A stretch of DNA of 64,000 bases from an uncultured beta proteobacterium (GTDB taxonomy: Bacteria > Pseudomonadota > Gammaproteobacteria > Burkholderiales > Burkholderiaceae_C). The stretch covers positions 43,719 to 107,718 of the forward strand of contig CAISLN010000080.1 of NCBI GenBank assembly GCA_903886275.1, written 5' to 3'. The notes under the pieces were generated by a model. It ran no database searches and was not told the origin of the DNA. It saw nothing but the letters and a program-made list of their open reading frames with translations. Every line of letters starts with the position of its first letter. Within the stretch, counting starts at the first letter, position 1. Made by a program: the position numbers and the translations under genes. Below are positions 1 to 64,000 of the stretch, piece by piece.

Positions 1-156
1 TATTCCACCAGTCTTGCGAAAATTTGCTGGCGATTGGTGGAAAGCCGCGCCAGAGATTAAATTTCAAACAGCGCCGGGTTCTGTATTCTCAGTCCTGAAG
101 ATTTTGCGGCGTTGGCGCAGAACTCCAGCTTGACCCTCACGGTGCGCTGCGCCGCT

Positions 157-1476
157 TCAAGCCTTGCGCACCGACACAATCTTGGATCCTCTTCCTCCGC
201 GTTTTTCAAAATGGCGCAGGGCTAAAAAGGTGGCCCCGCCCAGCAGGCAGGAGGCGGCAAAAAAGGCGCCATAGGCCAGTGGCCAGGGCACGCCCTGGGT
301 CATCATCGAAAACTCCGACATGCCGCCCATGCCAGCCAGGATGTTGATGGGCATGAAGACCACACCAAACACGGTGAGCTTGTTGATGCGCCGGTTCTGG
401 TTGATGTTGATGAAACCAATCGTGGCATCCATCAGGAAGTTGATCTTGTCGAACAGGAACGAGGTGTGGCTGTTGAGCGACTCGATGTTGCGCAGCACCT
501 GGCGCGATTCCTCATGCTGCTCGTTGGACAGCACGCGGCTGCGCATCAAAAAGTTGATGGCGCGTTGGGTGTCCAGGATGTTGCCGCGAATGCGCCCGTT
601 GAGGTCTTCTTCCTCGGCGATGTCGCCCAAAATGGCGGCGGCCTCGGTGTCGGTGATGGCTTCGCTCAGCACCTGGCGCCCGACCTTGCCCAGCGTGGTG
701 TAAATGTCCTCCAGCGAGTCGGCGGAATATTCCACATCGGCTCCGTACAGGTCCAGCACCAGATCAAAGCAGTCGTTGGCATAGCCCGGCTGTGCATGGG
801 CGCGCAGCCGCTGCAGCCGAAACACCGGCAGCTCCTCGTTGCGCAGGGTAAAGAGAATGCCCTGGTACAGGATAAAGGCCACCGGAACGCTTCTGGAACT
901 GCCGGCCCGGTCGAGCAAAAAATTGGAATGCAGATGCATCTCGCCCGAGCTCTCCACATGAAAGCGCGAGCTCACCTCCAGGTCGGTGGCGTCACCCGGG
1001 TCCGCCAGCGCTAAGCCGAAGTGGGAGCCGACAAAATTGCGCTCGGCCTTGGTGACGTTGATCAGGTCGATCCAGATCGGCTTGATGCCCTCCAGGTCTT
1101 TGCGGCTGGAGATGGTGACCTGCTGCAGCTTGCCCTCCACCAGCGCAAAGGCGCAGATCTGGCTCTCGTCAAAACTGGGTTCGCGGTCACCCACGAGCTG
1201 CTCGCGGCAGGCATCGGACACCTCCCACAGCACGTTGTTGGCCAGCTCTTCGGGAATCTGGGACCACACGGTACGTGCGGCTTCTTGCTCCAGCGCCTCC
1301 AGGATGGTGGCGATTTCTTCGGCGGGCAGGGGCTCCAGCAGGTTTTTCAGCTCGGCCAGGTGCTGCCTTTGCACCAGGGTTTCGACCATTTGCTGGCGCG
1401 GCATGCTTTGCAGGTGAACCATGTCTTCAATCATTTTTTGGCGGGCAAGTACGTCTTTGACTTTTTCGAGTTGCAT
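157..1476 (-). CDS. corA: CorA-family Mg/Co transporter with N-terminal MgtE_N-like helical extension
   Basis: CorA core (WIDL, SSRF, two C-terminal TM helices around ILAGMGGMSEF); about 100 extra helical N-terminal residues. Confidence 0.85.
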   Translation of the reverse strand: MQLEKVKDVLARQKMIEDMVHLQSMPRQQMVETLVQRQHLAELKNLLEPLPAEEIATILEALEQEAARTVWSQIPEELANNVLWEVSDACREQLVGDREPSFDESQICAFALVEGKLQQVTISSRKDLEGIKPIWIDLINVTKAERNFVGSHFGLALADPGDATDLEVSSRFHVESSGEMHLHSNFLLDRAGSSRSVPVAFILYQGILFTLRNEELPVFRLQRLRAHAQPGYANDCFDLVLDLYGADVEYSADSLEDIYTTLGKVGRQVLSEAITDTEAAAILGDIAEEEDLNGRIRGNILDTQRAINFLMRSRVLSNEQHEESRQVLRNIESLNSHTSFLFDKINFLMDATIGFININQNRRINKLTVFGVVFMPINILAGMGGMSEFSMMTQGVPWPLAYGAFFAASCLLGGATFLALRHFEKRGGRGSKIVSVRKA

Positions 1477-1633
1477 GGTGTGGGCTCTTCAGGGCTATGC
1501 GCGACAGTAGCACGCTAGCGGCCAGCCTGGCTTGTGGTGGGGCGGCGCGGCTTGACGCAGCTGTCACCCGCGTGAAACAGGCGTGCACTATGCTCAGCCA
1601 CAAGGCTGCTTCCGCCCCCACCGAAAGATACGC

Positions 1634-2734
1634 ATGGACCGCGACAAGATACTGCTGACGCCCGGGCCTCTCACCACCACGCTGCGCACCAAGCTGGCCA
1701 TGCTCAAGGACTGGGGCTCCTGGGACGCCGAGTTCAACGCGGTGACGGCCCGTGTGCGCCACGGCCTGCTGGACATTCTTCACGCTGGCGAAAGCCATGT
1801 GCTGGTGCCCTTGCAGGGCAGCGGCACCTTCAGCGTGGAGGCGGCGGTGGCCACGCTCGTGCCCCATGACGGCCATGTGCTGGTGCTGGACAACGGCGCC
1901 TATTGCAAGCGCGCGGCCCGTCTCACCACCTTGATGGGGCGCTGGGCCAGCAGCCTGTTGTTTGACGAGTCACAGCCGGTGGACCCGCAAGCGCTGGAGC
2001 AGTTTTTGCGCGATGACCCCTCGGTCACCCATGTGCTGCTGGTGCACTGCGAGACCGGTGCCGGTGTGCTAAACCCCTTGCAGGAAGTGGCCGATGTGTG
2101 CGCGCGCTTCCAGGTGGGGCTGATCGTGGATGCCATGAGTTCGTTCGGCGCGCTCCCTATCGACGCGCGCAGCACCCGCTTTGATGCGCTGGTCGCAGCC
2201 AGCGGCAAATGCCTGGAGGGCGTGCCCGGCATGGGCTTTGTGTTGATCCGCAAGGAGGTGTTGGCGGCCTGCGAGGGGCGCAGCCAGTCGCTGTCCATGG
2301 ACCTGTTTGACCAGCATGCCTATATGGAGAAGACCGGCCAATGGCGCTTTACACCGCCCACCCATGTGGTGGTGGCGCTGGCCGAAGCGATGGCCCAGTT
2401 CGAGCAGGAGGGCGGTCAGTCGGCGCGCTTGGCGCGCTACACGCGCAACTGCGAGACCCTGCTGGCGGGCATGCAAGCGCTGGGCTTGAAGCCGTTTTTA
2501 GACCCTGCGGTGCAGGCGCCCATCATCGTCACCTTCCACGCGCCTATGCTGCCCGGCTACGATTTCAAAACCTTTTACGCGGCGGTGCGAGCGCGGGGGT
2601 TTTTGCTTTATCCCGGCAAGCTCACGCAGATCGAAACCTTTCGCGTCGGCTGCATTGGTGCGATAGGCGAGAACGAAATCACGCAGGCGGTGCATGCGAT
2701 TGGGTTGGCGCTGCAGGAACTCAAAAATTCTTGA
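1634..2734 (+). CDS. phnW: 2-aminoethylphosphonate--pyruvate transaminase
   Basis: LLTPGPLTT start, [20 protein letters not shown]-lysine motif [22 protein letters not shown]. Confidence 0.9.
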
Positions 2735-2777
2735 AGCGCAGTGCCATGGTGTCCTGTGCCTAGAGGCTGCTACCTCT

Positions 2778-3383
2778 TTATGGCTGATGCCCCTGCAGCG
2801 GGTCTAGGCGTTGGCCGCGCAGCAGGGCCAGCGGGGAGGCCCAGTACTCCTGGATGTTGTGGACAGGGTCCAGCAAAATCTTGCAGCACCAGGCCAGTCC
2901 CCACGCCGGGCTGCGAATCACAAACAGGTGCAGGGTACGAAACAGCAGGCCGCCCGCGCCCAGGGCCAGCCACAGCAGACCCACATCGTGCAGATAGCCC
3001 GACAGGCCCACGGCGGGCGCTATCAGGCCAAGCAGGCTGGGGCTCAAGGCCAAGAGCAGCGGCAGCGACAGCCAGACCGCAATCAGGATGGTCTTGCGCC
3101 GCATGTTAAAGCCCACCTTGATGTCTTCCTTGTGCGCGTAACTGGTGTTGTTGATGGCGTCAAAACCGCGTGGCTCGAAAAAAATATGGCCGCTCTGGCG
3201 CGTCACCATACCCACCGCCCAGCCCACCAGACCTGCGCTCGCCGGGTCTACAAACAGCAGCGCATAGGCCACCAAAAAGCTGATGGCGCTGAGGAGGTGC
3301 AGGCTCTGGTTGATCCGGCACTGGTGGTAATAGCGGTGGTCGTCCCACTGCAGTTGTTGTATTTTTTTCCAGAAATCGCGCAT
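2778..3383 (-). CDS. Mpo1/DUF962-like membrane protein
   Basis: YYHQCRINQSLHLL and RQSGHIFFE His motifs with hydrophobic helices; start at ATG 3383. Confidence 0.6.
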   Translation of the reverse strand: MRDFWKKIQQLQWDDHRYYHQCRINQSLHLLSAISFLVAYALLFVDPASAGLVGWAVGMVTRQSGHIFFEPRGFDAINNTSYAHKEDIKVGFNMRRKTILIAVWLSLPLLLALSPSLLGLIAPAVGLSGYLHDVGLLWLALGAGGLLFRTLHLFVIRSPAWGLAWCCKILLDPVHNIQEYWASPLALLRGQRLDPLQGHQP

Positions 3384-3451
3384 CGGTTTACTCCTTGGGT
3401 CCAGTTGAAAGGCAGTGCGGCTGCACCTGCAAACCAATGTAAAAAGCCCCT

Positions 3452-3469
3452 GTGACAGTGCGGTGAATC
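3452..3469 (-). promoter_or_regulatory. Putative Pho box
   Basis: Minus strand GATTCAC-cgca-CTGTCAC, 11-nt period, 68 nt upstream of the Mpo1-like gene. Confidence 0.45.
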
Positions 3470-3517
3470 GCTCCGTGATGCCTGCATGACTATTGCGCCA
3501 CATCAATGGGGAGGCGT

Positions 3518-3535
3518 CTGACATCAAAGCTTCAT
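3518..3535 (+). promoter_or_regulatory. Putative Pho box
   Basis: CTGACAT-caaa-GCTTCAT; very similar (15/18) to the site at 14197-14214. Confidence 0.65.
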
Positions 3536-3622
3536 GCGGCGAACCTAAGCTGCACTCAGTCGTTCATTTCGAGCGGCGCTGCGAGGTTCCCTTTGAAATA
3601 CCAAGTTGAAAGCGCATACCCC

Positions 3623-3814
3623 ATGCTGGGTCCGCTGCTGCCCGAGGGGGGCGTACGCGAGCTGCGCCTGAATGACCATGCGTTGGCGATTGCCGTTGCA
3701 GCCAAGAGCGTGACCCTGCCCTATGGCCAGGAAATCCGCGTGGTGCACTGCGTCTCGGGGGAGGTTATCTTTCGCAAGACCGCGACCACCATCGCCCCGC
3801 AGGGGGACGAATGA
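3623..3814 (+). CDS. Small hypothetical protein (63 aa)
   Basis: MLGPLLPEGGVRELRLNDHALAIAVAAKSVTLPYGQEIRVVHCVSGEVIFRK; GC-rich codon pattern; downstream of a Pho-like box. Confidence 0.55.
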   Translation: MLGPLLPEGGVRELRLNDHALAIAVAAKSVTLPYGQEIRVVHCVSGEVIFRKTATTIAPQGDE

Positions 3815-3824
3815 TGCGCAGCCT

Positions 3825-4340
3825 TTAAGAAGCGTTGGCGCCGCCTATGTGCACCAGGGCGTGCTGCAGGCTCATGCGGTCCAGCGCAGCGGTGGGCAGT
3901 GCCACAAGCAGCTCAATGCGCCGGCGCAGGTTGGCGGCGGCCGCCACCATGGCGTGGTGTTGGGCCTGTGCATCGCCGCTTGCGGCTGCGGGGTTGTCCA
4001 CATGCCAGTGGGCCGACAGGGGCTGGCCGGGCCAGACCGGGCTCATGTTTTCCGCTGCATCGTCACACACCGTCAAGACATAGTCCATGCGGGGGGCACC
4101 CGGCAGGGCGAATTCGTCCCAGGGCTTGCTGCGCAGTCCCTGGGTTGGAAAGTCATGGGCCTGCAAAAATTCCAGGGCCAGTGGATTGATTTCACCGGTG
4201 GGAAAGCTGCCGGCCGAATAGGCCTTGAAGCGGCCCTTGCCCAGGGCGTTGAGTTGCGACTCTGCAATCAGGCTGCGGGCCGAATTGCAAGTGCACAAGA
4301 AAAGAACATTGAATACTTTTTCATCCATGGGTAACTCCAC
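3825..4340 (-). CDS. arsC: ArsC/LMW-PTP-family protein with atypical cysteines
   Basis: VLFLCTCNSARS P-loop, AYSAGS, SKPWDEF, LTVCDDAAENMSPVWPG, HW; start may be ATG 4328. Confidence 0.75.
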   Translation of the reverse strand: MELPMDEKVFNVLFLCTCNSARSLIAESQLNALGKGRFKAYSAGSFPTGEINPLALEFLQAHDFPTQGLRSKPWDEFALPGAPRMDYVLTVCDDAAENMSPVWPGQPLSAHWHVDNPAAASGDAQAQHHAMVAAAANLRRRIELLVALPTAALDRMSLQHALVHIGGANAS

Positions 4341-4439
4341 ATTAAAGGCCTACCCATTCTATGTGCAGCAAGTGCCCTCGGCCGGCGGGCCGGGGGGTGT
4401 GCAAGCTGCCCGCCGAATGCGGGCATTGTCCAAGTTGCC

Positions 4440-6176
4440 TCAGCTGTAGCTGACCGCAAGGTTGGAGGCTGCGACCGTCACCGTCTTGCCCACCGCGCCG
4501 GCGTAGGTCTTGGACTGGATGCTGTCCACAAACACAAACTCGCCCTTCACATTGGCAGCGCTCACCGTCATCAGCAGGTAGCCCCGGCGCATCGTGTCGG
4601 AGTAGTTGACATCGCTGATCAGGCCCATGCCGGTACCGTTGACGCCCTTGGTGAGCAGGGTGCCGTCAATGGTGGAGGCCAACCCGCCCAGGCCGGCGCT
4701 TTCATAGCCCGGTGCGGTGACCGAGCTGGTGGCGAACTCCACGCCGATCTGGGCCGTGCCGTCCAGCGACTTGAGGTTGTTGAACCAGGCGTTGTGCGAG
4801 TCGCCCGACAGCACCACCAGCTTTTTGCCGGTGGCCTTGACGGTTTGCAGCAGGGTTTCGCGCTGTATGGGGTAGCCATCCCAAGAGTCCATATTGATCG
4901 GGATCTTGGTTTCGGTGCGCGCGCCGCTCAGGTAGGTGGTCACAGCCGTGGTGAAGGCGGCCGTGCCCTGGGCAAAGGCGGCCACAACGGACTGCGGGTA
5001 CCACAGCTTGGCCATGATGTCCTGGTTGCCCACGATCTGCCAGGTGGTGGTGGCGCTGGCAATGTTGCCGGTCAGCCACTTGAACTGGGTGTCGCTGATC
5101 ATCTTGTTGGCTGCATCCGGATAGACGCCGTTGGTGAGCGTCAGTCCGGCCGCATAGTCGGCCCAGTTATAGGGCTGCACCTTGGCATCAAACGGGTCGC
5201 CGTAATAGCCATAGACCTGCTTGGTGCGGCCCTCGATGCGGGTGTCTAGCATGTGCAGACTGAACAGGGTGCCGAAGTCAAACTTGCGGTAGATCTTCAA
5301 GAGGTTGCTGGCATCGGGCGTGCGAATCGGCATCCACTCGTGGTAGGCCTGTGCGGCCACCGCCTTGCGTGCGGACCAACTGCCTTGGGTTGCGATATCG
5401 TGGTTTTGCGCGCCGTCCATATAGGCGTTGTTGGCAAATTCATGGTCGTCCCAGATCGTGATCCAGGGCATCTTGGCGTGCAGGGCCTGCAGGTTGGCGT
5501 CCAGCCGGTACTGCGCGTAACGGCTGCGGTAGTCGCTCAGGCTGACGATGTCGTTGGCCGGCGTGACCACGCGCCCCAGGGTGACCGCAGTGACCTTCGT
5601 GTTGGTGGCATCGGTGTTGCCGAACTTGGCTGGGTCGGAGCCGTATTCGTAAATGTAGTCACCCAGGTGGATGGCAAATTGGGCGCCGGAGTTGAGCGCG
5701 CTGTCGTACACATTGAAGAAGCCGGCCGAATACAGGGTGCAGGAAAACACCGCAAACTTCACCGAGGTGGCCACAGCCGAGGGCAGGGTGCGCGTGTTGC
5801 CCACTGGCGACGCGTTGCCTTGCGCATCGATGAAGCGGTAGACGTAGCTGTTGTCCGGGGCCAGGCCGGTGGCATCGACCTTGGCAGTGTTGCCTGCTGC
5901 CATGCTGGCGGTCACGGTGCCGGCGCTGATGATGTTGGCAAAGGCGGCGTCGCTGGCGACCTGCCAGCTCAGGGCGACATCGCCCTCCTGGTCGGGGCGC
6001 TTGGCATGGGTCCACAGGATGATGCGGTCGGCCAGTGGGTCGCCGCTGGCCACGCCATAAAGGAATTGAGCCGGCGTGGTGCTGGAGCCGCCACCGCCGC
6101 ATGCGGCAAGGCCTGCCGAGCCACCGATGGCGGTAAGCGTGGTGGTCAAAAAATTGCGTCGGGTCGGGTGCGTCAT
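4440..6176 (-). CDS. phoD: Alkaline phosphatase D, Tat-exported lipoprotein
   Basis: TRRNFL Tat motif, LAAC lipobox, GVASGDP, HLGDYIYEY, WDDHEFANN, LDTR, DSWDGY, SGDSHN. Confidence 0.92.
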   Translation of the reverse strand: MTHPTRRNFLTTTLTAIGGSAGLAACGGGGSSTTPAQFLYGVASGDPLADRIILWTHAKRPDQEGDVALSWQVASDAAFANIISAGTVTASMAAGNTAKVDATGLAPDNSYVYRFIDAQGNASPVGNTRTLPSAVATSVKFAVFSCTLYSAGFFNVYDSALNSGAQFAIHLGDYIYEYGSDPAKFGNTDATNTKVTAVTLGRVVTPANDIVSLSDYRSRYAQYRLDANLQALHAKMPWITIWDDHEFANNAYMDGAQNHDIATQGSWSARKAVAAQAYHEWMPIRTPDASNLLKIYRKFDFGTLFSLHMLDTRIEGRTKQVYGYYGDPFDAKVQPYNWADYAAGLTLTNGVYPDAANKMISDTQFKWLTGNIASATTTWQIVGNQDIMAKLWYPQSVVAAFAQGTAAFTTAVTTYLSGARTETKIPINMDSWDGYPIQRETLLQTVKATGKKLVVLSGDSHNAWFNNLKSLDGTAQIGVEFATSSVTAPGYESAGLGGLASTIDGTLLTKGVNGTGMGLISDVNYSDTMRRGYLLMTVSAANVKGEFVFVDSIQSKTYAGAVGKTVTVAASNLAVSYS

Positions 6177-6219
6177 GGGATGGGCCTGTTGGTTGAAGGC
6201 GAAATTTCAACAGCGGCGT

Positions 6220-6237
6220 ATGACGGTTTAAAGAAAA
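6220..6237 (-). promoter_or_regulatory. Putative Pho box for phoD
   Basis: Minus strand TTTTCTT-taaa-CCGTCAT, 43 nt upstream of the phoD ATG. Confidence 0.45.
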
Positions 6238-6273
6238 GGGTTATTGCCGTGTGGGGCTGCAACAGACGCGCGT

Positions 6274-6291
6274 CTGTCACCCAATTTTCAT
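6274..6291 (+). promoter_or_regulatory. Putative Pho box
   Basis: CTGTCAC-ccaa-TTTTCAT, 62 nt upstream of ATG 6354. Confidence 0.55.
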
Positions 6292-6353
6292 CCTGCTGCG
6301 CAATCATGGTGCTGCGGCGCTTTGCCGCGACTCCCCAACTTTGCGAGACAACC

Positions 6354-6653
6354 ATGAATCAAGACACCCAGCATGAGATTGAGATTGTTCCCCCAAGCGA
6401 TGCGTTTGAAGACGAATTTGAAACCATTGGGGATTACCACCGCAAGGCAGCCCACCATTTCGCTGAGGCTGCTAAGCACCACCTGGCCGCTGCCGACGCG
6501 GATGAAGACGGTGACGAAGAGGCGATGGACCTGCACGCCTTCAAGGCCTACCGCCACCAGCTCAATGGCGTGCAGTGCGCAGAGATCGCAGTGATGGAAA
6601 GCGAAACTGACGAGACCGACGAAGCAGGCGAAGAGGCAGCGGTCAGCGCCTAA
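6354..6653 (+). CDS. Small acidic, His-patterned helical protein (99 aa)
   Basis: MNQDTQHEIEIV...HRKAAHHFAEAAKHHLAAADADEDGDEE...; 3' end of track ORF 5253..6653, real start ATG 6354. Confidence 0.7.
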   Translation: MNQDTQHEIEIVPPSDAFEDEFETIGDYHRKAAHHFAEAAKHHLAAADADEDGDEEAMDLHAFKAYRHQLNGVQCAEIAVMESETDETDEAGEEAAVSA

Positions 6654-6676
6654 ACCTTCAACCCTGCAGGCAGGTC

Positions 6677-6697
6677 GCAAGGCCTGCCCGCATCGCA
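6677..6697. terminator. Hairpin between convergent small ORFs
   Basis: GCAGGTC-gcaa-GGCCTGC stem-loop just after the stop at 6653 (coordinates approximate). Confidence 0.4.
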
Positions 6698-6711
6698 GCT
6701 TGGGGCCGTGC

Positions 6712-6876
6712 TCAGTGGTCCCAGCCGTCGCGCTGCAGCAGCGAGCCGGCAAACATGCCCACATGCACCGGTTGCTGCAGGGCATGGTGTTTGGTCAACA
6801 GGGCAAACAGGCCCAGCAGGGCCGAGGTAACGCGCCAGTGCTTGGACGGCGCGACAGTGGTGGTGAATTCAGACAT
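6712..6876 (-). CDS. Small hypothetical protein (54 aa), below the track cutoff
   Basis: MSEFTTTVAPSKHWRVTSALLGLFALLTKHHALQQPVHVGMFAGSLLQRDGWDH; AGGA 7 nt before ATG; follows 6915..7751. Confidence 0.45.
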   Translation of the reverse strand: MSEFTTTVAPSKHWRVTSALLGLFALLTKHHALQQPVHVGMFAGSLLQRDGWDH

Positions 6877-6914
6877 GGTGCGGTCCTATCGAAGTAGCGA
6901 GGTGAAGAAGCGGT

Positions 6915-7751
6915 TTAGGCGAGTGCAATGACAGCACCATTTTTTTGGCGTTGCAGGGCGGGCGTGTGGACAAAGGCGATGCTGAGCCAGACCGCGATGC
7001 TGAAATACAGCGACATCCAGAGCACCTCGGTTTTCCAGACCTGCCACTGCTGCGACACCACCCATCGGCCCGAGGTATCGAGCAGGCCCTGGCCCAGGCT
7101 CAGGTAATGGCGTCCACTGGCTTCATCGGCCAGCCAGCGCGACCAGTACATGGGCACATCGACCAAAAACATAAAGGCCACATAGGCAATGCCGGTCAGG
7201 CCCATGGCCAAGAGCATGGGCTTCAAGCGGGCGTTGGCGCGCGGCCACAGCGACAGCAGGCTTGCCACCAGCAGCGCGGCCGCCAGACCCCACAGCGACT
7301 CTTCGACGACATGGCCAATGTTGGAAGTGGTGAGCACCGAATACCAGGAGCAGGTCTCGGCCACCACGATCAGCGGCACCACCGACAGCGCCGCCAAGCG
7401 GGCCGGTCGGCTTTGGGTGACCTGGGAAATTTCGCGCATCAAAAGCGCCCACTGGGTGACAAAACACAGCTCGGCTACGGTGGCTACCGAGCGGCCCACC
7501 AGCACGCTCGACAGCCAGGTGTCAAACAGGCAGATGCGCTGCACATCAAATACCGGCAGCGCCGAGCGGTAGGCGCAGCCCAACACATAACCGGCCGACA
7601 AAAACAATTGCAGGCGGCGCGACGCGTAGACGTCGGCGGGAATTACGGTTTGCTTTTGGCGCAGCACGCGCGCCGAATAGGTGAGCGCGAGCACGTTGGC
7701 CGCGCTGACTGCGCAGAGCAAAAACCACCACACAAAAACTTCTGTTGACAT
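6915..7751 (-). CDS. Hypothetical polytopic membrane protein
   Basis: About 7 hydrophobic segments carrying intramembrane polar residues (ELCF, AETCSWY, GHVVEESLW, VDVPMY). Confidence 0.75.
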   Translation of the reverse strand: MSTEVFVWWFLLCAVSAANVLALTYSARVLRQKQTVIPADVYASRRLQLFLSAGYVLGCAYRSALPVFDVQRICLFDTWLSSVLVGRSVATVAELCFVTQWALLMREISQVTQSRPARLAALSVVPLIVVAETCSWYSVLTTSNIGHVVEESLWGLAAALLVASLLSLWPRANARLKPMLLAMGLTGIAYVAFMFLVDVPMYWSRWLADEASGRHYLSLGQGLLDTSGRWVVSQQWQVWKTEVLWMSLYFSIAVWLSIAFVHTPALQRQKNGAVIALA

Positions 7752-7839
7752 ATGTTTTTCTTCCCTTTTTTTACCAATTATTCTTTAATGTATACGATAC
7801 AGATCGTTTTGCAAGCGGGCATACCCTTGGTCCTGAACA

Positions 7840-7868
7840 ATGTCATGCAACTGCCATGCCGGCATCAC
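7840..7868 (+). promoter_or_regulatory. Putative Pho box array (3 half-sites)
   Basis: ATGTCAT-gcaa-CTGCCAT-gccg-GCATCAC, 35 nt upstream of ATG 7904. Confidence 0.6.
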
Positions 7869-7903
7869 ACAATGGCCCAACACATCCACTCGATCGGACC
7901 TGC

Positions 7904-8122
7904 ATGTACAAAGACGAGACCACCGAAATTGCCGCCACCGGCCTGCGCTACACCTACAAGGAGGCCGGCTCACCCTTTCAGGGAATGGGCAGCAACGGCG
8001 AGGTGCGCAGTTGCCTCAAGTGCGGCCAACACAAGGCCAGGACCCATGGCGCCATCCACCGCTTCCTCGATGGGCTGATGTTTTTCTGCTTCGACTGCCG
8101 CCCCAAAAAGCTGCCGCAGTAG
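7904..8122 (+). CDS. Small zinc-ribbon-like protein (72 aa)
   Basis: Two CxxC pairs: RSCLKCG and FFCFDCRP. Confidence 0.65.
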   Translation: MYKDETTEIAATGLRYTYKEAGSPFQGMGSNGEVRSCLKCGQHKARTHGAIHRFLDGLMFFCFDCRPKKLPQ

Positions 8123-8346
8123 GGCCGCAACAGCCCATGCATTTTTACCGCAGCACGCCAACCACGTTGGCAGACGCGGGACGGTGTGGCGCTCCGATTC
8201 GGTAGGTGGAGGACCGGGTGCAGCCCGGTCTGGGAGGGGGCGGGAAGGACGGAAAGGGGCGTGCCACGGCGGACTGCGTCCGACGTGACTGGATGCCAAA
8301 CCTGAGTGCCACATTGTGGGTACGCCGCTGCCAGCGGCGCAGCGCT

Positions 8347-10188
8347 TTAAGGCATGGCGCCCAGCAGCAGCGTGGGCAACCAGGTGGCTGTGGCAGGCAG
8401 CAGGGCAATCGCCAGCGTGCCCAAAAATATGGCCAGCAGCGCGGGCAGCACGGCCACGGCCACATAGCGCACCGGCTTGTCAAACATGGCCGAGGCAAAG
8501 TAGATGTTCATGCCGGCCGGTGGGCACAAAAAGCCCAGCTCCATATTGGCCAAAAAGATGATGCCAAAGTGCACCGGGTCTATGCCGTAGCTCATGGCCA
8601 CCGGCAGCAGCAGGGGCACCAGCACCACCAGCGCGGCAAAGATTTCCATCAGTGAGCCGGCGACAAACAAAAACACATTGAGCACCAGCAGGAACACCCA
8701 TTTGTTGGGGATCACGCCCTGCACCCAGGTGATGGCGGCGTCGGGTATGCCTGCGTCAATCAGGTAGTTGGTCAGGCCCAGCGCCATGCCCAGAATCAGC
8801 ATGACGCCACCAATGATTTGGGTGCCGTCCGAGAGGGCACCGCCCAGCTTGCGCCAGCCCAGCTCGCGGTGCGCCAGCACCTGGGTCAGGATGGCATAGG
8901 CTGCGGCGATGGCCGCGCTTTCTGTGGGTGTGGCCAGGCCGCTGACCAAGGCGCCTATGGCCACCAGGGGCGCCATGATTTCCCACTTGGCGGCCCACAG
9001 AGCCGTGGCCACGCGCGGCTGCGCGGCAGCCGATGGTGTGGCAGTGGGGGTTTGCGCCGCAGTGGCAGGGCGCTTCAAGTAGCCGCCAAACACCAGCAAG
9101 AAGGCGACCATGATGCAGGCCGGCAGCAGTCCGGCCAGGAACATGGTGTTGATGGGCACGCGCGCAATGATGGCGTACATGATGAGCGGCACCGAGGGTG
9201 CCAGCAGCACGCCCAGCGCACTGGCGCTGGTGACCAGACTGATACCGCGCTGCTCCGGAAAACCGGCGTTGCGCAACAGCGGCAGCAGCAGTCCGCCCAA
9301 CGCCAGGATGGTCACACCGCTGCCGCCGGTAAAGGCGGTGAAGGCCGAGCACAGCACGGCGCTGGCCACCACGGTGCCGGTGGCGCCCCCGCCAAAGACG
9401 GCCACAAAAACGGTGCCCAGGCGCTGCGCCGCACCGGTGCGCGCAAACACCAGGCCGGCCAGGGTGAACAGGGGCAGGGCCGGCAGCGAGGGGTTGACGG
9501 TGATCTGGTAATGCGACAGCGGGATGGAGGCCAGGGGCAGGGCGTCCTGCCAAAAGAGGGCCAGCGCCAGCGCGCCCAGCACGCTAAAAATAGGTGCACC
9601 GCACAGCAGCGCGGCCAGCAGGGCGATGACGGCCGGCCAGACCGAAAGCGCCGTGCCGTCCAACTGCCAGGCCAGGGCGATGCCTGCGAGCAGGGGCAGC
9701 AGCGCGCCCAAGCTCTTTTGCCAACCTGCCACCAGCCCCTGCGCGCCCAACTGCAGTCCCAGCAACGCAAAGCCCAGCGGCATGCTGGCCTGCAGCCACC
9801 ACACCGGTATGCCATAAGCCAAAATTTGTGCGGCCTGGCGCTCGCTGTCCACCAGACGCCAGCTCGCCATGCACAGCAGGCCGCAGACCAGGGCCGCAAA
9901 CAGCTTGCCATAGCGCTGGCTGGCCTCGGCCAGGCGCGGGTGCGCGCTGGAGACAAAGCCCTTGCCAAAGCTGCTCAGGTGGCCGTGGCGCAGCGCCGCC
10001 ACCGAACCGAACATGGCCATCACCAGGCCCAGGTGCTGCACGATGACGGGCGCGTTTTGCACGCCGCTGCCGGTCCAGGGTCGCACCAAAATTTCAACCA
10101 GCGGTATCAGCGCCATCAGCACCAGTGCGGCGCATGCCAGCAGTTCGTCCAGGCGGCGCAGGCCCTTGAAGGACAACAGCGCGTTCAT
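8347..10188 (-). CDS. TRAP transporter fused small+large permease (DctQM)
   Basis: N-terminal 4-TM DctQ-like part, then DctM motifs (FTGGSG, LLAPSVPLIMY, TPTESAA, PPAG). Confidence 0.9.
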   Translation of the reverse strand: MNALLSFKGLRRLDELLACAALVLMALIPLVEILVRPWTGSGVQNAPVIVQHLGLVMAMFGSVAALRHGHLSSFGKGFVSSAHPRLAEASQRYGKLFAALVCGLLCMASWRLVDSERQAAQILAYGIPVWWLQASMPLGFALLGLQLGAQGLVAGWQKSLGALLPLLAGIALAWQLDGTALSVWPAVIALLAALLCGAPIFSVLGALALALFWQDALPLASIPLSHYQITVNPSLPALPLFTLAGLVFARTGAAQRLGTVFVAVFGGGATGTVVASAVLCSAFTAFTGGSGVTILALGGLLLPLLRNAGFPEQRGISLVTSASALGVLLAPSVPLIMYAIIARVPINTMFLAGLLPACIMVAFLLVFGGYLKRPATAAQTPTATPSAAAQPRVATALWAAKWEIMAPLVAIGALVSGLATPTESAAIAAAYAILTQVLAHRELGWRKLGGALSDGTQIIGGVMLILGMALGLTNYLIDAGIPDAAITWVQGVIPNKWVFLLVLNVFLFVAGSLMEIFAALVVLVPLLLPVAMSYGIDPVHFGIIFLANMELGFLCPPAGMNIYFASAMFDKPVRYVAVAVLPALLAIFLGTLAIALLPATATWLPTLLLGAMP

Positions 10189-11189
10189 TTGGCGGGCAGG
10201 GCGCGGTAGGCCTTCACCTGCTTGAACACCTCGTCAAAGGTGTCGGCCGGCACCATGGTGCCGCGTATGCGCGGGTAGAGCGACTCGGCCAGCGCGTTCC
10301 ATTCCTGCATCTCTGCGGCATTGGGTTTGTGCACGATGAGGCCACGCTTTTTCATGGCCTCTACCGCCTCATCGACTTCGCGCCGCGCTTGCGCCCGCAT
10401 TTGGGCACCGGCCTTGTCGCCGGCTGCGCGCAGGGCTTTCTGGGCAGACGGCTCCATCGCGTCCCAGGCCTTGGCGGTGACCACCATGGCGCCGACTATG
10501 GGCGACCAGTTGATCTCCAGCATGTGGGGCGCGGTGTTGTAGACCTGGCTGGCCAGCGCAAAGTAGGGCGTGGAGGGCACCACATTGATCATGCCGGTCT
10601 GAATCGAGGGCAGGATGTCGGCGGTCTCCAGCGGCACTGGGGTGTAGCCCAGGCTCTTCATGATGGACTGCTGCTCCACCTCCGAGCCCCAGGCAAAGAA
10701 CTTCATGCGCTTGTAGTCATCGGGGCGCACGGCGGCCTCCTTGGAGAAAAAGCGCACCCAGCCGGCGTCGCCCCAGGCCAGCACCACAAAGCCCTTGTCG
10801 AGAAATTTCTTCTCCATCGCCGGGCGCATTTTTTCGCGCACATAGTCCAGCTCTTCCCAGCTGCGAAACAGCAGCGGCAGGTTTTGCAGGGCGCTGATCG
10901 AAGGCTCGATTTCGCGCAGCCCCACCACCGACAAGAGCGCGCCTTGGAGTTGGCCTATGCGCATGCGCCTTGCCATCTCGGCCTCGCCGCCCTGGCTGCC
11001 GTCCGGGTAGACCAGGTACTTGGAGGCGCCGCCCTGGGTCGCACGCCAGGCCTCGCCCATCTCCAGCAGTTGGCGGTGGTAGAGCGAATTCTTGGGCGCC
11101 AAGGTGCCCACGCGCAGTTGCATATCAGCGCCGTGCGCCGACAAAGTGGTGATCAGGCAAAGCAGCAGGGTGGCAATCAGTTTGGGCAT
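10185..11189 (-). CDS. TRAP substrate-binding protein DctP (TatP type)
   Basis: Signal peptide, GTLAPKNS, GSQGGE, RMRIGQLQG; overlaps the permease start. Confidence 0.9.
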   Translation of the reverse strand: MPKLIATLLLCLITTLSAHGADMQLRVGTLAPKNSLYHRQLLEMGEAWRATQGGASKYLVYPDGSQGGEAEMARRMRIGQLQGALLSVVGLREIEPSISALQNLPLLFRSWEELDYVREKMRPAMEKKFLDKGFVVLAWGDAGWVRFFSKEAAVRPDDYKRMKFFAWGSEVEQQSIMKSLGYTPVPLETADILPSIQTGMINVVPSTPYFALASQVYNTAPHMLEINWSPIVGAMVVTAKAWDAMEPSAQKALRAAGDKAGAQMRAQARREVDEAVEAMKKRGLIVHKPNAAEMQEWNALAESLYPRIRGTMVPADTFDEVFKQVKAYRALPAK

Positions 11190-11224
11190 GGAGTTCTTGC
11201 GGGTGAGGGACAGGCTTGCAGGTC

Positions 11225-12139
11225 TTAAAACAAATCGTCGGCATGGGCCAGCAACCACAGTGCGCGCTCGCGCATCACGCTGTTTTGCAAGCCGGGGTGC
11301 TGGGCGACCACGGCCAGCGCCTGTTGCAGCAGGGCCTCGAAAGCGGCGCGGTCGCCAGCGGGCAGGGCCACGCCCTCGGCCTTGCCCACCAAGGGGCCTG
11401 CGCTGCTGGCGCCACCGAGTGCAATCGCTTGGTCAAAGTAGCGCAGCGCGATGGCGCTGTTGCCACCCGGTCGCGCCGCCTCAAAGCTGGCCATCAGAGA
11501 GGCCAGGGCGCCCTGGCCATAGTCGGGCTGGCGCGCATAGGCAAGAGATGCCAGGCGCAGCGCCAAGGGCAGGTCTGCGACGGTGTCGGGCTGGTCCTTG
11601 GACAGTGAGATCAGGCCACCCCAACTGGCAGCGGCCCAATAGGCCAGGGCGACTTGCTCGCTCTTTAATTGCAGCCGGGTGTCGGTGTTCTCCAGCGACT
11701 TGCGAAAGCCCGGCTGTGCGCGCTCCAGCGCGGCCATGGCGTGGCGGTGGGCGCGCGCATAAAGCCGCGCAGCACGTTCGCGCAGGGCCTGCGCGCCTCG
11801 GCTGTCGCTGGCCTCCAGTCGCTCGGCCTCGAAGGCGACAAAGGCATAGGCGTATTGGGTGAAGCCGCCTGCCACCGCAGCGGACAGGGGCAAGTTGTCG
11901 GGCACCTCGCGCAGCAGGGCCTCGGACAGCTTGAGGTAAAACGCGCTGGCCTCACGTGCCAGCACCAGATCGTCCTCGGGCGCCTGGCCCTGGGCTGCCA
12001 ACTCGCCGGCCATGCCTTGAACGATCAGATGGCGCGCCGAGCAGGCGCTCAAACTGAGCAACAGCAGGCACAGGCCCAGCGCGCGACACCAGGTCCGGCG
12101 GATGGCCCACAGGCCTGGATGCACAAACAATAAAGGCAT
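11225..12139 (-). CDS. TRAP transporter T component (TatT), lipoprotein
   Basis: LSAC lipobox, helical TPR-like body (FTQYAYAF, YWAAASWGG); directly upstream of dctP-dctQM. Confidence 0.8.
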   Translation of the reverse strand: MPLLFVHPGLWAIRRTWCRALGLCLLLLSLSACSARHLIVQGMAGELAAQGQAPEDDLVLAREASAFYLKLSEALLREVPDNLPLSAAVAGGFTQYAYAFVAFEAERLEASDSRGAQALRERAARLYARAHRHAMAALERAQPGFRKSLENTDTRLQLKSEQVALAYWAAASWGGLISLSKDQPDTVADLPLALRLASLAYARQPDYGQGALASLMASFEAARPGGNSAIALRYFDQAIALGGASSAGPLVGKAEGVALPAGDRAAFEALLQQALAVVAQHPGLQNSVMRERALWLLAHADDLF

Positions 12140-12228
12140 GGATTGTGAGCCAGCAAGGGCCTTGGGGGTCGCGTGCCAGCTGCTGCAGGGCTGCGGCTGG
12201 TTCAAGGCGCCCAATGTAGCCCCGCTGC

Positions 12229-12246
12229 ATGAAGCTTCGGTGACAG
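12229..12246 (-). promoter_or_regulatory. Putative Pho box for the TPAT operon
   Basis: Minus strand CTGTCAC-cgaa-GCTTCAT, 89 nt upstream of the tatT ATG. Confidence 0.65.
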
Positions 12247-12387
12247 TGATGCGACCCATCTGCTGCCAATTGCAGAAACTAACGCTAAAAAAATCAAATG
12301 TGTACACTCATTCGTTCATCAGCGGTCGCTTGGCGAACGCCGCCGAATCGTCGCATCGCCGGCTTGTTTTTTTCATTGGGAGGTACC

Positions 12388-14136
12388 GTGACCTTTTTGC
12401 AAAAACTGACCATACGCGCACGCCTGCTGTGCGCCTTTTTGGCCTCTGTGCTGATCACGTTGTTCGTGGGGCTGATGGGCATCAACACCATCTCTGAACT
12501 CAGCGCCGCCACCGACGACATGTACCAAAACAACCTCATCCCCATCAAGGACGTGGCCAATGCCAATATGCAGGCCATCTACCTGAACCGCAGCCTGTAT
12601 GACTACATCATCGAGGAGCAAAAATCCGGCATGGACAAGATCAAGCTGCGCATCGATGAGCACCACAAGCAGTACAGCCAGCTGATGGATAAGTACCGCG
12701 CCACCGAACTGACGCCTGCAGAAAAAGAGCTCATCAACAAGGTGGATGCCGAGTGGCCGCCCTACCTGGCTGCGGCCGAAAAGGTGATGAAGCTCTCTTA
12801 TTCCGACCAGAACAAGGAGGCCTATGCGGCCATGAACGAGGAGGCCAAGAAGACCTTCCAGGTGCTCGATGACCACTTGAGTGAACTGGTGGATTTGAAC
12901 GCCAAGATTGGCGAGACCACCAACAAGGAGTCGGCCGCGCGGGGTGCGAGCATTCGCACGTACACCATAGGCGTCATCGTGCTTGCGGCGGCTGTTTGCA
13001 TTGGCTTGGGTCTGGTCATTACGGCCAGCATTACCCGCCCTCTGCAAGACGGCATCCTGTTCTCCAATGCGGTGGCGGCGGGCGACCTGACGGCCAGCGT
13101 CGATGCCCAGGGCCGTGACGAGGTGTCGCAGCTGATGCGGGCCCTGTTGGCCATGCGAGATGGCCTGGTCAAGGTGGTGTCCACGGTGCGCGAGGGCTCT
13201 GAGAGCGTGGCGAGCGCCAGCTCCCAAATTGCCCAGGGCAATAGCGATCTGTCGGCGCGCACCGAGCAGCAGGCCAGCGCGCTGCAAGAGACCGCCTCCT
13301 CGATGGAACAACTCAGCTCCAGCGTCAAACAAAACGCCGACTCCGCACGCCAGGCCAATCAGCTGGCCACCAGTGCCAGTTCGGTGGCCCAAAAGGGCGG
13401 GCAGGTGGTGGGCCATGTGGTGGAGACCATGAAGGGCATCAACGAGTCGAGCCGCAAAATAGCCGACATCATCAGCGTCATTGACGGCATTGCCTTTCAG
13501 ACCAATATCCTGGCGCTCAATGCGGCGGTGGAAGCGGCCCGCGCCGGTGACCAGGGGCGCGGCTTTGCGGTAGTGGCCTCCGAGGTGCGTGCGCTGGCCG
13601 GGCGCAGCGCCGAGGCGGCCAAGGAGATCAAGGGCCTGATCAATGCCAGTGTCGAGCGCGTCGAGCAGGGCACCACCCTGGTGGACGAAGCCGGCGAGAC
13701 CATGACCGAAGTGGTGGGCAGCATCAAGCGGGTCACCGACATCATGGGAGAAATCAGTTCGGCCAGCGCCGAGCAGGCCACCGGTGTGGCACAGGTGGGC
13801 GAAGCGGTCACCCAGATGGACTCTGCAACCCAGCAAAATGCGGCGCTGGTGGAAGAAATGGCGGCCGCAGCAAAGAGTCTGAACGCGCAGGCCGGCGATC
13901 TGGTGGATACGGTCGCCGTGTTCAAGCTCGGCGCGCAAGACGGTATTGTGCGGGCCCAGGTGCGCGCTGCGCCGCCCAAGGCGGCACAAGTGAAGAACGA
14001 CGAGCGCCGCGCTGGCGCCAAGCCAGCAACACGCAAGCCTGCGGCCGCGCCCAGTGCCCTGGCGGCACCCAAGCCCGCAGCGCCAGCGTCCAAGGTTGCG
14101 ACCGGTGCCGCTGATGGAGACTGGGAAAGCTTCTAA
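12388..14136 (+). CDS. Methyl-accepting chemotaxis protein (4HB sensor, HAMP)
   Basis: GGGAGG RBS then GTG; two TM helices; signalling motif [34 protein letters not shown]; C-terminal pentapeptide DWESF. Confidence 0.93.
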
Positions 14137-14150
14137 ACCGGCAGCGGTGC

Positions 14151-14182
14151 TGCACCAGCCCCACCCATGAGGCGCTGGTGCA
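14151..14182 (+). terminator. Hairpin after the MCP gene
   Basis: TGCACCAGC...GCTGGTGCA, 9-bp inverted repeat. Confidence 0.45.
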
Positions 14183-14196
14183 ATGGATGGCAGGGA

Positions 14197-14236
14197 TTGA
14201 CATCAAATCTTCATGGGACTGCCATGAACGGGTCAC
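14197..14236 (+). promoter_or_regulatory. Putative Pho box array (4 half-sites)
   Basis: TTGACAT-caaa-TCTTCAT-ggga-CTGCCAT-gaac-GGGTCAC upstream of olsB-plcP. Confidence 0.7.
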
Positions 14237-14259
14237 GCCGGATTTCGACAATTTCCGGT

Positions 14260-15075
14260 ATGAACACATTGCACGAACCCTCCCAACAAGCGCGCGACAA
14301 GGTTGTTGCGCAGGCGGTCACCCGCATCGAAGTTTCCAAGACCGCCCTGCACGGCATCGAAGTGTCCTGGGCCAAGCACCAAGACGAGGTGCGCGCTGCG
14401 CAAAAGCTGCGCTTTGATGTGTTTGCCGGAGAGATGGGCGCGCGCCTGAACACCTCGGTGGCAGGCCACGACGTGGACCTGTTTGACAATTACTGCGAGC
14501 ATCTGCTGGTGCGCGACCAGGCCACCGGCCAGGTGATTGGCACCTACCGCGTGCTGACCCCCGTGCAGGCCAAGCGCGTGGGCAGCACCTACAGCGATAC
14601 CGAGTTCGATCTGACCCGTCTGCGCATGCTGCGCGAGCGCATGGTGGAGCTGGGGCGCAGTTGCGTGCACCCGGACCACCGCCACGGCGGCGTCATCATG
14701 GCGCTGTGGGGGGCGCTTGCCGAGTTCATGACGCGCAACCAGCTCGACACCATGATTGGTTGCGCCAGCATTCCCATGCTGCACAACGGCGTGGTCAGCG
14801 GCGATGTGGCGGCCAGCATCTGGCGCCAGTTGCAGGCCACCCATCTGGCACCGATTGAATACCATGTGCGCCCGCGCCTGCCGCTGCCGGTGGAGCGCCT
14901 AGACAGCAGCCTGTGCGTGGAAGCACCGGCGCTGATCAAGGGCTATTTGCGCCTGGGTGCCAAGGTGCTGGGCGCGCCGGCCTGGGACCCGGATTTCAAT
15001 ACCGCCGATCTGCCCATGCTGATGCGCATTGCCGATCTGCCCTCGCGTTACCGCAAGCATTTTTTGGGCGCTTGA
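14260..15075 (+). CDS. OlsB-like GNAT amino-acid N-acyltransferase (ornithine/amino lipid synthesis)
   Basis: AQKLRFDVF, DVDLFDNYCEHL, GTYRVL, ELGRSCVHPDHR, PALIKGYLRLGA, DPDFNTAD. Confidence 0.8.
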   Translation: MNTLHEPSQQARDKVVAQAVTRIEVSKTALHGIEVSWAKHQDEVRAAQKLRFDVFAGEMGARLNTSVAGHDVDLFDNYCEHLLVRDQATGQVIGTYRVLTPVQAKRVGSTYSDTEFDLTRLRMLRERMVELGRSCVHPDHRHGGVIMALWGALAEFMTRNQLDTMIGCASIPMLHNGVVSGDVAASIWRQLQATHLAPIEYHVRPRLPLPVERLDSSLCVEAPALIKGYLRLGAKVLGAPAWDPDFNTADLPMLMRIADLPSRYRKHFLGA

Positions 15076-15951
15076 ATGCGCGGCGCATCGGAGGCATTGA
15101 TGGGCGCCTTGATGGGGGCTGACGCAGACCCCGACGAGGACAGCCCAAAGCGGCGCTACCGCGCGGTGTTCATCTCCGACATCCATCTGGGCACGGCAGG
15201 TTGCCAGGCCGATGCGCTGCTGGACTTTATGAAGCACCATTCCAGTGACTACCTGTACCTGGTGGGTGACATCGTGGACGGCTGGCAGTTGCGCCGGCGT
15301 TGGTTCTGGCCACAGGCACACAACGATGTGGTGCAAAAGCTCTTGCGCCGCGCCCGCAAGGGCTGTCATGTGGTGTTTGTGCCGGGCAACCACGATGAGT
15401 TTGCGCGCGGCTTTGTGGGCCACAAGTTTGGCGACATCGCGGTGCAGCGCGACACCGTGCACACCACTGCCCTGGGTGTGTCGCTGTGGGTGACGCATGG
15501 AGATTATTTTGACGGCGTGATCCAGTGCGCCAAATGGCTGGCCTATCTGGGCGACAACGCCTATGAGTTCACGCTCAAGCTCAACCGCAGCTTGAACAGT
15601 TTGCGCGCCCGCATGGGCCTGCCCTATTGGTCGCTGTCGCAATACCTCAAGGGCAAGGTCAAGAGCGCGCTCAACTATGTGACCGATTTTGAAGTGGCCG
15701 TGGCCCGCGAGGCCAAGCACCGAGGCCATGACGGCGTGGTCTGTGGCCATATCCACCGCGCCGAGATGCGTGACATCAACGGCATTTTGTATTGCAACGA
15801 TGGCGACTGGGTGGAGAGCCGCAGCGCCCTGGTGGAGCATCTGGACGGCCGCTTGGAGATCGTGTTCTGGGATGAACTGATCGCCAAGGATGCCAAGGAC
15901 GCCGCAGCAGCAGCGCTGGTGCCGCTGCTGGGCTTAAGCGCAAGCGCATAA
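15076..15951 (+). CDS. PlcP-like metallophosphoesterase (phospholipase C; often annotated UDP-2,3-diacylglucosamine hydrolase)
   Basis: ISDIHLG, LVGDIVDGW, WPQAHNDVVQK, PGNHDE, HGD, CGHIH, NDGDWVES; starts immediately after the olsB-like stop. Confidence 0.75.
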   Translation: MRGASEALMGALMGADADPDEDSPKRRYRAVFISDIHLGTAGCQADALLDFMKHHSSDYLYLVGDIVDGWQLRRRWFWPQAHNDVVQKLLRRARKGCHVVFVPGNHDEFARGFVGHKFGDIAVQRDTVHTTALGVSLWVTHGDYFDGVIQCAKWLAYLGDNAYEFTLKLNRSLNSLRARMGLPYWSLSQYLKGKVKSALNYVTDFEVAVAREAKHRGHDGVVCGHIHRAEMRDINGILYCNDGDWVESRSALVEHLDGRLEIVFWDELIAKDAKDAAAAALVPLLGLSASA

Positions 15952-15989
15952 GCCCGCATAAGCCCTTGCGCCCATGACGGGCGCATCGC

Positions 15990-16601
15990 TCAAACCGCCT
16001 TGGGAGGGCGTCCGGTCTTCAGGTTGGGAATGGCAGCGATGGCGGCCAGGAAGGCGGGGTTGGCCAGGGCGGTCAGGGCCTTGATGCCAGCGCGGATCAG
16101 CTCGGTCTTCTTGACCGGCACGCCCAACTTGCCAGCGCGCAGCTTCATGGCCTCCAACGCTTCGTATTCGAACTTGGGGATGGAGATGCTGTCGCGCACC
16201 ATCTTGATCTTCTTGTCCTTGGCTTCCTTGCTGTCCTTGACTGGCTTGGGCAACTTGGCTGCCTGTGGCTTTGCAACCGGCTTGGCTTTGGCTGCGGACT
16301 TCTCAGCCGGCTTGGCAGCGACTTTTGCAACCGTCTTTGCATCAGGCGTTGCAACTACCTTGGCATCGGGCTTGGCTGCGGACTTCTCGGCGGGCTTGGC
16401 AGCGGCTTTTGCATCAGGCTTTGCAAGCGGCTTGGCTGCGGCCTTGGCGACGACTTTTTTGGCCTTGGCCGGGGCAGCGGGTTTGGCGCTGCTGGGTGTC
16501 GAAGCGGCTATGGTGGCTTTGGCTTCTGGCTTGGCAGCGGCAGGTGCTGCAGCGGCGATGGCTTCGGTGCTGGATTGGAGGTTTTGCATGACGGTGTCCA
16601 T
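15990..16601 (-). CDS. Histone H1-like AKP-repeat protein with C-terminal ribbon-helix-helix-like domain
   Basis: AAKP/AKPDAK repeats, then KMVRDSISIPKFEYEALEAMKLRA...KKTELIRAGIKAL. Confidence 0.7.
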   Translation of the reverse strand: MDTVMQNLQSSTEAIAAAAPAAAKPEAKATIAASTPSSAKPAAPAKAKKVVAKAAAKPLAKPDAKAAAKPAEKSAAKPDAKVVATPDAKTVAKVAAKPAEKSAAKAKPVAKPQAAKLPKPVKDSKEAKDKKIKMVRDSISIPKFEYEALEAMKLRAGKLGVPVKKTELIRAGIKALTALANPAFLAAIAAIPNLKTGRPPKAV

Positions 16602-16696
16602 TTGTTAAACGATGTGTATAGTTTATACCGTTAAAAACTGACCTTCAACAGCCTGTTTCGTACAAAAGCAAAAAAACTTCTCTGTCCAATAGACCG

Positions 16697-16720
16697 GACC
16701 GATGGCGGCTGGGCCATCGG
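16697..16720 (-). terminator. Hairpin after the alkaline phosphatase gene
   Basis: CCGATGGC-ggctgg-GCCATCGG, 8-bp inverted repeat (coordinates approximate). Confidence 0.4.
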
Positions 16721-16729
16721 CCGCTGGTC

Positions 16730-18775
16730 CTACTTCTTGCGTGTGGCTGGCAAAAACCCCGCTGGCAGTACCACGCCGTTGGCCGCCTGTGCCAGTTTGA
16801 AGAACACATCGGTGTTGTCCTGCACGCCGGTAAAGCTCCAGGCGCCCGGGCCAAAGGCCGACAAGGGAATGTCGGTGGCGGTGTGCACGGCGCTGTCGCC
16901 CGGCACCTGTCCGGTCACCAAAAATTTGCCCTCGGTGTCACGGTTCATGGGGCCTGCCGGATACACCGACAGAGGCTCTTTTTTCACAAAGGGCTGCTGG
17001 CTGTCTTGCAGCGGTCTGTCATTGGTGCGGTAGTCTTCATAGCGGTCGGCATTGGCGCCGTAGCCCACCAAGATGCGGTTATCGATGTCGGTGGTTTCCG
17101 GGTAGCCATCAGCGGCCATTTTGTATTTGGGGAAACCAGCCTGCTCGTAAATGCCCACCACCTTGTCGCGCAAGTTGGCCACGCCACCCTCGCGCACCAG
17201 CTCTTGCAGGCGCGCATCGGTCACGCGCGAGCCGCCAATCAGGGCCGCGCCCGAGCACTCATGGTCGGCGGTGACGATGACCAGCGTGTCGCCGTGCAGC
17301 TTGGCAAAGGCCTGCACGCGGGCGATGGCGCGGTCGAACTCAATGGTGTCTAGCAACCAGCGTTCGGTGTCCATGTTGTGCGCCTGCTTGTCAATCGATG
17401 CCCCTTCGACCATCAGCACAAAGCCCTTCTTCTGGTGCTCCAGCACGGCCAGGGCCTTGTCGGTCATCTCATCGAGCATGGGCTGGTCGGGCAGGCCGTA
17501 GTCATCGACCACGCGTCCGTTGATACCGCGCGCCTTGTTGCGCCGACCGTCAATCTTGTCCAGCGCCACATTCATATTGGAGTGGGCAAACAGGCCCAGC
17601 AGTCGCTCGGTCTTGGCCGGGTTGATGGCATCCAGCGCGGTCTTGTCGGCGGCGTAAGTGAAGCCGGCCGATTGGAATTCGCCCATCAGGTCGCGCTCCT
17701 TGTCCATGGCGCCGGGGGCTGCGCCCCAGCGCTTGACGATCTCGCTGGTGTGCAGATCGGTGGCCGAGAAGGCGTAGTCGGTCTTGTCGCCACGGGCCGA
17801 GCCGGGCATGTTGGCCGGCACAAACCATTTGCGCCCGCCACCCATCAGCACCGTCAGGCCGGTGAGCTTTCGGTCGTCCAAAAATTGGTCCACGATGCCG
17901 GTGCCCGCGCCGCGTGCGCTGGTGTGCACCGCGTTGGCGGCCGGGGTGGCATCAAACACATCGGCCGTGGTCACCAGGCCCAGCGCCTTGCCCTGGGTGC
18001 GGTGCAGGTATTCGCTCAGGTACTCGATGCGCGGGTTGTCAAAGGGGTCGGTGGTGTCGTCGGGGAACACGCCCTCTTCGTTGTTGTTGTTCTTGTTGCC
18101 CGAGGCATAGCTGCTCATGCCGGGGGCCGAGTCGGTCACCACCGAGTTGAGCGAGGAGGTCTTCACCATGCCGGTCACCGGAAAGGTGTCCATGGCCAGC
18201 GGCGTGATGGTCTTGCCCTGTGCATAGCCGCCCGCGACGATGCGCGCGCCGGTGCGCTGGGCCGCACCCATGCCGTCGCCCAGCATGATGATGATGTTCT
18301 TGACCTTCTGGCCACCGGCGAGCAGGGGCACGACTTCGAAGTTGCCGCTGGCGCTGACCGATTGGCCGTCGCTTTGTGTGGCCGTCACCGTCACGGTATG
18401 CACGCCGGGCTTGCTGGCGCTGAAGGCACGCACTGTGGCGATAGTGGCGTTGGTGGGCACGCTAGCCAGGCAGCCCGTTGCACAACTGCGCAGCGCTACC
18501 GTCGCGTCCACTGTCTTGCCGTCGATGGTGAAACGGGCGGCTGTGATGGTCTTGCCGGCCTCGTCGGGGCGCAGCGTGGCCTGCAGGTCAAAGCGCTGAC
18601 CGGGCAAAAAGCGGGCGATCAGCGGTGCGGCATTGCCCGTTGAAAACAGTTCGCTGGGCGGAGTCAGGCGGCTGACCGTGGGGGCTGCGATGGCGTTGTT
18701 CGAGGCGATGGCCAGCAGCGTGGCCGAGGCCAGCAAGGACAGCCTGGCGCTTTTCAAATAAGGGGTGTGTGTCAT
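16730..18775 (-). CDS. PhoA-family alkaline phosphatase with N-terminal Ig-like extension
   Basis: Signal peptide, IMLGDGMG, VTDSAPG (catalytic Ser), DATPAA, MVEGASIDKQAH, VTADHEC, VHTATD. Confidence 0.88.
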   Translation of the reverse strand: MTHTPYLKSARLSLLASATLLAIASNNAIAAPTVSRLTPPSELFSTGNAAPLIARFLPGQRFDLQATLRPDEAGKTITAARFTIDGKTVDATVALRSCATGCLASVPTNATIATVRAFSASKPGVHTVTVTATQSDGQSVSASGNFEVVPLLAGGQKVKNIIIMLGDGMGAAQRTGARIVAGGYAQGKTITPLAMDTFPVTGMVKTSSLNSVVTDSAPGMSSYASGNKNNNNEEGVFPDDTTDPFDNPRIEYLSEYLHRTQGKALGLVTTADVFDATPAANAVHTSARGAGTGIVDQFLDDRKLTGLTVLMGGGRKWFVPANMPGSARGDKTDYAFSATDLHTSEIVKRWGAAPGAMDKERDLMGEFQSAGFTYAADKTALDAINPAKTERLLGLFAHSNMNVALDKIDGRRNKARGINGRVVDDYGLPDQPMLDEMTDKALAVLEHQKKGFVLMVEGASIDKQAHNMDTERWLLDTIEFDRAIARVQAFAKLHGDTLVIVTADHECSGAALIGGSRVTDARLQELVREGGVANLRDKVVGIYEQAGFPKYKMAADGYPETTDIDNRILVGYGANADRYEDYRTNDRPLQDSQQPFVKKEPLSVYPAGPMNRDTEGKFLVTGQVPGDSAVHTATDIPLSAFGPGAWSFTGVQDNTDVFFKLAQAANGVVLPAGFLPATRKK

Positions 18776-18794
18776 GGTGTTGGAGGCAGGTTGT

Positions 18795-19331
18795 TCAGTG
18801 GATGTGTTGCTGGGCGTGCAGGTAGTTGCTGACTTCAAAGGCATTCATGCCGCGTGTGGCTGCGTTGCCCATTTGCAGGCGCACCCAGGAGACGCGGCCA
18901 TCGGACTCTTCGAGGCGGCCCACGCTGAGTACACCGCTGAGCTCGATCAGGCCGCGCTGGTAGGGAATGGCAAAGCCCTGTTGTTCGGGGTCGAGGTAGA
19001 CCATGGCCCAGGCGGCGGGCAGGTCATCTGCGTCGCCATCGGCTTGCTCACTCATGCGCACCGGGCGCGGCGTGAGCATGAATTTCCCCAGTGCCGCTCG
19101 CTCCTGCTGCACCATGTAGCCGCTCAGGCGCACCAGCTTGCCGTCGGCCTGCAGCAGGGCCGGTGTCAGCGCAAGACCCTTGTTGCCCAGGGGCAGTTGG
19201 AAGAAATCGGCAAAGCGCAGCAGCGTCGGTGCGGTGGTGGTGGCCGGCAGGGGCTGCGCGAAGGTGGGCGTGGCCATGGCCAGCAGCAAAAAGGCGGCGC
19301 GCCAGAGGGCAGGGGGTCGCAATTTCACCAT
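18795..19331 (-). CDS. Exported DUF3299-like (OB-fold-like) protein
   Basis: Signal peptide; ADGKLVRLSGYMV...KFMLTPRP pattern; 20 nt upstream of the phosphatase start. Confidence 0.55.
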   Translation of the reverse strand: MVKLRPPALWRAAFLLLAMATPTFAQPLPATTTAPTLLRFADFFQLPLGNKGLALTPALLQADGKLVRLSGYMVQQERAALGKFMLTPRPVRMSEQADGDADDLPAAWAMVYLDPEQQGFAIPYQRGLIELSGVLSVGRLEESDGRVSWVRLQMGNAATRGMNAFEVSNYLHAQQHIH

Positions 19332-19335
19332 GGCC

Positions 19336-20133
19336 TTAGCTCGCCTGCACCAGCGCCAGCAGCTGGGCGCGGATTTTTCCGTGCGCGTGCAGGGCCAGCG
19401 ATTTGCGCGTGTGGCCCAGTGCCACCACGCGCTCGCCTAGATGCACGCGTGCCTCTATGGTGGAGCTGGCCATCACCCGTTTGAGCGATTGCGCCAGCGT
19501 CATGTCGCCTATGAAGTGCGCCGCCGTTGCGGCCTCTCCGGTGGCACTGTCGATGTAGTGCAGCGTCAGCAGTTGCACCTCGCAGCGGGCGCGGATGGCG
19601 CTTTCAAAGATGTTGGCGTGGAAGCTGCCCAGTGCGCTGCCATCGCTGCTGGTGCCCTCGGGAAACACCACGACCGCATAGCCCTGCGCAATCGCACTGG
19701 CCGTGTCTTCCACCATGGCGCGTGCCGAGCGGGCGGAGGCGCGGTCCACAAAAATAGTGGCGCAGGCATGGGCCAAATAGCCCACCACCGGCCAGTGCCG
19801 CACTTCACGTTTGGCCACAAAGGCGCCGGGAATGAGCGACTGCAGCACCAGCACGTCCAGCCAGGACAGGTGGTTGCACACCACCAGGCCGGCAAAGTCA
19901 GGCGGCGCCGGCTGGCTGCACTGCACCTTGATGTGGAGCGTGGCGAGCACCGCCCTGGCCCAGCGCTGAATCGCCGCCAGCCTTTGCGCCTTGTTCCAAT
20001 CCGCAAAACGCAGTGCGACCAAAAGCGTTCCGTGGCCGAAGTGGGCCGCAATGCGCAAGGCCTTGTAGGCATCGCTCAGGCCGGCAGAGACGCGTGACAT
20101 GCGTGGGGGCAGTGCGAGCAGGGGGACTGGCAT
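19336..20133 (-). CDS. Lysophospholipid acyltransferase, PlsC/OlsA family
   Basis: CNHLSWLD, FVAKREV, IFVDR, VFPEGTSS; GGAGG 7 nt before ATG 20133. Confidence 0.88.
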   Translation of the reverse strand: MPVPLLALPPRMSRVSAGLSDAYKALRIAAHFGHGTLLVALRFADWNKAQRLAAIQRWARAVLATLHIKVQCSQPAPPDFAGLVVCNHLSWLDVLVLQSLIPGAFVAKREVRHWPVVGYLAHACATIFVDRASARSARAMVEDTASAIAQGYAVVVFPEGTSSDGSALGSFHANIFESAIRARCEVQLLTLHYIDSATGEAATAAHFIGDMTLAQSLKRVMASSTIEARVHLGERVVALGHTRKSLALHAHGKIRAQLLALVQAS

Positions 20134-20175
20134 CGAAACGCCTCCGATCAAAAGCCGCAAGCGTAGAGGGCTTGT

Positions 20176-20193
20176 GTGACAGCAGGGTGTCAG
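20176..20193 (-). promoter_or_regulatory. Putative Pho box for the acyltransferase-DUF3299-phosphatase operon
   Basis: Minus strand CTGACAC-cctg-CTGTCAC, 42 nt upstream of ATG 20133. Confidence 0.7.
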
Positions 20194-20300
20194 CGCCCTG
20201 CGGCGCCGCTGCAGACCGATAATGAAAACTACTGGAGAACCACCCTGCTCAAAAACCTGACTACCAAGGCCGGATGCGCCTGCATGCCGGACTGCACCCG

Positions 20301-22457
20301 ATGACCTTTGGCGTGAACGACAACTGGTTGGCGAACTGGAAGCGAGCCCTCAACCACGAGGGCGTCACCCGTGGGGCGCAGGCCCTGCTGGCGCTGGGTT
20401 GTGTGCTGGCCCTGGGCTGGCAGGGGGACTGGCAGGATGTGCTGATGCCGGTGTTGCTGGGCGTGCTGGCCAGCGCCTTTGCCGAGACCGATGACAACTG
20501 GAGCGGGCGCCTCAAGGCACAGCTGCTGTCGCTGGGCGCCTTCGCCCTGGTGGTGGCTGCGGTCTGGGCCGCCCTGCCTTCGTTTGTGACGCTGGCCGCC
20601 GTGCTGGCGCTTTCGGCCTTTGTGCTGACCATGCTGGGCGCCTTGGGCGAGCGCTATCGGGCCATTGCCTTTGGCGCGCTGGTGCTGTTTATCTACACCG
20701 CGCTGTCGGCGCACAACAACCGCGACCAGGCGCTCGATGCTGCACCCTATTTGCTGGGCGGCGCAGCCTGGTATGGCCTGGTGTCGCTGTGCTGGGCCGC
20801 TGCCTGGCCCCGGCCTACGGTGCGCCATCGTCTGTCGCAGCTCTATGCGCTGTTGGGCGAATACCTGCGCCTCAAGGCCCAGCTGCTGGAGCCGGTGAGC
20901 GATATCGACCTGGCCGGTCGCCGCTTGGAGCTCGCCCTGCACAACGCCCACGTGGTGGACGCCCTCAACGCCACCAAGGATTGCCTGTTTAGCCGCTTGG
21001 GCACCGCCCCGCCGCCGCCCTGGATGCAGGAGGCCATGCGCCAGTACCTGGCGGCACAGGACATCCACGAGCGCGTCAGCAGCTCGCATGAGAGCTACGC
21101 CGTGCTGGCCCTGGCCTTCCCGCGCTCGGACGCGCTCTACCGCTGCCAGCGCGTGCTCAGCGTGCTGGGGGAACAGGCGCAAAAGTTTGCGCGCGCCATA
21201 CGTGAGCGCAGCCGGGCGCAGCATGCCGGCACCACGGCAAGGGCGATTGAAGACATGCAGGCCGCCATGGGTTTTTTGGATGCCTCGCAAGCGCTGCCCG
21301 CCCTGCAAAGCCCGCTGCGTGCCCTGCATGCGCTGGGCGACAACCTGACCGGACTGGCCAGCGTGTTTGCCAAAGCCATGCGCCATGGGGGTGTGGCGCC
21401 CGATTTGTCACTGTTCGATCGCAAGCCACAGACCCTGGGCGAGGCCTGGGGCCGCGTGCGCGCCCAGCTCCATTTGCGCTCGGCCCTGATGCGCCATGCC
21501 CTGCGCTTGGCGCTGGCGCTGCTGCTGGCCTGTGCGGTGATGCGCGCCACCCATGACCCGCATGGCTATTGGATTTTGCTCACCGTGGTGTTTACCAGCC
21601 AGCCGCACTTTGCCGCCACGCTGAGCCGGGCGGTGCAGCGGGCTGTTGGCACCGTGGTCGGGTTGGCGGTGGGCTGGGCGCTGATAAGACTGTTCCCCAG
21701 CGCCTTGTTGCAGGCCGTCTGCATGGTGCTGGCCGGTGCCCTCTTCATTGGCAAACGCCAGACCGATTTGCGCACGGCCACCGCCGCCATCACCGCGCTG
21801 GTGCTGCTGAGCTTTCACCAAATGGGCATGTCGCAGGGGGTGATTCCGGCGCGGCTGTTGGATGCCGCATGGGGCAGCGCCATCTCGGCCCTGGCCGCTT
21901 GGCTGGTGCTGCCCAACTGGCAGGCGCGCCACCTGCCGCATCTGGCGGCGCAGGCCCTGCGCGCGCAGGGCGGCTATCTGCACGAAATTTTGTTGCAGTA
22001 CCAAAACGGCAAGCAAGACCACCTGGCCTACCGGCTGGCAAGACGCAATGCGCACAACGCCGATGCGGCCCTGGCCAACGCCTACGGCACCATGCGCAAG
22101 GAGCCCCGCAGCACGCGCCTGAACGAGGCGGCCTGCGGGCAATTTGTGGTGCTCTCGCACATGCTCCTGAACTTCTTGTCGGCGCTGGGCGCGCACCGCG
22201 GCGAGGCCGATGTGGGCGTTCTCGACGAGCAGGCGCAAGAGTCCGCCGCGCGGTTGCAACAGGGCTTGGCGAGCCTGGCGCAGCTGCTGGACCAGCCGCG
22301 CCTGCCATCCGTGCAACGCAGTGCGCCCAATGCCCAATCGGTGGAGCCTGATGGCGCTGCGCAGCCCCAGAGCCTGCTGCAGTCCCAACTGCGCCTGGCC
22401 AACCGCCTGTTGCCCGAACTTGGTCAGCAGGCGCTGCTGTTCAAGGCCCCGCCTTGA
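20301..22457 (+). CDS. YccS/YhfK (FUSC-family) membrane protein
   Basis: AETDDNWSGR, RHALRLALAL, HGYWILLT, YRLARRNAHNADAAL. Confidence 0.88.
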   Translation: MTFGVNDNWLANWKRALNHEGVTRGAQALLALGCVLALGWQGDWQDVLMPVLLGVLASAFAETDDNWSGRLKAQLLSLGAFALVVAAVWAALPSFVTLAAVLALSAFVLTMLGALGERYRAIAFGALVLFIYTALSAHNNRDQALDAAPYLLGGAAWYGLVSLCWAAAWPRPTVRHRLSQLYALLGEYLRLKAQLLEPVSDIDLAGRRLELALHNAHVVDALNATKDCLFSRLGTAPPPPWMQEAMRQYLAAQDIHERVSSSHESYAVLALAFPRSDALYRCQRVLSVLGEQAQKFARAIRERSRAQHAGTTARAIEDMQAAMGFLDASQALPALQSPLRALHALGDNLTGLASVFAKAMRHGGVAPDLSLFDRKPQTLGEAWGRVRAQLHLRSALMRHALRLALALLLACAVMRATHDPHGYWILLTVVFTSQPHFAATLSRAVQRAVGTVVGLAVGWALIRLFPSALLQAVCMVLAGALFIGKRQTDLRTATAAITALVLLSFHQMGMSQGVIPARLLDAAWGSAISALAAWLVLPNWQARHLPHLAAQALRAQGGYLHEILLQYQNGKQDHLAYRLARRNAHNADAALANAYGTMRKEPRSTRLNEAACGQFVVLSHMLLNFLSALGAHRGEADVGVLDEQAQESAARLQQGLASLAQLLDQPRLPSVQRSAPNAQSVEPDGAAQPQSLLQSQLRLANRLLPELGQQALLFKAPP

Positions 22458-22649
22458 GCGCCGGGCGCTTTGTCTAGCACATTTCAAAAAACGATCTGCA
22501 TCCTTTTTGAGCACCGGCCGCCAGGCCAATAGGCATGCGGGTTTGGGGTAGTTACGCAGAAGTTATCCCCAGCTCCACGCACAGTTTCTGGGGACACAAT
22601 GGCGCAGTGGCAGGGCACAAAGCCCGTAACCCCGCCGCTGCCCAACCCG

Positions 22650-23222
22650 CTACAGCTTGTGCGCCGCCGTGAACAGCAAGTCGAAAAACAGGCAGTACAG
22701 AGCAATCGGCAGGGGCAGACCGAGCAGGGTGCCTAGCACATAGTCGCGCAGGCGTACGCCCGAGACGGCCAGCGCATAGTTCAGCGTGGGCAGGGTCTGG
22801 AACAGGGTGCGCAGCAGCAGCACATTGCGCACCGGGTGGGCCTGCAGTTGCCCCAGCAGGCGCAGGGCCAGGGGGCGGTTCAGGTGCACCGTCATGTCGC
22901 CGCCTAACAGGCGGATCAACACAAAGGTGCAGACGCAGGAGATGCAGGCCGCGATGTAGGTCAGCACACCGCCGTCCAGCCGCCCCAGGGCGTAGACGGC
23001 TGCGGCCAAAAAGAGCGAGCCCGGCAGGTGCAGCATATTGCCGACGGCGAACAGGGCCACAAACAGCGCCAGGCTGCTCAAGGGATTGCCGTGCAGCAGG
23101 TCTTGCAGGTACTGCAAGTTGAGGTGGCTGCGCAGCCCCGTGGCATGCTCCAGCAGCACCAGGGCCAGCACCAACAGCAGCAGCGCAATCGGCCGGCGGT
23201 AGCGCCACAGAGCGGCTCTCAC
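22650..23222 (-). CDS. VTT-domain (TVP38/TMEM64) membrane protein
   Basis: LHLPGS...LLLRTLFQTLPTLNYALAVSGVRLRDYVLGTLLGLP; GTG start overlaps the upstream TGA. Confidence 0.8.
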   Translation of the reverse strand: MRAALWRYRRPIALLLLVLALVLLEHATGLRSHLNLQYLQDLLHGNPLSSLALFVALFAVGNMLHLPGSLFLAAAVYALGRLDGGVLTYIAACISCVCTFVLIRLLGGDMTVHLNRPLALRLLGQLQAHPVRNVLLLRTLFQTLPTLNYALAVSGVRLRDYVLGTLLGLPLPIALYCLFFDLLFTAAHKL

Positions 23223-23998
23223 AGGCAGCTCAGGCTCAGGGCCTGCAGGTATTCGTGGCGCTGTGCGTCCTGCACCACCAGGTTGATGCGTCGGGCATGC
23301 TCCGGCTGCTCGGCCAGGGCATAGAACTTCAGCAGCTGCGGCCCCTGGTACTGGCCCACAGGCGCGTACTGGCGCACCACAAAGTCGTGCTTTAAAAATG
23401 CACCGGCGTTTTCTCCGGCCTTGACGCGCGAGCTGTGGCCGTCCTCGGTAACGCTCCAGTAGGCGGTCCATGTCGCCTTGCCATCGACCGGCTCGACCCT
23501 TGCCTCAAAGCCATCGGTGTCGCCTACGCGCTGCAGGTTGATGCGGGCAAGGGCCGGTGGCTGTACGCCCGTGACACGCTGGCTGTCGCGCTGCCCGTGC
23601 CAGTCTCTCCAGTCGCTCCAGTCGCGCCCGTTGCGCAGCAACTGCGGCGTGTAAATGCCGCTCAGGTGGTTTTGCGCCGCGAGGTCTTTTTGCCTTGCAG
23701 AAAATGCCGGCTGGGCAAAGCGGTCCTTCCAGCCTATGTAGTCCCAATAGGCCACATGAAAGGCCTGTGCCACTACCGGCTGGCCCTTCAGCTTGGACAA
23801 CCATTGGTCGGCCGGCGGGCAGGAACTGCAGCCCTCGGAGGTGTAGAGCTCTATCACGGGCGTCAGCGTGGCGCCGCTGCTGGCCTGGCATTGCGGGGCT
23901 GCCGCTGTGGCAGCGAGGGGCAGGGCGCAACACAGGGCGAGCAGGGCGGTCAGAGGGGCAAGGCGACTTGCAGGGCGGCTGGGGTGGTTGTGTTGCAT
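23219..23998 (-). CDS. DUF1223 thioredoxin-like exported protein
   Basis: ELYTSEGCSSCPPAD, FHVAYWDYIGWKDRFA, IYTPQL. Confidence 0.88.
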   Translation of the reverse strand: MQHNHPSRPASRLAPLTALLALCCALPLAATAAAPQCQASSGATLTPVIELYTSEGCSSCPPADQWLSKLKGQPVVAQAFHVAYWDYIGWKDRFAQPAFSARQKDLAAQNHLSGIYTPQLLRNGRDWSDWRDWHGQRDSQRVTGVQPPALARINLQRVGDTDGFEARVEPVDGKATWTAYWSVTEDGHSSRVKAGENAGAFLKHDFVVRQYAPVGQYQGPQLLKFYALAEQPEHARRINLVVQDAQRHEYLQALSLSCL

Positions 23999-24263
23999 CG
24001 TGGTGGTGTCCGTTGGCGGCGATGTGCTTAGTCGCGGGTGCGGGCCCAATCCTTACACTGAATCACAAAGAGCGGCTGAAGTCACGCGGCTTTATTCTGC
24101 ACAGGTGTGTTGAAATTTGGATCACCTGAACCGGCACCCCGTTCCGATGCGGTCGGATAGCCTGGCAGCGGCGCAACGCAATTCGCACTTGCAGAGGGAG
24201 GGGTCTTGCCTAATTACAATTTTTGGGGCCGCCGTGGGCTGGAAGCTGTCTGTCACGTAGTGC

Positions 24264-24313
24264 TTGCGTTAGTCAAGTACGCAGCGTTTGCAGTCATAGA
24301 GATTTTGGCTGTG
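24264..24313. repeat. Left flank repeat element of the sacsin-like island
   Basis: Reverse complement matches 30180-30212 (29/33) and 30115-30139 (22/25). Confidence 0.75.
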
Positions 24314-24462
24314 AACGACTCCAGAAGGCTGATAGCTGCCGGTCACGACAGTCAGCTTTCGAGTTGGCCAATCCATTGCTTATCACAAGCCGTTCATGCC
24401 GGATTTCAATGTGTCCAAAGCGTAAGCTCCTAACCAAATGCCAGTGAACGGCCAGCACGTGC

Positions 24463-27400
24463 TCATGTTGCGACGGACCCAGAACGATACCTAACACGCG
24501 CTTCCGCCTCCTCAATGCGAAAGAGCCCCTCGCTATCCGGGTCGTACGGGTTTGGCAGGACTACGAAATTGGGCGATGTACTAAGCGCATTCTTGACATG
24601 CACAATCAGGAATGTCTCTTTTCGGCGCTTCTTCTTGCCGGCGATTTCCATCGCCAATGCAATTTCGGAAGACCCGAGACTGAAGACGTCAGCATCGCCC
24701 TGCGTTGCTTTGACCTCTACCCGATACTGGCGGCCTTTAACGCAGAACTTGAAGTCGCAGCCAAACCCATCGTCTGCTGGATTGGATTCGTAGACGTACT
24801 GGCTGTTCTCCGAAATCCAAGCCGATGCTGACACGGCGTCCTCTCCATAGCGCAATCGCAGCATCCGGAAGACATGCATCTCCCCCGCCAAGCCGACGGC
24901 CTGGTCGACAGACGTCGGTTGACGACGACGCTTGGTTGAAGTGGGCACTTTGTCCCGCACCACAGGCAGCTTCGCTGGAGGCTTGTTGAGCGGCGCGGTT
25001 TCATCAAGGTTTAGTGGTGGGGCCGATGACAACGCGGAGTCGGGAACCTCTGTCGTAAGCAGGACCCACAGGTTTTTAAGGTTACTCTCCGAAGCGTCGA
25101 ACTCCTTACCGCAGACCTGCACTACATGCTGGCGTTGTGCCGCCGCTTCCTGCGCCGAGCGCAGCCCAGCTTCGGATTCCTCGAGCTCTTGTTCAGACAC
25201 CTCAAGTTTCGAGCGAAGGTCCTCAAGGGATACCGCGCTATTTAAGACAACGGAAAAATCGCCATCGCCCGGGAAGGCCGTTGCGAAAGGGCTCTTCAGC
25301 ATTGTGAATATCTGCTCAGGGTTCCAAAGAGCGACGAACGCGCCGCTACCGAGTTCCTTTTTCAAGCCATGGAGCAAGTGGTCAACGCAGCTTTCCCATT
25401 TGAGTGAGCCCGAAGAGGATTTGAGCAACCATGCAAGCCGGATGTGGTCTAGCTGTTTAGTAGCAAATTGAACACGAGCCACGTTGGAGCGCCCTAATTC
25501 ATCAGGGTCGACCTTCAAGTCAACCCCTGCGGCCTCTAGGGTCCAAACTAACTCGTCCGCATCTTGCGACAGAGCGAGCGTTCCCTGCAACTCGGCCTCG
25601 CCCAGCCAGCGAGAAAATAGGGTCCCAAGGGCAGTTGCAACGTCGTTAAACTTAACTCGCCAACCTGCTTGCGCCAGGGCGTAACCGTTGCTCAGGGTCG
25701 CGTACGTGGAACAAAGTTCTGCGTAACCTGCGTCGGCCTTGCCGCCGGCTATGGCATGACGAGCAACTCTCTTTGCAACCCAGATAAACTCTTCAATAAT
25801 GGCATCGAATTGGGCGCGCCAGGCCTTGTTTTCTATCTCTGATAGCTGAAGGGAGCGAAGGGTATCGTTCCAAATTGAAAGCGTTGGAAATGTGGCCCAC
25901 CGCCCTGCCAGAGTTTCAGCGAACTCGAACATGTCATTGGTCTCCCGAGCCAGCAGGATAAGCTCCGAACACTTCGATGTGTCGAATCCACACTTGTTCA
26001 ACGCCGCCAGCAGCTGCTCCACAGAAGCCGCAGACTCTATGTCTGTGACATCCTGTGAACCGGAAGCCCGAGCGAGCACTCTTGCGTAACGGACCACATG
26101 TCCAACGTCACCACGAAGGTGCTCCAGTATGTGGTGAATCTCTTCTTCGCCTACGGAGCCAAGCGGCTTCAACAACTCGAGGATGCCAGGCGGGGAGTCC
26201 GGGAGCTTGCCAACGGCGCTAAGTACGAACCGTATTGGAAGCTGCAAGTCTTCACGTTCAAGCGCCTGAGCGAGAGCCGGACTCAGGTCTGCCAGGTGGT
26301 TTCTGCACGAGGCATCAAGCAGCAGAGTTTGCGACTGCGCATCCCACAAGCTTGGCACACGTTTTGAAAGAGCTTGGCCATCAGGTCGCACAACCGACAG
26401 CGCCAATCCATCTACCCACGCCACATTGGCCGAAGCGAGCATCTCACAACGCTTGCGAAATGCGGTGGCGTGCACTGAGAGCCCTTGGCTAACTAGCACC
26501 AACAGGGGAGTAGCAATCCAGAAGAGGACGCTGTCCGACAGCAATGTCTTGCCATCGCCATTCCAGGGCAAGCCATCGACTGTCGGACGAACCGTTATTG
26601 CCGAGGCGAACTGTACATTCGTCGCATAATTGGCCTGAAACCACTCTCGCAGCCTCTGGGCTACTCGGGGCAACATTGTGAGGACAGGTAAGCCCAAGTC
26701 TTCAAGAGTACCTGAAAGGGCCGCTTGGTCGGGCAGTACGACCGGTGCCAGAGCGGTTGGCTGAACTCTTTGAAGGCCTCGGTCACGACTCCTTACCGGC
26801 AGTAATTCCAACGACACAGAAGATGAGTCAGGGCGGAACTGCTCCCAAGCTTCGCGGAGCTGGCCAAGCAGTACATTTGCGTCAGCAACAACCTCTGTCC
26901 CAATTGATGCGGTGAGCGCTTCCAAGAGCACTGTGTTGGGGGTATCGTCGCGACCGTTGAAGACATTCATGCCCAGAGAACAAAGTTCGTCAACGAGACC
27001 CTCCCTCGTCGCAATCTTCGCGGCAGCAGCTGCCGGAAGCGCTCGTAGATGCGCGTAATGTCGCGCTCGGCTTGCCAGCGTGTCTGCGGGAACGAACCAG
27101 CGGTCACCGGGGCAATTCCAGGTGCGGCTGTCGTCCTGAACTGCTATCCATGGGCGGGAACGCAGGAAAAGCGATAAGGGGGATTTGAACTTGGCTTTGC
27201 CGTAATAGCCCCCTATCTTCGAAGCGGTGCCAACTTCCCAACTGACCACAGCCCATCTTGGCAGGGCCCAGAGCAACAAGGTTGAAAGGTCCTCTCTTTG
27301 GCCGTCGGAGAGCGATTCATACTCATCAAGGCCGGCGAAGGTCCACATCGACTCCACCCGATACCTAAGGGCGCTCAGGTAAGGCAACGGCACATGCCGA

Positions 27401-29943
27401 TGCGCCATGACAGTTTCGCTCCAGAGACCGGAACTGAAGCCCGGAGGAGGCCCCGAAGGAAGGCTCAGCTCGTTGGAACTGTAAAACGTACTCTCCCAGT
27501 CTGACGACGCGACCTCAACCAACGTGAGGAAATCTGATGCACCGCCTCTGAGCAGTAGGTCCATGTCAGCTGCTGCGCCAAGGTCCGAGTACACAGAATC
27601 ATTGACCGGCAAAAGCAGTTTCGCGTAAGCCGCCTGCCCGGTTGAGGAGGACAGTACGCTCAAATAGCGCTCCAACACTTCGCCGGCCGAGTAATACCAA
27701 CCCGAGCCGAAGACGCTGTCCTTCAACTTGAACCATCCCCCACGGCAGGGAGCAGGCAAGTCACGCAGCAGCTTGAATGTTTCGGGAGCGCCACGCCCTC
27801 TGGCCACGACGTTGCGCATCAGGCGCATTCCCCAAGAGAAGATGTCGCGACACCTTTGGGCATCATCACTTTCATGCGGCACAGGCAGCTGCGGCGTCAG
27901 TCGACGCAGGATGTCGGTAAATATAGTCTCAACCCGAAATGGCGTAACCAGTGCTTGGTTTCCAAGATATTCGCGCACGACGTTTTGAGAATTTCCTTTT
28001 GAGTCGTACAGTTCGATATGGTCACTCAAGAACGCAACGCTGCTCCTCAGTGTGGCTGGAACTGCGCTTGTAGAGCCGTCCGTATCGACGTCGCCCGCAT
28101 CGGGTGTTCCTTGGCGAGGCAAGAAGAATACCTTGGTTCCGCTATCCACTTGATGGAGTTCGTTATCCGTACCCAGCAGCACCTTCGTGCGAGAGAGTTC
28201 CCGCTGCCCATTTGGCAGGAGCGCGACGATGTCGCGCCAGAAGGCGTTCCAATCGCCCCCCTCTCTGCGTATTACTTCAGCGACAGAAGCAGCCAGGGTG
28301 GCGAGCACCCTCGTAGGCATCCGCGCGGAGCCTGTGCCGCAGAACTGTTCTTTGAAAAGTTCGAACTGTTTGGCTCTTCTTTGGGAAAGGTCTCGATGCA
28401 GAAGTGCTACTTCAACGAAACGTCTCACAAGGTCCTCGGTAAAGAACCTGCAGTTTGAAAGTTCCGGGAGTTGGTACGCTTCATGTACCGTTGCCCAACC
28501 ACTTTCAGTCAGTACAAGAGGCACAGAACTGACGTCTAGTCGCGCCCGAGAGATGGCCAGCATCATGTGCTCGGACCAAGCCTCGCCAAGTGCATCGCTC
28601 GCAAGAGGACTCAGAAGGTCCAGAACGGCACGCCCAGCGTCCGATGTGTGTTCCGACGTCTGAACCACCGCCGCGCTCAGGGCAAGGTCGAGGGCCACAT
28701 CAACGAGGTGACGGTTGTAGGCGCTCTCGAACTCTATGGACGTTCGACTCATATCGCCGTAAAACGGCGCGTTCACGTGCACTGCGCTGCCAGTAAGCTC
28801 ATGCGTCGGTAGATAGATGCTGAAGCGGCCAGCGTCTTGCTCGCCACCGCTGCGTATCGCGATGCTGACTTCCGCATCTTGCATCTCAGGCCATCGACCC
28901 GGCAACGCCGCTACTGCCGCTCTGACCTTCTCCGGGGCGTCCGCAATCCGAACACTCGTTCGCCAAAGAAAGTAGTTGCGTCCTGCTTCACGCGGCCCGG
29001 TTAGTGTTACGTGCTTTCCGCCGCTGGCATCCTCCGTAACGTTACGGTGGAATGTTCGCTCCCCCGCTGCGCCATGATGAATCGTGAGTTCACGCAGGTT
29101 CCATAGAAATAGGCATGTGGATGGGTCCAAGGACGCCATCTTCTGGCGCACCTTTTGTGCTACTTGTGCAGACTTCAGTGGGAGGCGGACTACTGTTGCA
29201 AACCCCGCTTGCTCTAGTTTTTGGAGCGCCGCGCTCTCACGGTCCCATATCCCAATGGGAAGAAGATAGGGTGAAAGGTAGCGTACCTCTTGCGTCAACC
29301 ACTCGCGGCCCATTGTCGCCACTCGGCTACGGTATAGGGCGAGCATTTCGGGGGACCAGTTCTGAACCAATGGTGCGCCAGACATATTCCAGACTGGAAT
29401 GCCTTCGCCAAAAGCTAGTTCCGTCATCGGTTCGGCCAGAGAACTGACTGTTGAGGGGCGAAACGCAAAACAGTAGCCGTCAAAAAGAGGACTGTCGACG
29501 TTTTGGCGGGAATAAACTTCCGGGCAGTCGGTGAGCTCTAGCACACTTCTGAACCCTATCCCCTTGTTTCCGATGCTCTTTTGCGGGTCCTTGTCGCTCT
29601 GCCCAAGTGCCGAAATTTTTTCGAAGTTCGAGCGGCTAAAAGGCTCCCCGTCGTTGGCGACCAACAGAGTTCCATGCTCAGAGTCGCCTTGCTCGAAGCG
29701 GATATGAATTCTTCCGCCGCGGGGAATTCCCCCCAATGCATCATGTGCATTTTGAATAAGTTCGATGAGAAAACGACCGTGATACTGATGCTCAACCTGC
29801 TCGGTCAGGTTGTGCATGCTTCGATAGTTCGAGACTCCTTCGGCGAGCTCCGTCAGGAAAACCCTCACCTTTGAGCAAAGGTGCGCCGTAATGTGGTCAA
29901 TAGCGGCTGGCGTTCCTCCCAATGATTTCCCGACTTCAAACAC
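24463..29943 (-). CDS. Sacsin-like GHKL ATPase with C-terminal DUF3883 (NO VEIN-type) PD-(D/E)xK nuclease, ~1826 aa
   Basis: ELIQNAHDA, VANDGEPF, IGNKGIGFRS; C-terminal GLAGE...DDGFGCDF...EVKAT; GAGGAG 6 nt before GTG 29943; lower GC than flanks. Confidence 0.8.
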   Translation of the reverse strand: MFEVGKSLGGTPAAIDHITAHLCSKVRVFLTELAEGVSNYRSMHNLTEQVEHQYHGRFLIELIQNAHDALGGIPRGGRIHIRFEQGDSEHGTLLVANDGEPFSRSNFEKISALGQSDKDPQKSIGNKGIGFRSVLELTDCPEVYSRQNVDSPLFDGYCFAFRPSTVSSLAEPMTELAFGEGIPVWNMSGAPLVQNWSPEMLALYRSRVATMGREWLTQEVRYLSPYLLPIGIWDRESAALQKLEQAGFATVVRLPLKSAQVAQKVRQKMASLDPSTCLFLWNLRELTIHHGAAGERTFHRNVTEDASGGKHVTLTGPREAGRNYFLWRTSVRIADAPEKVRAAVAALPGRWPEMQDAEVSIAIRSGGEQDAGRFSIYLPTHELTGSAVHVNAPFYGDMSRTSIEFESAYNRHLVDVALDLALSAAVVQTSEHTSDAGRAVLDLLSPLASDALGEAWSEHMMLAISRARLDVSSVPLVLTESGWATVHEAYQLPELSNCRFFTEDLVRRFVEVALLHRDLSQRRAKQFELFKEQFCGTGSARMPTRVLATLAASVAEVIRREGGDWNAFWRDIVALLPNGQRELSRTKVLLGTDNELHQVDSGTKVFFLPRQGTPDAGDVDTDGSTSAVPATLRSSVAFLSDHIELYDSKGNSQNVVREYLGNQALVTPFRVETIFTDILRRLTPQLPVPHESDDAQRCRDIFSWGMRLMRNVVARGRGAPETFKLLRDLPAPCRGGWFKLKDSVFGSGWYYSAGEVLERYLSVLSSSTGQAAYAKLLLPVNDSVYSDLGAAADMDLLLRGGASDFLTLVEVASSDWESTFYSSNELSLPSGPPPGFSSGLWSETVMAHRHVPLPYLSALRYRVESMWTFAGLDEYESLSDGQREDLSTLLLWALPRWAVVSWEVGTASKIGGYYGKAKFKSPLSLFLRSRPWIAVQDDSRTWNCPGDRWFVPADTLASRARHYAHLRALPAAAAAKIATREGLVDELCSLGMNVFNGRDDTPNTVLLEALTASIGTEVVADANVLLGQLREAWEQFRPDSSSVSLELLPVRSRDRGLQRVQPTALAPVVLPDQAALSGTLEDLGLPVLTMLPRVAQRLREWFQANYATNVQFASAITVRPTVDGLPWNGDGKTLLSDSVLFWIATPLLVLVSQGLSVHATAFRKRCEMLASANVAWVDGLALSVVRPDGQALSKRVPSLWDAQSQTLLLDASCRNHLADLSPALAQALEREDLQLPIRFVLSAVGKLPDSPPGILELLKPLGSVGEEEIHHILEHLRGDVGHVVRYARVLARASGSQDVTDIESAASVEQLLAALNKCGFDTSKCSELILLARETNDMFEFAETLAGRWATFPTLSIWNDTLRSLQLSEIENKAWRAQFDAIIEEFIWVAKRVARHAIAGGKADAGYAELCSTYATLSNGYALAQAGWRVKFNDVATALGTLFSRWLGEAELQGTLALSQDADELVWTLEAAGVDLKVDPDELGRSNVARVQFATKQLDHIRLAWLLKSSSGSLKWESCVDHLLHGLKKELGSGAFVALWNPEQIFTMLKSPFATAFPGDGDFSVVLNSAVSLEDLRSKLEVSEQELEESEAGLRSAQEAAAQRQHVVQVCGKEFDASESNLKNLWVLLTTEVPDSALSSAPPLNLDETAPLNKPPAKLPVVRDKVPTSTKRRRQPTSVDQAVGLAGEMHVFRMLRLRYGEDAVSASAWISENSQYVYESNPADDGFGCDFKFCVKGRQYRVEVKATQGDADVFSLGSSEIALAMEIAGKKKRRKETFLIVHVKNALSTSPNFVVLPNPYDPDSEGLFRIEEAEARVRYRSGSVAT

Positions 29944-30114
29944 TTTTCTCTCCTCTGACTCGATTTGGCCCCAATTTTGCTCTAACTGTGAACGGCAGCT
30001 TTTGGGCGAGTCCGGGCACCCCTTTGGTTGAACTTTTGGTTTTAAAACTGACGGTTGGCAGACCGCCCCCATGACCGGAATTGGGCGGGCAATTTGAATT
30101 TCTGTAGACCCGCT

Positions 30115-30216
30115 AACGCTGCGGACTTGACTTACGAAATTTCTCCGTGGCCGTCGGTAATGGATCTATACGAGACCTCCACGGCCAAAACCTCAATGAC
30201 TGCAAACGCGGCAGTC
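30115..30216. repeat. Right flank repeat elements of the sacsin-like island
   Basis: Two segments inverted relative to 24264-24313; internal hairpin GACTGC-aaacgcg-GCAGTC at 30198-30216. Confidence 0.75.
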
Positions 30217-30406
30217 CTGCCGACCAGAGAACAGTCGCGTGTGACACCCATGGGTCGAACGTGTGAATTGGAAAAAAATAGCCACGACCACTGACACCCC
30301 CGCCTTCAGCGCCACTTCCTGCGGCTATCCAATTTTCCCGGCAACTACCGATCCGGCCCGAGGGCGATGGATGGTGCGCTTGCTTCGAGGGATGCCGTGC
30401 AGCGCT

Positions 30407-33400
30407 TCAGCTGCCGCGCCAAAGCGGCGCACGCTTTTCGCCAAAGGCGCGCGGGCCTTCTTGGGCGTCTTCGGAGGCAAGCATGGTGCTATAGCTTTTG
30501 ATGTCACCGCTGCGCATGCTTTGGTAGGCCTGGGCCACCGTCAGCCCCTCGGTCTCGCGCAGCACTTCTTTGACGGCGGCTAGCGCTAGCGGGGCGTTTT
30601 GCACGATGGCGGCAGCCAGCTCCTGCGCGGCCTGCATCAATCCTTCTGCGGGCACCACCTGGTTGACCAGGCCCCAACGTTGCGCTTCTTGTGCCGACAT
30701 GCGTCGGCCGGTCAGCACCAGCTCGGTGGCAATGGCGCGCGGCAGTCTGCGGGGCAGGCGCTGCAGGCCACCGGAGTCGGCCACCATGCCCAGCTTCACC
30801 TCGGGCAGGGCGAACTCGGCATGGTCGGCGGCGACGATCAAATCGGCCGCCAGGGCCAGCTCAAAGCCGCCGCCAAAGGCCAGGCCGTTGACCGCCGCAA
30901 TCACCGGCTTGCTAAGTGAAAAGTATTCGGTCAGCCCGGCAAAGCCGCCGGGGCCGTGGTCGGCGTTGATGGCCTCGCCCTCGGTGGCCGCATTCAGGTC
31001 CCAGCCGGCACTGAAAAAACGTCCGGTGCCGGTGACGATGGCCACGCGCATTGCCGGGTCGTCTTGCAACTGCTTGAACGCGGCGTAAAGCGCCAAGCTG
31101 GTGGCCACGTTGATGGCATTGGCCTTGGGTCGGTCCAGCGTGATGGTCAGCACGCCGTTGTGGGCTTCGGTGCGCACGCTGTGTTGCAGGGTGTCGGTCA
31201 TGGGGGTGGCTTGCGGTAAAAGATGGATGAGTGCGTCTACCGCCAGCACGCCTTGGGGCAGTACCAGCAGCGGGTTGACATCGAGTTCGAGCAGGCGGTC
31301 TGCGTGGGCCTGGGCATAGGCGGCGATGGCAGACACCGCGTCCACGAGTGCGTCTACATCGCCGACGGTTCTGCCCCGGTAGCCGTTCAGCAGCGGCCAG
31401 GTTTTCAGGCCCTGCAGTGCGGCGCGTATGTCCTCAGTGGATACCGGCAGCAGCAGGGTGGCCGTGTCTTGCAACAGCTCCACCCAAATGCCGCCGGAAC
31501 CCAGGGTGAGGGCCAGGCCGAACTGCGCATCGCGGCTGATGCCGACAATGAGCTCGGCCACCACATCGGTGGCCATTTGCTCGACCAGAAAGTCGCTCGC
31601 CAGATGCGCCATCGAGGCCACGGCGGCCTGTACCTGGGCCGCAGTTTTCAGGTTGAGCTTGACGCCACCGGCCTCGGTCTTGTGGGCCAGCAGCTCGGAC
31701 ACGGCCTTCACCACCACCGGGTAGCCCAAGGTTTGTGCAGCAGCCGTGGCTTCGTGCGCTGGCACACACAGGCCTTTGGGTATGGGCAGACCAAAGGCCT
31801 GCAGCGCCTGTTTGCTGGCCACTTCGTTGAGCATACGGCCTGCCCCCTGTGCGGCCGGTGCCGCAAGCCCTGCCACCGGCAGCAGCGCTTGCCAGCGGGC
31901 TTGGGCCGCGCCTATGCGCGCCGCGTGGGCAATCGCCTGCAGACAGTCGGCCGTGCCCTGCATGGGCGCAATGCCCTGCGCCAGCAATGCCTCGCTCACC
32001 GCGTCGGGCAGGCCCTCGGGCAAGGAGCTCAGCACCACCGCGGCGGCACCGGTCTGCTTCTGTGCGGCCGCAAAGCCGTCCAGCGTGGTCTGCCAACTCG
32101 ACCCATCGCAGCGGTCGGCGCGCGGGAAGTCCAGCACCAGCAGATGCGCGTCAAAGTCGCAGTCCATCAAGCCTGCAAAGCATTCGGTCTGCGCGGCCAG
32201 ATCGCCCCAGATATAGGTGTGGTAATCGAGCGGATTGGCCACCGTGACCTTTTCGCCCAGCACCTTGAAAAGGCGCTCATGCGCGGGCGCAGGCAGCTCC
32301 GGCAGGGCCAGTCCGTGCGCCTGCGCCAGGTCGGCCACCAGCGAGGCTTCGCCGCCCGAGCAACTTGCCGAAACAATGGCATTGCTTTTGAGCGCGCCAT
32401 GCACATGCAAAAACTTAAGCGTCTCGAGCAGGGTGGACACATCGAACACGCGGGCCACGCCGCAGCGCGCAAACAGCGCGTCATAGAGCTTGTCGGGGCC
32501 GGCCAGTGAGCTGGTGTGGCTCATGGTGGTGCGCGCGCCCAGCTCCGAGCTCCCCGCTTTCAGCGCCACCAGTGGCACGCGCTTTTGCAGCGCACGGATC
32601 GCCACGCGCGAGAACGCCGCCACATCGTCCAGTGCCTCCAAGTGCATGCCAATCGCGGTCACACGGGGGTCGTCCAGCAGCGCGTGGATGAGGGCGGCTA
32701 TGCTGCCTGTCGCCTGGTTGCCCACGGTGATCAGATAGGCCAGGGGCAGGGCGCGGCGCTGCATGGTGAGGTTCAGGCCGATGTTGCCGCTTTGCGTGAT
32801 GATGGCCACGCCGCGCTCCAAACGCTGCCCGCCATGTTGGTCCGGCCACAGGGCCACCCCGTCCAGATAGTTGAGAAGCCCATAGCAGTTGGGGCCAATC
32901 AGTGCCATGTCGGCAGCGGCGTCCACCAGCTCCTGTTGCAGGGCCACACCCTCGCCACCCACCTCGGCAAAGCCGGAGGCATAGCAGATGGCGCCACCGG
33001 CGCCGCGGTTGCTGAGTTGGCGCACCAGCTCCACCGTGGCCCGCGCTGGCACGGCGACAAAGGCGGCATCCGGCGCTGCGGGCAGTGACGCCACATCGGC
33101 AAAGCAGGGCAGTCCTTCCATCTCGCTGCGGGTCGGGTGCACCGGCCAGATCTCGCCACAGTAGCCGAGCTTGTGGCATTGGCGAATCACCTCGGCTGCG
33201 GCCTTGCCGCCGAACACGGCAATGCTGCGGGGGGCGAACAGGCGTTGAAGGGGTGTAGCCCCCACGCTCCCCGCTGCGCGAGGTTCGCTGGACCTGCCTA
33301 GGCCAGAGGCCAAGGCTCTTGCGCCTGTCCCAATCTGCGCAGGCAGATTGGGAGCCGCAGGCGCCAGCCCCGAGGGGGCGCTCACGCCTTCGGGCGGCCG

Positions 33401-33424
33401 TGCGGCGTTCGGTGCGCTGCTCAT
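30407..33424 (-). CDS. ADP-forming acyl-CoA ligase fused in frame to a CaiD-like enoyl-CoA hydratase (hydratase part from ATG 31201)
   Basis: [32 protein letters not shown]-grasp HKTEAGGV and LDVNPL, then [31 protein letters not shown]; no stop at the junction. Confidence 0.85.
33258..33410. repeat. REP/MITE-like palindromic element with nested hairpin insert
   Basis: 33258-33290 matches 46243-46276 with 1 indel and 1 mismatch; internal perfect 11-bp inverted repeat at 33328-33353. Confidence 0.75.
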
Positions 33425-34581
33425 GCGCCGTGGGCGCGCAGCATGGCGCGCGAGATGATGTGGCGCTGGATTTCGCTGGTGCCGTCCCAGATGCGCTCCA
33501 CCCTTGCGTCGCGCCAAAAGCGCTCAATCGGCATGGAGCCCATCAGGCCCATGCCGCCAAAAATTTGCAGTGTCTGGTCGGTGATGCGGGCCAGCGTCTC
33601 GGAGGCAAACAGCTTGGCCATGGCGGCGTCTGAGTCGGTCATGCGGCCCTGGTCGCATTTCCAGGCGGCCTGCAGCGTCAGCAATTCTGCCGCCTCCAAC
33701 TCGGTGGCCATGTCGGCGAGCTTGAAGCCGGTGCCCTGAAAGCGCCCTATCGGTTGGCCGAACTGCTTGCGCGTGGCGGCCCAAACGGTTGCCAGTTCCA
33801 GCACGCGCCGGCCCCGCCCCACGCTGGTGGCTGCCACGGTCAGGCGCGTGGCGCCCAGCCATTCGCCCATCAGCTCAAAGCCCTTGCCCTCTTCGCCCAG
33901 GCGCTTGCCAACCGGCACGCGCACATCGTCAAAAAACAGTTCGCACTGGTGGTAGCCCCGGTGCGAGACGCAGGCCGGGCCGCGCCTTCGCGTCACACCG
34001 GGCGTATCAAAGTCCACCAGAAAGCCGGTGATTTTTTTCTTGGGTCCGGCCTTGGTTTCTTCCACGCCGGTGGCCGCAAACAGAATCACATAGTCGGCCA
34101 TATCGGCATGGCTGATGAAATGCTTGCTGCCGTTGATCACATAGTCGTCGCCATCCCGCACGGCACTCGTCAACATACCGCGCACGTCTGATCCGGCATG
34201 GGGCTCGGTCATGGCCAGGCAGTCGTGGCGCTCACCGCGAATGGTGGGCAGCAAATACTCTTGCACTTGTGATCCGGTGCAGCCACGCAGGATATTGCTG
34301 GGCCGGGCAATCAGCATTTGCAGGCCGTAGGAGGCGCGCCCGAGTTCACGCTCCAAGAGCGTGACACCCAAGTTGTCGAGCCCGCCACCTCCGAGTTCTT
34401 CTGGCATGTTGGCGGCATACAGGCCGACCTCTATGGCCTTGGCCTGAATCTGCGCGGCCAGCTCCGGCGGAATTTCGTCGGTGCGCTCGACCAGGTCTTC
34501 GTGCGGATAGAGTTCGATTTCTATAAAGCTGCGCACGGTGTCCACCAGCATGCGGTGTTCCAGGCTGAGTTCGAAATGCAT
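33421..34581 (-). CDS. Acyl-CoA dehydrogenase (gamma-butyrobetainyl-CoA dehydrogenase-like by context)
   Basis: [44 protein letters not shown]. Confidence 0.9.
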
Positions 34582-34601
34582 GGTGTGGGTCTCGGGGTCG
34601 G

Positions 34602-35168
34602 TTAAATGGTTTTGCGGCGGATGCCGATGGCGGCACCGGCCTGGCTTGGTCGCGGCAGTACGCCATGTGCGGCATGGATGGCCTGCACATGGGCCAGCAG
34701 CCAGTTGGGCATGGGCGCGGCGCGACCGGCCTTCATGTCCACGTGCAAGAGCATCTGCTCGCCCGTTGCCAGCAGTTCACCACTGCCTGCATGGAACATG
34801 CTGTGGAAGATGTGCAGGCGCTTCTCATCGGCATCGATCAGCTGCAGGGTGAGCCTGAGCGGGTCGCCCTCGGAGGCCTCTTTGATGTTGTGGATATGCG
34901 TCTCCACCGTGTAGAGCGACATGCCGCCCTGGTCACGGTAAGACTCGTCGATGCCGATGAAGCGAAAAAAAGCATCCGAGCTGTCGCCAAACACCAGCAA
35001 AAAACAGCTCTCGCTCATGTGGCCGTTGTAGTCCACCCATTGCGGCAAGACCGTGGGTGAATGCAGTTGCAGCGGTGCCGCAATGGGGGCGTTGGCGTCC
35101 CAGGGTTTGGCGGGCGTGTTTTCCAGCGGGGTGCTGACGCGCCCGGCGCTGTGGTGGGGATCAAGCAT
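34602..35168 (-). CDS. Hotdog-fold thioesterase (CdhB-like)
   Basis: WVDYNGHMSES, YTVETHI, ATGEQMLLHVD. Confidence 0.85.
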   Translation of the reverse strand: MLDPHHSAGRVSTPLENTPAKPWDANAPIAAPLQLHSPTVLPQWVDYNGHMSESCFLLVFGDSSDAFFRFIGIDESYRDQGGMSLYTVETHIHNIKEASEGDPLRLTLQLIDADEKRLHIFHSMFHAGSGELLATGEQMLLHVDMKAGRAAPMPNWLLAHVQAIHAAHGVLPRPSQAGAAIGIRRKTI

Positions 35169-35706
35169 GGCTTGCGGTGCTCACACGCGGCAAGGGCAAA
35201 GCAATGCTGCGCCCCGCATGGGCAGGACGTGGCAGCGTTGCATGGGCCTGCGCCAGCGGCAGCAACAGCGCAGCAACCGCTGGGAAGAAGGGTGCAGTGC
35301 GCGGGCCGGTTTCTGCATTGGAGGAATCGATGTTGGCCAGCATCTGCTCGTTGGTCGCCAGCAATGCGCCACTGTCCTGACGGTGCAGACTGTGGAACAG
35401 GTGCAGGCGCTTGGCGTCCATGCCCAGGACCTGCGTGCGCACCTCTACTGCCGCGCCCTCATGCACCTCCTGCACATAGTTGAGGTGCGTCTCCAGCGTG
35501 TACAGGGTGTGGCCGGTGGCGGCACGGCCGGCCGCGTCCAGACCGATGCGCTCCATCAGGGCATCGGTGGCCAGGCTAAACAGCAGCAGGTAAAAGGCAT
35601 CGCGCAGGTGGCCGTTGTAGTCCACCCATTCGTGGGCAATCTCGCCGCTCCAGGTGGTGACGGGCTGCGTTGCTTGCGCGGTAGTGCGGTCGTTGGAAGG
35701 GGACAC
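35161..35706 (-). CDS. Hotdog-fold thioesterase (CdhB-like, betainyl-CoA thioesterase candidate)
   Basis: EWVDYNGHLRDAFY, YTLETHLNY, ATNEQML. Confidence 0.85.
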   Translation of the reverse strand: MSPSNDRTTAQATQPVTTWSGEIAHEWVDYNGHLRDAFYLLLFSLATDALMERIGLDAAGRAATGHTLYTLETHLNYVQEVHEGAAVEVRTQVLGMDAKRLHLFHSLHRQDSGALLATNEQMLANIDSSNAETGPRTAPFFPAVAALLLPLAQAHATLPRPAHAGRSIALPLPRVSTASHA

Positions 35707-35709
35707 AGC

Positions 35710-36675
35710 TTACTCGTCCAGCGCAATGCCATGCTTGATTTTGGTGGCGCGCACGGCGGCTTGCACCGCCATCAGGCAGTCGTCGCGGTAGCGCTCCAGC
35801 TCGGCAATGCTGTGCGTGCCCAACTGCACCTCGGTGCCCTCGACCACCTTGTCGATCAGCGCGTCGGTCAGCTCGGGCGCCACCAGCTTGGTCCAGGGGA
35901 GTTTCAGCGCCGGGCCGAACTGGGACATGAAGTGGCGCATGCCGGCGTCGCCCCCGGCCAATGTGTAGATCAAAAAGCTGCCCATAAAGGACCAGCGAAT
36001 GCCTGCGCCATAGCGGATCGCGTCGTCGATTTCGCCGGTGGTGGCAACCCCTTCGTTGATCAGGTGCAAGGACTCGCGCCACTGGGCTTCGAGCAGGCGG
36101 TCGGCGATAAAGCCGGGCACCTCCTTGCGCACATGCAGCGGCTTCATGCCTAGCTTCTTATAAATGCGGATGGCGGCTTCCTTGGCCTGGAGGGAAGTCT
36201 TCTCGCCGCCCACCACTTCCACCAGCGGCAGCAGGTAGACCGGGTTGAAGGGGTGGCCGACCAGGCAGCGTTCGGGGTGTGTGGCCTGGGCGTAAAACTC
36301 GCTGGGCAAGAGGCCGGAGGTGCTCGATGCGATGAGCACATCGGGCCTGGCCGCAGCGGAAATTTGGGCGTGCAGTTTGATCTTGAGCGACAGGGTTTCG
36401 GGCGCGCTTTCCTGGATAAAGTCGGCGTCTTTCACGCATTCCTCCACGGTGGAAACAAAGCGCAGGCGCTCCGGCGAGGCGCCGGGTTGGCGGCCATTGG
36501 CCACCAGGGCCGGCCAGCACTTGCGTATGCGTTCCACCAGGTTGGCCTCGGCGTTGGGGGCGGGGTCCCAGGCGATCACGTCCAGGCCGTTGGCCAGGGC
36601 GCGGGCGATCCAGCCGCTGCCGATGACGCCGGTGCCTAAAGCGGCAAAGGTCTTGATATCTGTGTTGAAGCTCAT
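35710..36675 (-). CDS. lcdH: L-carnitine dehydrogenase
   Basis: [54 protein letters not shown]. Confidence 0.88.
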
Positions 36676-36711
36676 GTGGGGTTCCTGGTATGTGCGATGC
36701 GATGCGCTGGA

Positions 36712-37596
36712 TCAGCGGGCCTTGAGGTTCATCTTCACTCGGCCTTCTGCCGGGGTCATGGGCTTGGCGCCCATGCATTCGATCAGCCGGATCACCCGCT
36801 CCACCAGCGATCCGTTGCTGGCGTAAACGCCCTTGTCCAGCCAGAGGTTGTCTTCCAGGCCGACGCGCACATGGCCGCCCAAGAGCATGGCCTGCGCGGC
36901 CATGGGCATTTGCATGCGGCCGATGCCAAAGCCGGCCCAGGTGGCATTGGCGGGCAGGTTGTCCACCATGGCCTTCATGGTGGTGGTGTCGGCCGGTGCG
37001 CCCCAGGGGATGCCTAAGCAGAGCTGGAACAAGGGATCGACCAGCAGGCCCTCCTTGATCATCTGCTTGGAGAACCACAGGTGGCCGGTGTCAAAGATTT
37101 CCAGCTCGGCCTTCACACCGAGCTCGGTGATGCGTTTGGCACCCGCGCGCAGGGCGGTGGGGGTGGAGACATAGATGGTGTCGCCATCGCCAAAGTTGAG
37201 CGTGCCGCAGTCCAGCGTGCAGATGTCGGGCAGCAGCTCTTGCACATGCACCAGACGCGCCAGCGGGCCGACCAGGTCGGTGCCGGGGCCGAAGTCGCAG
37301 GGGCGCTCACCCGCGCCGATTTCCAGATCGCCGCCCATGCCGGCGGTGAGGTTGACGATGACATCCACACCGGAAGATTGGATGTGTTCCATCAGCTCGC
37401 GGTAGAGCGCCGGGTCGCGGCTGCCCTTACCCGTTTGCGGGTCGCGCACATGGCAGTGCACCACGGTGGCACCGGCGTTGGCCGCCTGAATGGCGGCATC
37501 GGCAATCTGGCGCGGTGTCACGGGGATGTGGGGGTTCTTGCCCACGGTGTCGCCGGCGCCTGTCACGGCACAGGTGATGATGATGTTGGGGTTCAT
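36712..37596 (-). CDS. BKACE-family beta-keto acid cleavage enzyme (3-dehydrocarnitine cleavage, CdhC-like)
   Basis: [36 protein letters not shown]; first gene of the carnitine operon. Confidence 0.9.
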
Positions 37597-37755
37597 GTGG
37601 GGTAGTCCGGTTGGGTCATGGAGACTGCATCCTAGACCGGCGCATGCTGTGGCGTCTCCCGTTGTTACGACCCTTGCTTGACGAAAAGCGACGCGCCCTG
37701 CTTGGGGTTTTCCCCAGCCGGCACAGGCCACCGGCTTGCGCTGTGGTGGCTGCGC

Positions 37756-39120
37756 TCAGGTCGGCCAGGTGGAGCCGTGCTCAGGCACCAGGGCACGCCA
37801 GCCCAGTTCGCGTTGGATGCGGGCACGCAGGGTGTCGGAGGCCTGGCGCTCACCATGCACCACATAGACCTGTGCCGGCGGCTTGGGCAGGGTCCTGAGC
37901 CAGTCCATCAGTTGCTGGCCATCGGCATGGGCCGAGGCCGATTCCAGCGACACCACTTCGGCCTCAATGGCCACATCGTGGCCGTGTATGCGCACGCTGC
38001 GCCCCCCACTGGCGATGGTGGCGCCGCGCGTGCCGGGGGCCTGGAAGCCGGTGAGTATCACCATGTTGCGGTGGTTGCCGGCGCGCTGCTCCAGGTGGTG
38101 CAGCACGCGCCCGCCGGTGGCCATGCCGCTGGCCGAGAGGATGACCATGGGCCCGTGGCGCGAGGCCAGGGCCTTGGACTCGTCGGTGCTGCTGACCATG
38201 GTGGCGCCATGCGTCAGGGCGCGCACCTCGGCGGCGTTGAGCCGGTGCTCCCCCGGATGGTGTTCAAACAAGTGGGTAGTGTGCACCGCCATCGGGCTGT
38301 CCAAAAACACCGGCAGGCTATGCGGTATCGCGCCGCTGGCCTTGAGCTGCCCTATGGCATGCAGCAGCGCCTGGGCCCGGCCCACGGCAAACACCGGCAC
38401 CACCGCCACACCACCGCGCGCGGCCAGCCGCTGCAGGGCCGGGCCCAGCTCGGCCAACAGATTGCTGTGCGGGTGCGTGCGGTCGCCGTAGGTGGATTCG
38501 ATCAGCACCGTGTCGGCGCCAGGGGCGTGGTCCGGCGGGTTCATGAGGGAGTCGTCCGGACGGCCCAGATCGCCCGAGAACAGGATGCGCCGGCCCGACA
38601 CCTCCAGCAGAACGCTGCAGGCGCCCAGGATATGGCCTGCGCTTTGGAAGGTGGCGCGCCAACCGGGGATGGGCTGGAAGGTGGTGCCCATCGCCACGGT
38701 CTTGATCAGTGGCAGGCAATCCAGCGCGTCTTGTCGGGTGTAGAGCGGCAGGGCCGGTGCGTGTTTGGAGAAGCCCTTGCGGTTGGCAAATTCGGCGTCC
38801 TCTTCCTGGATGTGGCCACTGTCGGGCAGCAAGATTTTGCACAGGTCGCGCGTGCCGGTGGAGGCGAACACAGGGCCGCTAAAACCCTGCTTGGCCAGCA
38901 GCGGCAGGTAACCGCTGTGGTCCAGATGGGCATGGGTCAACAGCAAGGCGTGAATGGCTTCGGGCAGCACCGGAAGCGGGTTCCAGTTGCGCAAGCGCAG
39001 TTGCTTGAAGCCCTGGAACAGCCCGCAGTCCACCAGCAGACTTTGCTCCTGGTGCCGTACCAGATATTTGGAGCCGGTGACCGTATCGGCCCCGCCCAGA
39101 AAGGTGATGCTCACGCCCAT
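37756..39120 (-). CDS. MBL-fold beta-CASP ribonuclease-like protein
   Basis: VTGSK, THAHLDHSG, AGHILG, FSGDLG, ESTYG, SGMATGGR, SAHAD. Confidence 0.9.
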   Translation of the reverse strand: MGVSITFLGGADTVTGSKYLVRHQEQSLLVDCGLFQGFKQLRLRNWNPLPVLPEAIHALLLTHAHLDHSGYLPLLAKQGFSGPVFASTGTRDLCKILLPDSGHIQEEDAEFANRKGFSKHAPALPLYTRQDALDCLPLIKTVAMGTTFQPIPGWRATFQSAGHILGACSVLLEVSGRRILFSGDLGRPDDSLMNPPDHAPGADTVLIESTYGDRTHPHSNLLAELGPALQRLAARGGVAVVPVFAVGRAQALLHAIGQLKASGAIPHSLPVFLDSPMAVHTTHLFEHHPGEHRLNAAEVRALTHGATMVSSTDESKALASRHGPMVILSASGMATGGRVLHHLEQRAGNHRNMVILTGFQAPGTRGATIASGGRSVRIHGHDVAIEAEVVSLESASAHADGQQLMDWLRTLPKPPAQVYVVHGERQASDTLRARIQRELGWRALVPEHGSTWPT

Positions 39121-39131
39121 AGCAAACCTCC

Positions 39132-39172
39132 AAAAAAAATGCCGCCAAGTCCCTTATAGACCTGGCGGCATT
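39132..39172 (-). terminator. Rho-independent terminator after dnaJ
   Basis: AATGCCGCCA...TGGCGGCATT 10-bp stem followed by a U-tract on the minus strand. Confidence 0.75.
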
Positions 39173-39190
39173 GCTTGGGCAACGGTTTGA

Positions 39191-40330
39191 TCAGCTAAAG
39201 AAGCTTTTTAAACGATCAGACCAGCTGTCACCGGTGGGCGAATGCTTGCTGCCGCCTTTTTTGAAGGAGTCTTCGAGTTCGCGCAACAGCTTGCGTTGGT
39301 GCTCGCTGAGCTTGACCGGTGTTTCGACTGCGATGTGGCAGTAGAGGTCGCCGGGGTAGCTGGCGCGCACGCCCTTGATGCCCTTGCCGCGCAGGCGGAA
39401 CTGCTTGCCGGTCTGCGTGCCTTCGGGGATGTCGATGGCGGCCTTGCCGGCCAACGTGGGTACGTCGATTTCTCCACCCAAGGCGGCGGTGACCATGCTG
39501 ATGGGCACCGAACAGTGGATGTCATCGCCATCGCGCTCAAAGATGTCGTGCTTCTTGAGGCGGATCTCGATGTAGAGGTCGCCGGGAGGGCCACCATTGG
39601 TGCCGGGCTCGCCGTTGCCGGCGCTGCGGATGCGCATGCCGCCGTCGATGCCCGACGGAATCTTCACTTCCAGCGTCTTTTGGCGCTTGATCTTGCCCTG
39701 GCCGTGGCAGGCCACGCAGGGCTCGGGAACGACCTTGCCATTGCCGCGGCAGGTCGGGCAGGTTTGCTGCACGCTGAAAAAGCCCTGGCGCATTTGCACC
39801 GTGCCTGCGCCACTGCAGGTGCCGCAGGTCTTGACCTGGGTGCCGGGCTTGGCGCCCGTGCCCTTGCAGGTGTCGCAGTTGTCCCAGCTGGGAATGCGGA
39901 TCTGCGCGTCCTTGCCGTGGGCGGCTTCTTCGAGGGTGATTTCCATGGCGTAGCTGAGGTCGCCGCCACGGTAGACCTGTCGGCCACCGGCCGCACCGGG
40001 TCGGCCACCGCGCTGCTGGCCAAACATGTCGCCAAAGATATCGCCAAAGGCTTCGGCAAAGCCGCCATAGGCCTCGCCGCCGGCGCCACCGCGATTGGGG
40101 TCCACGCCCGCGTGGCCGTACTGGTCATAGGCCGCGCGCTTTTGCGCGTCCGAGAGCATCTCGTAGGCCTCCTTGGCCTCCTTGAATTTTTCTTCTGCTG
40201 CCTTGGTCGTGTCACCCTGGTTGCGGTCCGGGTGGTGCTTCATGGCCAGCTTGCGATAGGCCTTTTTGATGTCCTCGTCGCTGGCATTCTTGGCAACGCC
40301 AAGGGTTTCGTAATAGTCTCTTTTGGCCAT
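39191..40330 (-). CDS. dnaJ: Chaperone DnaJ
   Basis: HPD motif, G/F region, four CxxCxGxG repeats. Confidence 0.97.
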
Positions 40331-40356
40331 GTTCAATCGGGGTCCGTTAACAACAC

Positions 40357-40394
40357 AAAAGCCGCGTTGAGCCACCTGAGGTGTTCAACGCGGC
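40357..40394 (-). terminator. Hairpin between dnaK and dnaJ
   Basis: GCCGCGTTGA...TCAACGCGGC 10-bp stem followed by UUUUG on the minus strand. Confidence 0.6.
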
Positions 40395-40421
40395 GGCAGG
40401 GCGAAGGGTCGCCGTCGGCGT

Positions 40422-42365
<1,944 letters not shown>

Positions 42366-42404
42366 GATTTACTCCTGCTTGATTCAAAAATTCAGATGTC
42401 CATA

Positions 42405-42432
42405 AGGTGTGGACGCTTATTGGGCTTTCAAG
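42405..42432 (-). promoter_or_regulatory. Sigma-32 promoter of dnaK
   Basis: CTTGAAA-13 nt-CCACACCT. Confidence 0.75.
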
Positions 42433-42478
42433 CCCGGGGCCCGGCCGTATTTGACGAGCGCCGGGCCTGTCAGTCTCT

Positions 42479-43036
42479 TTATTTGGGCGCGGCCACGGTG
42501 ACCAGGGCCGGGCGCAGCACGCGCTCGACGATGGAATAGCCTTTTTGCAGCACGCTGACCACGGTGTTGGCTTCGAGTTCGGAAGGCACCACGCTGATGG
42601 CCTGGTGTTGGTGTGGGTCGAACTTGGCGCCGGGCGCCGGGTCGATGGCAATCACCTTGTTGCGCTCCAGCGCGGCCAGCAGCTGGCGCAGCGTGGCCTG
42701 TGCGCCTTCGCGGATTTGCTCGGGGGTGGCGTCCTTGATCACCAGGCCGGCTTCCAGGCTGTCGGCCACGGGCAGCAGGCTTTCAGCAAAACCTTCCACG
42801 GCAAACTTGCGCGCCTTGGTGATTTCTTCTTCGGCGCGGCGGCGGGCGTTTTCGGCGTCGGCCTTGGCGCGCAGGTACTGGTCGGCCATGTCGGCGCTCT
42901 TGGCCTTGAGCGTGGCGAGCTCAGCCAGCAAGGTAGCCATGGCATCGGCTTCGGAGGCGTTCAGGGCTGCGACCAGCTCCTCTGGGCTTTGTTGGCCGGG
43001 CTCGGGGGTGTGGGGTGTAGGTGCTTGTTCAGACAT
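42479..43036 (-). CDS. grpE: Nucleotide exchange factor GrpE
   Basis: [25 protein letters not shown]...RVLRPALV. Confidence 0.96.
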
Positions 43037-43066
43037 GTGTGCGCTGCAAAGATAAGGTTGACCCGC

Positions 43067-43094
43067 AGTTGGGGTCTTTTGAACCGCTTTCAAG
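43067..43094 (-). promoter_or_regulatory. Sigma-32 promoter of grpE
   Basis: CTTGAAA-13 nt-CCCCAACT. Confidence 0.8.
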
Positions 43095-43139
43095 GGCTGG
43101 CCACTGCGCGGGGCAGTCGGCCGGCCAAGAGGACGCTAC

Positions 43140-43493
43140 TTACGCAGAGACGCCCAGCAATTCCACGTCAAATTTGAGCGTGGCATTGGGCGGAATCACG
43201 CCACCAGCGCCGCGTGCGCCATAGCCCAGGGCGGCGGGGATGATCAGGGTGCGCGCACCACCGACCTTCATGCCGGCCACGCCTTCGTCCCAGCCCTTGA
43301 TCACCATGCCGGCGCCCAGGCCAAACACAAACGGATCGCCACGGTCCTTGCTGGAGTCGAACTTGGCGCCCTGCGTGTCGTCGTTATAAAGCCAACCGGT
43401 GTAGTGCACCGTGACCTGTTGACCGGCCGCTGCCGCTACTCCGCTGCCCTCTGTGGTGTCGAGATACTGAAGTCCGCTTGCTGTGGTTTGCAT
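43140..43493 (-). CDS. FKBP-type peptidyl-prolyl isomerase
   Basis: VHYTGWL, FDSS, VIKGWDEG, GYGARGAGGVIPPNATLKFDVEL. Confidence 0.95.
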   Translation of the reverse strand: MQTTASGLQYLDTTEGSGVAAAAGQQVTVHYTGWLYNDDTQGAKFDSSKDRGDPFVFGLGAGMVIKGWDEGVAGMKVGGARTLIIPAALGYGARGAGGVIPPNATLKFDVELLGVSA

Positions 43494-43583
43494 GAGTGTG
43501 TCCTTGGAGTTTGCCGCGACCAATGCCGTTATGGCGGCGGAGCAAAAGGGTCAAATTATGCCGCAAGCCTTTGGCGATGGAGC

Positions 43584-43895
43584 CTACAAGATTTTTTTGG
43601 TCAGACCTGCGGCCCACTTGTTGGCGAAGGTCGGCAAATCGGCCAACCGTTTGGCCAGCGCCGCCCCGGTCGCGGTCAGCAAATAGCCGTTGTCGCCATG
43701 GCTGAGCAGCGCGGCCTCGCGCAGTTGCTTGATGCGGGTGTTGAGGGTATTGGGCGTGATGCCGCCCACGCTTTCTTGCAGCACGCGAAAGGTCTGCGCG
43801 CGGCCGTCGCGCAGTGCCCAGAGCACCCGCATGGCGTAGCGGCATTCCAGCAGGCTGAGCAGCTGGCCCATGGCGGCAGATTCTTTGGCATTCAT
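43584..43895 (-). CDS. HxlR-family winged-helix regulator
   Basis: RYAMRVLWAL, FRVLQ, ITPNTLNTRIKQL, YLLTATG. Confidence 0.85.
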   Translation of the reverse strand: MNAKESAAMGQLLSLLECRYAMRVLWALRDGRAQTFRVLQESVGGITPNTLNTRIKQLREAALLSHGDNGYLLTATGAALAKRLADLPTFANKWAAGLTKKIL

Positions 43896-44050
43896 TGGAG
43901 CAACCTGTGTCGGAGTTTTTGGTCAGCTTAGCGTGATTCGCAGCCTGCTACCAGAAGCATAGCTTTTGGGTTTTTCCAAACTTGCCAGGGTAGTGCACCG
44001 GTGCTAAGGTTTGCCGTCATCGCGCACGGCTTCGCAAACGGAGAAACTGC

Positions 44051-44338
44051 ATGGAATACAACTTTGACCAGGTCCACAACTACTACGAGCGGCTGGTTTT
44101 TGAAGAGGTGCTGCACCGTGCCCAAGCCCCGGAGAACTTGGACTTCACCGGTGACATGTTGGCCGATGTGTCGTGCCTGGCGCTGAACCGCCTGCCTGCG
44201 CGTTATGTGCGCCACGATGTGGACATGATGTTCTACCTGGCCGAGCCGGAGCGCCAAGCGATGCAGCAGGCGCTGGAGGATGTGCTCAATTTTTCTTTCG
44301 AGTTTGTCCGGGAGCGCATGGCCCGCTCGGCCCGTTAG
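44051..44338 (+). CDS. ComFB-family protein
   Basis: VHNYYERLV, DVSCLALNRLPARY. Confidence 0.8.
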   Translation: MEYNFDQVHNYYERLVFEEVLHRAQAPENLDFTGDMLADVSCLALNRLPARYVRHDVDMMFYLAEPERQAMQQALEDVLNFSFEFVRERMARSAR

Positions 44339-46293
44339 CCTGGGCCTTGCAGCTGCACCACTGCGCCCTGCGCATCCCGTAGCCACTGCGCGCGTTGCAG
44401 TCCGCGCAGCGCACTGCACACCCGCAGTTCTTGTGCGCACAGCACCTCTTCTACCCTGAGCACCCGTTCTTTTAAAGCAGGGCAGCGCGCTAGCAGACGC
44501 CCACGCAACACACCAGCCAACACGCCGCTGGCCAGTGGCGGCGTCCACCAGCGGCCATCGATTTTGACCAACAGGTTGCTGCGCGCACCCTCGGTCGCCT
44601 CGCCCTGCTCATTCACAAAAATCGCGTCAAAGGCCTGCTGGGCCATGGCCTCTTGGATGGCGGCGTCGTAGCAGCTGCGCAGCGAGGTCTTGTGCTTGAG
44701 CAGCGCCGCTTCCGCTGCGGGCACCGGGCTTGTGGACAGCAGCAGCAGGGCTGGCCCCGCTGGCAAGGGGGTGAGCAGGGCGTGCTTCCACAGCAGGCGA
44801 CCGTCTTGTTGCAGGTCCAGCCGCAGGCGGTAGTTCTGCTGTGCATCCAGCCCCAGCAGCTGTTGCGCCAGGCCTTGCGCAATGGCGTGCAAGTCGCAGC
44901 GAAAGCCCAGCACTGCGGCACTGTGCTGCAGGCGCTGCAGATGCCAGCGCAGATGGCGCACCCGACCGCGCTGCACGCGCAGGGTTTCAAACAGGGTGAA
45001 GCCGGGGTCCATCTCGGTCAAAAAGCGGGCCTTGGCGCGGGCCTCGGCAAACTCGTCGTCGGCCTTGGAGTCCAGCACAATGCCGCCACCCACGCCCAAG
45101 CGGGCCGGCCTGCGCCCTGCATGGGCGGCGCCCAGAACGATGGTGCGAATCGCCACCGACAGACAAAAATTTCCAATGCGCGTCTCTCCGGCAGGTGCGT
45201 CTATCCAGCCGATGGCGCCGCAATACAGACCGCGCTCCTCAGGCTCCAGGCCGGCAATCAGGTCCATGGTGTGCAGCTTGGGGGCGCCGGTAATCGAGCC
45301 GCAGGGAAACAGGGCCCGCAGTACCGCGGGAAAGTCCAGTCCTGCGAGCAGGCGCGACTCCACGGTGGAGGTCATCTGGTGCACCGTCTTGTAGGTCTCT
45401 ACCGCAAACAGCTTGGGCACCGTGACCGAACCGATTTCCGAAATGCGGCCCAGGTCGTTGCGCAACAGGTCCACGATCATCACATTTTCAGAACGGTTCT
45501 TGGCATCATGGGCCAGCCAGTGGGCGCGCAATTGGTCAGCCACCGGATCGGCCAAGCGGGCGGCGGTGCCCTTCATGGGCCTGGTGCTCAGGTGGCCAGC
45601 GCGGTTGCGTACAAACAGCTCGGGCGAGCTCGACAGCACCCAGTTGGCCTGCGCATCGCCTGGGTCCAGCGCAGGCAGGTGGGCCAGCGCTCCAAAGGCC
45701 ACAGGCTGCATGGCGCGCAGTCGCCGGTACAGCCCGACGGGCGTGCCGTATTGGGAGCCGTGGAGGTTGAAGGTGTAGTTGACCTGGTAGGTCTCACCCT
45801 GGCTGATCAGCGCGCGGATGCGGGCAATGTCTTGCTCAAAGCGGCGCTGGTCCACGCTGGGCGTCAGATCGGAAATGCCGGCGGGCGAGGGCGTGGGCGC
45901 GCCATCAAGCTGGGAGAGCCATTGCGAGACGGCCTCGTTTGAGAGAAGTTGCAGTTGCTTGAACATCAGCACGCGCAGCGCACCGCACTCTGGCTGCTTG
46001 CGCAGTCCGGCAAGTTGCAGCCTGGCGCCCCATTCGTAGTCGATCAGGATGGCCGCATGCAGGCCGGCGCCCTGGTCGGCCGTGACGGCCTGCCACAGCG
46101 CATCAAGCGTTTGCACATCGGCACAACGGTGCTCGCGCACGAAGCCGCTGTAAAGCCTGCTGGTGGGTGCTGCCACAGTGGCGTGGCAGTCATCGAGCAG
46201 GACAAAGACCTTGTCGTCCAATTCAAACCCCTTACACAAAGAGCCCCCACGCTCACCCGCTGCGCGTGGTTCGCTGCCCCATATGGGGCGCAT
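44335..46293 (-). CDS. pabB: Aminodeoxychorismate synthase component I fused to a class IV aminotransferase/ADC lyase domain (PabB-PabC)
   Basis: GETYQVN, SSSPELF, RPMKGT, ENVMIVDLLRND, PCGSITGAPK; C-terminal FETL, KHKTS, TEGARSN, GVLR; start may be TTG near 46223. Confidence 0.88.
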   Translation of the reverse strand: MRPIWGSEPRAAGERGGSLCKGFELDDKVFVLLDDCHATVAAPTSRLYSGFVREHRCADVQTLDALWQAVTADQGAGLHAAILIDYEWGARLQLAGLRKQPECGALRVLMFKQLQLLSNEAVSQWLSQLDGAPTPSPAGISDLTPSVDQRRFEQDIARIRALISQGETYQVNYTFNLHGSQYGTPVGLYRRLRAMQPVAFGALAHLPALDPGDAQANWVLSSSPELFVRNRAGHLSTRPMKGTAARLADPVADQLRAHWLAHDAKNRSENVMIVDLLRNDLGRISEIGSVTVPKLFAVETYKTVHQMTSTVESRLLAGLDFPAVLRALFPCGSITGAPKLHTMDLIAGLEPEERGLYCGAIGWIDAPAGETRIGNFCLSVAIRTIVLGAAHAGRRPARLGVGGGIVLDSKADDEFAEARAKARFLTEMDPGFTLFETLRVQRGRVRHLRWHLQRLQHSAAVLGFRCDLHAIAQGLAQQLLGLDAQQNYRLRLDLQQDGRLLWKHALLTPLPAGPALLLLSTSPVPAAEAALLKHKTSLRSCYDAAIQEAMAQQAFDAIFVNEQGEATEGARSNLLVKIDGRWWTPPLASGVLAGVLRGRLLARCPALKERVLRVEEVLCAQELRVCSALRGLQRAQWLRDAQGAVVQLQGPG

Positions 46294-46320
46294 TGCACCT
46301 AGGGGCGGCCCGTCGGTGCA
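46243..46320. repeat. REP/MITE-like palindromic element
   Basis: Same 33-34-nt core as 33258-33290, followed by GCCCC-atat-GGGGC and TGCACC...GGTGCA hairpins. Confidence 0.75.
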
Positions 46321-46322
46321 AT

Positions 46323-46351
46323 AACCAAGTGGGCTGACAGCCCACTTGGTT
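46323..46351 (-). terminator. Hairpin after rpoD
   Basis: Perfect 14-bp inverted repeat AACCAAGTGGGCTG-a-CAGCCCACTTGGTT. Confidence 0.7.
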
Positions 46352-46356
46352 TCCTA

Positions 46357-48651
<2,295 letters not shown>

Positions 48652-48866
48652 GGGAAAACCTCCGGTCATCAAAAAACATGTGGGCGAACAGATCGAACGC
48701 CAGCCGGGTCGCGCTAAACGGCCGCAGGTGGCAGGGCAGGAAGGAACTTCCCTCGGCAAGATGTGAGGGCGAACATTTGGAATGCAACCCTTGCGGTAAG
48801 GTGGCCTGCTGAGAACGGTGTCTGCATATGGCCTGGACCGGAGGTGTTGCTGTCGCTCTTGCCGAA

Positions 48867-50777
48867 TTAGCCCGCGATTATAGCATCGGTTTGGATTTTC
48901 TCTAGCTGAAGCCTTCTGGTCTGCAGGGTTCTGTAGAGTTGCAGCGCCTGCGGATCGGACTTGGAGGCCTCAATGGCCTCGGTTTCCTGGGCCTTGAGGC
49001 GCTCGATCAGCATGCGGTTGAGCAGGTCGCGCAGTTCGGGCGCCGACTCTTTTTCGGGCTGCACCGGAATTTCAGGGCCCGACATCAGGCGCAGCGCCAG
49101 GTCCTCGCCAGCATGCCCGGTGAGTGTCTCGCGCAGCGCCTCCCAGGGCATTGCGCCATGTTCGTGCAACTGCGCCTCCAGCCAGGCCAGCAAGGGGCCG
49201 TGGGGCTCGGGCAGCTCGCACAGCAGGCCATGGTCTTCGTTGCTCAGGCCATCCCAGAGCGCCGATTGGCCCAGCAGGATGCGCGTGGCGTGGTCGGCGC
49301 GGCTGGCCGGTTGCGCGCGTGCGCCCTGGCTGACGCGGCCAAAGGAGTTGCCATAGCCGCCCTTGTTCCTGCTGCCCTTGTTCCAGCTGCCCTTGCCATA
49401 GGAGTCGCTTTGGCCAAATTCGCCCTTGCGCCAGTTGCCATCGCGCGCCGGCGTGGCGGGCGTTGCGGCAGCCGGGTTCCACAGCTCGGCCAGCTCGCGC
49501 CCGGTCAGCTGCACCAGGTCGGCCAGCTCGCCCAGCAGTTGCATCTTGAGCGCGCCCTCGGGCATCACCGACCACAGGGGCTTGGCATTGCTCGACAGGT
49601 GGGCTCGGCCCTCGGCGCTGTTGAGGTCCAGTCCCTCGCGCGCCGACTCGATCAGAAAGCGGCTCAGCGGCGTGGCCTCGGAGACGTAGCGCGCAAAGGC
49701 CTCGCGGCCATTGGCGCGGATAAAGCTGTCGGGATCGTGCTCGGTGGGCAGGAACAAAAATTTGATGCTGCGCACGTCGCTGGCATAGGGCAGGGCACCG
49801 TCGAGCGCCTTGCGTGCGGCACGCCGTCCGGCGGCGTCGCCGTCAAAGCTGAACACCACCGAGTCGGTAAAGCGAAACAGCTTTTGCACATGCTCAGCCG
49901 TGCAGGCCGTGCCCAGCGTGGCCACGGCATTGGGAAAGCCCAGCTGCGCCAGTGCCACCACGTCCATATAGCCCTCGGTGACCAGCACATAGCCCAGGTC
50001 GCGCAGCGCCGAGCGCGCCTCAAACAGGCCATAGAGCTCGCGCCCCTTGCTAAACACCGGGGTCTCGGGGGAATTCAGGTATTTGGGCTTGTCGTCGCCC
50101 AGCACGCGCCCGCCAAAGCCTATGCACTCGCCCTTGATGTTGCGAATCGGGAACATGACGCGGTCGCGGAAGCGGTCGTAGCGCTTCTCCTCAGCTCCGT
50201 CTTCCTCTGCAGTGCTGATGACAAGGCCGCTTTCGACCAAGAGTGGGTCGTCGTAATGCGGGAAGATGCCAGCCAGACTGCGCCAGCCCTCGGGCGCATA
50301 GCCCAGGCCAAACTGCTTTGCCACCTCGCCTGACAGGCCCCGGCCCTTGAAGTAGGCAATGGCACGGGGTGAATCCTTGAGCGCCTTGCGGTAGGCCTCA
50401 CCCGCTTGCTCCAACACGCTGGTCAAGGTGTGCTGCTTCTCGCGCTGCTCCTGGGCGCGGACCCGGTCCTGTGGCGTGCCTTCTTCTTCGGGCAGCTGCA
50501 TGCCGAACTGCTGGGCCAGGTCTTTCACCGCTTCGATAAAGGTCATGCCAGCGTGGTCCATCAAAAAGCTGATGGCGTTGCCGTTCTTGCCGCAGCCAAA
50601 GCAGTGGTAGAACTGCTTGGTCGGGCTGACCGAGAAGGAGGGCGACTTCTCGCCGTGGAAGGGGCATAGCCCCATGAAGTTGGCCCCGGCCTTCTTGAGC
50701 GGCACATAGCGCCCGACGATTTCCACCACGTCAGCGCGCGCGACGAGTTCCTGGATGAAGGTTTGTGGAATGGCCAT
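48867..50777 (-). CDS. dnaG: DNA primase
   Basis: [41 protein letters not shown]. Confidence 0.97.
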
Positions 50778-50853
50778 GGGGTCTGCGATTATGCGTTGAA
50801 GTGACCCGCGCAGCGGTGCAACTGGAGGGGCCCAGCCAGCGCCCCCCAATCGG

Positions 50854-52686
50854 TCAATCCCCCAGCACCAGCCCTTCGCGGCGCGGATCGGCACCACCGG
50901 CATAGCCCTTGGGTAGGCGCTCAATGGCCTGCAGGCCGCTGGGCAGGGCGGTCTCTGTCACCTGATGGCCCTGTGCGCGCAGGGCCGCCAGCGTAGCGGC
51001 CGGGAAGCGCCCCTGCTCCAGGAACAGCGCGCCACCCAGGCTGCCGAAATTGGGCAGGCTGATGGCCTGTTGCGGACTTAAGCCCCAGTTCAACACGCCC
51101 AGCAGGGTCTTGGCGGTGAAGTGGATGATGAAGGCGCCGCCCGGGCTGCCCGCGCTCATCAGCAGTGCATGGGTTTTTTCGTCAAACACCAGCACCGGCG
51201 ACATGGAGGAGCGCGGACGCTTGCCCGGCTCGACCCGGTTGGCAATCGGCGTACCGTCGCCAGCAAAGGGCGTGAGGCTGAAGTCGGTCAGCTGGTTGTT
51301 GAGCAAAAAGCCGCCCGCCAGACCCCGGCCGCGGTTCACCATCAGGCGCGCGCCCCAGGCGTCTTCGATGGTGGTGGTCATGGACAGCGCATTGCCAAAG
51401 GCATCTGCGATGGAGATGTGCGAGGTGCCGTGTTCGGTCTGCTCCGGCATGGGCGCGTAGCCCACGCGCAGTGGGCCCGGCCGGCCTGGCAGAACCTGGG
51501 GCATGCGTTGACCACTGGGCGCAATGGCGCTGGCCCGCTCGCTCAGGTAGTTGGGCGCCAGCAGACTTTTCCAAGCCCCACCCGGTGCGTCCACAAAGGC
51601 CGGGTCCGCCACGTACTGGGCGCGGTCGGCAAAGGCCAGGCGCGCGGCCTCGGTATAGAGGTGCAGCCACTGCGCCTTGGGTAGACCCTGGTCCAAGGGC
51701 GGGTCCTGGCCCTGGCGGGCATTCAAAATGCCCAGCATCTGGCCAATGGCGAGGGTGCCGGAACTCGGTGGCGGCATGCCGCAGATGCGGTAGCTGCGCG
51801 CGCTGCTTGCCACCGCATAGGCAAAGCAAAGGGGCTCGCGTTGCAGCGGCCGGTAGCTCGCCAGATCGTCCAGCGACAGGCGCCCGGCGTTGGCATGTGT
51901 GTTTACTTTTTGCACCAGCGCTCGCGCCACCGCACCGCGCATCAGGGCGTCGGGACCCTGGCTCGCAATGGCCTGCAGCACCGCAGCCAACTCGGGGTTG
52001 CGCAGCACATGGCCCTCGGGCCAGGGCTGGCCCTGGGCATCAAAAAAATAGGCCAGGGCCACGGGATCGGTTTTGAGGGCCTTCTCGGCCGCCAGCAGCG
52101 TGGCCATGCGCGGGCTGATGGCAAAGCCCTTGCGGGCCAGGTCTATGGCCGGTACAAACAAGGCCTTCCAGGGCAGTCGGCCATGCGCTTTATGGGCCTG
52201 GTAAAGCATGCTTAGGGCGCCGGGTACGCCCACCGAGCGCCCGCCCACCACTGCCTCCATCAGGGCCAGTGGTTTGCCGCTAGCGTCCAAAAACAGGTCG
52301 GGCGTGGCAAGTGCCGGTGCGGTTTCGCGCCCGTCGTAGGCCTGGGTGTGGCGGCCGTCAAAGTGCAGCAAAAAGGCGCCGCCGCCTATGCCGCTGCTTT
52401 GGGGCTCCACCAAGGTCAGCACCATTTGCACGGCGACTGCGGCATCCACCGCACTGCCACCGGCCTTCAGGATTTGCTGCCCGGCGCGGGTGGCCAGCGG
52501 GTTGGCGGCTGCCACGGCATAGCTGCGCGTGGTCCAGCCCGGTTGCGCAATCAGGGCACTGGGCAGCTCGGGCTGCACCAGCGTGTCAGAGTGGGCCTGC
52601 AGGTTGGCTGCGGCCAGCAGGCACAGCAAAGCAGCGCGGACGGACCGGCTCAGTGCGCCTTGGCGCAAAAAGAAAGCACCCTGCAT
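50854..52686 (-). CDS. ggt: Gamma-glutamyltransferase
   Basis: EPQSSGIGGG, DGRETAP, GTSHIS (catalytic Thr), LNNQLTDF, RPRSSMSP, DPRREG. Confidence 0.93.
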   Translation of the reverse strand: MQGAFFLRQGALSRSVRAALLCLLAAANLQAHSDTLVQPELPSALIAQPGWTTRSYAVAAANPLATRAGQQILKAGGSAVDAAVAVQMVLTLVEPQSSGIGGGAFLLHFDGRHTQAYDGRETAPALATPDLFLDASGKPLALMEAVVGGRSVGVPGALSMLYQAHKAHGRLPWKALFVPAIDLARKGFAISPRMATLLAAEKALKTDPVALAYFFDAQGQPWPEGHVLRNPELAAVLQAIASQGPDALMRGAVARALVQKVNTHANAGRLSLDDLASYRPLQREPLCFAYAVASSARSYRICGMPPPSSGTLAIGQMLGILNARQGQDPPLDQGLPKAQWLHLYTEAARLAFADRAQYVADPAFVDAPGGAWKSLLAPNYLSERASAIAPSGQRMPQVLPGRPGPLRVGYAPMPEQTEHGTSHISIADAFGNALSMTTTIEDAWGARLMVNRGRGLAGGFLLNNQLTDFSLTPFAGDGTPIANRVEPGKRPRSSMSPVLVFDEKTHALLMSAGSPGGAFIIHFTAKTLLGVLNWGLSPQQAISLPNFGSLGGALFLEQGRFPAATLAALRAQGHQVTETALPSGLQAIERLPKGYAGGADPRREGLVLGD

Positions 52687-52689
52687 GGT

Positions 52690-53262
52690 TTACCTCTTGT
52701 CCCTGGGCAGGCGGCCCAGCAAATAGAACTCGGGATTGGGCTGCATGCCGGTGACGCTGGCCATGCGATTGGACAGGCCAAAGAAGGCGGTGATGCCGGT
52801 GATGTCCCAGATGTCCTCGTCGCTAAAGCCATGGGGCTGCAGGGCGGCAAAGTCGGCCTCGTCCACGGCCTGGCTGTTGTCGCTGACCTTCATGGCAAAG
52901 TCCAGCATGGCGCGCTGGCGCGGCGTGATGTCGGCCTTGCGGTAGTTCACCGCCACTTGGTCGGCCAGTTGCGGCTTCTTCTCGAAAATGCGCAGTAGCG
53001 CGCCATGGGCCACCACGCAGTACAGGCATTGGTTGGCCGCGCTGGTGGCCACCACGATCATCTCGCGTTCGCCCTTGCTGAGGCTGGAGTCCTCGCGCAG
53101 CATCAGGGCGTCGTGGTAGGCAAAAAAAGCGCGCCACTCTGGCGGGCGCCGGGCCAGGGCCAGAAAGACGTTGGGCACAAAACCCGATTTTTCCTGCACC
53201 TCCAGAATTTTGGCCTGTATGTCTTGGGGCAGGGTGTTGAGGTCGGGCAGTGGGAAGCGCAT
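52690..53262 (-). CDS. Peroxidase-related (AhpD-like) enzyme
   Basis: GFVPNVF, EREMIVVATSAANQCLYCVVAHG, FFGLSNR. Confidence 0.9.
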   Translation of the reverse strand: MRFPLPDLNTLPQDIQAKILEVQEKSGFVPNVFLALARRPPEWRAFFAYHDALMLREDSSLSKGEREMIVVATSAANQCLYCVVAHGALLRIFEKKPQLADQVAVNYRKADITPRQRAMLDFAMKVSDNSQAVDEADFAALQPHGFSDEDIWDITGITAFFGLSNRMASVTGMQPNPEFYLLGRLPRDKR

Positions 53263-53274
53263 GGGAGTCTCCTT

Positions 53275-53490
53275 CTAGTAATGGGGTGGCAACTCGTCGC
53301 GCGGGTTGCGCGGTGCGGAGCCGTTGCCGCTGGCTTGGGCGCGCAGGTCGCCGAGCTGGGCCACCAGGGCGTCCAGGGTTTGTTGTTGGCGAATGATGAT
53401 TTGTTCGAGCTTGTCCACCAGGTCTTCGGTAAAGCTGGCCTTGATTTCCAGCGCTTCGAGGCGCTGTTCGGTATTGCGGTGTGCGGTCAT
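53275..53490 (-). CDS. slyX: SlyX family protein
   Basis: LEIKASFTEDLVDKL...ELPPHY. Confidence 0.9.
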   Translation of the reverse strand: MTAHRNTEQRLEALEIKASFTEDLVDKLEQIIIRQQQTLDALVAQLGDLRAQASGNGSAPRNPRDELPPHY

Positions 53491-56429
53491 GGCCTCGATT
53501 GGAACAGAGCGCGTTCCGGTGCCGCTTCACGCAGCCCGACCAGGGCCTCGAACGCGGCGCCGTCCATGGGCCGGGCGAACAAATAGCCCTGGGCATAGTC
53601 GCAACCGGCGGCGCTCAGCAGCTCGCGCTGCAACTCGGTTTCCACGCCCTCGGCAATCACCTGCATGCCCAGGGCATGGGCCATGACGATGATGGCCTTG
53701 CACAGGACCAGGTCGGTGGAGTCGGCAATCAGATGGCGCACAAAGGACTGGTCGATCTTGATGAAGTCGATGTCGAACTTTTGCAAATAGGCCAGCGACG
53801 AGTAGCCGGTACCAAAATCGTCCAGCGAGACCTTGATGCCCGCGTCGCCCATGGCCAGCAGTTGCTCGCCCACCACCTCGCTGGTGTCTAGCAGCAGGCC
53901 CTCGGTGATTTCCACCACCAGCGCCTCGCCGGCTAGGCCCATGGCCTGCATTTGCAGGCCCCAACTGGCCTGGCCGCTGTCGCAATGGCGAAACTGCACC
54001 GGCGAGCGGTTGACGCTGATCTGGAAATCGGGGTGCAGGGTTTGGCGCCACTTTTGCACCTGCGCCGCTGCTTGCTGGAACACCCATTCGCCAATGTCCA
54101 CAATCATTCCGCTGGACTCGGCAATCGGTATGAAGGCCGCCGGACTGACCAGGCCGCGCTTGGGGTGTTGCCAGCGGATCAGGGCCTCGGCCTTGTGGAT
54201 GGAGCCGGTAGAGAGTTCGACGATGGGTTGGTACAACACGCGAAATTGCTTGTCCGCCAGGGCGGTGCGCAGGTCGTTGGCCAGGCGCACCCGCGTCTGC
54301 GCCGCTTCTTGCAGCGCCGGGGTAAAGAAGCTAAAGCGGTTGCGCCCCTCGCCCTTGGCCACATACAGGGCCTGGTCGGCGTTCTTGTACAGGTCTTCGA
54401 TCTGGCTGCCGTCCAGCGGGTACAGGGTGATACCGATGCTGGCCGAGACAAATACCTGCTCGTCGCCGATCTGGAACAGCGCGTCCATGCTGCGCAGGAG
54501 TTTTTCCAGCAGCGGCTCCAGGTGGTCGGTGTGGGAAATTTCGGTCAGGATGACGGTGAACTCGTCACCTCCCATGCGCGCCACGGTGTCGGCCTCGCGC
54601 ACGCAGTCCTGGATGCGCTTGGCCGCTTCCACCAGCAACTGATCGCCGCTGTCGTGGCCCAGGGTGTCGTTGACCTCCTTGAAATGGTCCAGGTCGATGA
54701 ACAGGATGGCGAGCTGCTGGCCGTCGCGCTTGCAGCGTTTGATTTCCTGCTCTAGGCGGTCGCGCAGCATGCGCCGGTTCGGCAGCCCGGTGAGGGCGTC
54801 GAAAAAGGCCTGCTGGCGTATCAATGCCTCGGCGTCCTTGCGCTTGGTGATGTCGGTGTGCGTGCCAATCATGCGCAGTGGTTGGCCCGCGTCGTCGCGG
54901 CTGATCACCATGCCGCGGCTGAGCACCCATTTCCAGCTGTCGTCCTTGCAGCGCACGCGGTGCTCGTTGTGGTAGGTGGAGGTGAGGCCCCGCAAATGCC
55001 AGTTGCGGTCCAGCTCCATCTGCGCCCGGTCATCCGGGTGGGTGCGCTGGTCTAGCGCGCGCGGGGTGTGGGTGACCTCGCATTCTTCAAAGCCATACAT
55101 CTCGATCAGGCGCTTGGAGTAGAACTCCACGCCGCTGGGAATATGCCAGTCCCAGACGCCATCGCCCGAGCTCTCCAAGGCCAGCTTCCAGCGGTTTTCC
55201 GAGTCCAGCAGCGCCATCCTTGCCAGCTTGCCTTCGGTGATGTTTTGCAGCACCGAGGTCCGCTTCAGTAGCCGCCCGTCCTGCCAGTGGGAGTGGCCCA
55301 CGGAATGGACCCAGATGCGCTGGCCGGTGGCGGTGATGGCTTCGAGTTCGAGGTCATGCGTGGTGGGCTGTTGCGCGGCTTCGCGGTAGGAGTCGCGCAG
55401 CAGCTGCATGGAAGGCGGTGTAAAAAAGCGCTCGGCCGTGCCCATGGCCGTGCCCGGGGCATATTCCTCGGGCGAGGTCTCAAAAATGCGGTAAACGCCC
55501 TCGGTCCAAAACACCTGGTCGGCCAATAGGTCAACCTCCCAGCCACCTACTTGGGCCAGCGCCTGCGTGGAGGTGAGCAGCTTGTCCAGCCGTTCGCGGT
55601 CCTGCTGCACCTGGACATAGTCCGACACATCGGAAAAGGTACGCACCATGCCGCCCTCGGGCAGTGGCTGCGACTTGATCTCCAGCGTGCGGCCTTGGGC
55701 GGTGACGCGCAGGTAGCGCGCTGGCAGCTCGGCCTCACCGTTGCTGAAGATGTATGCACGCGCATGGGCCTCCACCCGCTCGGCGTTGGGTCCAAAGTCG
55801 CCACGCTGGACCTGGATCTGATTGACTTCGCGCAGCAGGGGCTGGCGCTCCAGCAGTGCCGGTGCCAGGTTTAGCAGCTCGCAGGCGCGGGCATTAAAGG
55901 AGATGACACGCTTGGCCGCGTCGAGTACCAAAATGCCCTGGCTGATGCTGCCCAGGGTGTCGCGCAACAGGAGCGAACGTTCCAGTAGCTCGGCCTCTAC
56001 TTGCTTGCGTCTGTCGATGTCGGTGTGGGTGCCAATCATGCGCAGCACGCGGCCCTGTGCATCGTGCTGCACCGCCATGCCGCGCGAGACCATCCAACAC
56101 CAGTGGCCGTCCTTGTGGCGCAGACGCAAATCGACCGCGTAGCTGGGCGCCGTGCCATCCAGATAGTCCGCGATGGCGCGCTGTTGGCGGGGCAGGTCGT
56201 CTGGATGCAAGCGGCTCGAAAACGCCTGAAAATCCTGCGGGAGCTCGCCCTGCGCGTAGCCCAGCATTTCTTCCCAGCGCACGCAATGGGTTTGCTCGCC
56301 AGTCTGCAGATTCCAGTCCCATACGCCCAGTCCCGAGCCTTCCAAGGCCAGCTTCCAGGGGTTGTCTTCTACGTCGGCGGCGGACCGCGACAGGTTGAAG
56401 GGCGCAGAGTAAGAGGGGTGACTAGACAT
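53487..56429 (-). CDS. Multi-PAS GGDEF-EAL protein
   Basis: Several PAS/PAC repeats (GVWDW, HPDD, MIGTHTDI); intact GGDEF; EAL, DDFGTGYSS; start ATG 56429. Confidence 0.93.
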   Translation of the reverse strand: MSSHPSYSAPFNLSRSAADVEDNPWKLALEGSGLGVWDWNLQTGEQTHCVRWEEMLGYAQGELPQDFQAFSSRLHPDDLPRQQRAIADYLDGTAPSYAVDLRLRHKDGHWCWMVSRGMAVQHDAQGRVLRMIGTHTDIDRRKQVEAELLERSLLLRDTLGSISQGILVLDAAKRVISFNARACELLNLAPALLERQPLLREVNQIQVQRGDFGPNAERVEAHARAYIFSNGEAELPARYLRVTAQGRTLEIKSQPLPEGGMVRTFSDVSDYVQVQQDRERLDKLLTSTQALAQVGGWEVDLLADQVFWTEGVYRIFETSPEEYAPGTAMGTAERFFTPPSMQLLRDSYREAAQQPTTHDLELEAITATGQRIWVHSVGHSHWQDGRLLKRTSVLQNITEGKLARMALLDSENRWKLALESSGDGVWDWHIPSGVEFYSKRLIEMYGFEECEVTHTPRALDQRTHPDDRAQMELDRNWHLRGLTSTYHNEHRVRCKDDSWKWVLSRGMVISRDDAGQPLRMIGTHTDITKRKDAEALIRQQAFFDALTGLPNRRMLRDRLEQEIKRCKRDGQQLAILFIDLDHFKEVNDTLGHDSGDQLLVEAAKRIQDCVREADTVARMGGDEFTVILTEISHTDHLEPLLEKLLRSMDALFQIGDEQVFVSASIGITLYPLDGSQIEDLYKNADQALYVAKGEGRNRFSFFTPALQEAAQTRVRLANDLRTALADKQFRVLYQPIVELSTGSIHKAEALIRWQHPKRGLVSPAAFIPIAESSGMIVDIGEWVFQQAAAQVQKWRQTLHPDFQISVNRSPVQFRHCDSGQASWGLQMQAMGLAGEALVVEITEGLLLDTSEVVGEQLLAMGDAGIKVSLDDFGTGYSSLAYLQKFDIDFIKIDQSFVRHLIADSTDLVLCKAIIVMAHALGMQVIAEGVETELQRELLSAAGCDYAQGYLFARPMDGAAFEALVGLREAAPERALFQSRP

Positions 56430-56591
56430 GGGAGGAAAAAAGCAGTGCGCGCGTCTCAGCGTTCGTGGCCGGGCCCAAAAATGTGTGATGGCATACGCCG
56501 CTGGTGCTCCGTCATTGGGCGATCTTGTTGCTTGCAATGGGTGGCCCAAGCGCCGGTTGTGCCTGGGCTGCGCATGGCTTTCGCATTCCCC

Positions 56592-59500
56592 TTATGCATT
56601 GGGGCGCTTGCTGAACTTGCGCGCTGTCCATTGCCCCAGGTCGTCAATGTAGGTGAACACGGCGGGGATGATCAGCAGGCTTAAAAAAGTGGAGGTGATC
56701 AGTCCGCCTATCACCGCAATCGCCATGGGGGCGCGAAAGCTGGTGTCGGCCGCGCCCAGTCCAATGGCAATGGGCATCATGCCCGCGCCCATGGCCAGCG
56801 TGGTCATGACGATGGGGCGGGCGCGTTTGCTACAGGCATCCATCAGCGCCTCCCAGCGCGTCATACCCTGCTCGCGCCTGGCCTGAATGGCATATTCCAC
56901 CAGCAGGATGGAATTTTTGGTGGCCACACCCATCAGCATGATCAGGCCGATCAGCGAGGGCATGGAAAAGCTCTTGTCGGCTAGCAGCAGGCCGACAAAG
57001 GCGCCACCCAAAGACAGGGGCAGGGCAAACAAAATGGTCACCGGATGCAGCAGGCTCTTGAACAGCAGCACCAGCACGATGTAGATGCACAGCACGCCGG
57101 TCAGCATGGCCAGGCCAAAGCTGGCAAACAGCTCGCCCATGACCTCGGCGTCTCCCACCTCGCGCACCGCCACGCCGGGTGGCAGGTTCTTAATCGATGG
57201 CAGGTTCTGCACCGCGACCGCCACTTCACCGAGCGGCAGGCCGGAGAGTTCGATGTCGAAGTTGATATTGCGCGAGCGGTCGTAGCGGTCAATCACCGCC
57301 GGCCCACCGGCCATCTCCAGCGTGGCCACCTGGCTGAGCATCACCGGGCCGCGCGTGCCGGGCACGCTCAGGCGGCCCAGCAGTTCGAGGTCGGCGCGCG
57401 CCGCACTGTCGAGCTTGACCACAATCGGGATTTGGCGCTGGCTCAGGTTGAGCTTGGGCAGGGCCGAATCAAAGTCGCCCAGGGTGGCAATGCGCAGGGT
57501 CTCGCCAATGGCGGCGCTCGTCACCCCTAAGTCGGCGGCGCGGGCAAAGTCCGGGCGCACCGCAATTTCGGGGCGCACCAGGCTGGCGGTGGAGGCCACA
57601 TTGCCCAGTCCGGCAATGGTGCGCAGGTCGCGCTCTACGGCATGGGCCGCCGCGGTCAAGGCGGCCGGGTCTTCGCCACTGAGCACCAGCACGTATTTCT
57701 CGCCCGAGCCGCCCAGGCCCACCTTGCTGCGGATGCCGGCAATCGGCTCCAGCGCCTCGCGGATCTGCTGCTCAATGCCCTGCTTGCGCGGGCGCGCCTT
57801 GCGCTCGTCGAGCAGAATGGTGAGCGTGGCTTTGCGCGCCTCGGACACCCCTTGCGGTGCAAAGGGGTCGCTGCCGGCCGCACCACCGCCTATGGTGGTG
57901 TAGATGCTTTTGACATGGGCCACCTGCATCAGGCGTGCACGCGCATCCTCGGCCACGGCCTTGGTCTGCGCCAGCGTGGAGCCAGGTGGCAGTTCGATAT
58001 AGGCCTGGGTCTGCGAGTTGTCGTCTGGCGGAATAAAGCCCTTGGGCAGGAGCGGAATCAGCATCAGCGAGCCGACAAAAAACGCCAGCGCGGCCAGCGC
58101 GGTGATCAGCCTGTGCTTCACGCACCAGGCCGCCCAGCGCATGTAGACGCGCATCCAGCGCGGCTCGGCGTGCGCGGTAACGATGGGCTTGAGGATGTAG
58201 GCCGCCATCATGGGGGTGAGCACCCGCGCCACCAAGAGCGAGGCGGCGACAGCCAGCGAGGCGGTCCAGCCAAACTGCTTGAAGAACTTGCCCGGAATGC
58301 CGGCCATAAAGGCGGTGGGTAAAAACACCGCGATCAGCGTGAAGGTGGTGGCAATCACGGCCAGACCAATCTCGTCGGCCGCCTCCATTGCCGCCTGGTA
58401 AGGGCTCTTGCCCATGCGCAAATGGCGCACGATGTTCTCCACCTCCACAATCGCATCGTCCACCAAAATACCGATCACCAAAGACAGCGCCAAAAGCGTC
58501 ACCACATTGATGGTGAAGCCCAGTTGCTGCATGCCGATAAAGGCCGGAATGGCCGACAGCGGCAGCGCCACGGCAGACACAAAGGTGGCGCGCCAGTCGC
58601 GCAAAAACAGCCACACCACCAGCACGGCCAGGGCCGCACCCTCGTAGAGCAGGTGCATGGAGCCGTCGTATTCCTCTTGCACCGGGGTCACAAAGTCAAA
58701 GGCCTCGGTGATTTGCATGTCGGTGTGCTGCAAGCGCAGCTCTTCCAATGCTTTGCGCACACCGGCGCCCACTTCGACCTCGCTGGCGCCCTTGCTGCGC
58801 GCCACCTCAAAGCCCACCACCGGCTTGCCATTGAGCAGGGCCGCAGCGCGGGGTTCGGCAAAGCTGTCGCGGATGCTGGCGACCTGGTCGAGGCGGATAT
58901 GGCGGCCATCGGGCAGGCTGAGCTCCATGGCCTCCAACTCGCGCGCTGAGGAGACGGTAGCCAGGGTGCGCACCGGTTGCTCGCTGCCGCCTATGTCGGT
59001 GCGCCCACCGGCTGATTCTTGTTGCACGCTTTTGAGCTGGCGCGATATTTCGGCCGCCGTGATGCCCAGGGCCTGCAGGCGCACCGGGTCGAGTGCCACA
59101 GCCACCTCGCGGTTGACGCCGCCCACGCGGTTGATGGCGCCCACACCGCGCACCGACAAGAGCTTGCGGGTAATGGTGTTGTCCACAAACCAGCTCAAGC
59201 CTTCGTCATCCATTTGCGCCGAGGAAACCGTGTAGGCCAGCACCGGCGAGCCGGCCAAATTGATTTTGCTGACCGCCGGGTCGCGCAGGTCCGAGGGCAG
59301 GTCGGCGCGAATTTGGGCAATCGCCGAGCGCACATCGTCCACCGCTTCCTGGCCCGGCTTTTCGAGGCGGAATTCGGCCGTGATGGTGACGCCGCCGTCT
59401 TGCACCTTGGTGTAGATGTGCTTCAAGCCCTGCAGGCTGGCAATGGCGTTTTCAATCTTGCGCGCCACTTCGGTTTCCAGTTGCGCCGGAGCCGCTCCGG

Positions 59501-59654
59501 GAAGCGACGCGGACACCACCACCGTGGGCAGGTCCAGGTCCGGGAACTGCTGCACCTTCATGCTGTTGAAGGCAATCATGCCGGCAAAGGTCAGCATGAC
59601 AAACAGCATCACGCCCGCGATGGGGTTTTTGATCGACCAGGCCGAAACATTCAT
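56592..59654 (-). CDS. RND efflux permease
   Basis: QFPDLDLP, ILVDDAIVEVEN, TKNSILLVE, RARPIVMTT. Confidence 0.95.
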   Translation of the reverse strand: MNVSAWSIKNPIAGVMLFVMLTFAGMIAFNSMKVQQFPDLDLPTVVVSASLPGAAPAQLETEVARKIENAIASLQGLKHIYTKVQDGGVTITAEFRLEKPGQEAVDDVRSAIAQIRADLPSDLRDPAVSKINLAGSPVLAYTVSSAQMDDEGLSWFVDNTITRKLLSVRGVGAINRVGGVNREVAVALDPVRLQALGITAAEISRQLKSVQQESAGGRTDIGGSEQPVRTLATVSSARELEAMELSLPDGRHIRLDQVASIRDSFAEPRAAALLNGKPVVGFEVARSKGASEVEVGAGVRKALEELRLQHTDMQITEAFDFVTPVQEEYDGSMHLLYEGAALAVLVVWLFLRDWRATFVSAVALPLSAIPAFIGMQQLGFTINVVTLLALSLVIGILVDDAIVEVENIVRHLRMGKSPYQAAMEAADEIGLAVIATTFTLIAVFLPTAFMAGIPGKFFKQFGWTASLAVAASLLVARVLTPMMAAYILKPIVTAHAEPRWMRVYMRWAAWCVKHRLITALAALAFFVGSLMLIPLLPKGFIPPDDNSQTQAYIELPPGSTLAQTKAVAEDARARLMQVAHVKSIYTTIGGGAAGSDPFAPQGVSEARKATLTILLDERKARPRKQGIEQQIREALEPIAGIRSKVGLGGSGEKYVLVLSGEDPAALTAAAHAVERDLRTIAGLGNVASTASLVRPEIAVRPDFARAADLGVTSAAIGETLRIATLGDFDSALPKLNLSQRQIPIVVKLDSAARADLELLGRLSVPGTRGPVMLSQVATLEMAGGPAVIDRYDRSRNINFDIELSGLPLGEVAVAVQNLPSIKNLPPGVAVREVGDAEVMGELFASFGLAMLTGVLCIYIVLVLLFKSLLHPVTILFALPLSLGGAFVGLLLADKSFSMPSLIGLIMLMGVATKNSILLVEYAIQARREQGMTRWEALMDACSKRARPIVMTTLAMGAGMMPIAIGLGAADTSFRAPMAIAVIGGLITSTFLSLLIIPAVFTYIDDLGQWTARKFSKRPNA

Positions 59655-60787
59655 GGCGCAGCACCCACACGCACGGTGTCGCCGTCATTCAAAAACCCGG
59701 CACCGGCCACGGCAATCGTGGCGTTGGCGTCCAGACCCTTGAGGATTTCTACTTGCTCGCCCACACGGCGTCCGGCCTCTACCTTTTGCTGCGCCACCTT
59801 GTTGTCTTTGCCCAAGGTAAACACATAGCTAAAGCCGTCGCGCACCACCACCGCCTGTTGCGGCACGGTCAGCGCGTTGGAGCTGCCGAGTGCAAATTCG
59901 CCTCTGGCAAACATGCCCGCCTTGACCGTGCCACCGGTCGGTGTCACGGCCAGGTCCACATAGACCAGGGCATTGCGGGTTTGCGGGTCCACCGTGGGCG
60001 CCACCATGCGCACCTTGCCTGCCACGCTGCTGCCGCTGGCGCTTTGCACCTGCACCAAGGTTCCGGTTTTGATGCGGCCCAGCTCGGCGGAGGTGACCTC
60101 GGCGCGCCACTCCAACCGGCCCTGGCGGATCAGGCGAAACAATTCCACGCCGGGGCTGAGCACCGCGCCCACGCTGGCGCTGCGTGCCGAGATGATGCCG
60201 CTGTCGGGGGCTAGCACCTGGCAATGCTTGAGGCGCAGCTCTTGCTGTTGCAGCGCGGCCTGGGCGCTTTGCACGCGTGCCTTGGTACTGAGTTCGGTGG
60301 TGTTGTATTGGCTGATTTGCTGCGCGCTCAATGCGCCGCTGGCCTGCAGGCTGCGGGCGCGCTCGGCATTGGTGGCAGCATCCACCGCTTGGGCCTGGGC
60401 CTCTGCCACATTGGCGCGGGCCAGGGCCACATCGGCCTGCACGCTCTCGGAGGCAAACACCGCCAGCACCTGGTCACGCTGGACCCGGTCGCCGACATTG
60501 ACGCGCACCTCTTGCAGCCTGAGTCCGCCCGACTCCGAGCCCACGCTGGCCTCTTGCCAAGCGGCGATATTGCCGTTGGCAGCCAGGCGCAGGGGTAGGG
60601 CGCTCTGGCTGGGTTTGCCGGTGCTGACCGTCATGGCGGCCTTGGCTGCGGTGGTCTTGGGGGCATTGGCGTCTTGGGCTGCGCTGGAGGTGGCGAGCAG
60701 CAGACCGGTGGCGGCCAGGGTGATGCAGACGCTGGCCAGGGCCAGCGGGCTAAGGTGCAAGTTTTTCATGGTTCGGGTGCTAGTCAT
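59651..60787 (-). CDS. RND membrane fusion protein
   Basis: N-terminal anchor, VNVGDRV, APDSGIIS, VDPQTR, KAGMFARG. Confidence 0.93.
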   Translation of the reverse strand: MTSTRTMKNLHLSPLALASVCITLAATGLLLATSSAAQDANAPKTTAAKAAMTVSTGKPSQSALPLRLAANGNIAAWQEASVGSESGGLRLQEVRVNVGDRVQRDQVLAVFASESVQADVALARANVAEAQAQAVDAATNAERARSLQASGALSAQQISQYNTTELSTKARVQSAQAALQQQELRLKHCQVLAPDSGIISARSASVGAVLSPGVELFRLIRQGRLEWRAEVTSAELGRIKTGTLVQVQSASGSSVAGKVRMVAPTVDPQTRNALVYVDLAVTPTGGTVKAGMFARGEFALGSSNALTVPQQAVVVRDGFSYVFTLGKDNKVAQQKVEAGRRVGEQVEILKGLDANATIAVAGAGFLNDGDTVRVGAAP

Positions 60788-62204
60788 GGGTGTCAGTGGG
60801 CAAGGGGGCGTTCACATTCCAGCCGCCGCCCAAAGCGCGGTACAGCGCAATCCAGGCTTGGCTGCGCTGCAGGTCGAGCTGCAGCAGGGCGGTCTGCGCG
60901 GAGAGGGTGCTGCGCCTTGCGTCTTCGAGTTCTGGCAGGCTGGCCGAGCCGGCCTGGTAGCGTGCCTGGGTGGCGTTAAAGGACTGGCCATAGCCCTGGG
61001 CCGCAGCGGCAGCGTCGTCCTTTTGCGCGCCGGTGCTCTCTAGTTGCAGCAGGGCATCTTCCACCTCGCGCACGGCCTGGCGCACCCGGGCCCGGTACAG
61101 GGCGGCGGCTTCGGTGTAGCGGGCCTGCGCGGCCTGCACATTGGCCACACGCCGCCCGCCGTCCAGAATCGGCAGGCTCAAGGACACCGGTCCTATCGAC
61201 CAGGTGCTCAGATCGGTGGTGCTGCCTTGGCTGCTGTAGTTCAGCGCGCCCACCGAGCCATTGAGCATCAGGCGCGGATAGCGCTGGGCCTGGGCTGCGC
61301 CTAGGTCGGCACTGGCCGCTGCGAGTTCGCGCTGGGCGGCGTAGAGGTCGGGTCGCTGCGACAGCACCTGCGCCGGGACCTTCGATACGGAGGGCATGGC
61401 CAGCGTGGCGCTGCCTGCTTGCGGGGCGTCTAAGCGTTGGCGCAGCTCTGGTTCTGCTACGGCGGTCAATGCCACCAAGGCTTTCAGGCTGCTGTCGCAT
61501 TGGCTGGACTGTTGGGTGCTGCGCCCGCGTCCCTCTGCGGCGCTGGCGTTGGCCAAGGCGGCCACTGCTGGCGCGGTGAAGCCGGCCTGCGCGCTCAGCG
61601 CGGACAGGCGTGCGGTCTCGCTGCGCGAGCTGGCGTCAAGCTGCAAAACTTGTAGCAGCTTGCGGCAGCTGCGCCAGCCGGTATAGGCATTGGCGGTATC
61701 GGCGGCCACCGACACGCGTGCCTCATGCCACTGGGCGGTAGATCCCTGCAGCCTGGCCTGGGCGGCGTTGGCAGCGGCGCGGTTGGCACCGAACAGGTCG
61801 ATTTCCCAAGAGGCATCCAGGCTGCCTTGCAAGCCCGTGCCCACGATGGGGCTGGCGCTGTTGACGCCGCGCTGGGCGCTCAAAGACGCACCCACGCTGG
61901 GGCGGTTGGCGGCTTGGGCATTGCCCAGTGCGGCGCGTGCTTGTGTGAGGCGCGAGGTGGCGCTGGCCAGCGTGGGGCTGGCCTGCTCGGCCGCCTCCAT
62001 CAGTTGCACCAGCAGCGGGTCGCCCAGGCTTTGCCACCAGTGGGCCAGATCGGTGCTGCTGCCGCCGTGCGGCAGAGGCGCCATCCAGGCGGGCGGTGCC
62101 GGGTCGGACTGCGCCGCTTCGGTGGAGGCGGGCAATTGCGCGCAGCCGGCGCCAAGCAGGGCCATGGCGGCGCAGAAGTAGGTCATGCGGTGCTTTGGTG
62201 TCAA
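60780..62204 (-). CDS. RND outer membrane factor (NodT/OprM family) lipoprotein
   Basis: GAGC lipobox, WWQSLGDPLL, SWEIDLFG, RPDL, LYRALGGGW. Confidence 0.93.
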   Translation of the reverse strand: MTPKHRMTYFCAAMALLGAGCAQLPASTEAAQSDPAPPAWMAPLPHGGSSTDLAHWWQSLGDPLLVQLMEAAEQASPTLASATSRLTQARAALGNAQAANRPSVGASLSAQRGVNSASPIVGTGLQGSLDASWEIDLFGANRAAANAAQARLQGSTAQWHEARVSVAADTANAYTGWRSCRKLLQVLQLDASSRSETARLSALSAQAGFTAPAVAALANASAAEGRGRSTQQSSQCDSSLKALVALTAVAEPELRQRLDAPQAGSATLAMPSVSKVPAQVLSQRPDLYAAQRELAAASADLGAAQAQRYPRLMLNGSVGALNYSSQGSTTDLSTWSIGPVSLSLPILDGGRRVANVQAAQARYTEAAALYRARVRQAVREVEDALLQLESTGAQKDDAAAAAQGYGQSFNATQARYQAGSASLPELEDARRSTLSAQTALLQLDLQRSQAWIALYRALGGGWNVNAPLPTDTHD

Positions 62205-62311
62205 GACAGGGTCCCCATGGAGCTGTTTGGAAGGCGCCTAGCTTACCCGCTTCGCCGCTGCCAAAGGGCCCCGCGCCCGTTTGTCCTTATGGGTGTGAAT
62301 GCGGGCAACAT

Positions 62312-62866
62312 TCACCCCGCAGTGAGCTTGTGCACCAGGTCCGCAGTGGTGCTGGCCTTGTATTTGCGCATCAGGCGGGCGCGGTAAATTTCGACCGTGC
62401 GGTGGCTGATGCCCAGGGCCTTGCCGATCAGCTTGCTGGTCAGACCCTGCAGCAAATAGGCCGCCACCTCGCGCTCGCGTGCGGTCAGTTCGGCCTTGAC
62501 CGGGCGGCTGGCGCTCAGGTCTTCAAAGCACCAGATGCCGGCCTCGTGGGGGGCCAACTGGTTGAGCGCGCGGCCGGTCACATGGCACCAGAAGGGCTCG
62601 CCGGCATTGCGTCCGCCCAGTCGCTTCATGATGCGGTTGTCGGCGTAGGTGCCGTTGCGGTTGAGGATGGGCGCAATGCGTGCGCCGGTGCGCTCGTACT
62701 CATCAATGCTGGGGTAGAGCAGCAAAAAAGACTGCCCCACAAGCTGGCTGCGCTGGGCGCCAAACATGTCGCACAGGTGCTGGTTGCAGTCGGTCATAAA
62801 GCGGTTGCTGGAGAGGGCCAGGCCCACGGGGGCCAGGTCGAAGGCGAGGCGGTAGTCGGTATCCAT
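62312..62866 (-). CDS. PAS + LuxR-HTH transcriptional regulator
   Basis: N-terminal PAS; LTAREREV...LGISHRTVEIYRARLMRK. Confidence 0.88.
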   Translation of the reverse strand: MDTDYRLAFDLAPVGLALSSNRFMTDCNQHLCDMFGAQRSQLVGQSFLLLYPSIDEYERTGARIAPILNRNGTYADNRIMKRLGGRNAGEPFWCHVTGRALNQLAPHEAGIWCFEDLSASRPVKAELTAREREVAAYLLQGLTSKLIGKALGISHRTVEIYRARLMRKYKASTTADLVHKLTAG

Positions 62867-62975
62867 GGTGTGGGCTTTGCCGCCTGCGGGCGGCGGGCCA
62901 AGGGTTGCGCTCTACGAAGAACTACGTATGCAATTAGGTAGTATGGTACGTGTATCCCCAATACAGGAGAAGAGT

Positions 62976-63683
62976 GTGGTCAACAAGGTATACCCCAGCG
63001 CAGCAGCGGCGCTTGAAGGCATTGTGCAAGACGGCCAGTTGCTGGCGGTCGGTGGCTTTGGCCTGTGCGGCATTCCCGAGGCGCTGATCGACGCGCTGCG
63101 CGATACCGGCGTGAAAGACCTGACGGTCATTTCCAACAACGCCGGCGTGGACGGCTTTGGTCTGGGCAAGCTGCTGGAAACGCGCCAGATCAAGAAGATG
63201 ATCTCTTCCTATGTGGGCGAGAACAAGGAGTTCGAGCGCCAGTACCTGGCCGGTGAGCTGGAGTTGGAATTCACGCCCCAGGGCACGCTGGCCGAGAAGC
63301 TGCGCGCCGGTGGCGCTGGCATTCCCGCCTTCTTTACCAAGACCGGCGTCGGTACCCTGGTGGCCGAGGGCAAGGAGCTGCGCGAGTTTGACGGCGAGAC
63401 CTATGTGATGGAGCGCGCGCTGCTGCCCGAGGTGGCCCTGGTCAAGGCCGATGTGGCCGATATGTCCGGCAATCTGCGCTTTAACCTGACGGCGCGCAAC
63501 TTCAACCCCGCAGCAGCCATGGCCGGAAAAATTTGCGTGGTGGAAGTGGAGCGCATCGTGGCCACCGGCGAAATTGCACCCGATGACGTGCACCTGGCGG
63601 GCATCTACGTGCACCGCATTGTGGTCAACCCGACCCCCGAAAAGCGCATCGAAAAGCGCACCACCCGCGCCCGTAAAGTTTGA
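62976..63683 (+). CDS. scoA: 3-oxoacid CoA-transferase subunit A
   Basis: [31 protein letters not shown]; AGGAG RBS before GTG. Confidence 0.93.
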
Positions 63684-63693
63684 GGAGAAGAAT

Positions 63694-64000
63694 ATGCCCT
63701 GGACCCAAGACCAAATGGCCGCACGTGCGGCGCAAGAGCTCGAAGACGGCTTTTATGTGAACCTCGGTATCGGCATTCCGACCCTGGTGGCCAACTTTGT
63801 TCCCGACCATGTGGAAGTCTGGCTGCAAAGCGAAAACGGCATGCTGGGCATTGGCCCGTTTCCCTATGAGGACGAGGTGGACGCCGACCTGATCAACGCC
63901 GGCAAGCAGACCGTCACCACCATCAAGGGCTCCAGTATTTTTGGCAGCCACGAGAGCTTTGCCATGATCCGCGGCGGTAAGGTCAACCTCAGCATTCTGG
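63694..64000 (+). CDS. scoB: 3-oxoacid CoA-transferase subunit B (truncated by the window end)
   Basis: [32 protein letters not shown]. Confidence 0.92.

Follow-up and report, generated by a model that had tools for sequence, protein, structure and literature searches.

The Pho regulon and its Pho boxes are textbook bacterial physiology, with olsB and plcP among the known members. In Proteobacterial Pho promoters, such as those of Escherichia coli pstS and phoA, 7-nt repeats with a TGTCA core recur at an 11-nt period under the PhoB/PhoR/PhoU system, and the box takes the place of the −35 element about 10 nt upstream of the −10 hexamer. Marine bacteria (Prochlorococcus, SAR11) carry phosphorus-acquisition gene islands, in which phosphorus-starvation genes are clustered in one region. 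Pho-regulon predictions exist for Sinorhizobium meliloti (Yuan et al. 2006, cited in PMC7814305), and PhoB-controlled lipid remodeling by PlcP/Agt and OlsB/OlsA has been described in S. meliloti, marine heterotrophs, Pseudomonas aeruginosa, and Burkholderia (PMC4796936, PMC8528852, PMC7814305, PMC13700237). A further point of comparison is the TPAT transporter of Treponema pallidum (Tp0956/Tp0957), whose four components (T, P, and fused QM) lie in one operon. To our knowledge, TatT-associated TRAP transporters have no established physiological role and have gone unexplained since 2012.

We examined a 64,000-nt window of contig C80 from a freshwater betaproteobacterium (GCA_903886275.1, CAISLN010000080.1:43719-107718); positions are given from its first nucleotide unless the contig is named. 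Judged by sequence, its 1.5-20.2 kb region is very probably a dense cluster of predicted PhoB-dependent promoters in a Comamonadaceae-like organism. At least nine such promoters fall within 19 kb, an unusual density compared with known Pho regulons:

1562 to 1594, plus strand: predicted phnW promoter, Pho box TGTCACCCGCGTGAAACA at 1562-1579, 9-nt spacer, −10 TATGCT at 1589-1594
3436 to 3468, minus strand: predicted g201 promoter, Pho box ATTCACCGCACTGTCACA at 3451-3468, −10 TACATT at 3436-3441
3519 to 3551, plus strand: predicted promoter of a 63-aa ORF, Pho box TGACATCAAAGCTTCATG, −10 TAAGCT at 3546-3551
6204 to 6236, minus strand: predicted phoD promoter, weak Pho box TTTCTTTAAACCGTCATA at 6219-6236, −10 TGAAAT at 6204-6209
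6275 to 6307, plus strand: predicted promoter of an acidic His-rich ORF, Pho box TGTCACCCAATTTTCATC, poor −10 AATCAT
7841 to 7873, plus strand: predicted g72 promoter, Pho box TGTCATGCAACTGCCATG plus a third half-site GCATCAC, −10 CACAAT at 7868-7873
12213 to 12245, minus strand: predicted TPAT promoter, Pho box TGTCACCGAAGCTTCATG at 12228-12245, −10 TACATT at 12213-12218
14198 to 14252, plus strand: predicted olsB-plcP promoter, four in-phase half-sites at 14198-14237, −10 GACAAT at 14247-14252
20160 to 20192, minus strand: predicted acylT promoter, Pho box TGACACCCTGCTGTCACA at 20175-20192, −10 TACGCT at 20160-20165

Eight of these sites had been reported in an initial annotation, and they lie where it placed them to within ±1 nt, with sequences as described; our register runs one base later, counted from the T of TGTCA. 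The site at 1562-1579(+), ahead of phnW, had been overlooked. From the eight sites to the best-supported start codons we measured 68, 87, 43, 62, 35, 89, 23, and 42 nt, although genes were called with a simple caller of our own and some of these distances are approximate. The sites at 3518 and 14197 (earlier register) had been said to share 15 of 18 nt; a recount gives 16.

All nine sites contain at least two direct 7-nt repeats with the TGTCA core and the 11-nt period. The box spans 18 nt (YGTCAY-N5-YKTCAYR), and the olsB promoter extends to four half-sites. The second half-site is often TTTCA or CTTCA, which departs from known Pho boxes. The genome's own pstS is preceded by a box of the same motif, ATGTCACATCCTTGTCAC, and expectation maximization (EM) recovered this motif de novo from the pstS promoters of 28-29 related genera. 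Two matrices served for scoring. The pstS matrix was learned de novo only from pstS promoters of 29 other related genera and is independent of the window sites; the family matrix was trained partly on TPAT and g201 orthologs and is thus not independent for those two sites. Matrices built from the genome's own upstream regions were dropped: a threshold-driven iterative version collapsed onto an unrelated repeat, and a top-N version, with forward versus reverse at only ~2:1, gave way to matrices from relatives' orthologous promoters.

The simplest objection is that a short, degenerate repeat has been matched by chance in AT-richer intergenic DNA, with the gene content merely inviting a Pho reading. 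The half-sites are indeed degenerate, and the genome-trained matrix hardly separated the two orientations. Comparison with shuffled intergenic DNA, as the initial annotation had proposed, nevertheless gives a non-random number of sites: in the 2,039 intergenic nt, the pstS matrix detects 6 sites at or above 7 bits and the family matrix 8 sites at or above 9 bits, where 500 dinucleotide shuffles predict 0.18 in either case, and none of the shuffles attains either observed count. Among 2,779 upstream regions scored with the pstS matrix, those of phnW, g201, phoD, g72, TAtT, olsB, and acylT also rank in the top 0.4-3.3% (Mann-Whitney p = 9e-5 for the regional ranking). A −10-like hexamer lies exactly 9 nt past the box in 8 of the 9 window promoters, as in 28/28 of the relatives' pstS promoters, and this spacing played no part in choosing the sites. 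The −10 scores are 3.2-9.7 bits at six of the eight previously reported promoters, 1.5 at phoD, and 0.1 at phnW, where a random position reaches at least 2 bits only 1.1% of the time. A combined model of box, 9-nt spacer, and −10 hexamer has only 25 matches in 5.19 Mb, of which four lie within the window part (p = 5e-7) and eight in C80:12-64 kb (p = 4e-12); genome-wide, 18 matches are intergenic and well placed, and the 90% of the genome that is coding holds only 4. The best genome matches elsewhere belong to pstS, PhoX, a PHO4-family phosphate transporter, and phnCDE/phnZ-like genes, which validates the matrix. Boxes are moreover kept in orthologous promoters despite diverged flanks. Because of the shuffle, enrichment, −10-spacing, and conservation tests, we regard the chance explanation as refuted, with a negligible probability left to it.

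The cognate regulatory system is present: the pstSCAB-phoU-phoB-phoR locus is intact, and PhoB, PhoU, and PhoR each score above the curated cut-off (bits/cut-off: TIGR02154 317/296, TIGR02135 216/130, TIGR02966 398/334). As in other Proteobacterial Pho regulons, the predicted targets here include pstS, phosphatases, and phosphonate genes. The pstS-like motif, the intact pho locus, the fixed distance between box and −10, and the phosphorus-scavenging and lipid genes behind the boxes all support the PhoB-controlled module that the initial annotation had proposed, and we infer PhoB binding and low-phosphate induction. When phosphate is scarce, PhoR would phosphorylate PhoB, whose dimers would occupy the direct repeats and bring in sigma-70 RNA polymerase, with the Pho box standing in for the −35 element and the −10 hexamer 9 nt downstream. 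Nine units would be switched on: phnW; g201; the 63-aa ORF; phoD with an ArsC-like gene; the acidic His-rich ORF; Zn-ribbon g72; TPAT; olsB-plcP; and olsA-like-g178-phoA. The regulon would free phosphate from esters and phosphonates, and phospholipids would be swapped for ornithine lipids and diacylglycerol-derived lipids.

Another OmpR-family regulator, rather than PhoB, could read some of the sites, in which case part of the cluster would answer another signal. A class of boxes with the sequence TGWCAYCRAnnCTTCAYG occurs at 3519, 12228, 14198, and C80:35922/35980. These variants have spacer and second-half features in common, the strict pstS matrix gives them low scores (−1.4 to 7.7 bits), and the genome encodes more than 15 full-length OmpR/PhoB-type paralogs, one of which could share the half-site specificity. 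The same class, however, stands ahead of phnCDE and the phnZ-like gene, which are classic Pho targets; its first half-site is the canonical TGTCAY; and the TPAT and g201 boxes of relatives grade continuously from TGTCA to TTTCA second halves with pstS-like −10 spacing. We therefore consider a second regulator improbable and retain PhoB as the predicted reader of the cluster.

The TPAT promoter is the second-best match to the combined model in the genome (27.8), behind pstS. It precedes an operon on one strand:

11225 to 12139, minus strand: TAtT/TatT
10185 to 11258, minus strand: DctP-type TatP
8347 to 10188, minus strand: fused DctQM

The genes overlap or abut, and their domains are clear: PF16811 for TatT (1.2e-49, 169 bits against a cut-off of 26.5), PF03480 for TatP, and PF06808 plus PF04290 for DctQM. 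The closest solved structure to TatT is T. pallidum Tp0956 (4e-21), and the best PDB matches of TatP are Tp0957 (4di3, 9e-20) and the same protein deposited as Tp33 (3u65, 2.5e-20). The operon thus has the same four components as its T. pallidum counterpart; unlike that system, it has a PhoB-type promoter and sits among lipid-remodeling and phosphatase genes. In related TPAT loci, the pstS matrix finds a box of at least 8 bits in 44/78, against 11/78 in reverse orientation and 0/71 coding controls; most of these boxes are followed by TAnAnT at 9 nt, and the box occurs in 5 of 6 independent genera. Across other betaproteobacteria, TPAT recurs beside olsB-plcP, olsA-like, g201, g72, phoD, and phoA in shuffled order, and in 27/80 loci one or more of olsB, plcP, olsA-like, g201, phoD, and phoA can be found within ~10 kb. 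The related loci include Rhodoferax, Limnohabitans, Malikia, and Ralstonia. Across 400 genomes sampled throughout the phylum, a search for TatT at 1e-12 gave no homolog. For Enhygromyxa salina, TatT has been shown to bind long-chain fatty acids (Zhai et al. 2023, summarized in PMC11713862). That summary leaves the E. salina and T. pallidum proteins as the only ones with a known hydrophobic, fatty-acid-like ligand, and its account of TatT nowhere mentions phosphate. In the literature available to our search, TPAT was nowhere reported as part of a bacterial Pho regulon, and the search turned up no expression study of this lineage. The conserved predicted PhoB promoter in dozens of betaproteobacterial genera, together with the linkage to lipid genes, offers low phosphate as a testable condition for this transporter.

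A second candidate member lies at the left of the cluster:

2778 to 3383, minus strand: g201, a membrane protein of 201 aa that carries a His motif and is distantly Mpo1-like (DUF962)

Its box scores 9.0 bits with the pstS matrix and 13.5 with the family matrix (−10 score 8.6). In orthologous promoters, a box reaches at least 8 bits in 24/30 genera against 7/30 in reverse, and the box is kept in the related locus L010. A paralog is encoded at C80:25235-25876. The family comprises more than 7,400 proteins, with homologs all named 'hypothetical', and has invariant His, Asp, and Glu residues. All 15 of 15 members match PF06127 under the gathering score (best E = 1.4e-5); g201 itself reaches 15.3 bits and the paralog 21.1 against a threshold of 24, so that by sequence g201 is at most a distant relative of Mpo1/DUF962. 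An AlphaFold2 model is helical (pLDDT 86). It gives no structural clue to the chemistry because a fold search against the PDB returned no match better than E = 3. The family is present alongside TPAT in 6/6 sampled TPAT-bearing genomes (p = 1.6e-4), and its members are predicted to be phosphate-starvation genes; the available literature that we searched held no report of DUF962/Mpo1 in a bacterial Pho regulon. Overall, the PhoB-regulon reading describes a known kind of system, with TPAT transporters and this Mpo1-like family as its predicted new members. Neither they nor the small ORFs discussed below have been described as Pho targets.

The two lipid-related promoters would control predicted operons with the following genes:

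14260 to 15075, plus strand: olsB-like N-acyltransferase
15076 to 15951, plus strand: PlcP-like metallophosphoesterase
19336 to 20133, minus strand: OlsA-like acyltransferase
18795 to 19331, minus strand: g178
16730 to 18775, minus strand: phoA
15990 to 16601, minus strand: g203, after a 128-nt gap from phoA; the stretch from g203 to the OlsA-like gene covers 15990-20133

The olsB-like protein matches PF13444 (119 bits) and NCBIfam OlsB NF052554 (165 bits, under the cut-off of 350), and the OlsA-like protein, the sole copy in the genome, matches PF01553 and OlsA NF052553 (122 bits, under the cut-off of 300). Because these scores fall under the NCBIfam cut-offs, we name the genes only olsB-like and olsA-like and treat the lipid head group as putative. 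The PlcP-like protein (PF00149, 49 bits) has weak LpxH similarity and is co-operonic with olsB behind the Pho box. PhoA scores 247 bits with PF00245. The secreted protein g178 had been called DUF3299-like, a label we do not keep, since neither NCBIfam nor Pfam (searched up to E = 10) gives a match. Junctions within olsA-like-g178-phoA overlap or span 20 nt, and L010 has the same order. The three overlapping 18-mers of the olsB array score 10.5, 8.3, and 7.3 bits with the family matrix, and among olsB relatives 18/29 have a box that reaches at least 8 bits, compared with 5/29 in the reverse orientation; many show the same four-half-site array. The acylT box scores 13.9 bits with the pstS matrix (top 0.4%) and 13.1 with the family matrix (−10 score 4.3). 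An alignment of this promoter with L010 proved misleading, the L010 stretch being the 3′ end of a fasciclin-like gene.

As in known PlcP/Agt-OlsB/OlsA remodeling, olsB-like and PlcP-like genes stand behind predicted Pho boxes with an olsA-like gene nearby, and a boxed GT4 glycosyltransferase gene precedes plcP by ~37 kb, which puts it ~22 kb before the window start. Unlike in the described systems, a conserved array of four half-sites stands ahead of a single olsB-plcP operon, and phoA shares an operon led by the olsA-like gene. TPAT and the Mpo1-like enzyme would probably also handle a lipid-like substrate. More speculatively, they may form a PhoB-controlled lipid-handling module with OlsB/PlcP/OlsA, a proposal we put forward only tentatively, in which TPAT would take in or recycle a lipid-like molecule and the Mpo1-like protein, as an Fe(II)-type enzyme, would act on that molecule's acyl chain. 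The substrates of both are inferred; the TPAT cargo could be a long-chain (hydroxy) fatty acid, or a lyso-/phospholipid serving as a phosphorus source. If true, this would explain what TPAT does physiologically and make cultivable Betaproteobacteria a tractable model for it.

The remaining boxed units combine recognizable phosphorus genes with small ORFs:

1634 to 2734, plus strand: phnW, 2-aminoethylphosphonate--pyruvate transaminase (NCBIfam NF010006, 553 bits against a cut-off of 296)
3623 to 3814, plus strand: uncharacterized 63-aa ORF (no family match)
3825 to 4340, minus strand: LMW phosphatase/ArsC-like (PF01451, 1.5e-13; TIGR02691, 55 bits, under cut-off)
4440 to 6176, minus strand: phoD, PhoD-type alkaline phosphatase (PF09423, 308 bits; PhoD_N, 91 bits)
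6354 to 6653, plus strand: acidic His-rich ORF, 99 aa, from translation
7904 to 8122, plus strand: g72, 72 aa, a Zn-ribbon with four Cys (CxxC...CxxC), from a conserved small-protein family

The ArsC-like gene follows phoD on the same strand after 99 nt and is probably co-transcribed with it. The phnW box scores 7.8 bits with the pstS matrix (top 1.5% of upstream regions) and 11.7 with the family matrix, and the g72 box 12.6 (top 0.5%) and 14.1. It is possible, though less likely, that only the strong boxes (g72, acylT, TPAT, g201, phnW) work and that the weak ones (phoD, 63-aa ORF, acidic-His ORF, distal olsB pair) are decayed or non-functional, so that the small orphan ORFs would not be regulon members or not real genes. 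Scores with the strict pstS matrix are low for phoD (4.5 bits, top 3.2%; family matrix 5.6), the 63-aa ORF (−1.4; family matrix 9.8, −10 score 3.2), and the first olsB pair (0.7), and the acidic-His promoter combines box scores of 8.8 (pstS matrix) and 19.3 bits (family matrix) with a poor −10 (−3.8). Both small ORFs are nearly absent from relatives, with a homolog of the 63-aa ORF in 1/80 related loci and of the acidic-His ORF in 1/120 other sampled family genomes (2/121 with the window's own), and an antisense ORF competes with the acidic-His frame. Against this, the half-sites and −10 of the 63-aa ORF promoter are kept in L010, the acidic-His homolog in genome G055 (65% protein identity) has a candidate box of its own (9.6 bits), and relatives keep the phoD and olsB boxes in position, with phoD reaching at least 8 bits in 8/20 against 0/20 in reverse. 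Our preferred reading keeps weak and strong boxes alike as predicted PhoB sites.

Conservation nonetheless differs among the units. The initial annotation had suggested checking the boxes in relatives and had proposed that the module recruits at least five genes of unknown function plus the TPAT transporter. The boxes of TPAT, the Mpo1-like gene, olsB (four half-sites), and phoD are conserved, and recruitment accordingly holds up for the Mpo1-like gene and TPAT. It does not extend to the Zn-ribbon gene: g72 homologs occur in 30/121 family genomes with the motif GLRYxSKxxGSPF...SCxxCGxH in common, but only 2 of these 30 have the Pho box, though it is kept in L010, and predicted Pho-box control of g72 is lineage-specific. 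For the 63-aa and acidic-His ORFs, which are rare in relatives, recruitment is only a candidate reading.

The cluster had been described as a ~17-kb island. Its right edge stands, the pstS matrix placing no region after 20.3 kb in the top 10%, in line with the reported lack of such sites after 20.2 kb. Within the region, g278 and MCP are without a box. Similar boxes (3519/14198; acylT/C51) were considered as copies of one repeat and rejected, their flanks being unrelated, and horizontal transfer by composition was rejected with a cluster GC of 60-66% against ~61% for the genome. Unlike the Prochlorococcus and SAR11 islands, base composition here is ordinary, and relatives have these genes together again, in shuffled order; the cluster looks like a conserved regulon neighborhood rather than a strain-variable island, and it shows how far one regulon can concentrate physically. 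On the left, the island is not closed: the cluster starts at least at phnW (1.5 kb), and further boxed operons (phosphonate genes, acid phosphatase, glycosyltransferase, and a second Mpo1-like gene) extend ~30 kb upstream of the window. The predicted promoters described here are thus, with high confidence, a portion of a cluster of at least 50 kb along C80. This 52-kb stretch, 1% of the genome, has 14 of the 52 best-placed boxes, about a quarter.

The window (C80:43719-107718) belongs to a 5.19-Mb genome in 132 contigs that, among public sequences, is closest to betaproteobacteria of the Comamonadaceae type, e.g., Rhodoferax, Curvibacter, and Limnohabitans. Gene starts were taken from our own gene caller and alignments; the OlsB and OlsA assignments score under the NCBIfam cut-offs.

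Gene map of the window, 0.1-22.5 kb
157-1476, minus: corA-like gene
1634-2734, plus: phnW (NF010006, 553 bits)
2778-3383, minus: g201, distantly Mpo1-like
3623-3814, plus: 63-aa ORF
3825-4340, minus: ArsC/LMW-phosphatase-like gene
4440-6176, minus: phoD
6354-6653, plus: acidic His-rich ORF, 99 aa
6915-7751, minus: g278, membrane protein
7904-8122, plus: g72, four-Cys protein
8347-12139, minus: TatT-associated TRAP transporter (TPAT) operon (dctQM, dctP, TAtT)
12388-14136, plus: MCP
14260-15951, plus: olsB-like and PlcP-like genes
15990-16601, minus: g203
16730-18775, minus: phoA
18795-19331, minus: g178
19336-20133, minus: olsA-like acyltransferase
20274-22457, plus: FUSC-family gene

All eight intergenic Pho boxes of the initial annotation were found in place, with sequences as described. 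Because a yardstick independent of the window was needed, we built a matrix from pstS promoters elsewhere. The source genome carries its pstSCAB-phoU-phoB-phoR locus on contig C50, and its own pstS promoter contains ATGTCACATCCTTGTCAC. A de novo EM motif search upstream of pstS in 29 other genera of the family returned TGTCAY-N5-TGTCAYA, present in 29 of 29 regions. Outside the region, the top matches of the resulting matrix precede pstS, a PhoX phosphatase, a PHO4-family phosphate transporter, and a CorA-like gene, so the matrix performs as expected of one for PhoB. Among 2,779 upstream regions, it placed those of the acyltransferase (top 0.4%), g72 (0.5%), g201 (1.1%), phnW and TAtT (1.5% each), phoD (3.2%), and olsB (3.3%), giving a regional Mann-Whitney p of 9e-5. 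No upstream region at 20.3-64 kb reached the top 10%, in agreement with the earlier remark that no such sites were noticed in the intergenic regions inspected past 20.2 kb. The proposed comparison with shuffled intergenic DNA (500 dinucleotide-preserving shuffles of 2,039 bases) also favored the boxes, with six sites of at least 7 bits versus 0.18 expected, a count equaled in 0 of 500 shuffles. Some window boxes are weak under this strict matrix; a broader one, drawn from relatives' pstS, TPAT, and g201 promoters, gave eight sites of at least 9 bits (0.18 expected; count reached by 0 of 500 shuffles).

Promoter geometry provided a further, independent line of evidence. In 28 of 28 pstS promoters of relatives, the 18-nt box is followed at exactly 9 nt by a TAnAnT hexamer. 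The same spacing in the window yields −10-like hexamers at g201 and TPAT (TACATT in both), the acyltransferase (TACGCT), the 63-aa ORF (TAAGCT), g72 (CACAAT), the proximal pair of olsB (GACAAT), phoD (TGAAAT), and phnW (TATGCT); of the window boxes, only that of the acidic His-rich ORF has a poor −10 (AATCAT). A −10 score of at least 2 occurs at 1.1% of random positions. When box, spacer, and −10 were combined into one model, the whole genome gave 25 matches, 18 of them intergenic and properly oriented and four in coding DNA, though coding sequence accounts for 90% of genome length. Of the 18 placed matches, four lie at 1.4-20.3 kb of the window (0.07 expected, p = 5e-7) and eight at C80:12-64 kb (0.18 expected, p = 4e-12). 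The proximal olsB −10 (14247-14252) ends 7 nt ahead of the ATG at 14260, and alignment with relatives begins only at residue 25-33. This leaves two options, a leaderless mRNA or a true start farther downstream.

The region had been described as a ~17-kb island. Boxes are indeed dense there, but the cluster is larger: a ninth box (1562-1579) precedes phnW, and further boxed promoters lie upstream of the window. Within the originally drawn span, g278 and the MCP gene have no box.

Boxed promoters on C80 upstream of the window
TonB-dependent receptor
PAP2 acid phosphatase
Metallophosphoesterase-like ORF
GT4 glycosyltransferase, the usual PlcP partner
Second Mpo1-like paralog, adjoining a phosphatidylserine-decarboxylase-like gene and a class-III aminotransferase
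Another MCP
phnZ-like oxygenase, facing phnCDE, a TIGR03364 oxidoreductase, and phnX

Of the genome's 52 correctly placed boxes scoring 10 bits or more, 14 fall within this 52-kb stretch of C80, and the GC content of the cluster is ordinary. The same genes recur, in shuffled order, near TPAT in other betaproteobacteria, with at least one of olsB, plcP, the olsA-like gene, g201, phoD, and phoA within ~10 kb at 27 of 80 TPAT loci; in many relatives (G004-G055), olsB is 5-10 kb from pstS. The cluster looks like a conserved regulon neighborhood, not a mobile island. In those relatives, the lipid-remodeling genes usually adjoin the pst-pho locus, which here sits on another contig of a fragmented assembly. 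The phosphonate cluster (C80:35337-40674, ~3-8 kb upstream of the window) sets the phnZ-like HD oxygenase opposite phnC-phnD-phnE, the TIGR03364 FAD oxidoreductase, and phnX, with two strong Pho boxes back to back at C80:35922-35997; phnW lies apart, within the window. At C80:21320-25907, the boxed GT4 glycosyltransferase is followed by the phosphatidylserine-decarboxylase-like gene, the class-III aminotransferase, and the Mpo1-like paralog with its own Pho box, genes that may constitute an undescribed lipid head-group pathway.

Boxes scoring 8 bits or more under the pstS matrix in orthologous upstream regions
g201: 24 of 30 genera, 40-110 nt from the start; reverse, 7 of 30
TPAT, related loci: 44 of 78; reverse, 11 of 78; coding controls, 0 of 71
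TPAT, evenly sampled genera: 5 of 6; control not counted
olsB: 18 of 29; reverse, 5 of 29
phoD: 8 of 20; reverse, 0 of 20
g72: 2 of 30; reverse, 0 of 30

Conservation thus held for the g201, TPAT, olsB, and phoD boxes but hardly for that of g72, whose predicted Pho-box control is lineage-specific. The four-half-site array noted at olsB recurs in many olsB relatives, and nearly all TPAT boxes of relatives have TAnAnT 9 nt beyond. At L010, the closest related locus, the boxes and −10s of g201, the 63-aa ORF, and g72 form conserved islands amid diverged spacers. The 63-aa and acidic His-rich ORFs are almost absent in relatives.

The pstS-derived matrix, the −10 geometry, and box conservation together support a PhoB reading. 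Judged by its sequence, the 1.5-20 kb region with its upstream stretch is a PhoB regulon cluster, an already known kind of system, which adds two conserved, apparently undescribed predicted members (TPAT and g201) and several lineage-specific small ORFs. By analogy with established PhoB behavior, low phosphate would cause PhoR to phosphorylate PhoB, which, once bound to the direct repeats standing in for the −35 element, would recruit RNA polymerase. PhoD, PhoA, PhnW, and the adjoining phosphonate genes would then release phosphate, while the ArsC-like protein may handle arsenate that enters with it. The OlsB-like, OlsA-like, and PlcP-like proteins would swap phospholipids for phosphorus-free lipids, a replacement in which olsB and plcP have known roles in other bacteria (PMC7814305, PMC4796936, PMC8528852, PMC13700237).

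Among solved structures, T. pallidum Tp0956 and Tp0957 come closest to the window TPAT proteins. Recent work demonstrated binding of long-chain fatty acids by TatT proteins; the account of it makes no mention of phosphate (PMC11713862). The literature searched contained no report of TPAT or DUF962 as a Pho regulon member. The g201 family comprises >7,400 proteins, every one named "hypothetical." Its His, Asp, and Glu motifs are invariant, and 15 of 15 members match the Mpo1 2-hydroxy-fatty-acid dioxygenase family below threshold. The g201 protein is confidently modeled as a helical membrane protein, for which no PDB counterpart was found. Of 120 other genera sampled, six carry TPAT (G019, G050, G057, G096, G113, G119) and 30 carry g201, among them all six with TPAT (p = 1.6e-4). 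The two lie 4-12 kb apart in G119, G096, and G113, with olsB and g72 alongside. Given TatT fatty-acid binding, the Mpo1 similarity, and this co-occurrence and proximity, we offer as a speculative and rather doubtful proposal that TPAT and g201 act on a common lipid-like substrate in phosphate starvation.

Several other features were observed. A CorA-like gene on contig C51 has one of the genome's best Pho boxes, TGTCACCCTGCTGTCACA (C51:4875-4892), which matches the acyltransferase box (20175-20192) at all but one base although the flanks are unrelated; CorA-like genes are recurrent TPAT neighbors in relatives. The g203 product combines ~130 residues of Ala/Lys/Pro-rich, histone-H1-like repeats with a conserved 70-residue C-terminal domain, and its gene (15990-16601, minus strand) is located downstream of phoA here and, in several relatives, close to plcP or TPAT. 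A 31-nt block at 7785-7815, TTAATGTATACGATACAGATCGTTTTGCAAG, is near-identical in L010 between diverged flanks. On the minus strand it has the form TTGCAA-N16-TACATT, the spacer containing an inverted repeat (ACGAT-N4-ATCGT); rather than a Pho box, it is probably a sigma-70 promoter plus operator serving g278. An 1801-aa ORF (24463-29868, minus strand), with a sacsin-type domain at its N terminus and a weak match to NOV_C, was probably acquired horizontally; it lies in a segment (24-30 kb) of 55-57% GC, well under the surrounding 62-67%.

Follow-up and report, generated by a model that had tools for sequence, protein, structure and literature searches.

The TPAT operon and its neighbourhood

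The window analysed here, a stretch of 64,000 nucleotides from a freshwater Rhodoferax-type bacterium, encodes a TPAT system, a rare type of TRAP transporter with an extra helper protein. The genes tatT, dctP and a fused dctQM lie on the minus strand in the order T-P-QM and form one predicted operon (Table 1), as an earlier note on this DNA had read them: tatT and dctP are separated by 35 nt, and the dctP frame shares 4 nt with that of dctQM. The tatT product scores 170 bits against PF16811 (cut-off 26.5) and is a predicted lipoprotein, with the lipobox LSAC and a serine at position +2. The signal peptide of DctP is of the ordinary cleavable type (…LSAHGA/D) and has no lipobox. In the fused membrane component, which matches TIGR00786 above its cut-off, DctQ spans residues 25–148 and DctM residues 188–599. 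A Pho-box-like site precedes tatT in a 248-nt divergent intergenic region, and its distance to the tatT ATG is exactly the 89 nt given in the earlier note.

Table 1. Features of the window discussed in the text
Feature	Position	Strand	Remarks
PhoD phosphatase	4440-6176		
dctQM (fused)	8347-10188	-	membrane component, 613 aa; PF04290 + PF06808
dctP	10185-11189	-	tatP(T)-like periplasmic binding protein, 334 aa; PF03480 + NF037995
tatT	11225-12139	-	TPR-like T component, 304 aa; PF16811 E 7e-50
-10 hexamer TACATT (predicted)	12213-12218	-	6 nt after the 22-mer; without -35
Pho-box-like 22-mer CTGTCACCGAA GCTTCATGCAG	12225-12246	-	two 11-bp direct repeats
Pho-box-like core 18-mer CTGTCACCGAAGCTTCAT	12229-12246	-	CTGTCAC-CGAA-GCTTCAT, read 12246->12229
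MCP gene	12388-14136	+	Pfam MCPsignal, 4HB_MCP, HAMP; between tatT and olsB
Pho-box-like site TTGACATCAAATCTTCATGGGA	14197-14218	+	before olsB-plcP; 16.3 and 16.2 bits
olsB-like N-acyltransferase	14260-15075	+	PF13444, NF052554
PlcP-like metallophosphoesterase	15076-15951	+	PF00149
PhoA-like alkaline phosphatase	16730-18844	-	
OlsA-like	19336-20160	-	
olsA-like/hypothetical/phoA-like operon	16730-20193	-	strongest Pho box of the window at 20172-20193

The setting among phosphatase and lipid-remodelling genes also holds, with PhoD, OlsB-like, PlcP-like, PhoA-like and OlsA-like genes in the window. The methyl-accepting chemotaxis protein (MCP) gene is missing between tatT and olsB in the closest relatives, where tatT stands back-to-back with olsB-plcP and each side has its own box (for example, locus L008); in loci L024 and L046 tatT is directly divergent from olsB. 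Other recurrent neighbours at orthologous loci are OlsA, PhoA, PhoD, a GT4 glycosyltransferase and PPK2, and further ones are GDPD, a PSD-like gene and a lysophospholipase-type hydrolase. Neither a conserved fourth operon gene nor an activating enzyme (acyl-CoA or acyl-ACP synthetase) was found in the loci checked, so that no such gene specifies the ligand.

Relatives of the transporter and its likely cargo

The in silico analysis establishes the identities of the genes, and the membership of the system in the TPAT class is solid. The best PDB match of TatT is Tp0956 (E 4e-21; 7e-29 in a profile search). An AF2 model of TatT (pLDDT 87.3, pTM 0.81, 15 helices) was compared using Foldseek and is closest to 3u64 and 4di3_A (TM 0.83, rmsd 2.4), followed by 8g52 (0.72) and 7t1s (0.68). 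For DctP, the best PDB matches are to Tp0957 / TatP(T), entries 3u65 and 4di3_D. The carboxylate-binding Arg position (Arg147 of SiaP) was aligned through PDB sequences because the genome has no DctP paralogues at E<1e-6. In this alignment the position is held by Phe165 of DctP, which matches Arg in 4n15 and 4ngu and Ala in Tp0957, so that the Arg-to-Phe replacement is likewise established in silico. TRAP binding proteins without Arg147 have non-carboxylate or hydrophobic ligands (PMC4646407). It is a point against a fatty-acid cargo that a fatty acid has a carboxylate and this DctP is without the usual carboxylate-binding Arg.

The TPAT system of T. pallidum (Tp0956, Tp0957 and TatQM; PDB 3U64, 4DI3) has the same T-P-fused QM order, and both systems have a lipoprotein TatT and a P subunit without an equivalent of Arg147. 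The two differ in that identity is only ∼29%, the P subunit here has Phe instead of Ala at the Arg position, and it is not a lipoprotein. In T. pallidum both T and P are lipoproteins, whereas here T has a lipobox and P does not; double lipoprotein status is probably not family-defining. The present host, unlike T. pallidum, is free-living with its own lipid synthesis, and the present operon has a Pho-type promoter, whereas none has been described for the spirochaete system. The T. pallidum system is reported in Deka et al. (2012) and Brautigam et al. (2012).

Three further systems are among the closest known. The TatT of Enhygromyxa salina (PDB 8G52) has the same fold as the present TatT at 17% identity; according to what PMC11713862 gives of Zhai et al. 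(2023), it was bound to palmitate. It supplies the experimental ground for proposing a fatty acid as ligand, which would apply to the present TatT by analogy. BstC of Methylococcus capsulatus (PDB 7T1S; PMC10942540) has the TatT superfamily fold and also binds lipid, but it partners an RND exporter rather than DctPQM and its ligands are sterols. EtoX, the ethanolamine TRAP protein of Phaeobacter (PMC10132767), resembles the present DctP in having no conserved Arg and, under phosphorus stress, imports a product of phospholipid degradation; it differs in that a T component is absent and the ligand is hydrophilic, and it is not among the best sequence or structure matches found here.

By analogy, the most likely cargo would be a fatty acyl compound or a lipid tail, because long-chain fatty acids are ligands of the TatT proteins of both E. 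salina and T. pallidum (PDB 8G52; PMC11713862). The same binding data make the statement in the earlier note that TPAT substrates are largely unknown out of date. That note had proposed a phosphorus-bearing or lipid-derived solute. The lipid-derived part fits the TatT fold, the Arg-to-Phe replacement and the recurrent synteny with olsB, plcP, olsA and GT4 genes, but nothing indicates phosphorus in the ligand. Phosphonates and glycerophosphodiesters, of the kind also proposed there, are unlikely as cargo: they are hydrophilic, and a phnC-type ABC system with a Pho box is encoded separately in the genome. An intact phosphorus-bearing lysolipid is a possible cargo.

A PhoB-controlled operon that imports such an intact amphiphile (a lysophospholipid or lyso-phosphatidic acid) as a phosphorus source, or else a hydrophilic organophosphate, is the alternative that fares best, although we consider it unlikely. 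It would suit a predicted Pho-regulon operon that adjoins phosphatases, as well as those loci in which GDPD and the lysophospholipase-type hydrolase are adjacent, and the TatT pocket could hold one acyl chain (PMC11713862). Against it, no phosphate-binding feature was found, and the one canonical anion-binding Arg of the P subunit is the residue replaced by Phe. A hydrophilic organophosphate would by analogy fit the hydrophobic TatT pore poorly, and the genome already has Pho-boxed transporters of the phnC and pst types.

The tatT promoter and its regulator

The hallmark of PhoB control is TGTCA direct repeats in 11-bp phase, in place of the -35 element. Upstream of tatT, the direct repeat (TGTCAC-N5-CTTCAT) lies 6 nt upstream of the predicted -10 hexamer and would replace the -35 element; no sigma-70 -35/-10 pair was found in a scan of 8000–12500. 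Transcription is predicted to start near 12205, which gives a 5' UTR of ∼65 nt, and no riboswitches or other RNA elements were found in 7800–14400. The spacing between box and -10 is equal at tatT, at the organism's own pstS (TAGAGT) and olsA (TACGCT) promoters and at the promoter divergent from pstS.

The first repeat is perfect (CTGTCAC), but the second half-site (GCTTCAT) has three mismatches to the E. coli consensus CTGTCAY, so that 'near-consensus', the wording of the earlier note, is generous. At three or fewer mismatches, the E. coli consensus has 20 matches in the window compared with 14.6 expected by chance, and by this consensus alone the tatT box is no better than chance. It exceeds chance only through comparison with the genome's own Pho boxes, the -10 spacing and conservation among orthologues. 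With a matrix derived from 11 of the genome's own Pho-type sites, the tatT box scores 14.3 bits and ranks 69th of ∼10.4 million positions, with 58 sites outside the 11 training sites scoring at least as high genome-wide. A second matrix, built only from orthologous tatT promoters, gives the tatT box 22.1 bits, the top score in the 5.2-Mb genome, and picks out in addition the Pho-type boxes of an acidic ORF, phnC, a phnZ-like gene, olsB, a corA-like gene and pstS. The second-repeat variant seen at tatT recurs at the genome's own phnC, phnZ-like and olsB promoters. Sites of at least 12 bits with TAnnnT number nine genome-wide compared with about 6–7 expected by chance, a count that is no proof; only the top scorers among them (olsA, pstS, the pstS-divergent gene and tatT) are meaningful.

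The orthologue set comprised 80 loci from Burkholderialean genomes with varied gene neighbours, 77 of which have the T-P-QM order. A same-strand site of at least 14 bits lies within 370 nt upstream in 60% of these loci, compared with 1.4% of 3772 control windows. Among 63 unique orthologous promoters, only TGTCA..TTCACA..TAnAnT carries information, and 56 have TAnnnT at the exact -10 offset. The box accompanies the tatT operon across many differing gene contexts. Seven remote TatT loci from other Proteobacteria all have the order T-P-Q-M and no credible box, so Pho control would be specific to the Burkholderiales clade examined. One of these remote loci is ∼3 kb from olsBA with unrelated genes between, which is probably a coincidence.

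TatT was found in nine of 401 sampled genomes of the same phylum, and cultured carriers of the same operon are Rhodoferax lacus IMCC26218 and Rhodoferax sp. BLA1. Within the genus, 17 of 37 genomes have the TPAT system and 36 have a PlcP-like gene. Co-occurrence of the two was considered and showed no correlation, the PlcP-like gene being nearly universal and the TPAT system accessory.

Judged in silico, PhoB control of tatT-dctP-dctQM is likely, because the -10 spacing is like that of pstS, the tatT-orthologue matrix ranks the site first and the footprint extends across 80 loci; with the organism-specific matrix, these results support well what the earlier note had claimed. A PhoB equivalog is encoded downstream of pstSCAB-phoU (C50:49151-49810; TIGR02154, 317.5 bits against a cut-off of 296.2). 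The genome also encodes ∼15 full-length OmpR-family paralogues, one of which might instead bind the conserved repeat, for instance as a lipid or envelope-stress responder, and the operon would then not be phosphate-regulated. The tatT-type site does favour TTCACA in its second repeat, as against TGTCAC at pstS, phoX and olsA. However, the TGTCAY-N5-yTTCAY variant also stands upstream of such typical phosphate-stress genes as phnC, olsB, the phnZ-like gene and the acidic ORF, the tatT-derived matrix retrieves pstS too, and repeats that replace the -35 element in 11-bp phase are generally taken as the mark of PhoB; another regulator is thus highly improbable. Less probable again is a chance match or relic upstream of an operon that is constitutive or regulated by carbon source. 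The chance-level match to the E. coli consensus and the TPAT loci elsewhere that have no box would agree with this, but not the footprint, which includes an independent -10 at fixed spacing, nor the excess of sites of at least 14 bits over control windows. That the box serves the divergent MCP gene or olsB, as its place in the divergent intergenic region might suggest, is the least probable explanation of all and is rejected, since box and -10 face tatT, olsB has its own box, and the tatT-oriented box is kept in relatives without the MCP gene and at loci with unrelated upstream genes.

The promoter architecture, conservation and synteny are established in silico; PhoB binding and induction we infer, the PhoB-type repeat in place of the -35 element indicating that the operon would be switched on by phosphorylated PhoB on phosphate exhaustion. 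The PhoB-activated genes plcP/agt and olsB (PMC4796936; PMC13700237) have the same promoter type as tatT and are its physical neighbours and divergent partners in close relatives, but their products are cytoplasmic or inner-membrane enzymes, unlike the transporter encoded by tatT-dctPQM. The literature search found no transporter assigned to the PhoB lipid-remodelling pathway and no paper linking TPAT or TatT to the Pho regulon or phosphate limitation.

A possible role in phosphate-stress lipid remodelling

The best explanation of the whole, which we consider reasonably probable, is a PhoB-switched TPAT system that imports a hydrophobic cargo of the fatty-acyl type; the identity of the ligand and the direction of flow are what we infer here. 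On phosphate exhaustion, phosphorylated PhoB would switch on the operon together with the adjoining genes for phosphatases and phosphorus-free lipids. At the outer membrane or in the periplasm, TatT would capture a hydrophobic molecule of the fatty-acyl type and pass it to the Arg-less P subunit, from which the DctQM symporter would import it. The cargo would most likely be long-chain fatty acid in free form, or some other lipid tail, from phospholipids, the cell's own or exogenous, that have been stripped of phosphate. Its uptake would let the cell reuse acyl chains in ornithine lipids and glycolipids and would clear detergent-like products.

More tentatively, the PhoB-induced TPAT system may be the transporter so far missing from the lipid remodelling of freshwater Burkholderiales under phosphate stress. 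An outer-membrane-anchored TatT would then take fatty acids or lyso-lipids out of the periplasm or outer membrane, or alternatively out of exogenous phospholipid as PhoD, PhoA or GDPD strip it, and the cargo would pass via the Arg-less P subunit into the cell to be rebuilt as ornithine lipids and glycolipids. If true, TRAP transporters would gain a new physiological role, and a TPAT system of a free-living bacterium would be assigned a role for the first time.

TPAT systems account for ∼2% of TRAP transporters. Structurally they are well characterised but, to our knowledge, no physiological role has been shown for them beyond the idea of lipid scavenging in spirochaetes. The PhoB-type promoter connects this poorly understood class with the remodelling of membrane lipids under phosphate scarcity, and would add a transporter to a bacterial response for which the literature found describes enzymes only. 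Together, the conserved phosphate-starvation promoter and the recurrent back-to-back arrangement with olsB-plcP suggest a specific setting for the function of a TPAT system: the condition would be low phosphate, and the pathway would be phospholipid replacement or scavenging.

TPAT assignment and genomic setting

tatT-dctP-dctQM is a new TPAT system, specific to its clade, and its predicted Pho-regulon promoter is well supported in silico. Among all PDB sequences, the T protein (TatT) best matches Treponema pallidum TatT, Tp0956 (E = 4e-21, or 7e-29 using a 16-orthologue profile), and the P protein (DctP) best matches TatP(T), Tp0957 (E ~1e-20). The AlphaFold2 model of TatT is all-helical with a pLDDT of 87; according to Foldseek, its TM scores are 0.83 to 3U64 and 4DI3, 0.72 to the palmitate-bound Enhygromyxa TatT (8G52) and 0.68 to the sterol-binding protein BstC (7T1S). 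Pairwise alignment places Phe165 of the P protein at the conserved Arg of the canonical DctPs 4N15 and 4NGU, and at an Ala of Tp0957. This Arg is absent from ~3% of DctP-type proteins, in which the usual replacement is Phe, and the Ala of Tp0957 lies inside a hydrophobic pocket (Fischer et al., PMC4646407). A departure from the spirochaete TPAT is that this P protein carries a signal peptide of the ordinary kind and no lipobox.

The earlier note had placed the three genes in one operon among phosphatase and lipid-remodelling genes, and both descriptions hold: the minus-strand genes are tightly packed (35 nt between tatT and dctP, and a 4-nt overlap of dctP with dctQM), their products match Pfam, NF and TIGR profiles, and the PhoD, OlsB-like, PlcP-like and olsA-like/phoA-like genes are present in the window (C80:43719-107718 of a draft genome of 5.19 Mb and 61% GC). 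A multi-pass membrane protein of 278 aa and a Cys-rich protein of 125 aa accompany the TPAT/PhoD cluster in the closest relatives too (loci L023-L025, L042 and L046). The 1869-aa ORF further along the window may have arrived by horizontal transfer or serve in defence.

Features of the window and of contig C80 upstream of it (window positions unless the contig is named)
Feature	Position	Strand	Description
Mpo1-like membrane protein	2778-3527	-	249 aa; weak Mpo1-like (DUF962) match
Pho-type site with -10	3518-3539	+	CTGACATCAAAGCTTCATGCGG-CGAACC-TAAGCT
Small ORF	3506-3814		unannotated
PhoD	4440-6176
Strongest tatT-type box with acidic ORF	6274-6653	+	box CTGTCACCCAATTTTCATCCTG, 22 bits
Acidic ORF	6354-6653	+	99 aa, very acidic, His/Ala-rich; no Pfam family
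Membrane protein	6915-7751	-	278 aa, multi-pass; no Pfam match
Cys-rich protein	7745-8122	+	125 aa; no Pfam match
dctQM (fused)	8347-10188	-	613 aa; DctQ residues 25-148, DctM 188-599; TIGR00786 above cut-off
dctP	10185-11189	-	334 aa; PF03480 and NF037995
tatT	11225-12139	-	304 aa; PF16811, E 7e-50; N-terminus MPLL…LSLSAC, a lipobox
tatT box	12246->12229	-	CTGTCAC-CGAA-GCTTCAT
MCP gene	12388-14136	+	4HB_MCP, HAMP and MCPsignal
olsB box	14197-14218
OlsB-like	14260-15075
PlcP-like metallophosphoesterase	15076-15951
olsA-like/hypothetical/phoA-like operon	20160->16730
ORF of 1869 aa	24463-30072	-	Sacsin-type and NOV_C domains; 52-60% GC, flanks ~65% GC
GT4 glycosyltransferase	C80 21320-22597		Pho-boxed
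PPK2	C80 30214-31158		Pho-boxed
phnC-like/HD (PhnZ-like) pair	C80 35919-36000 (boxes)	divergent	back-to-back boxes

The candidate Pho box of tatT

A near-consensus Pho box had been noted upstream of tatT. The box is indeed there, on the tatT strand and 89 nt 5' of the ATG, but by the Escherichia coli consensus it is not significant, as allowing up to three mismatches returns 20 matches in the window against 14.6 expected by chance. The organism's own sites were therefore used. An equivalog-level PhoB is encoded downstream of pstSCAB-phoU on contig C50, and the pstS promoter reads ATGTCACATCC TTGTCACAAAA-TGTTCT-TAGAGT. Sites with at most one or two mismatches to TGTCAY-N5-TGTCAY also lie upstream of a PhoX-like gene, PPK2, the GT4 glycosyltransferase, the phnC-like ABC ATPase, the HD (PhnZ-like) gene, a corA-like gene, the olsA-phoA operon and the small acidic ORF. 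With a matrix made from 11 such own-genome sites, the tatT box scores 14.3 bits and ranks 69th among ~10.4 million positions; the chance expectation is ~0.002 such sites in the correct orientation in the 248-nt intergenic region. The second-repeat variant yCTTCAY is common to the boxes of tatT, phnC, the phnZ-like gene and olsB, which has a box of its own. The hexamer TACATT follows the tatT box by 6 nt, the spacing found at pstS (TAGAGT), olsA (TACGCT) and the pstS-divergent gene (TACGCT). Transcription would then begin near position 12205, ~7 nt past the hexamer. Around the operon, no sigma-70 -35/-10 pair was found in a scan of 8000-12500 and no Rfam element in 7800-14400. No Pho-like site was found facing the MCP gene.

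The strongest tatT-type box of the window is that 5' of the acidic ORF, homologues of which adjoin TPAT operons elsewhere (directly after dctQM at locus L067, and at L038 and L023). The site at the Mpo1-like gene faces away from it, into the small unannotated ORF. Further Pho-boxed genes occupy C80:20000-37000, upstream of the window, so that phosphate-stress genes are clustered over more than 45 kb of this contig.

Conservation of the box with the operon

TatT orthologues (54-82% identity) occur in 16 of the 36 other genomes of the genus, making the TPAT accessory (17/37 with this genome included); the PlcP-like gene is nearly universal (36/37). Orthologues were also found at 80 public loci, in Rhodoferax, Limnohabitans, Rhizobacter, Leptothrix, Aquabacterium, Zoogloea, Gallionellales and others. 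One of these loci, L041, belongs to the cultured Rhodoferax lacus IMCC26218, whose TatT is 78% identical to the one here. A same-strand site of at least 14 bits is present in the 370 nt upstream of tatT at 60% of the 80 loci; among 3772 control windows drawn from those loci, the share is 1.4%. When 63 unique promoters were anchored on their best site, the information content was approximately zero outside three elements, TGTCA, TTCACA and TAnAnT; the last of these, a hexamer that lies outside the matrix, is exactly 6 nt past the 22-mer (two 11-bp direct repeats, here 12225-12246) in 56 of the promoters. Reciprocally, this genome was scanned with a matrix made from tatT sites at 52 orthologous promoters, to which this genome did not contribute. 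The tatT box came out first, and the 25 best sites included those at phnC, the phnZ-like gene, pstS, the gene divergent from pstS, olsB, the corA-like gene and the acidic ORF. The motifs of tatT and of the Pho regulon therefore belong to one family. PhoB control of the operon, as the earlier note proposed, is thus predicted with high confidence from the matrix score, the pstS-like spacing, the footprint and the reciprocal rank.

The T-P-QM order is kept at 77 of the 80 loci, among which no conserved fourth operon gene was found; an NPP phosphodiesterase gene did not turn up in the loci checked. The surroundings differ between loci (a DAHP synthase gene is one example), so the box moves with the operon and not with the neighbourhood. 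Phosphate-stress and lipid genes recur as neighbours: the Mpo1-like membrane protein (13/80), PlcP-like and OlsB (9/80 each), OlsA and PhoA (8/80 each), a GT4 glycosyltransferase, PPK2, GDPD, a phosphatidylserine-decarboxylase-like gene, an MFS transporter and, directly 3' of dctQM, an S33/lysophospholipase-type hydrolase. In the closest relatives (L024/L046, L042 and L045) tatT and olsB-plcP are immediate neighbours transcribed away from each other, with two back-to-back boxes between them, one in each direction; here the MCP gene separates tatT from olsB.

TatT is rare, with nine occurrences in 401 sampled genomes of the phylum. Seven remote TPAT loci (TatT identity 23-29%) keep the T-P-Q-M order, and no credible box was found at these seven; the predicted Pho control therefore belongs to this Burkholderiales clade and not to TPATs generally. 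In a distant proteobacterium of 66% GC (L127, G350:C41, 4188-12485) the TPAT operon is ~3 kb from an olsB-olsA pair, which may be coincidence since rhomboid, aminopeptidase and EF-P genes intervene.

Possible cargo and function

TatT of E. salina and of T. pallidum bind long-chain fatty acids, as summarised in PMC11713862 (Zhai et al., 2023), and a hand-over from TatT to TatP(T) to TatQM has been proposed (PMC5812351). PhoB is known to control PlcP/Agt and OlsB (PMC4796936, PMC13700237); in the library searched, no paper connected TatT or TPAT with phosphate limitation. Because of the fatty-acid binding by TatT elsewhere, the Arg-to-Phe change and the synteny combined, the best-supported model is that low phosphate would induce the operon and with it the uptake of a compound of the fatty-acyl or lipid-tail type, which would salvage acyl chains freed as phospholipids lose phosphate or are replaced. 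EtoX of Phaeobacter, a different Arg-less TRAP protein, imports the ethanolamine headgroup (PMC10132767). The earlier note had suggested a phosphorus-bearing or lipid-derived cargo, and the same three lines of evidence favour its lipid-derived part; an intact phosphorus-bearing lysolipid, the alternative it offered, is less probable, and phosphonates and glycerophosphodiesters are unlikely. With a predicted Pho-regulon promoter on a TPAT operon, TPAT physiology becomes directly testable.

Follow-up and report, generated by a model that had tools for sequence, protein, structure and literature searches.

Inverted repeat units of a dispersed betaproteobacterial family frame a Tiamat gene and unrelated cargo: candidate ends of a non-autonomous carrier

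Little is understood of the way in which single defence genes, Tiamat among them, pass between genomes and come to lie at particular sites, and most are merely described as lying "in islands" with no visible vehicle. The locus studied here raises this question in concrete form: in the window, the whole 64-kb stretch of DNA that was analysed, a Tiamat gene lies between two core genes and is bracketed by inverted repeats. If a repeat pair brackets unrelated defence and accessory genes, obeys a strict orientation rule and keeps its ends conserved between genera and orders, it would be a vehicle of this kind, or at the least a docking frame. The question is what these repeats are.

The Tiamat gene and its flanking repeats

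The repeats are built from a recurring unit, present in an A-type version at the left end and a B-type version at the right end. The features of the locus are, by position in the window:

23219-23998, minus strand: DUF1223 gene, left core flank (Pfam PF06764, E 5.8e-47; GC ~65%)
24228-24283, unstranded: outer extension of the left (A-type) end, in which GGGCTGGAAGC, a fragment like another unit's inner block, precedes the 13-nt tail GTTAGTCAAGTAC
24268-24345, minus strand: left full unit, A-type (nhmmer E 4.3e-21; CM E 5.9e-20)
24440-30008, minus strand: TmtA module, the sole nucleotide-level homology (81-86%) with TmtA loci elsewhere (blastn, L130-L134)
24463-29943, minus strand: tmtA (Tiamat) coding sequence, 1826 aa from a GTG at 29943, with a GAGGAG ribosome-binding site upstream
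30101-30143, plus strand: cargo-side portion of the right (B-type) end, made up of a truncated unit ending in CGCTAACGCTGC and the spacer GGACTTGACTTACGAAA after it
30144-30225, plus strand: right full unit, B-type (nhmmer E 5.1e-20; CM E 6.7e-19)
30226-30272, plus strand: degenerate third unit fragment ending in CCCATGGGTCGAACGTGTGAAT, outside the full right unit (resemblance by eye)
30407-31201, minus strand: enoyl-CoA hydratase gene, right core flank (Pfam ECH_1, E 2.9e-71)

Judged from its sequence, the framed cargo is a complete Tiamat (TmtA) gene, predicted to be anti-phage, with a short promoter region of its own. Tiamat is a single-gene anti-phage system (bioRxiv 10.64898/2026.09.30.754977), and the window protein matched the PADLOC profile PDLC03971 (TmtA) from end to end (E 4.8e-253; residues 57-1863 against profile positions 13-1779 of 1782). 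It shares with Tiamat an N-terminal GHKL/sacsin-type ATPase (SACS/HATPase_c_3, residues 99-192; PF25794 E 1.6e-12, PF13589 E 0.01) and a C-terminal NOV_C (DUF3883) domain (residues 1757-1837; PF13020 E 9e-4, just below its cut-off). The longest tmtA open reading frame reaches back to an ATG at 30072 (1869 aa), and metagenome contigs call the 1826-aa form. The protein is ordinary; only its genomic frame is unusual. Furthermore, homology to TmtA loci elsewhere (L130-L134) stopped at 24440-24455 and at 29953-30008, and no units were found at these loci, whose homologues are 79-85% identical. TmtA travels without units, and came into the frame as a separate 5.57-kb module.

An inverted-repeat search of the window returned a pair of 41-nt arms, 24281-24321 and 30172-30212, that were 83% complementary, and a second pair of 49-nt arms, 24254-24302 and 30101-30149, at 73%. 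The inverted match of 24281-24313 to 30180-30212 on which the preliminary description was built (29/33) thus holds and extends to 34/41. The pattern GCNGCGTTTGCAGTCATNGAGNTTTTGGCNGTG had exactly two matches in the 64-kb window, 24281-24313 (+) and 30180-30212 (-), against a chance expectation of 0, with no match in 100 dinucleotide-preserving shuffles. Likewise, the best 41-nt inverted match between the left and right intergenic regions, 34/41, compared with at most 26/41 in 40 shuffles. The same description had noticed a second matching piece at 30115-30139 and saw the left element recurring on the right as two pieces, inverted and in swapped order. This piece is real, and consists of ACGCTGC followed by GGACTTGACTTAC on the cargo side of the full right-hand unit; in it the outer part of the unit is repeated in truncated form, a partial tandem copy rather than a rearranged site.

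Overall, the right end forms a short tandem array of truncated unit, spacer, full unit and degenerate third unit. The full right unit has the inner block TAATGGATCTATAC and terminates in AATGACTGCAAACGCGGC AGTCCTGCCGACC, and the third fragment resembles, on inspection only, sequence past the units on contig C38 and in Sulfuriferula (CATAGGGGTCGAATGTGTGAGTT). The composite with the truncated unit also occurred in G120:C98, in G070:C144, twice in genome G351 and in Sulfuriferula (loci L025, L037, L166, L168 and L223). Read inward, the left full unit runs GCAGCG TTTGCAGTCAT AGAGATTTTGGCTGTGA ACGACTCC AGAAGGCTGATA. The outer extension of this end can be aligned with the outer portion of its counterpart in G351, a genome of a different genus, and the tail GTTAGTCAAGTAC of this extension varies the consensus tail of the family, ATACCTGCCGAC.

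A dispersed family of paired, oriented units

A full unit of ~75-90 nt comprises a palindrome, GGAGTCAT-N17-ATGACTCC, with the conserved loop CGGCCAAAA, followed by CTGACGCTGC and a tail of ~13 nt along which conservation fades, so that the exact termini cannot be fixed. The palindrome conserved in the family is GAGTCAT-N17-ATGACTC, which is partly lost in the window's right copy, and a word of 8-9 nt, WTGACTYMC, repeats within units in fixed orientation. Conservation of the loop and of these sub-repeats suggests a sequence-specific partner. The hairpin GACTGC-7-GCAGTC reported earlier is present in the right copy but in only 2/37 family members, and is therefore no family feature. A division into two "flank types" after ACGCKGC was rejected, the sequences concerned being variants of one conserved tail.

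Members of the family occur here and there in freshwater Burkholderiales (Rhodoferax-type), with a patchy distribution over genera and orders: the unit was present in 31/159 genomes of the genus and in 6 of the 201 genera of the family, and was also found in Sulfuriferula and Gallionella. Copy number was low, at 1-6 per genome (6 in the source genome); many copies were solo, and contig C38 held two in direct orientation. A BLAST search of the consensus unit against plasmids gave no match. Whether other copies flank low-GC accessory genes had been proposed as a check on the cassette idea, and they do: the dispersed family sits at borders of low-GC accessory or defence DNA in fixed orientation to the cargo, and GC was lower on the inner than on the outer flank in 29/40 copies (Wilcoxon p=3.6e-4).

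Beyond the window, eight inverted pairs were found, some in two of the family's genera and others in Sulfuriferula, which is also a betaproteobacterium. They frame unrelated cargo: a GmrSD-like pair, WYL plus exonuclease, an HD-GYP-like protein, a beta-lactamase-like protein, small ORFs, a 9-gene island and GGDEF-EAL. The framed segments span 0.6 to 11.8 kb, with their own promoters and mixed gene directions. All close inverted pairs were (-,+), their inner sides facing each other, and no (+,-) pair was seen. Moreover, when 8 pairs were compared, at least 6 had differentiated ends, one with the block AGAAGGCTGATA and the other with AGACCCAT plus truncated unit and spacer. Despite different cargo and a different chromosomal site, the left ends of the window and of G351 were ~93% identical (52/~56 nt), and their right ends aligned over ~145 nt. 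Unit ends recur at many unrelated sites; no framed element was seen in identical form at more than one of them. Thus a family of units exists that obeys an orientation rule, forms paired A and B ends around variable cargo and is patchily spread.

Carrier ends, border repeats or other roles

We favour, with a probability of about 0.45, the view that the repeats are the ends of a putative non-autonomous carrier element moved in trans. The window repeats would be the differentiated A and B ends of a transposase-less, two-ended element, each end consisting of one full ~75-90 nt unit plus truncated tandem copies. The words within the units may be bound by a recombinase or transposase whose gene lies elsewhere, and such a trans-encoded enzyme could move or exchange whatever lies between the ends. 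In part this agrees with the earlier proposal of recombination sites belonging to a non-autonomous cassette system. The dispersed family, the inverted pairs around unrelated cargo and the lack of an enzyme in cis speak for that proposal, whereas the absence of units from TmtA loci elsewhere, the lack of a target-site duplication and an empty site that lies off the units speak against it. The sequence of the unit can be used for fishing for a partner enzyme, for finding new cargo genes in metagenomes and for testing cassette exchange.

The evidence from flanks and empty sites bears on this choice. Comparing the empty site between the DUF1223 gene and the hydratase in relatives had been suggested at the outset, and none was found among species-level relatives, 17 metagenome contigs and locus L050. 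In species-level relatives the DUF1223 gene is present and the hydratase is not its neighbour; all 17 of the 17 metagenome contigs read with an identical DUF1223 protein also carry TmtA, in the same gene order; and in the nearest hydratase relative (L050, metagenome, 83% aa) homology to the window ends at 30424, with other low-GC DNA and no unit beyond. The only empty site found came from a relative, genome G579: it is without the entire G351 island, units included, which speaks for the carrier view, and the borders of the missing island lay 910 and 69 nt outside the units, which speaks against it. For the G154:C24 pair a joined-flank search yielded no empty site, relatives retaining only the upstream gene, and for the L168 pair of G351 none was found, flank homology breaking off 330 nt before the unit. 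The visible absence of a target-site duplication was borne out: no flanking direct repeat of at least 7 nt and no att-like direct-repeat core was seen in 7 pairs, shorter duplications still being possible because the exact termini are not fixed. The flanks of the window likewise contained no integrase or transposase, as first described; nor was a recombinase found in the cargo of any framed pair, a protein family recurring on the inner side of 51 copies, or an autonomous copy with unit ends and a transposase.

Several of these observations fit another view, in which the units are passive, mosaic intergenic repeats at island edges that have no enzyme belonging to them and supply ~100 nt of homology for RecA-dependent exchange of cargo between strains and loci. 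We regard this main rival as possible, though on balance rather unlikely. It likens the units to the dRS3/NIME repeats and "minimal mobile elements" of Neisseria, and it would account for the missing duplication, for the lack of a cis or recurrent recombinase and for the G579 empty site not coinciding with units. It would also suit the variable DNA of relatives, which begins directly after the stop codon of the core gene, and the long direct repeats of flanking gene ends next to units, which fit homologous events: C38 has three copies of the LysR 3' end, and G351 repeats a TacA-like fragment of 240 nt. However, passive repeats would not be expected to show A/B asymmetry and an exclusively inward orientation, nor ends that are ~93% identical between genera at unrelated loci with unrelated cargo, and their patchy distribution reaching other orders and the conservation of loop and sub-repeats also count against this explanation. 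Even if the repeats are passive, they flag hotspots of insertion in Burkholderiales-type genomes from freshwater (Rhodoferax relatives) and are of use in annotating islands.

Two further roles for the units appear improbable. The less improbable is that they are sites at which a site-specific recombinase inverts or swaps the segment, as an on/off switch or for shuffling, with TmtA being read through from the hydratase operon in one orientation only. Inversion requires a substrate with inverted repeats, the unit includes a palindrome, and the minus strand carries TmtA as well as the hydratase operon and the DUF1223 gene; but segments of such different length (0.6-11.8 kb), with promoters of their own and genes in mixed directions, do not suit a switch, an invertase gene is absent nearby, and one gene order was found in 17/17 metagenome contigs read. 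In addition, the half-site gap of 17 nt does not resemble the cores of known invertases or tyrosine recombinases. Marginally more remote is a function as cis-regulatory or RNA elements (insulators, terminators, small RNAs) that tend to accompany accessory genes and have no part in DNA movement. Consistent with such a function, the units are intergenic and lie at gene ends, and the palindrome pairs in 76% of cells compared with 16-38% when its register is slid. Yet there was no relevant Rfam match in 23900-30500 at E up to 5, the RNAalifold consensus structure was empty on both strands, almost no compensatory changes occurred in the palindrome, A:C and G:T mismatches both occurred and there is therefore no strand preference, and no U-run followed the palindrome; TmtA elsewhere, moreover, does without units.

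Relation to known systems

The known systems closest to the framed segments include mobile insertion cassettes (MICs) and MITE/TIME composites, such as the Tn3-derived MICs of Xanthomonas (PMC4337579) and TIME-COMPs (PMC13367494). Like these, the framed segments hold transposase-less passenger genes of varied kinds between inverted terminal repeats, with mobilisation presumed to occur in trans, and terminal inverted repeats framing the element, a MITE/MIC trait, are present in the window (34/41) and in the eight pairs. In contrast to MICs and TIMEs, there is here no target-site duplication and no cognate autonomous element was found; and unlike Tn3-type MICs, with their 38-bp GGGG..TAAG repeats, the ends are tandem units of 75-150 nt. 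Tn7-like, Mu and Tn402 elements have asymmetric left and right ends of ~100-150 nt with several repeated binding words, and frequently carry defence cargo. The ends described here are similar in length, asymmetry, repeated words and defence cargo, but TG..CA tips, a 5-bp duplication and tnsABC or tniABQ genes are all absent, and the unit far exceeds 19-22 bp.

The pdif (XerC/D) modules found on Acinetobacter plasmids are discrete segments, toxin-antitoxin genes among them, that lie between inverted recombination sites and depend on a host recombinase encoded elsewhere. The units share the inverted framing and the absence of an enzyme in cis, but they lack the 11-6-11 core, are chromosomal and form longer, asymmetric ends. 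A Xer/dif module was rejected, as inspection of the consensus showed nothing dif-like (11-6-11, 28 bp). No canonical dif that could serve for direct comparison was found in the source draft genome. Integron cassettes are likewise promoter-poor single-gene cassettes (toxin-antitoxin, GNAT, defence) with imperfectly palindromic repeats of 60-130 nt and the enzyme elsewhere; the units, however, are inverted around the cargo and not placed one per cassette in one orientation, and no IntI or attI was seen. As originally stated, the sites do not fit the attC pattern RYYYAAC/GTTRRRY, whose core was absent from the 37-copy alignment and the consensus. An attC identity was rejected, the pairs being inverted, with direct orientation only on C38 and no integrase in the window flanks. 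The left copy contains a single isolated near-match to the attC core, GTTAGTC. In Neisseria, the dRS3/NIME repeats are numerous mosaic intergenic repeats that, with minimal mobile elements, border gene-sized variable regions between conserved genes and are exchanged via transformation and homologous recombination; here there are 1-6 copies per genome, and pairs have distinct A and B ends.

Tentatively, and with some doubt, the family might represent an undescribed betaproteobacterial class of two-ended, enzyme-less carriers, whose A and B ends of 75-150 nt, made from a palindromic unit, would be recognised by a chromosomal or phage-borne recombinase. Such carriers would pick up and relocate defence genes singly, as well as toxin-antitoxin pairs and small islands, and would leave no target-site duplication. 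Among candidate partners, REP/REPIN-RAYT systems were rejected, the units occurring in 1-6 copies per genome and not in tens to hundreds, as was a link to RAYT, since the genome's two Y1_Tnp matches have no unit nearby. An origin from the Tn3 family was also rejected: some copies begin GGGGCG and none has a TAAG end. The source genome contained no Tn3-family transposase, and no units were detected (E up to 1) at ten Tn3-family transposase loci of unit-bearing genomes. L205 does contain a genuine Tn501-like repeat, which has no relation to the units. By hand count, a Tn3-family transposase was present in 15/31 unit-bearing and 32/128 unit-free genomes, a weak co-occurrence.

The tmtA gene and the repeat units that frame it

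The window occupies C80:43719-107718 (C, contig) of a 132-contig draft genome of 5.19 Mb. Between about 24000 and 30300 its GC content drops from about 65% to 52-58%, and this low-GC stretch is filled by one long ORF, a complete Tiamat gene (PADLOC TmtA profile PDLC03971, E 4.8e-253, end-to-end coverage) whose product combines an N-terminal sacsin/GHKL ATPase domain with a C-terminal NOV_C (DUF3883) domain. Tiamat has recently been described as an ATPase plus DNase (bioRxiv 10.64898/2026.09.30.754977), with which the label "nuclease" in the preliminary description of this locus agrees. Gene calls on near-identical metagenome contigs place the tmtA start at GTG 29943, after a GAGGAG site, giving 1826 aa. 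Intergenic gaps of about 460 nt lie on either side.

Features of the tmtA locus (window coordinates)
23219-23998, minus strand: DUF1223 gene, left flank of tmtA
24281-24321 and 30172-30212: inverted arms, 41 nt, 83%
24254-24302 and 30101-30149: second inverted arms, 49 nt, 73%
24463-30072, minus strand: tmtA ORF
30101-30122: truncated unit (..CGCTAACGCTGC), innermost piece of the right end
30123-30143: spacer (GGACTTGACTTACGAAA..), outside the truncated unit
30144-30225: full unit, outside the spacer
to about 30272: degenerate third piece, outermost piece of the right end
30407-31201, minus strand: enoyl-CoA hydratase gene, right flank of tmtA

At 30407-33517 (minus strand), an ADP-forming acyl-CoA ligase-like gene and the hydratase gene share one frame with no intervening stop, and on metagenome contigs they are called as one 1005-aa protein.

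Both sets of inverted arms were recovered by a repeat search of the window. The units match in inverted orientation at 34/41 positions, compared to at most 26/41 in shuffled controls, and a degenerate 33-nt pattern, for which no chance match is expected, occurs twice in 64 kb, both times at these units; the inverted repeats reported to bracket the nuclease gene are thus real. From the inside outwards, the right end consists of several unit pieces arranged in a short tandem array. Because its truncated unit shares the ACGCTGC-plus-tail ending of the left unit, the left element seems to match the right side twice. The second match, first described as order-swapped, is genuine, but it reflects a tandem truncated unit and no rearrangement. 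The composite of truncated unit, spacer and full unit recurs in other genomes (G120:C98, G070:C144, two loci of G351, which belongs to another genus, and Sulfuriferula) and is therefore a feature of one end type and no local accident. The hairpin GACTGC-7-GCAGTC noted in the right copy also exists, but in only 2 of 37 copies, so it is no family feature.

TmtA homologues with 79-85% amino acid identity sit in other defence islands on five metagenome contigs (L130-L134), and the DNA that these loci have in common with the window is limited to 24440-30008, i.e. the gene with ~65 nt upstream and 10-20 nt downstream. No units are present beside these homologues, and the units do not belong to the TmtA vehicle. 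Since the common DNA starts and stops within tens of bases of the gene, TmtA appears to move as a gene-sized module, and the anatomy of the window reads: A end (the left unit type), 99 nt, TmtA module, 61 nt, B end (the right type). Neighbours in the other islands include E1/E2/multi-ubiquitin genes, an HTH and M78 peptidase pair, MksE/DUF3584 (Wadjet-like), a second HATPase_c_3 protein and a DEAD/MZB helicase.

A repeat family at the borders of accessory DNA

Further copies in the source genome, located by BLAST and with an nhmmer profile, lie at C8:34450-34536, C38:207240-207328 and C64:17703-17764, and a partial copy lies at C38:204901-204937. A sequence-only covariance model detected 75 copies within the genus, where 31 of 159 genomes carry 1-5 each; applied to 201 sampled genera of the family, it found units in 6. 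Scanning species-representative genomes with an exact pattern added the complete chromosome of Sulfuriferula sp. GW1 and MAGs of Gallionella and Rhodoferax. Over 37 distinct copies, a conserved block of ~75 nt (..GCTatCAGCCCttctGGAGTCATtCaCGGCCAAAAnCCCAATGACTCCTGACGCTGC ATACCTGcCgAC) holds the palindrome GAGTCAT-N17-ATGACTC. Its arms pair in 76% of cells, compared to 16-38% when the register is slid; compensatory changes are very rare, neither strand is preferred, and RNAalifold predicted no structure on the unit alignment. The paucity of compensatory changes and the empty RNAalifold result indicate that the block is conserved as sequence, with no evidence for an RNA fold.

All source-genome copies turn their CAC.. 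side toward low-GC accessory genes and their ACGCKGC-tail side toward core genes. The accessory side holds TmtA for both window copies, a small HTH gene within a 47% GC patch for C8, a PIN_2 toxin-antitoxin cassette and a GNAT plus ParDE-like cassette (ParDE by eye only) for the C38 copies, and a gene of lower GC (0.54-0.59) for C64. Both flanks could be compared for 40 copies, and in 29 of these GC was lower over the 1.2 kb on the inner side than over the 1.2 kb on the outer side (mean 0.551 vs 0.590; Wilcoxon p=3.6e-4). Thus, as the preliminary description had asked, copies do flank other low-GC accessory genes.

Integron attC sites were ruled out, as initially supposed, by absent core sites and wrong orientation; Tn3-type inverted repeats by the absence of the TAAG end and of units at Tn3 transposase loci; and REP/RAYT by copy number. 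Nor did the units fit dif-like sites, Rfam families or plasmid-borne elements. Y1 (IS200/RAYT-type) transposase homologues occur in the source genome at C66:28684-28962 (a short 108-aa ORF) and C117:9338-9625 (235-aa, RAYT-like), with no unit near either. Another palindromic repeat of ~100 nt (GGGGTATGCCGCGCGCC .. GGCGCGCGGCATACCCC) lies just outside a unit at G154:C24:15682-15805 (3682-3805 of extracted locus L047) and has 81-86% identity in at least five further genomes of the genus.

Oriented pairs with two kinds of end

Close unit pairs, eight besides that in the window, are all arranged (-,+) with their inner sides face to face, and no (+,-) pair was seen.

Close unit pairs outside the window
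G130:C379, 0.6 kb: single small ORF
G127:C267, 1.7 kb: beta-lactamase-like protein
G120:C98, 1.9 kb: HD-GYP-like protein
G154:C46, 4.2 kb: two GmrSD-like proteins
G154:C24, 7.3 kb, 46% GC: WYL regulator, exonuclease-like protein, others
G351 (locus L166), 11.8 kb: nine genes
G351 (locus L168), 1.15 kb: one predicted membrane protein (by eye; without Pfam match)
Sulfuriferula sp. GW1, about 3 kb: GGDEF-EAL protein

Same-direction neighbours were seen two or three times (C38; G351, locus L169; G154:C24). The A end has the inner block ..CCAGAAGGCTGATA, and the B end ..AGACCCAT / ..AGATCCAT together with the additional truncated unit and its spacer. Of eight pairs compared, at least six combine one A end with one B end, as does, by eye, a ninth (Sulfuriferula). 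The A ends of the window and of the 11.8-kb G351 element are identical at 52 of ~56 positions and align for ~56 nt further outside GCAGCG, and their B ends align over about 145 nt; neither the cargo nor the chromosomal sites are related, the sites being DUF1223/hydratase vs nagZ side and lysS (names by eye). The window A end is thus closer to a foreign A end than to its own B end, which points to end-specific functional constraint or recent horizontal spread.

Candidate carriers and their possible links to other mobile DNA

No target-site duplication or direct repeat of 7 nt or more was found at the borders of seven pairs, no recombinase inside or beside pairs, and no recurring protein family on the inner side of 51 copies; the reported lack of a duplication and of an integrase or transposase therefore held. 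The lack of such a duplication speaks against a DDE element of the ordinary cut-and-paste type. One empty site was found: in genome G579, 4 nt separate the two sequences that flank the island in G351, and the 12.8 kb missing there extends past the units, by 910 nt on the A side and by 69 nt on the B side. The empty site thus removes more than the framed segment. None was found for the window's own DUF1223/hydratase locus among the relatives and metagenome contigs compared.

We propose, with a probability of roughly 0.45, that the units may be the differentiated ends of a non-autonomous carrier, whose mobility we infer from sequence comparison. Such a carrier would have no enzyme of its own and two distinct ends, and would be moved by a factor acting in trans, and cargo modules such as TmtA would enter and leave it separately. 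This reading is suggested by strict inward orientation, A/B asymmetry, variable cargo, patchy distribution, units conserved at unrelated sites in different genera and orders, and repeated short words in the 100-150-nt ends. The main rival, which we consider somewhat less probable, sees the units as passive mosaic repeats that border hotspots and serve homologous exchange. Long duplicated flanking gene ends by units, namely a LysR 3' end present three times on C38 and a 240-nt TacA-like repeat in G351, do point to homologous events; the likeness of A ends across genera argues against drifting passive repeats. An inversion switch and an RNA or regulatory role are less likely still. The original cassette interpretation is thus partly supported: oriented pairs and variable low-GC cargo favour it, but TmtA travels without units and the empty site misses them. 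Inverted-repeat-framed gene cassettes without an enzyme are a known kind; long tandem-unit ends, A/B asymmetry and the lack of a duplication are new relative to all families compared.

The C38 region (C38:204600-207438) is a small tandem cassette array: the LysR 3' end with ~170 nt downstream occurs three times (~300 nt, 80-96% identical), separated by a PIN_2 toxin-antitoxin cassette and a FitA/PIN (VapBC-type) cassette, with a unit at two joints. In L168 (G351:C1), the 240-nt direct repeats (3896-4136 and 8873-9115, 81% identical) flank a 5-kb stretch that contains, besides the small framed element, toxin-antitoxin genes and a gene for a rhodanese; the second repeat overlaps a TacA-type antitoxin gene (8823-9383).

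In Sulfuriferula sp. GW1 (NZ_CP170197.1, locus L223, 41-5520), the guaA 3' end is followed by a tyrosine integrase of P4 type that has an arm-binding domain and, 300 nt past the integrase stop, by an A-type unit; next come the GGDEF-EAL gene and a B-type end. This order places the framed segment inside or abutting a guaA-associated integrase island. In the source genome, the 1522-bp contig C47 (a GNAT plus ParD/ParE-like cassette, genes named by eye only) is joined via 141-nt assembly-graph overlaps to the LysR array or to the prophage-like C11, which has a terminase-like gene; the contig ends involved are the C38 end, the C11 start and the C59 end. The point where the C38 and C11 paths diverge coincides exactly with a unit's CAGCCC block, and the two paths thus probably represent strain variants in the population. 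The P4-type integrase and the C11 joint hint that integrase-borne elements interact with units.

Follow-up and report, generated by a model that had tools for sequence, protein, structure and literature searches.

Tiamat is a single-gene anti-phage system with a prototype from B. cereus, which, as reported for Millman et al. 2022, gives modest protection against T5 and T6 that is abolished by the E44A substitution; ATP hydrolysis through the catalytic Glu is required for Tiamat defence. Purified B. cereus Tiamat hydrolyses ATP and cuts single-stranded DNA at discrete sites (10.64898/2026.09.30.754977, October 2026), and the same preprint reports weak nicking of double-stranded DNA, no cleavage of single-stranded RNA, and end domains that are both predicted to dimerise. 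[quoted passage not shown] The system is already known: it is named, included in PADLOC and DefenseFinder, and biochemically described.

The locus compared here with these descriptions lies in a window of 64,000 nucleotides (the whole stretch of DNA that was analysed) from an uncultured beta proteobacterium (GCA_903886275.1, CAISLN010000080.1:43719-107718). An earlier reading of the letters, called the sequence-only reading below, had presented one gene of this window as a horizontally acquired GHKL ATPase-DUF3883 nuclease and as a new candidate defence system.

Assignment to the Tiamat family

The gene and its leader occupy the following positions of the window:

24463 to 29943, minus strand: tmtA (Tiamat) coding sequence, 1826 aa plus stop (open frame, PADLOC TmtA match, homologues, dN/dS)
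29944 to 30008, minus strand: conserved 5' leader, containing the ribosome-binding site GAGGAGAG at 29948-29955

The frame matches the PADLOC TmtA profile PDLC03971 with an E-value of 4.8e-253 (841 bits; profile positions 13-1779 of 1782, residues 57-1863 of the longest, 1869-aa frame). A second TmtA profile, PDLC03966, also matches over its full length (E 1.7e-187, 624 bits), and six more TmtA models match partially, across the N-terminal third. The features by which Tiamat is recognised in sequence are present, namely the TmtA profile, a GHL ATPase with its catalytic Glu and Bergerat motifs, and a C-terminal nuclease. On the strength of these matches, the gene encodes a full-length member of the Tiamat (TmtA) family and, by family, very probably (at about 0.88) a stand-alone anti-phage defence protein.

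Such membership lends good support to the GHKL ATPase-DUF3883 nuclease reading and to the probable defence role that went with it. The claim of a new candidate system fails, because the gene matches the already characterised Tiamat end to end in PADLOC, the kind of match that the sequence-only reading had itself said would remove the novelty. Its wording "ATP-gated nuclease" also exceeds current knowledge for any Tiamat. The soft spots of the assignment are the two Pfam families associated with the nuclease and the middle region: NOV_C scores below threshold on the product (E 9e-4, 19.7 bits, 2.4 under the gathering score of 22.1), and DUF3684 is not reported at E-values up to 0.1. Because of these two results, the strict InterProScan rule of the preprint would file the protein as "Tiamat-like, divergent nuclease found by HHpred".

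Translation start and leader

The longest minus-strand frame spanning the site runs over 24463-30072 (1869 aa). Within it, a GTG at 29943 sits 4 nt past the GAGGAGAG ribosome-binding site, as read directly from the letters. This GTG, the ribosome-binding site and the leader of ~65 nt are kept across five homologous loci (six aligned sequences including the window), and between the window and loci whose homologues are 84-85% identical, the leader matches at 82-86% of its letters in the corresponding place. Across the same homologous loci, no alignable sequence is found upstream of the leader, including at the ATG at 30072, and the called genes of the homologues encode 1825-1828 aa. Taken together, the spacing of the GTG from its ribosome-binding site, the conservation of the leader and the lengths of the homologous genes establish the GTG at 29943, not the ATG at 30072, as the real start, with a product of 1826 aa; both the length and the coordinates 24463-29943 had been given correctly by the sequence-only reading.

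Domains and motifs of the protein

The domains of the product, all encoded on the minus strand, are as follows, with residue numbers counted from the GTG start here and below:

29194 to 29811, minus strand: N-terminal sacsin/Hsp90-type GHL ATPase core, about aa 45-250 (Pfam SACS, NCBIfam P_loop_sacsin)
29737 to 29763, minus strand: Bergerat motif I, ELIQNAHDA, inside the ATPase core
25144 to 28386, minus strand: family-specific middle region, aa 520-1600 (AlphaFold2 model)
24466 to 24906, minus strand: C-terminal NOV_C/DUF3883 PD-(D/E)xK nuclease domain, about aa 1680-1826 (motif, model, weak Pfam match)

The ATPase head is recognised by Pfam SACS (1.6e-12) and NCBIfam P_loop_sacsin (2.4e-21), each above its cut-off, and a profile built from 19 family members finds only the sacsin SRR (5v44-5v47, E ~1e-4) and TRAP1 as solved relatives by sequence. 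All of the motifs quoted earlier for this gene are found in the product: ELIQNAHDA at aa 61-69, NDG at 97-99, GNKGIGF at 125-131, and the nuclease motif as E1688...D1730...E1743-V-K1745. An alignment of 19 family sequences with identities down to 34% shows no variation at the Bergerat residues (E61, N65, D98-G99 and G125/G128/G130) or at the nuclease residues E1688, D1730, E1743 and K1745.

A linker that is basic and disordered leads into the C-terminal nuclease domain. Residues 1590-1826, modelled with AlphaFold2, reach a pLDDT of 87.4, and nearly all of the Foldseek matches listed for this model are PD-(D/E)xK enzymes (HincII, archaeal Hjc, RecU/PrfA, DpnI), with probabilities up to 0.93 and E-values that are weak (0.016-0.1). 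The modelled tail thus resembles a PD-(D/E)xK nuclease-type fold.

The middle region, for which structure prediction had been suggested as a check, gives a confident AlphaFold2 model (mean pLDDT 85.3, pTM 0.52), in which several alpha/beta domains are predicted to precede an all-helical part that starts at ~aa 1230 and closes with a long helix. Searched as one whole with Foldseek, this model has no PDB neighbour (best E 0.43, probability <=0.10), and the whole-region search returned no TPR or metalloprotease structure. The stretch LRSKLEVSEQELEESEAGLRSAQEAA at ~1576-1601, previously called a coiled coil, forms part of the long closing helix, predicted as one helix of ~35 aa. As for a metal site of the HExxH/HxxEH type, the middle region has no conserved HExxH, and the sole HxxEH, at aa 1271, is not conserved in the family; the missing HExxH is consistent with an inactive protease-like fold, if one exists there.

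Composition, neighbouring genes and origin

The gene and both of its intergenic spacers fall within one compositionally distinct segment:

24050 to 30250, no strand: low-GC inserted segment (gene plus both intergenic spacers), in which 200-nt windows drop from 0.64-0.70 to 0.51-0.58 (between ~24000 and ~30200)

This segment is the sole such low-GC stretch within the 64-kb window. The tmtA frame itself has a GC content of 56.3% and a GC3 of 0.60, compared with 64-69% and ~0.8 for the flanking genes, and it belongs to the lowest 5% of 5.5-kb windows in a genome with a mean GC of 61.3%. An earlier spot count of about 55% against 65-75% had the direction right and slightly overstated the figures. 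On the downstream side (lower coordinates) lie genes for a DUF1223 protein, a VTT-domain membrane protein, a FUSC-like protein, an acyltransferase and an alkaline phosphatase; on the upstream side (higher coordinates) lie a CoA-ligase/ATP-grasp/enoyl-CoA-hydratase fusion, an acyl-CoA dehydrogenase, a thioesterase and a 3-hydroxyacyl-CoA dehydrogenase. No methylase, helicase, nuclease or integrase was found among the genes neighbouring tmtA, no tRNA was found in the 64-kb window, and there was no Rfam match in the window or the insert. The neighbours are genes of lipid, phosphate and fatty-acid metabolism. The sequence-only reading was right that the gene has no methylase or partner, and the window copy stands alone outside any defence island.

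The gene is present as one copy in its own genome and absent from all 40 related genomes searched (24 from the same genus and 16 from the same order). This absence, together with the low GC and GC3, supports the horizontal acquisition that had been proposed. No clean pre-insertion (empty) site can be demonstrated in the nearest relatives, because gene order is not conserved across it there. Of the relatives that have the DUF1223-VTT pair, the closest (G041, 79% amino acid identity) carries a diguanylate cyclase and a thioesterase paralogue upstream instead, and in the sole relative with the CoA-ligase fusion (G009) that gene is on a different contig. The window copy of tmtA is a single insert, acquired by horizontal transfer and surrounded by ordinary genes of metabolism.

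Homologues, selection and genomic contexts

Scoring of the 8000 best-matching candidates gave at least 695 homologues at E <=1e-10; of the best 120, most have lengths of 1805-1860 aa. Among the matches listed, the closest homologues are 76-85% identical and come from metagenomes, and homologues from Burkholderia, Cupriavidus and Comamonas are 43-45% identical and carry the name [quoted passage not shown]. Relatives occur in 49 GTDB species representatives belonging to the Proteobacteria (alpha, beta, gamma and former delta), Verrucomicrobiota, Bacteroidota, Planctomycetota, Acidobacteriota and Nitrospirota, the closest named representative being Caenimonas terrae (75%). Carriage on plasmids is rare, with nine distant matches among 72,556 plasmid records. 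Comparison of tmtA with five homologues gives dN/dS values of 0.13-0.19, indicating purifying selection that reflects mainly the history of the family rather than the present host.

These values bear on whether the gene could be an inert passenger, recently transferred and unexpressed or non-functional in this host. The solo position and foreign GC of the gene would suit such a passenger, as would a simple scan for sigma-70-like promoters, which found none upstream on the same strand. Against this, the frame is intact across 5.5 kb with every catalytic residue present, the conserved ribosome-binding site and leader have been retained, and dN/dS lies well below 1, although the selection recorded there is mainly that of the family. 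An inert gene is accordingly very improbable, and a working Tiamat gene is the preferred reading.

The genomic contexts of homologues were compared with precomputed Pfam annotation for 12 loci, which represent nine distinct contexts:

P0009: RepC/AAA_25 and a 2083-aa AAA_16 protein
P0011: recombinase trio, SAVED, RES and ResIII
P0022: pAgo, DpnII-like nuclease and integrase
P0003: ThiF/E2/ubiquitin-like genes and a Wadjet-like MksE/DUF3584 set
P0006: DISARM-like helicase/MZB and SNF2
P0004: second HATPase_c_3 protein
P0077: SIR2 and integrase
P0025: 2013-aa AAA_16 protein, H-NS and SAVED/SMODS (CBASS-type)
P0099: AddAB-like pair, ArdC and integrase

Mobile-element or defence-type genes lie close by in nine of nine contexts, with neighbours that differ each time. 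Of the checks that had been suggested for this gene, PADLOC gives the TmtA match, and the neighbourhoods of the homologues show defence or mobile company; its own locus is not an island. Ortholog clustering of the flanking ORFs at 39 loci identified an AddAB-like helicase-nuclease as the sole recurrent neighbour (7 of the 39), and all seven of these loci belong to a clade 31-35% identical to the window protein. The same clustering found no recurrent neighbour in the window gene's own clade, which is therefore truly stand-alone. A two-gene Tiamat variant with a helicase or helicase-nuclease partner was rejected for this locus, given that no helicase lies nearby and that the AddAB-like pair is restricted to the distant clade.

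A Tiamat-family protein might instead have been exapted to a housekeeping-like role outside defence, such as DNA repair or maintenance or a sacsin-like chaperone function. The lone site among metabolic genes, with no defence or mobile-element genes within ~10 kb on either side, is in keeping with this, and so are the non-defence roles of the eukaryotic homologues (NO VEIN, sacsin) and the occurrence of Tiamat-like proteins beside vitamin-synthesis and transporter genes (10.64898/2026.09.30.754977). However, absence from 40 of 40 relatives is not the pattern of a housekeeping gene, the composition of tmtA is foreign, and the closest homologues (75-85% identity) are all in mobile or defence contexts. 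Additionally, the non-defence group of the preprint consists mostly of Streptomyces "Tiamat-like" proteins that fail strict two-domain curation, whereas the motifs are intact here. An exapted role is thus improbable, and defence remains the preferred reading of the gene.

The flanking repeat

A non-coding repeat of 75 nt has six good copies in the genome, two of which bracket tmtA in inverted orientation and fall within the low-GC segment:

24259 to 24340, plus strand: left repeat copy (nhmmer E 2.3e-18)
30152 to 30232, minus strand: right repeat copy, inverted (nhmmer E 4.6e-18)
30112 to 30139: further partial repeat piece, beside the right copy

Elsewhere in the genome, copies on one contig (C38) lie at a site with three copies of a LysR-type gene's 3' end, with PIN_2/antitoxin and FitA-like/PIN cassettes between the repeat copies, and the assembly runs on from this site into a contig with ParE/ParD and a GNAT gene. 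One further copy adjoins a low-GC HTH gene (C8) and another adjoins an OprD-type porin (C64). Four Tiamat-free relatives carry the repeat, and the loci of close Tiamat homologues lack it. This distribution ties it to the lineage of the host and not to the gene, and its candidacy as part of a Tiamat mobile unit was rejected on the same grounds.

Several other identities for the repeat were tried and rejected. Short ORFs within the copies are not conserved, which excludes a coding sequence, and no Rfam match was obtained for the repeat. Single-strand DNA folds of five copies gave z-scores of -1.1 to +1.0 and no common hairpin, which speaks against a hairpin or attC site; an integron cassette was likewise discarded, there being no attC-like hairpin and no integrase in the window neighbourhood. 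Inspection by eye found no RYYYAAC/GTTRRRY ends on the copies. Possible explanations of the repeat are a hot spot of recombination, what remains of an element's ends, or a site of regulation. It might conceivably mark a site, not described so far, at which small accessory cassettes are inserted or captured with no recombinase gene nearby, the lone Tiamat being one cargo, an idea that is best regarded as speculative.

The arrangement also raises the alternative, itself unlikely, that the inverted 75-nt repeats are the ends of a small, non-autonomous mobile cassette with tmtA as its cargo, and that the gene serves the element as much as the host, through addiction or competition between elements. 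Two of only six genomic copies do flank tmtA as an inverted pair, and toxin-antitoxin and GNAT cassettes and the low-GC HTH gene are bordered by others. Yet the repeat does not travel with the gene, as its distribution among Tiamat-free relatives and close homologue loci demonstrates, it has no hairpin or attC-like structure, and no target-site duplication, transposase or integrase was found at the locus. Cargo of this kind would be compatible with a defence function.

This lineage-specific repeat of 75 nt is the only unexplained feature of the locus.

Proposed mechanism and significance

For the window copy, the present analysis establishes that it belongs to the family, that its catalytic residues are intact and its tail has a nuclease-type fold, that it is under purifying selection and was acquired horizontally, and that it has no partner gene. 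The B. cereus prototype and other GHL ATPases suggest, by analogy, that the protein most likely acts as a homodimeric clamp. The PD-(D/E)xK nuclease domains at the C-termini would keep the dimer joined, and the sacsin/Hsp90-type ATPase heads at the N-termini would close on binding ATP and reopen on its hydrolysis. The middle region of ~1100 residues may be the sensor or substrate-binding part, and the nuclease would then nick the invader's duplex DNA and cut its single-stranded DNA, possibly assisted by a host helicase. ATPase activity, single-strand DNase or nickase activity and the requirement for the catalytic Glu are carried over to the window protein from the B. cereus prototype and may be expected of it on that account. 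Defence of the host by this particular copy, the clamp cycle and sensing by the middle region are proposed by the same analogy.

The locus shows cleanly how a defence gene can come to lie by itself between housekeeping genes, with the usual island context missing. Since the gene and its conserved leader of ~65 nt appear to be the whole transferable unit, the lone copy could serve as a natural minimal construct. The proteobacterial clade could suit structural work on how Tiamat senses infection, because the middle region models confidently and has no solved structural neighbour in the whole-region search. The proper label for the gene is tmtA/Tiamat, in place of "hypothetical" or "sacsin N-terminal ATP-binding-like domain protein"; apart from annotation, the consequences are small.

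Comparison with known systems

The window protein shares with Tiamat the order of an Hsp90/sacsin-like GHL ATPase, a long middle region and a NOV_C/DUF3883 PD-(D/E)xK nuclease, as well as a stand-alone, patchily distributed and horizontally moved gene in which the catalytic Glu and the nuclease triad are kept. It differs in belonging to a mainly proteobacterial clade of ~1830-aa proteins with a predicted defence role, in having no Pfam DUF3684 call and a sub-threshold NOV_C, and in the position of this copy outside a defence island.

Among solved structures, that of human sacsin is nearest in sequence to the ATPase head, and the Pfam SACS and NCBIfam models are common to both proteins. Sacsin, with a length of 4579 aa, differs in being eukaryotic and chaperone-like, in its repeated heads and in lacking a PD-(D/E)xK nuclease.

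The plant protein NO VEIN and other eukaryotic Tiamat homologues have the same ATPase head as well as the C-terminal domain after which NOV_C is named (bioRxiv 10.64898/2026.09.30.755639). These homologues differ in their N-terminal LOTUS or other extensions and in their developmental roles, and the window protein has no such additions. The prokaryotic MORC/paraMORC and Hma systems (the latter with the DUF3883 protein HmaA) resemble it in using a GHL ATPase, a DUF3883 nickase or both in defence at the DNA level; they are multi-gene systems with helicases and methyltransferases, whereas tmtA in the window stands without such partners.

Repeat copies around the Tiamat gene

The Tiamat gene, tmtA, is bracketed by two mutually inverted copies of a 75-nt non-coding repeat (core GCAGCGTCAGGAGCCATTGGGATTTTGGCCGGGGATGACTC), and a search of the genome returned six good copies, including those on three other contigs (C8, C38 and C64). 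Four relatives that are free of Tiamat also carry the repeat.

Copies of the 75-nt repeat
Window 24259-24340, + strand, copy
Window 30112-30139, further piece
Window 30152-30232, - strand, copy
C38:204891-204969, copy
C38:207231-207310, copy
C8:34466-34547, copy
C64:17690-17764, copy

No conserved ORF was found within the copies, the repeat had no match in Rfam, and no hairpin was common to the folds of five copies.

On contig C38 (204395-207438), a LysR-type gene's 3' end and the spacer downstream of it occur three times in tandem (82-96% identity), with PIN_2/putative antitoxin and FitA-like/PIN toxin-antitoxin cassettes between the copies. This array runs on into contig C47 (1522 nt), and a branch of the assembly leads to a contig carrying ParE/ParD and a GNAT acetyltransferase. 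The array looks like the tandem, site-specific accretion of small cassettes.

Genes adjoining Tiamat and its homologues

Beside tmtA in the window lies a single ORF with an 86%-identical counterpart in one relative (G009).

Window 30407-33517, - strand, 1036-aa fusion of CoA-binding, succinyl-CoA-ligase-like, ATP-grasp_5 and enoyl-CoA hydratase (ECH_1) domains

Among loci carrying Tiamat homologues, an AAA_16 (STAND-like) ATPase gene of 2000-2080 aa is found close by in two unrelated contexts, where the homologues are 83% (L014) and 45% (L025) identical to the window's Tiamat; it may be another defence gene sharing islands with Tiamat.

L014 17480-23731, AAA_16 (STAND-like) ATPase gene
L025 3694-9735, AAA_16 (STAND-like) ATPase gene

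In four separate islands (L020, L021, L022 and L024), HAD_SAK_2-domain genes recur no more than a few kb from the Tiamat homologue.

An AddAB-like UvrD-helicase/PDDEXK_1 gene directly adjoins the Tiamat gene in 7 of the 39 loci (L026, L033, L034, L043, L047, L048 and L055), four of which hold a second large AddAB-like ORF. The Tiamat homologues at these seven loci belong to one clade, 31-35% identical to the window's Tiamat. This arrangement is probably what a 2026 preprint (bioRxiv 10.64898/2026.09.30.754977) describes as helicase-associated Tiamat subtypes.
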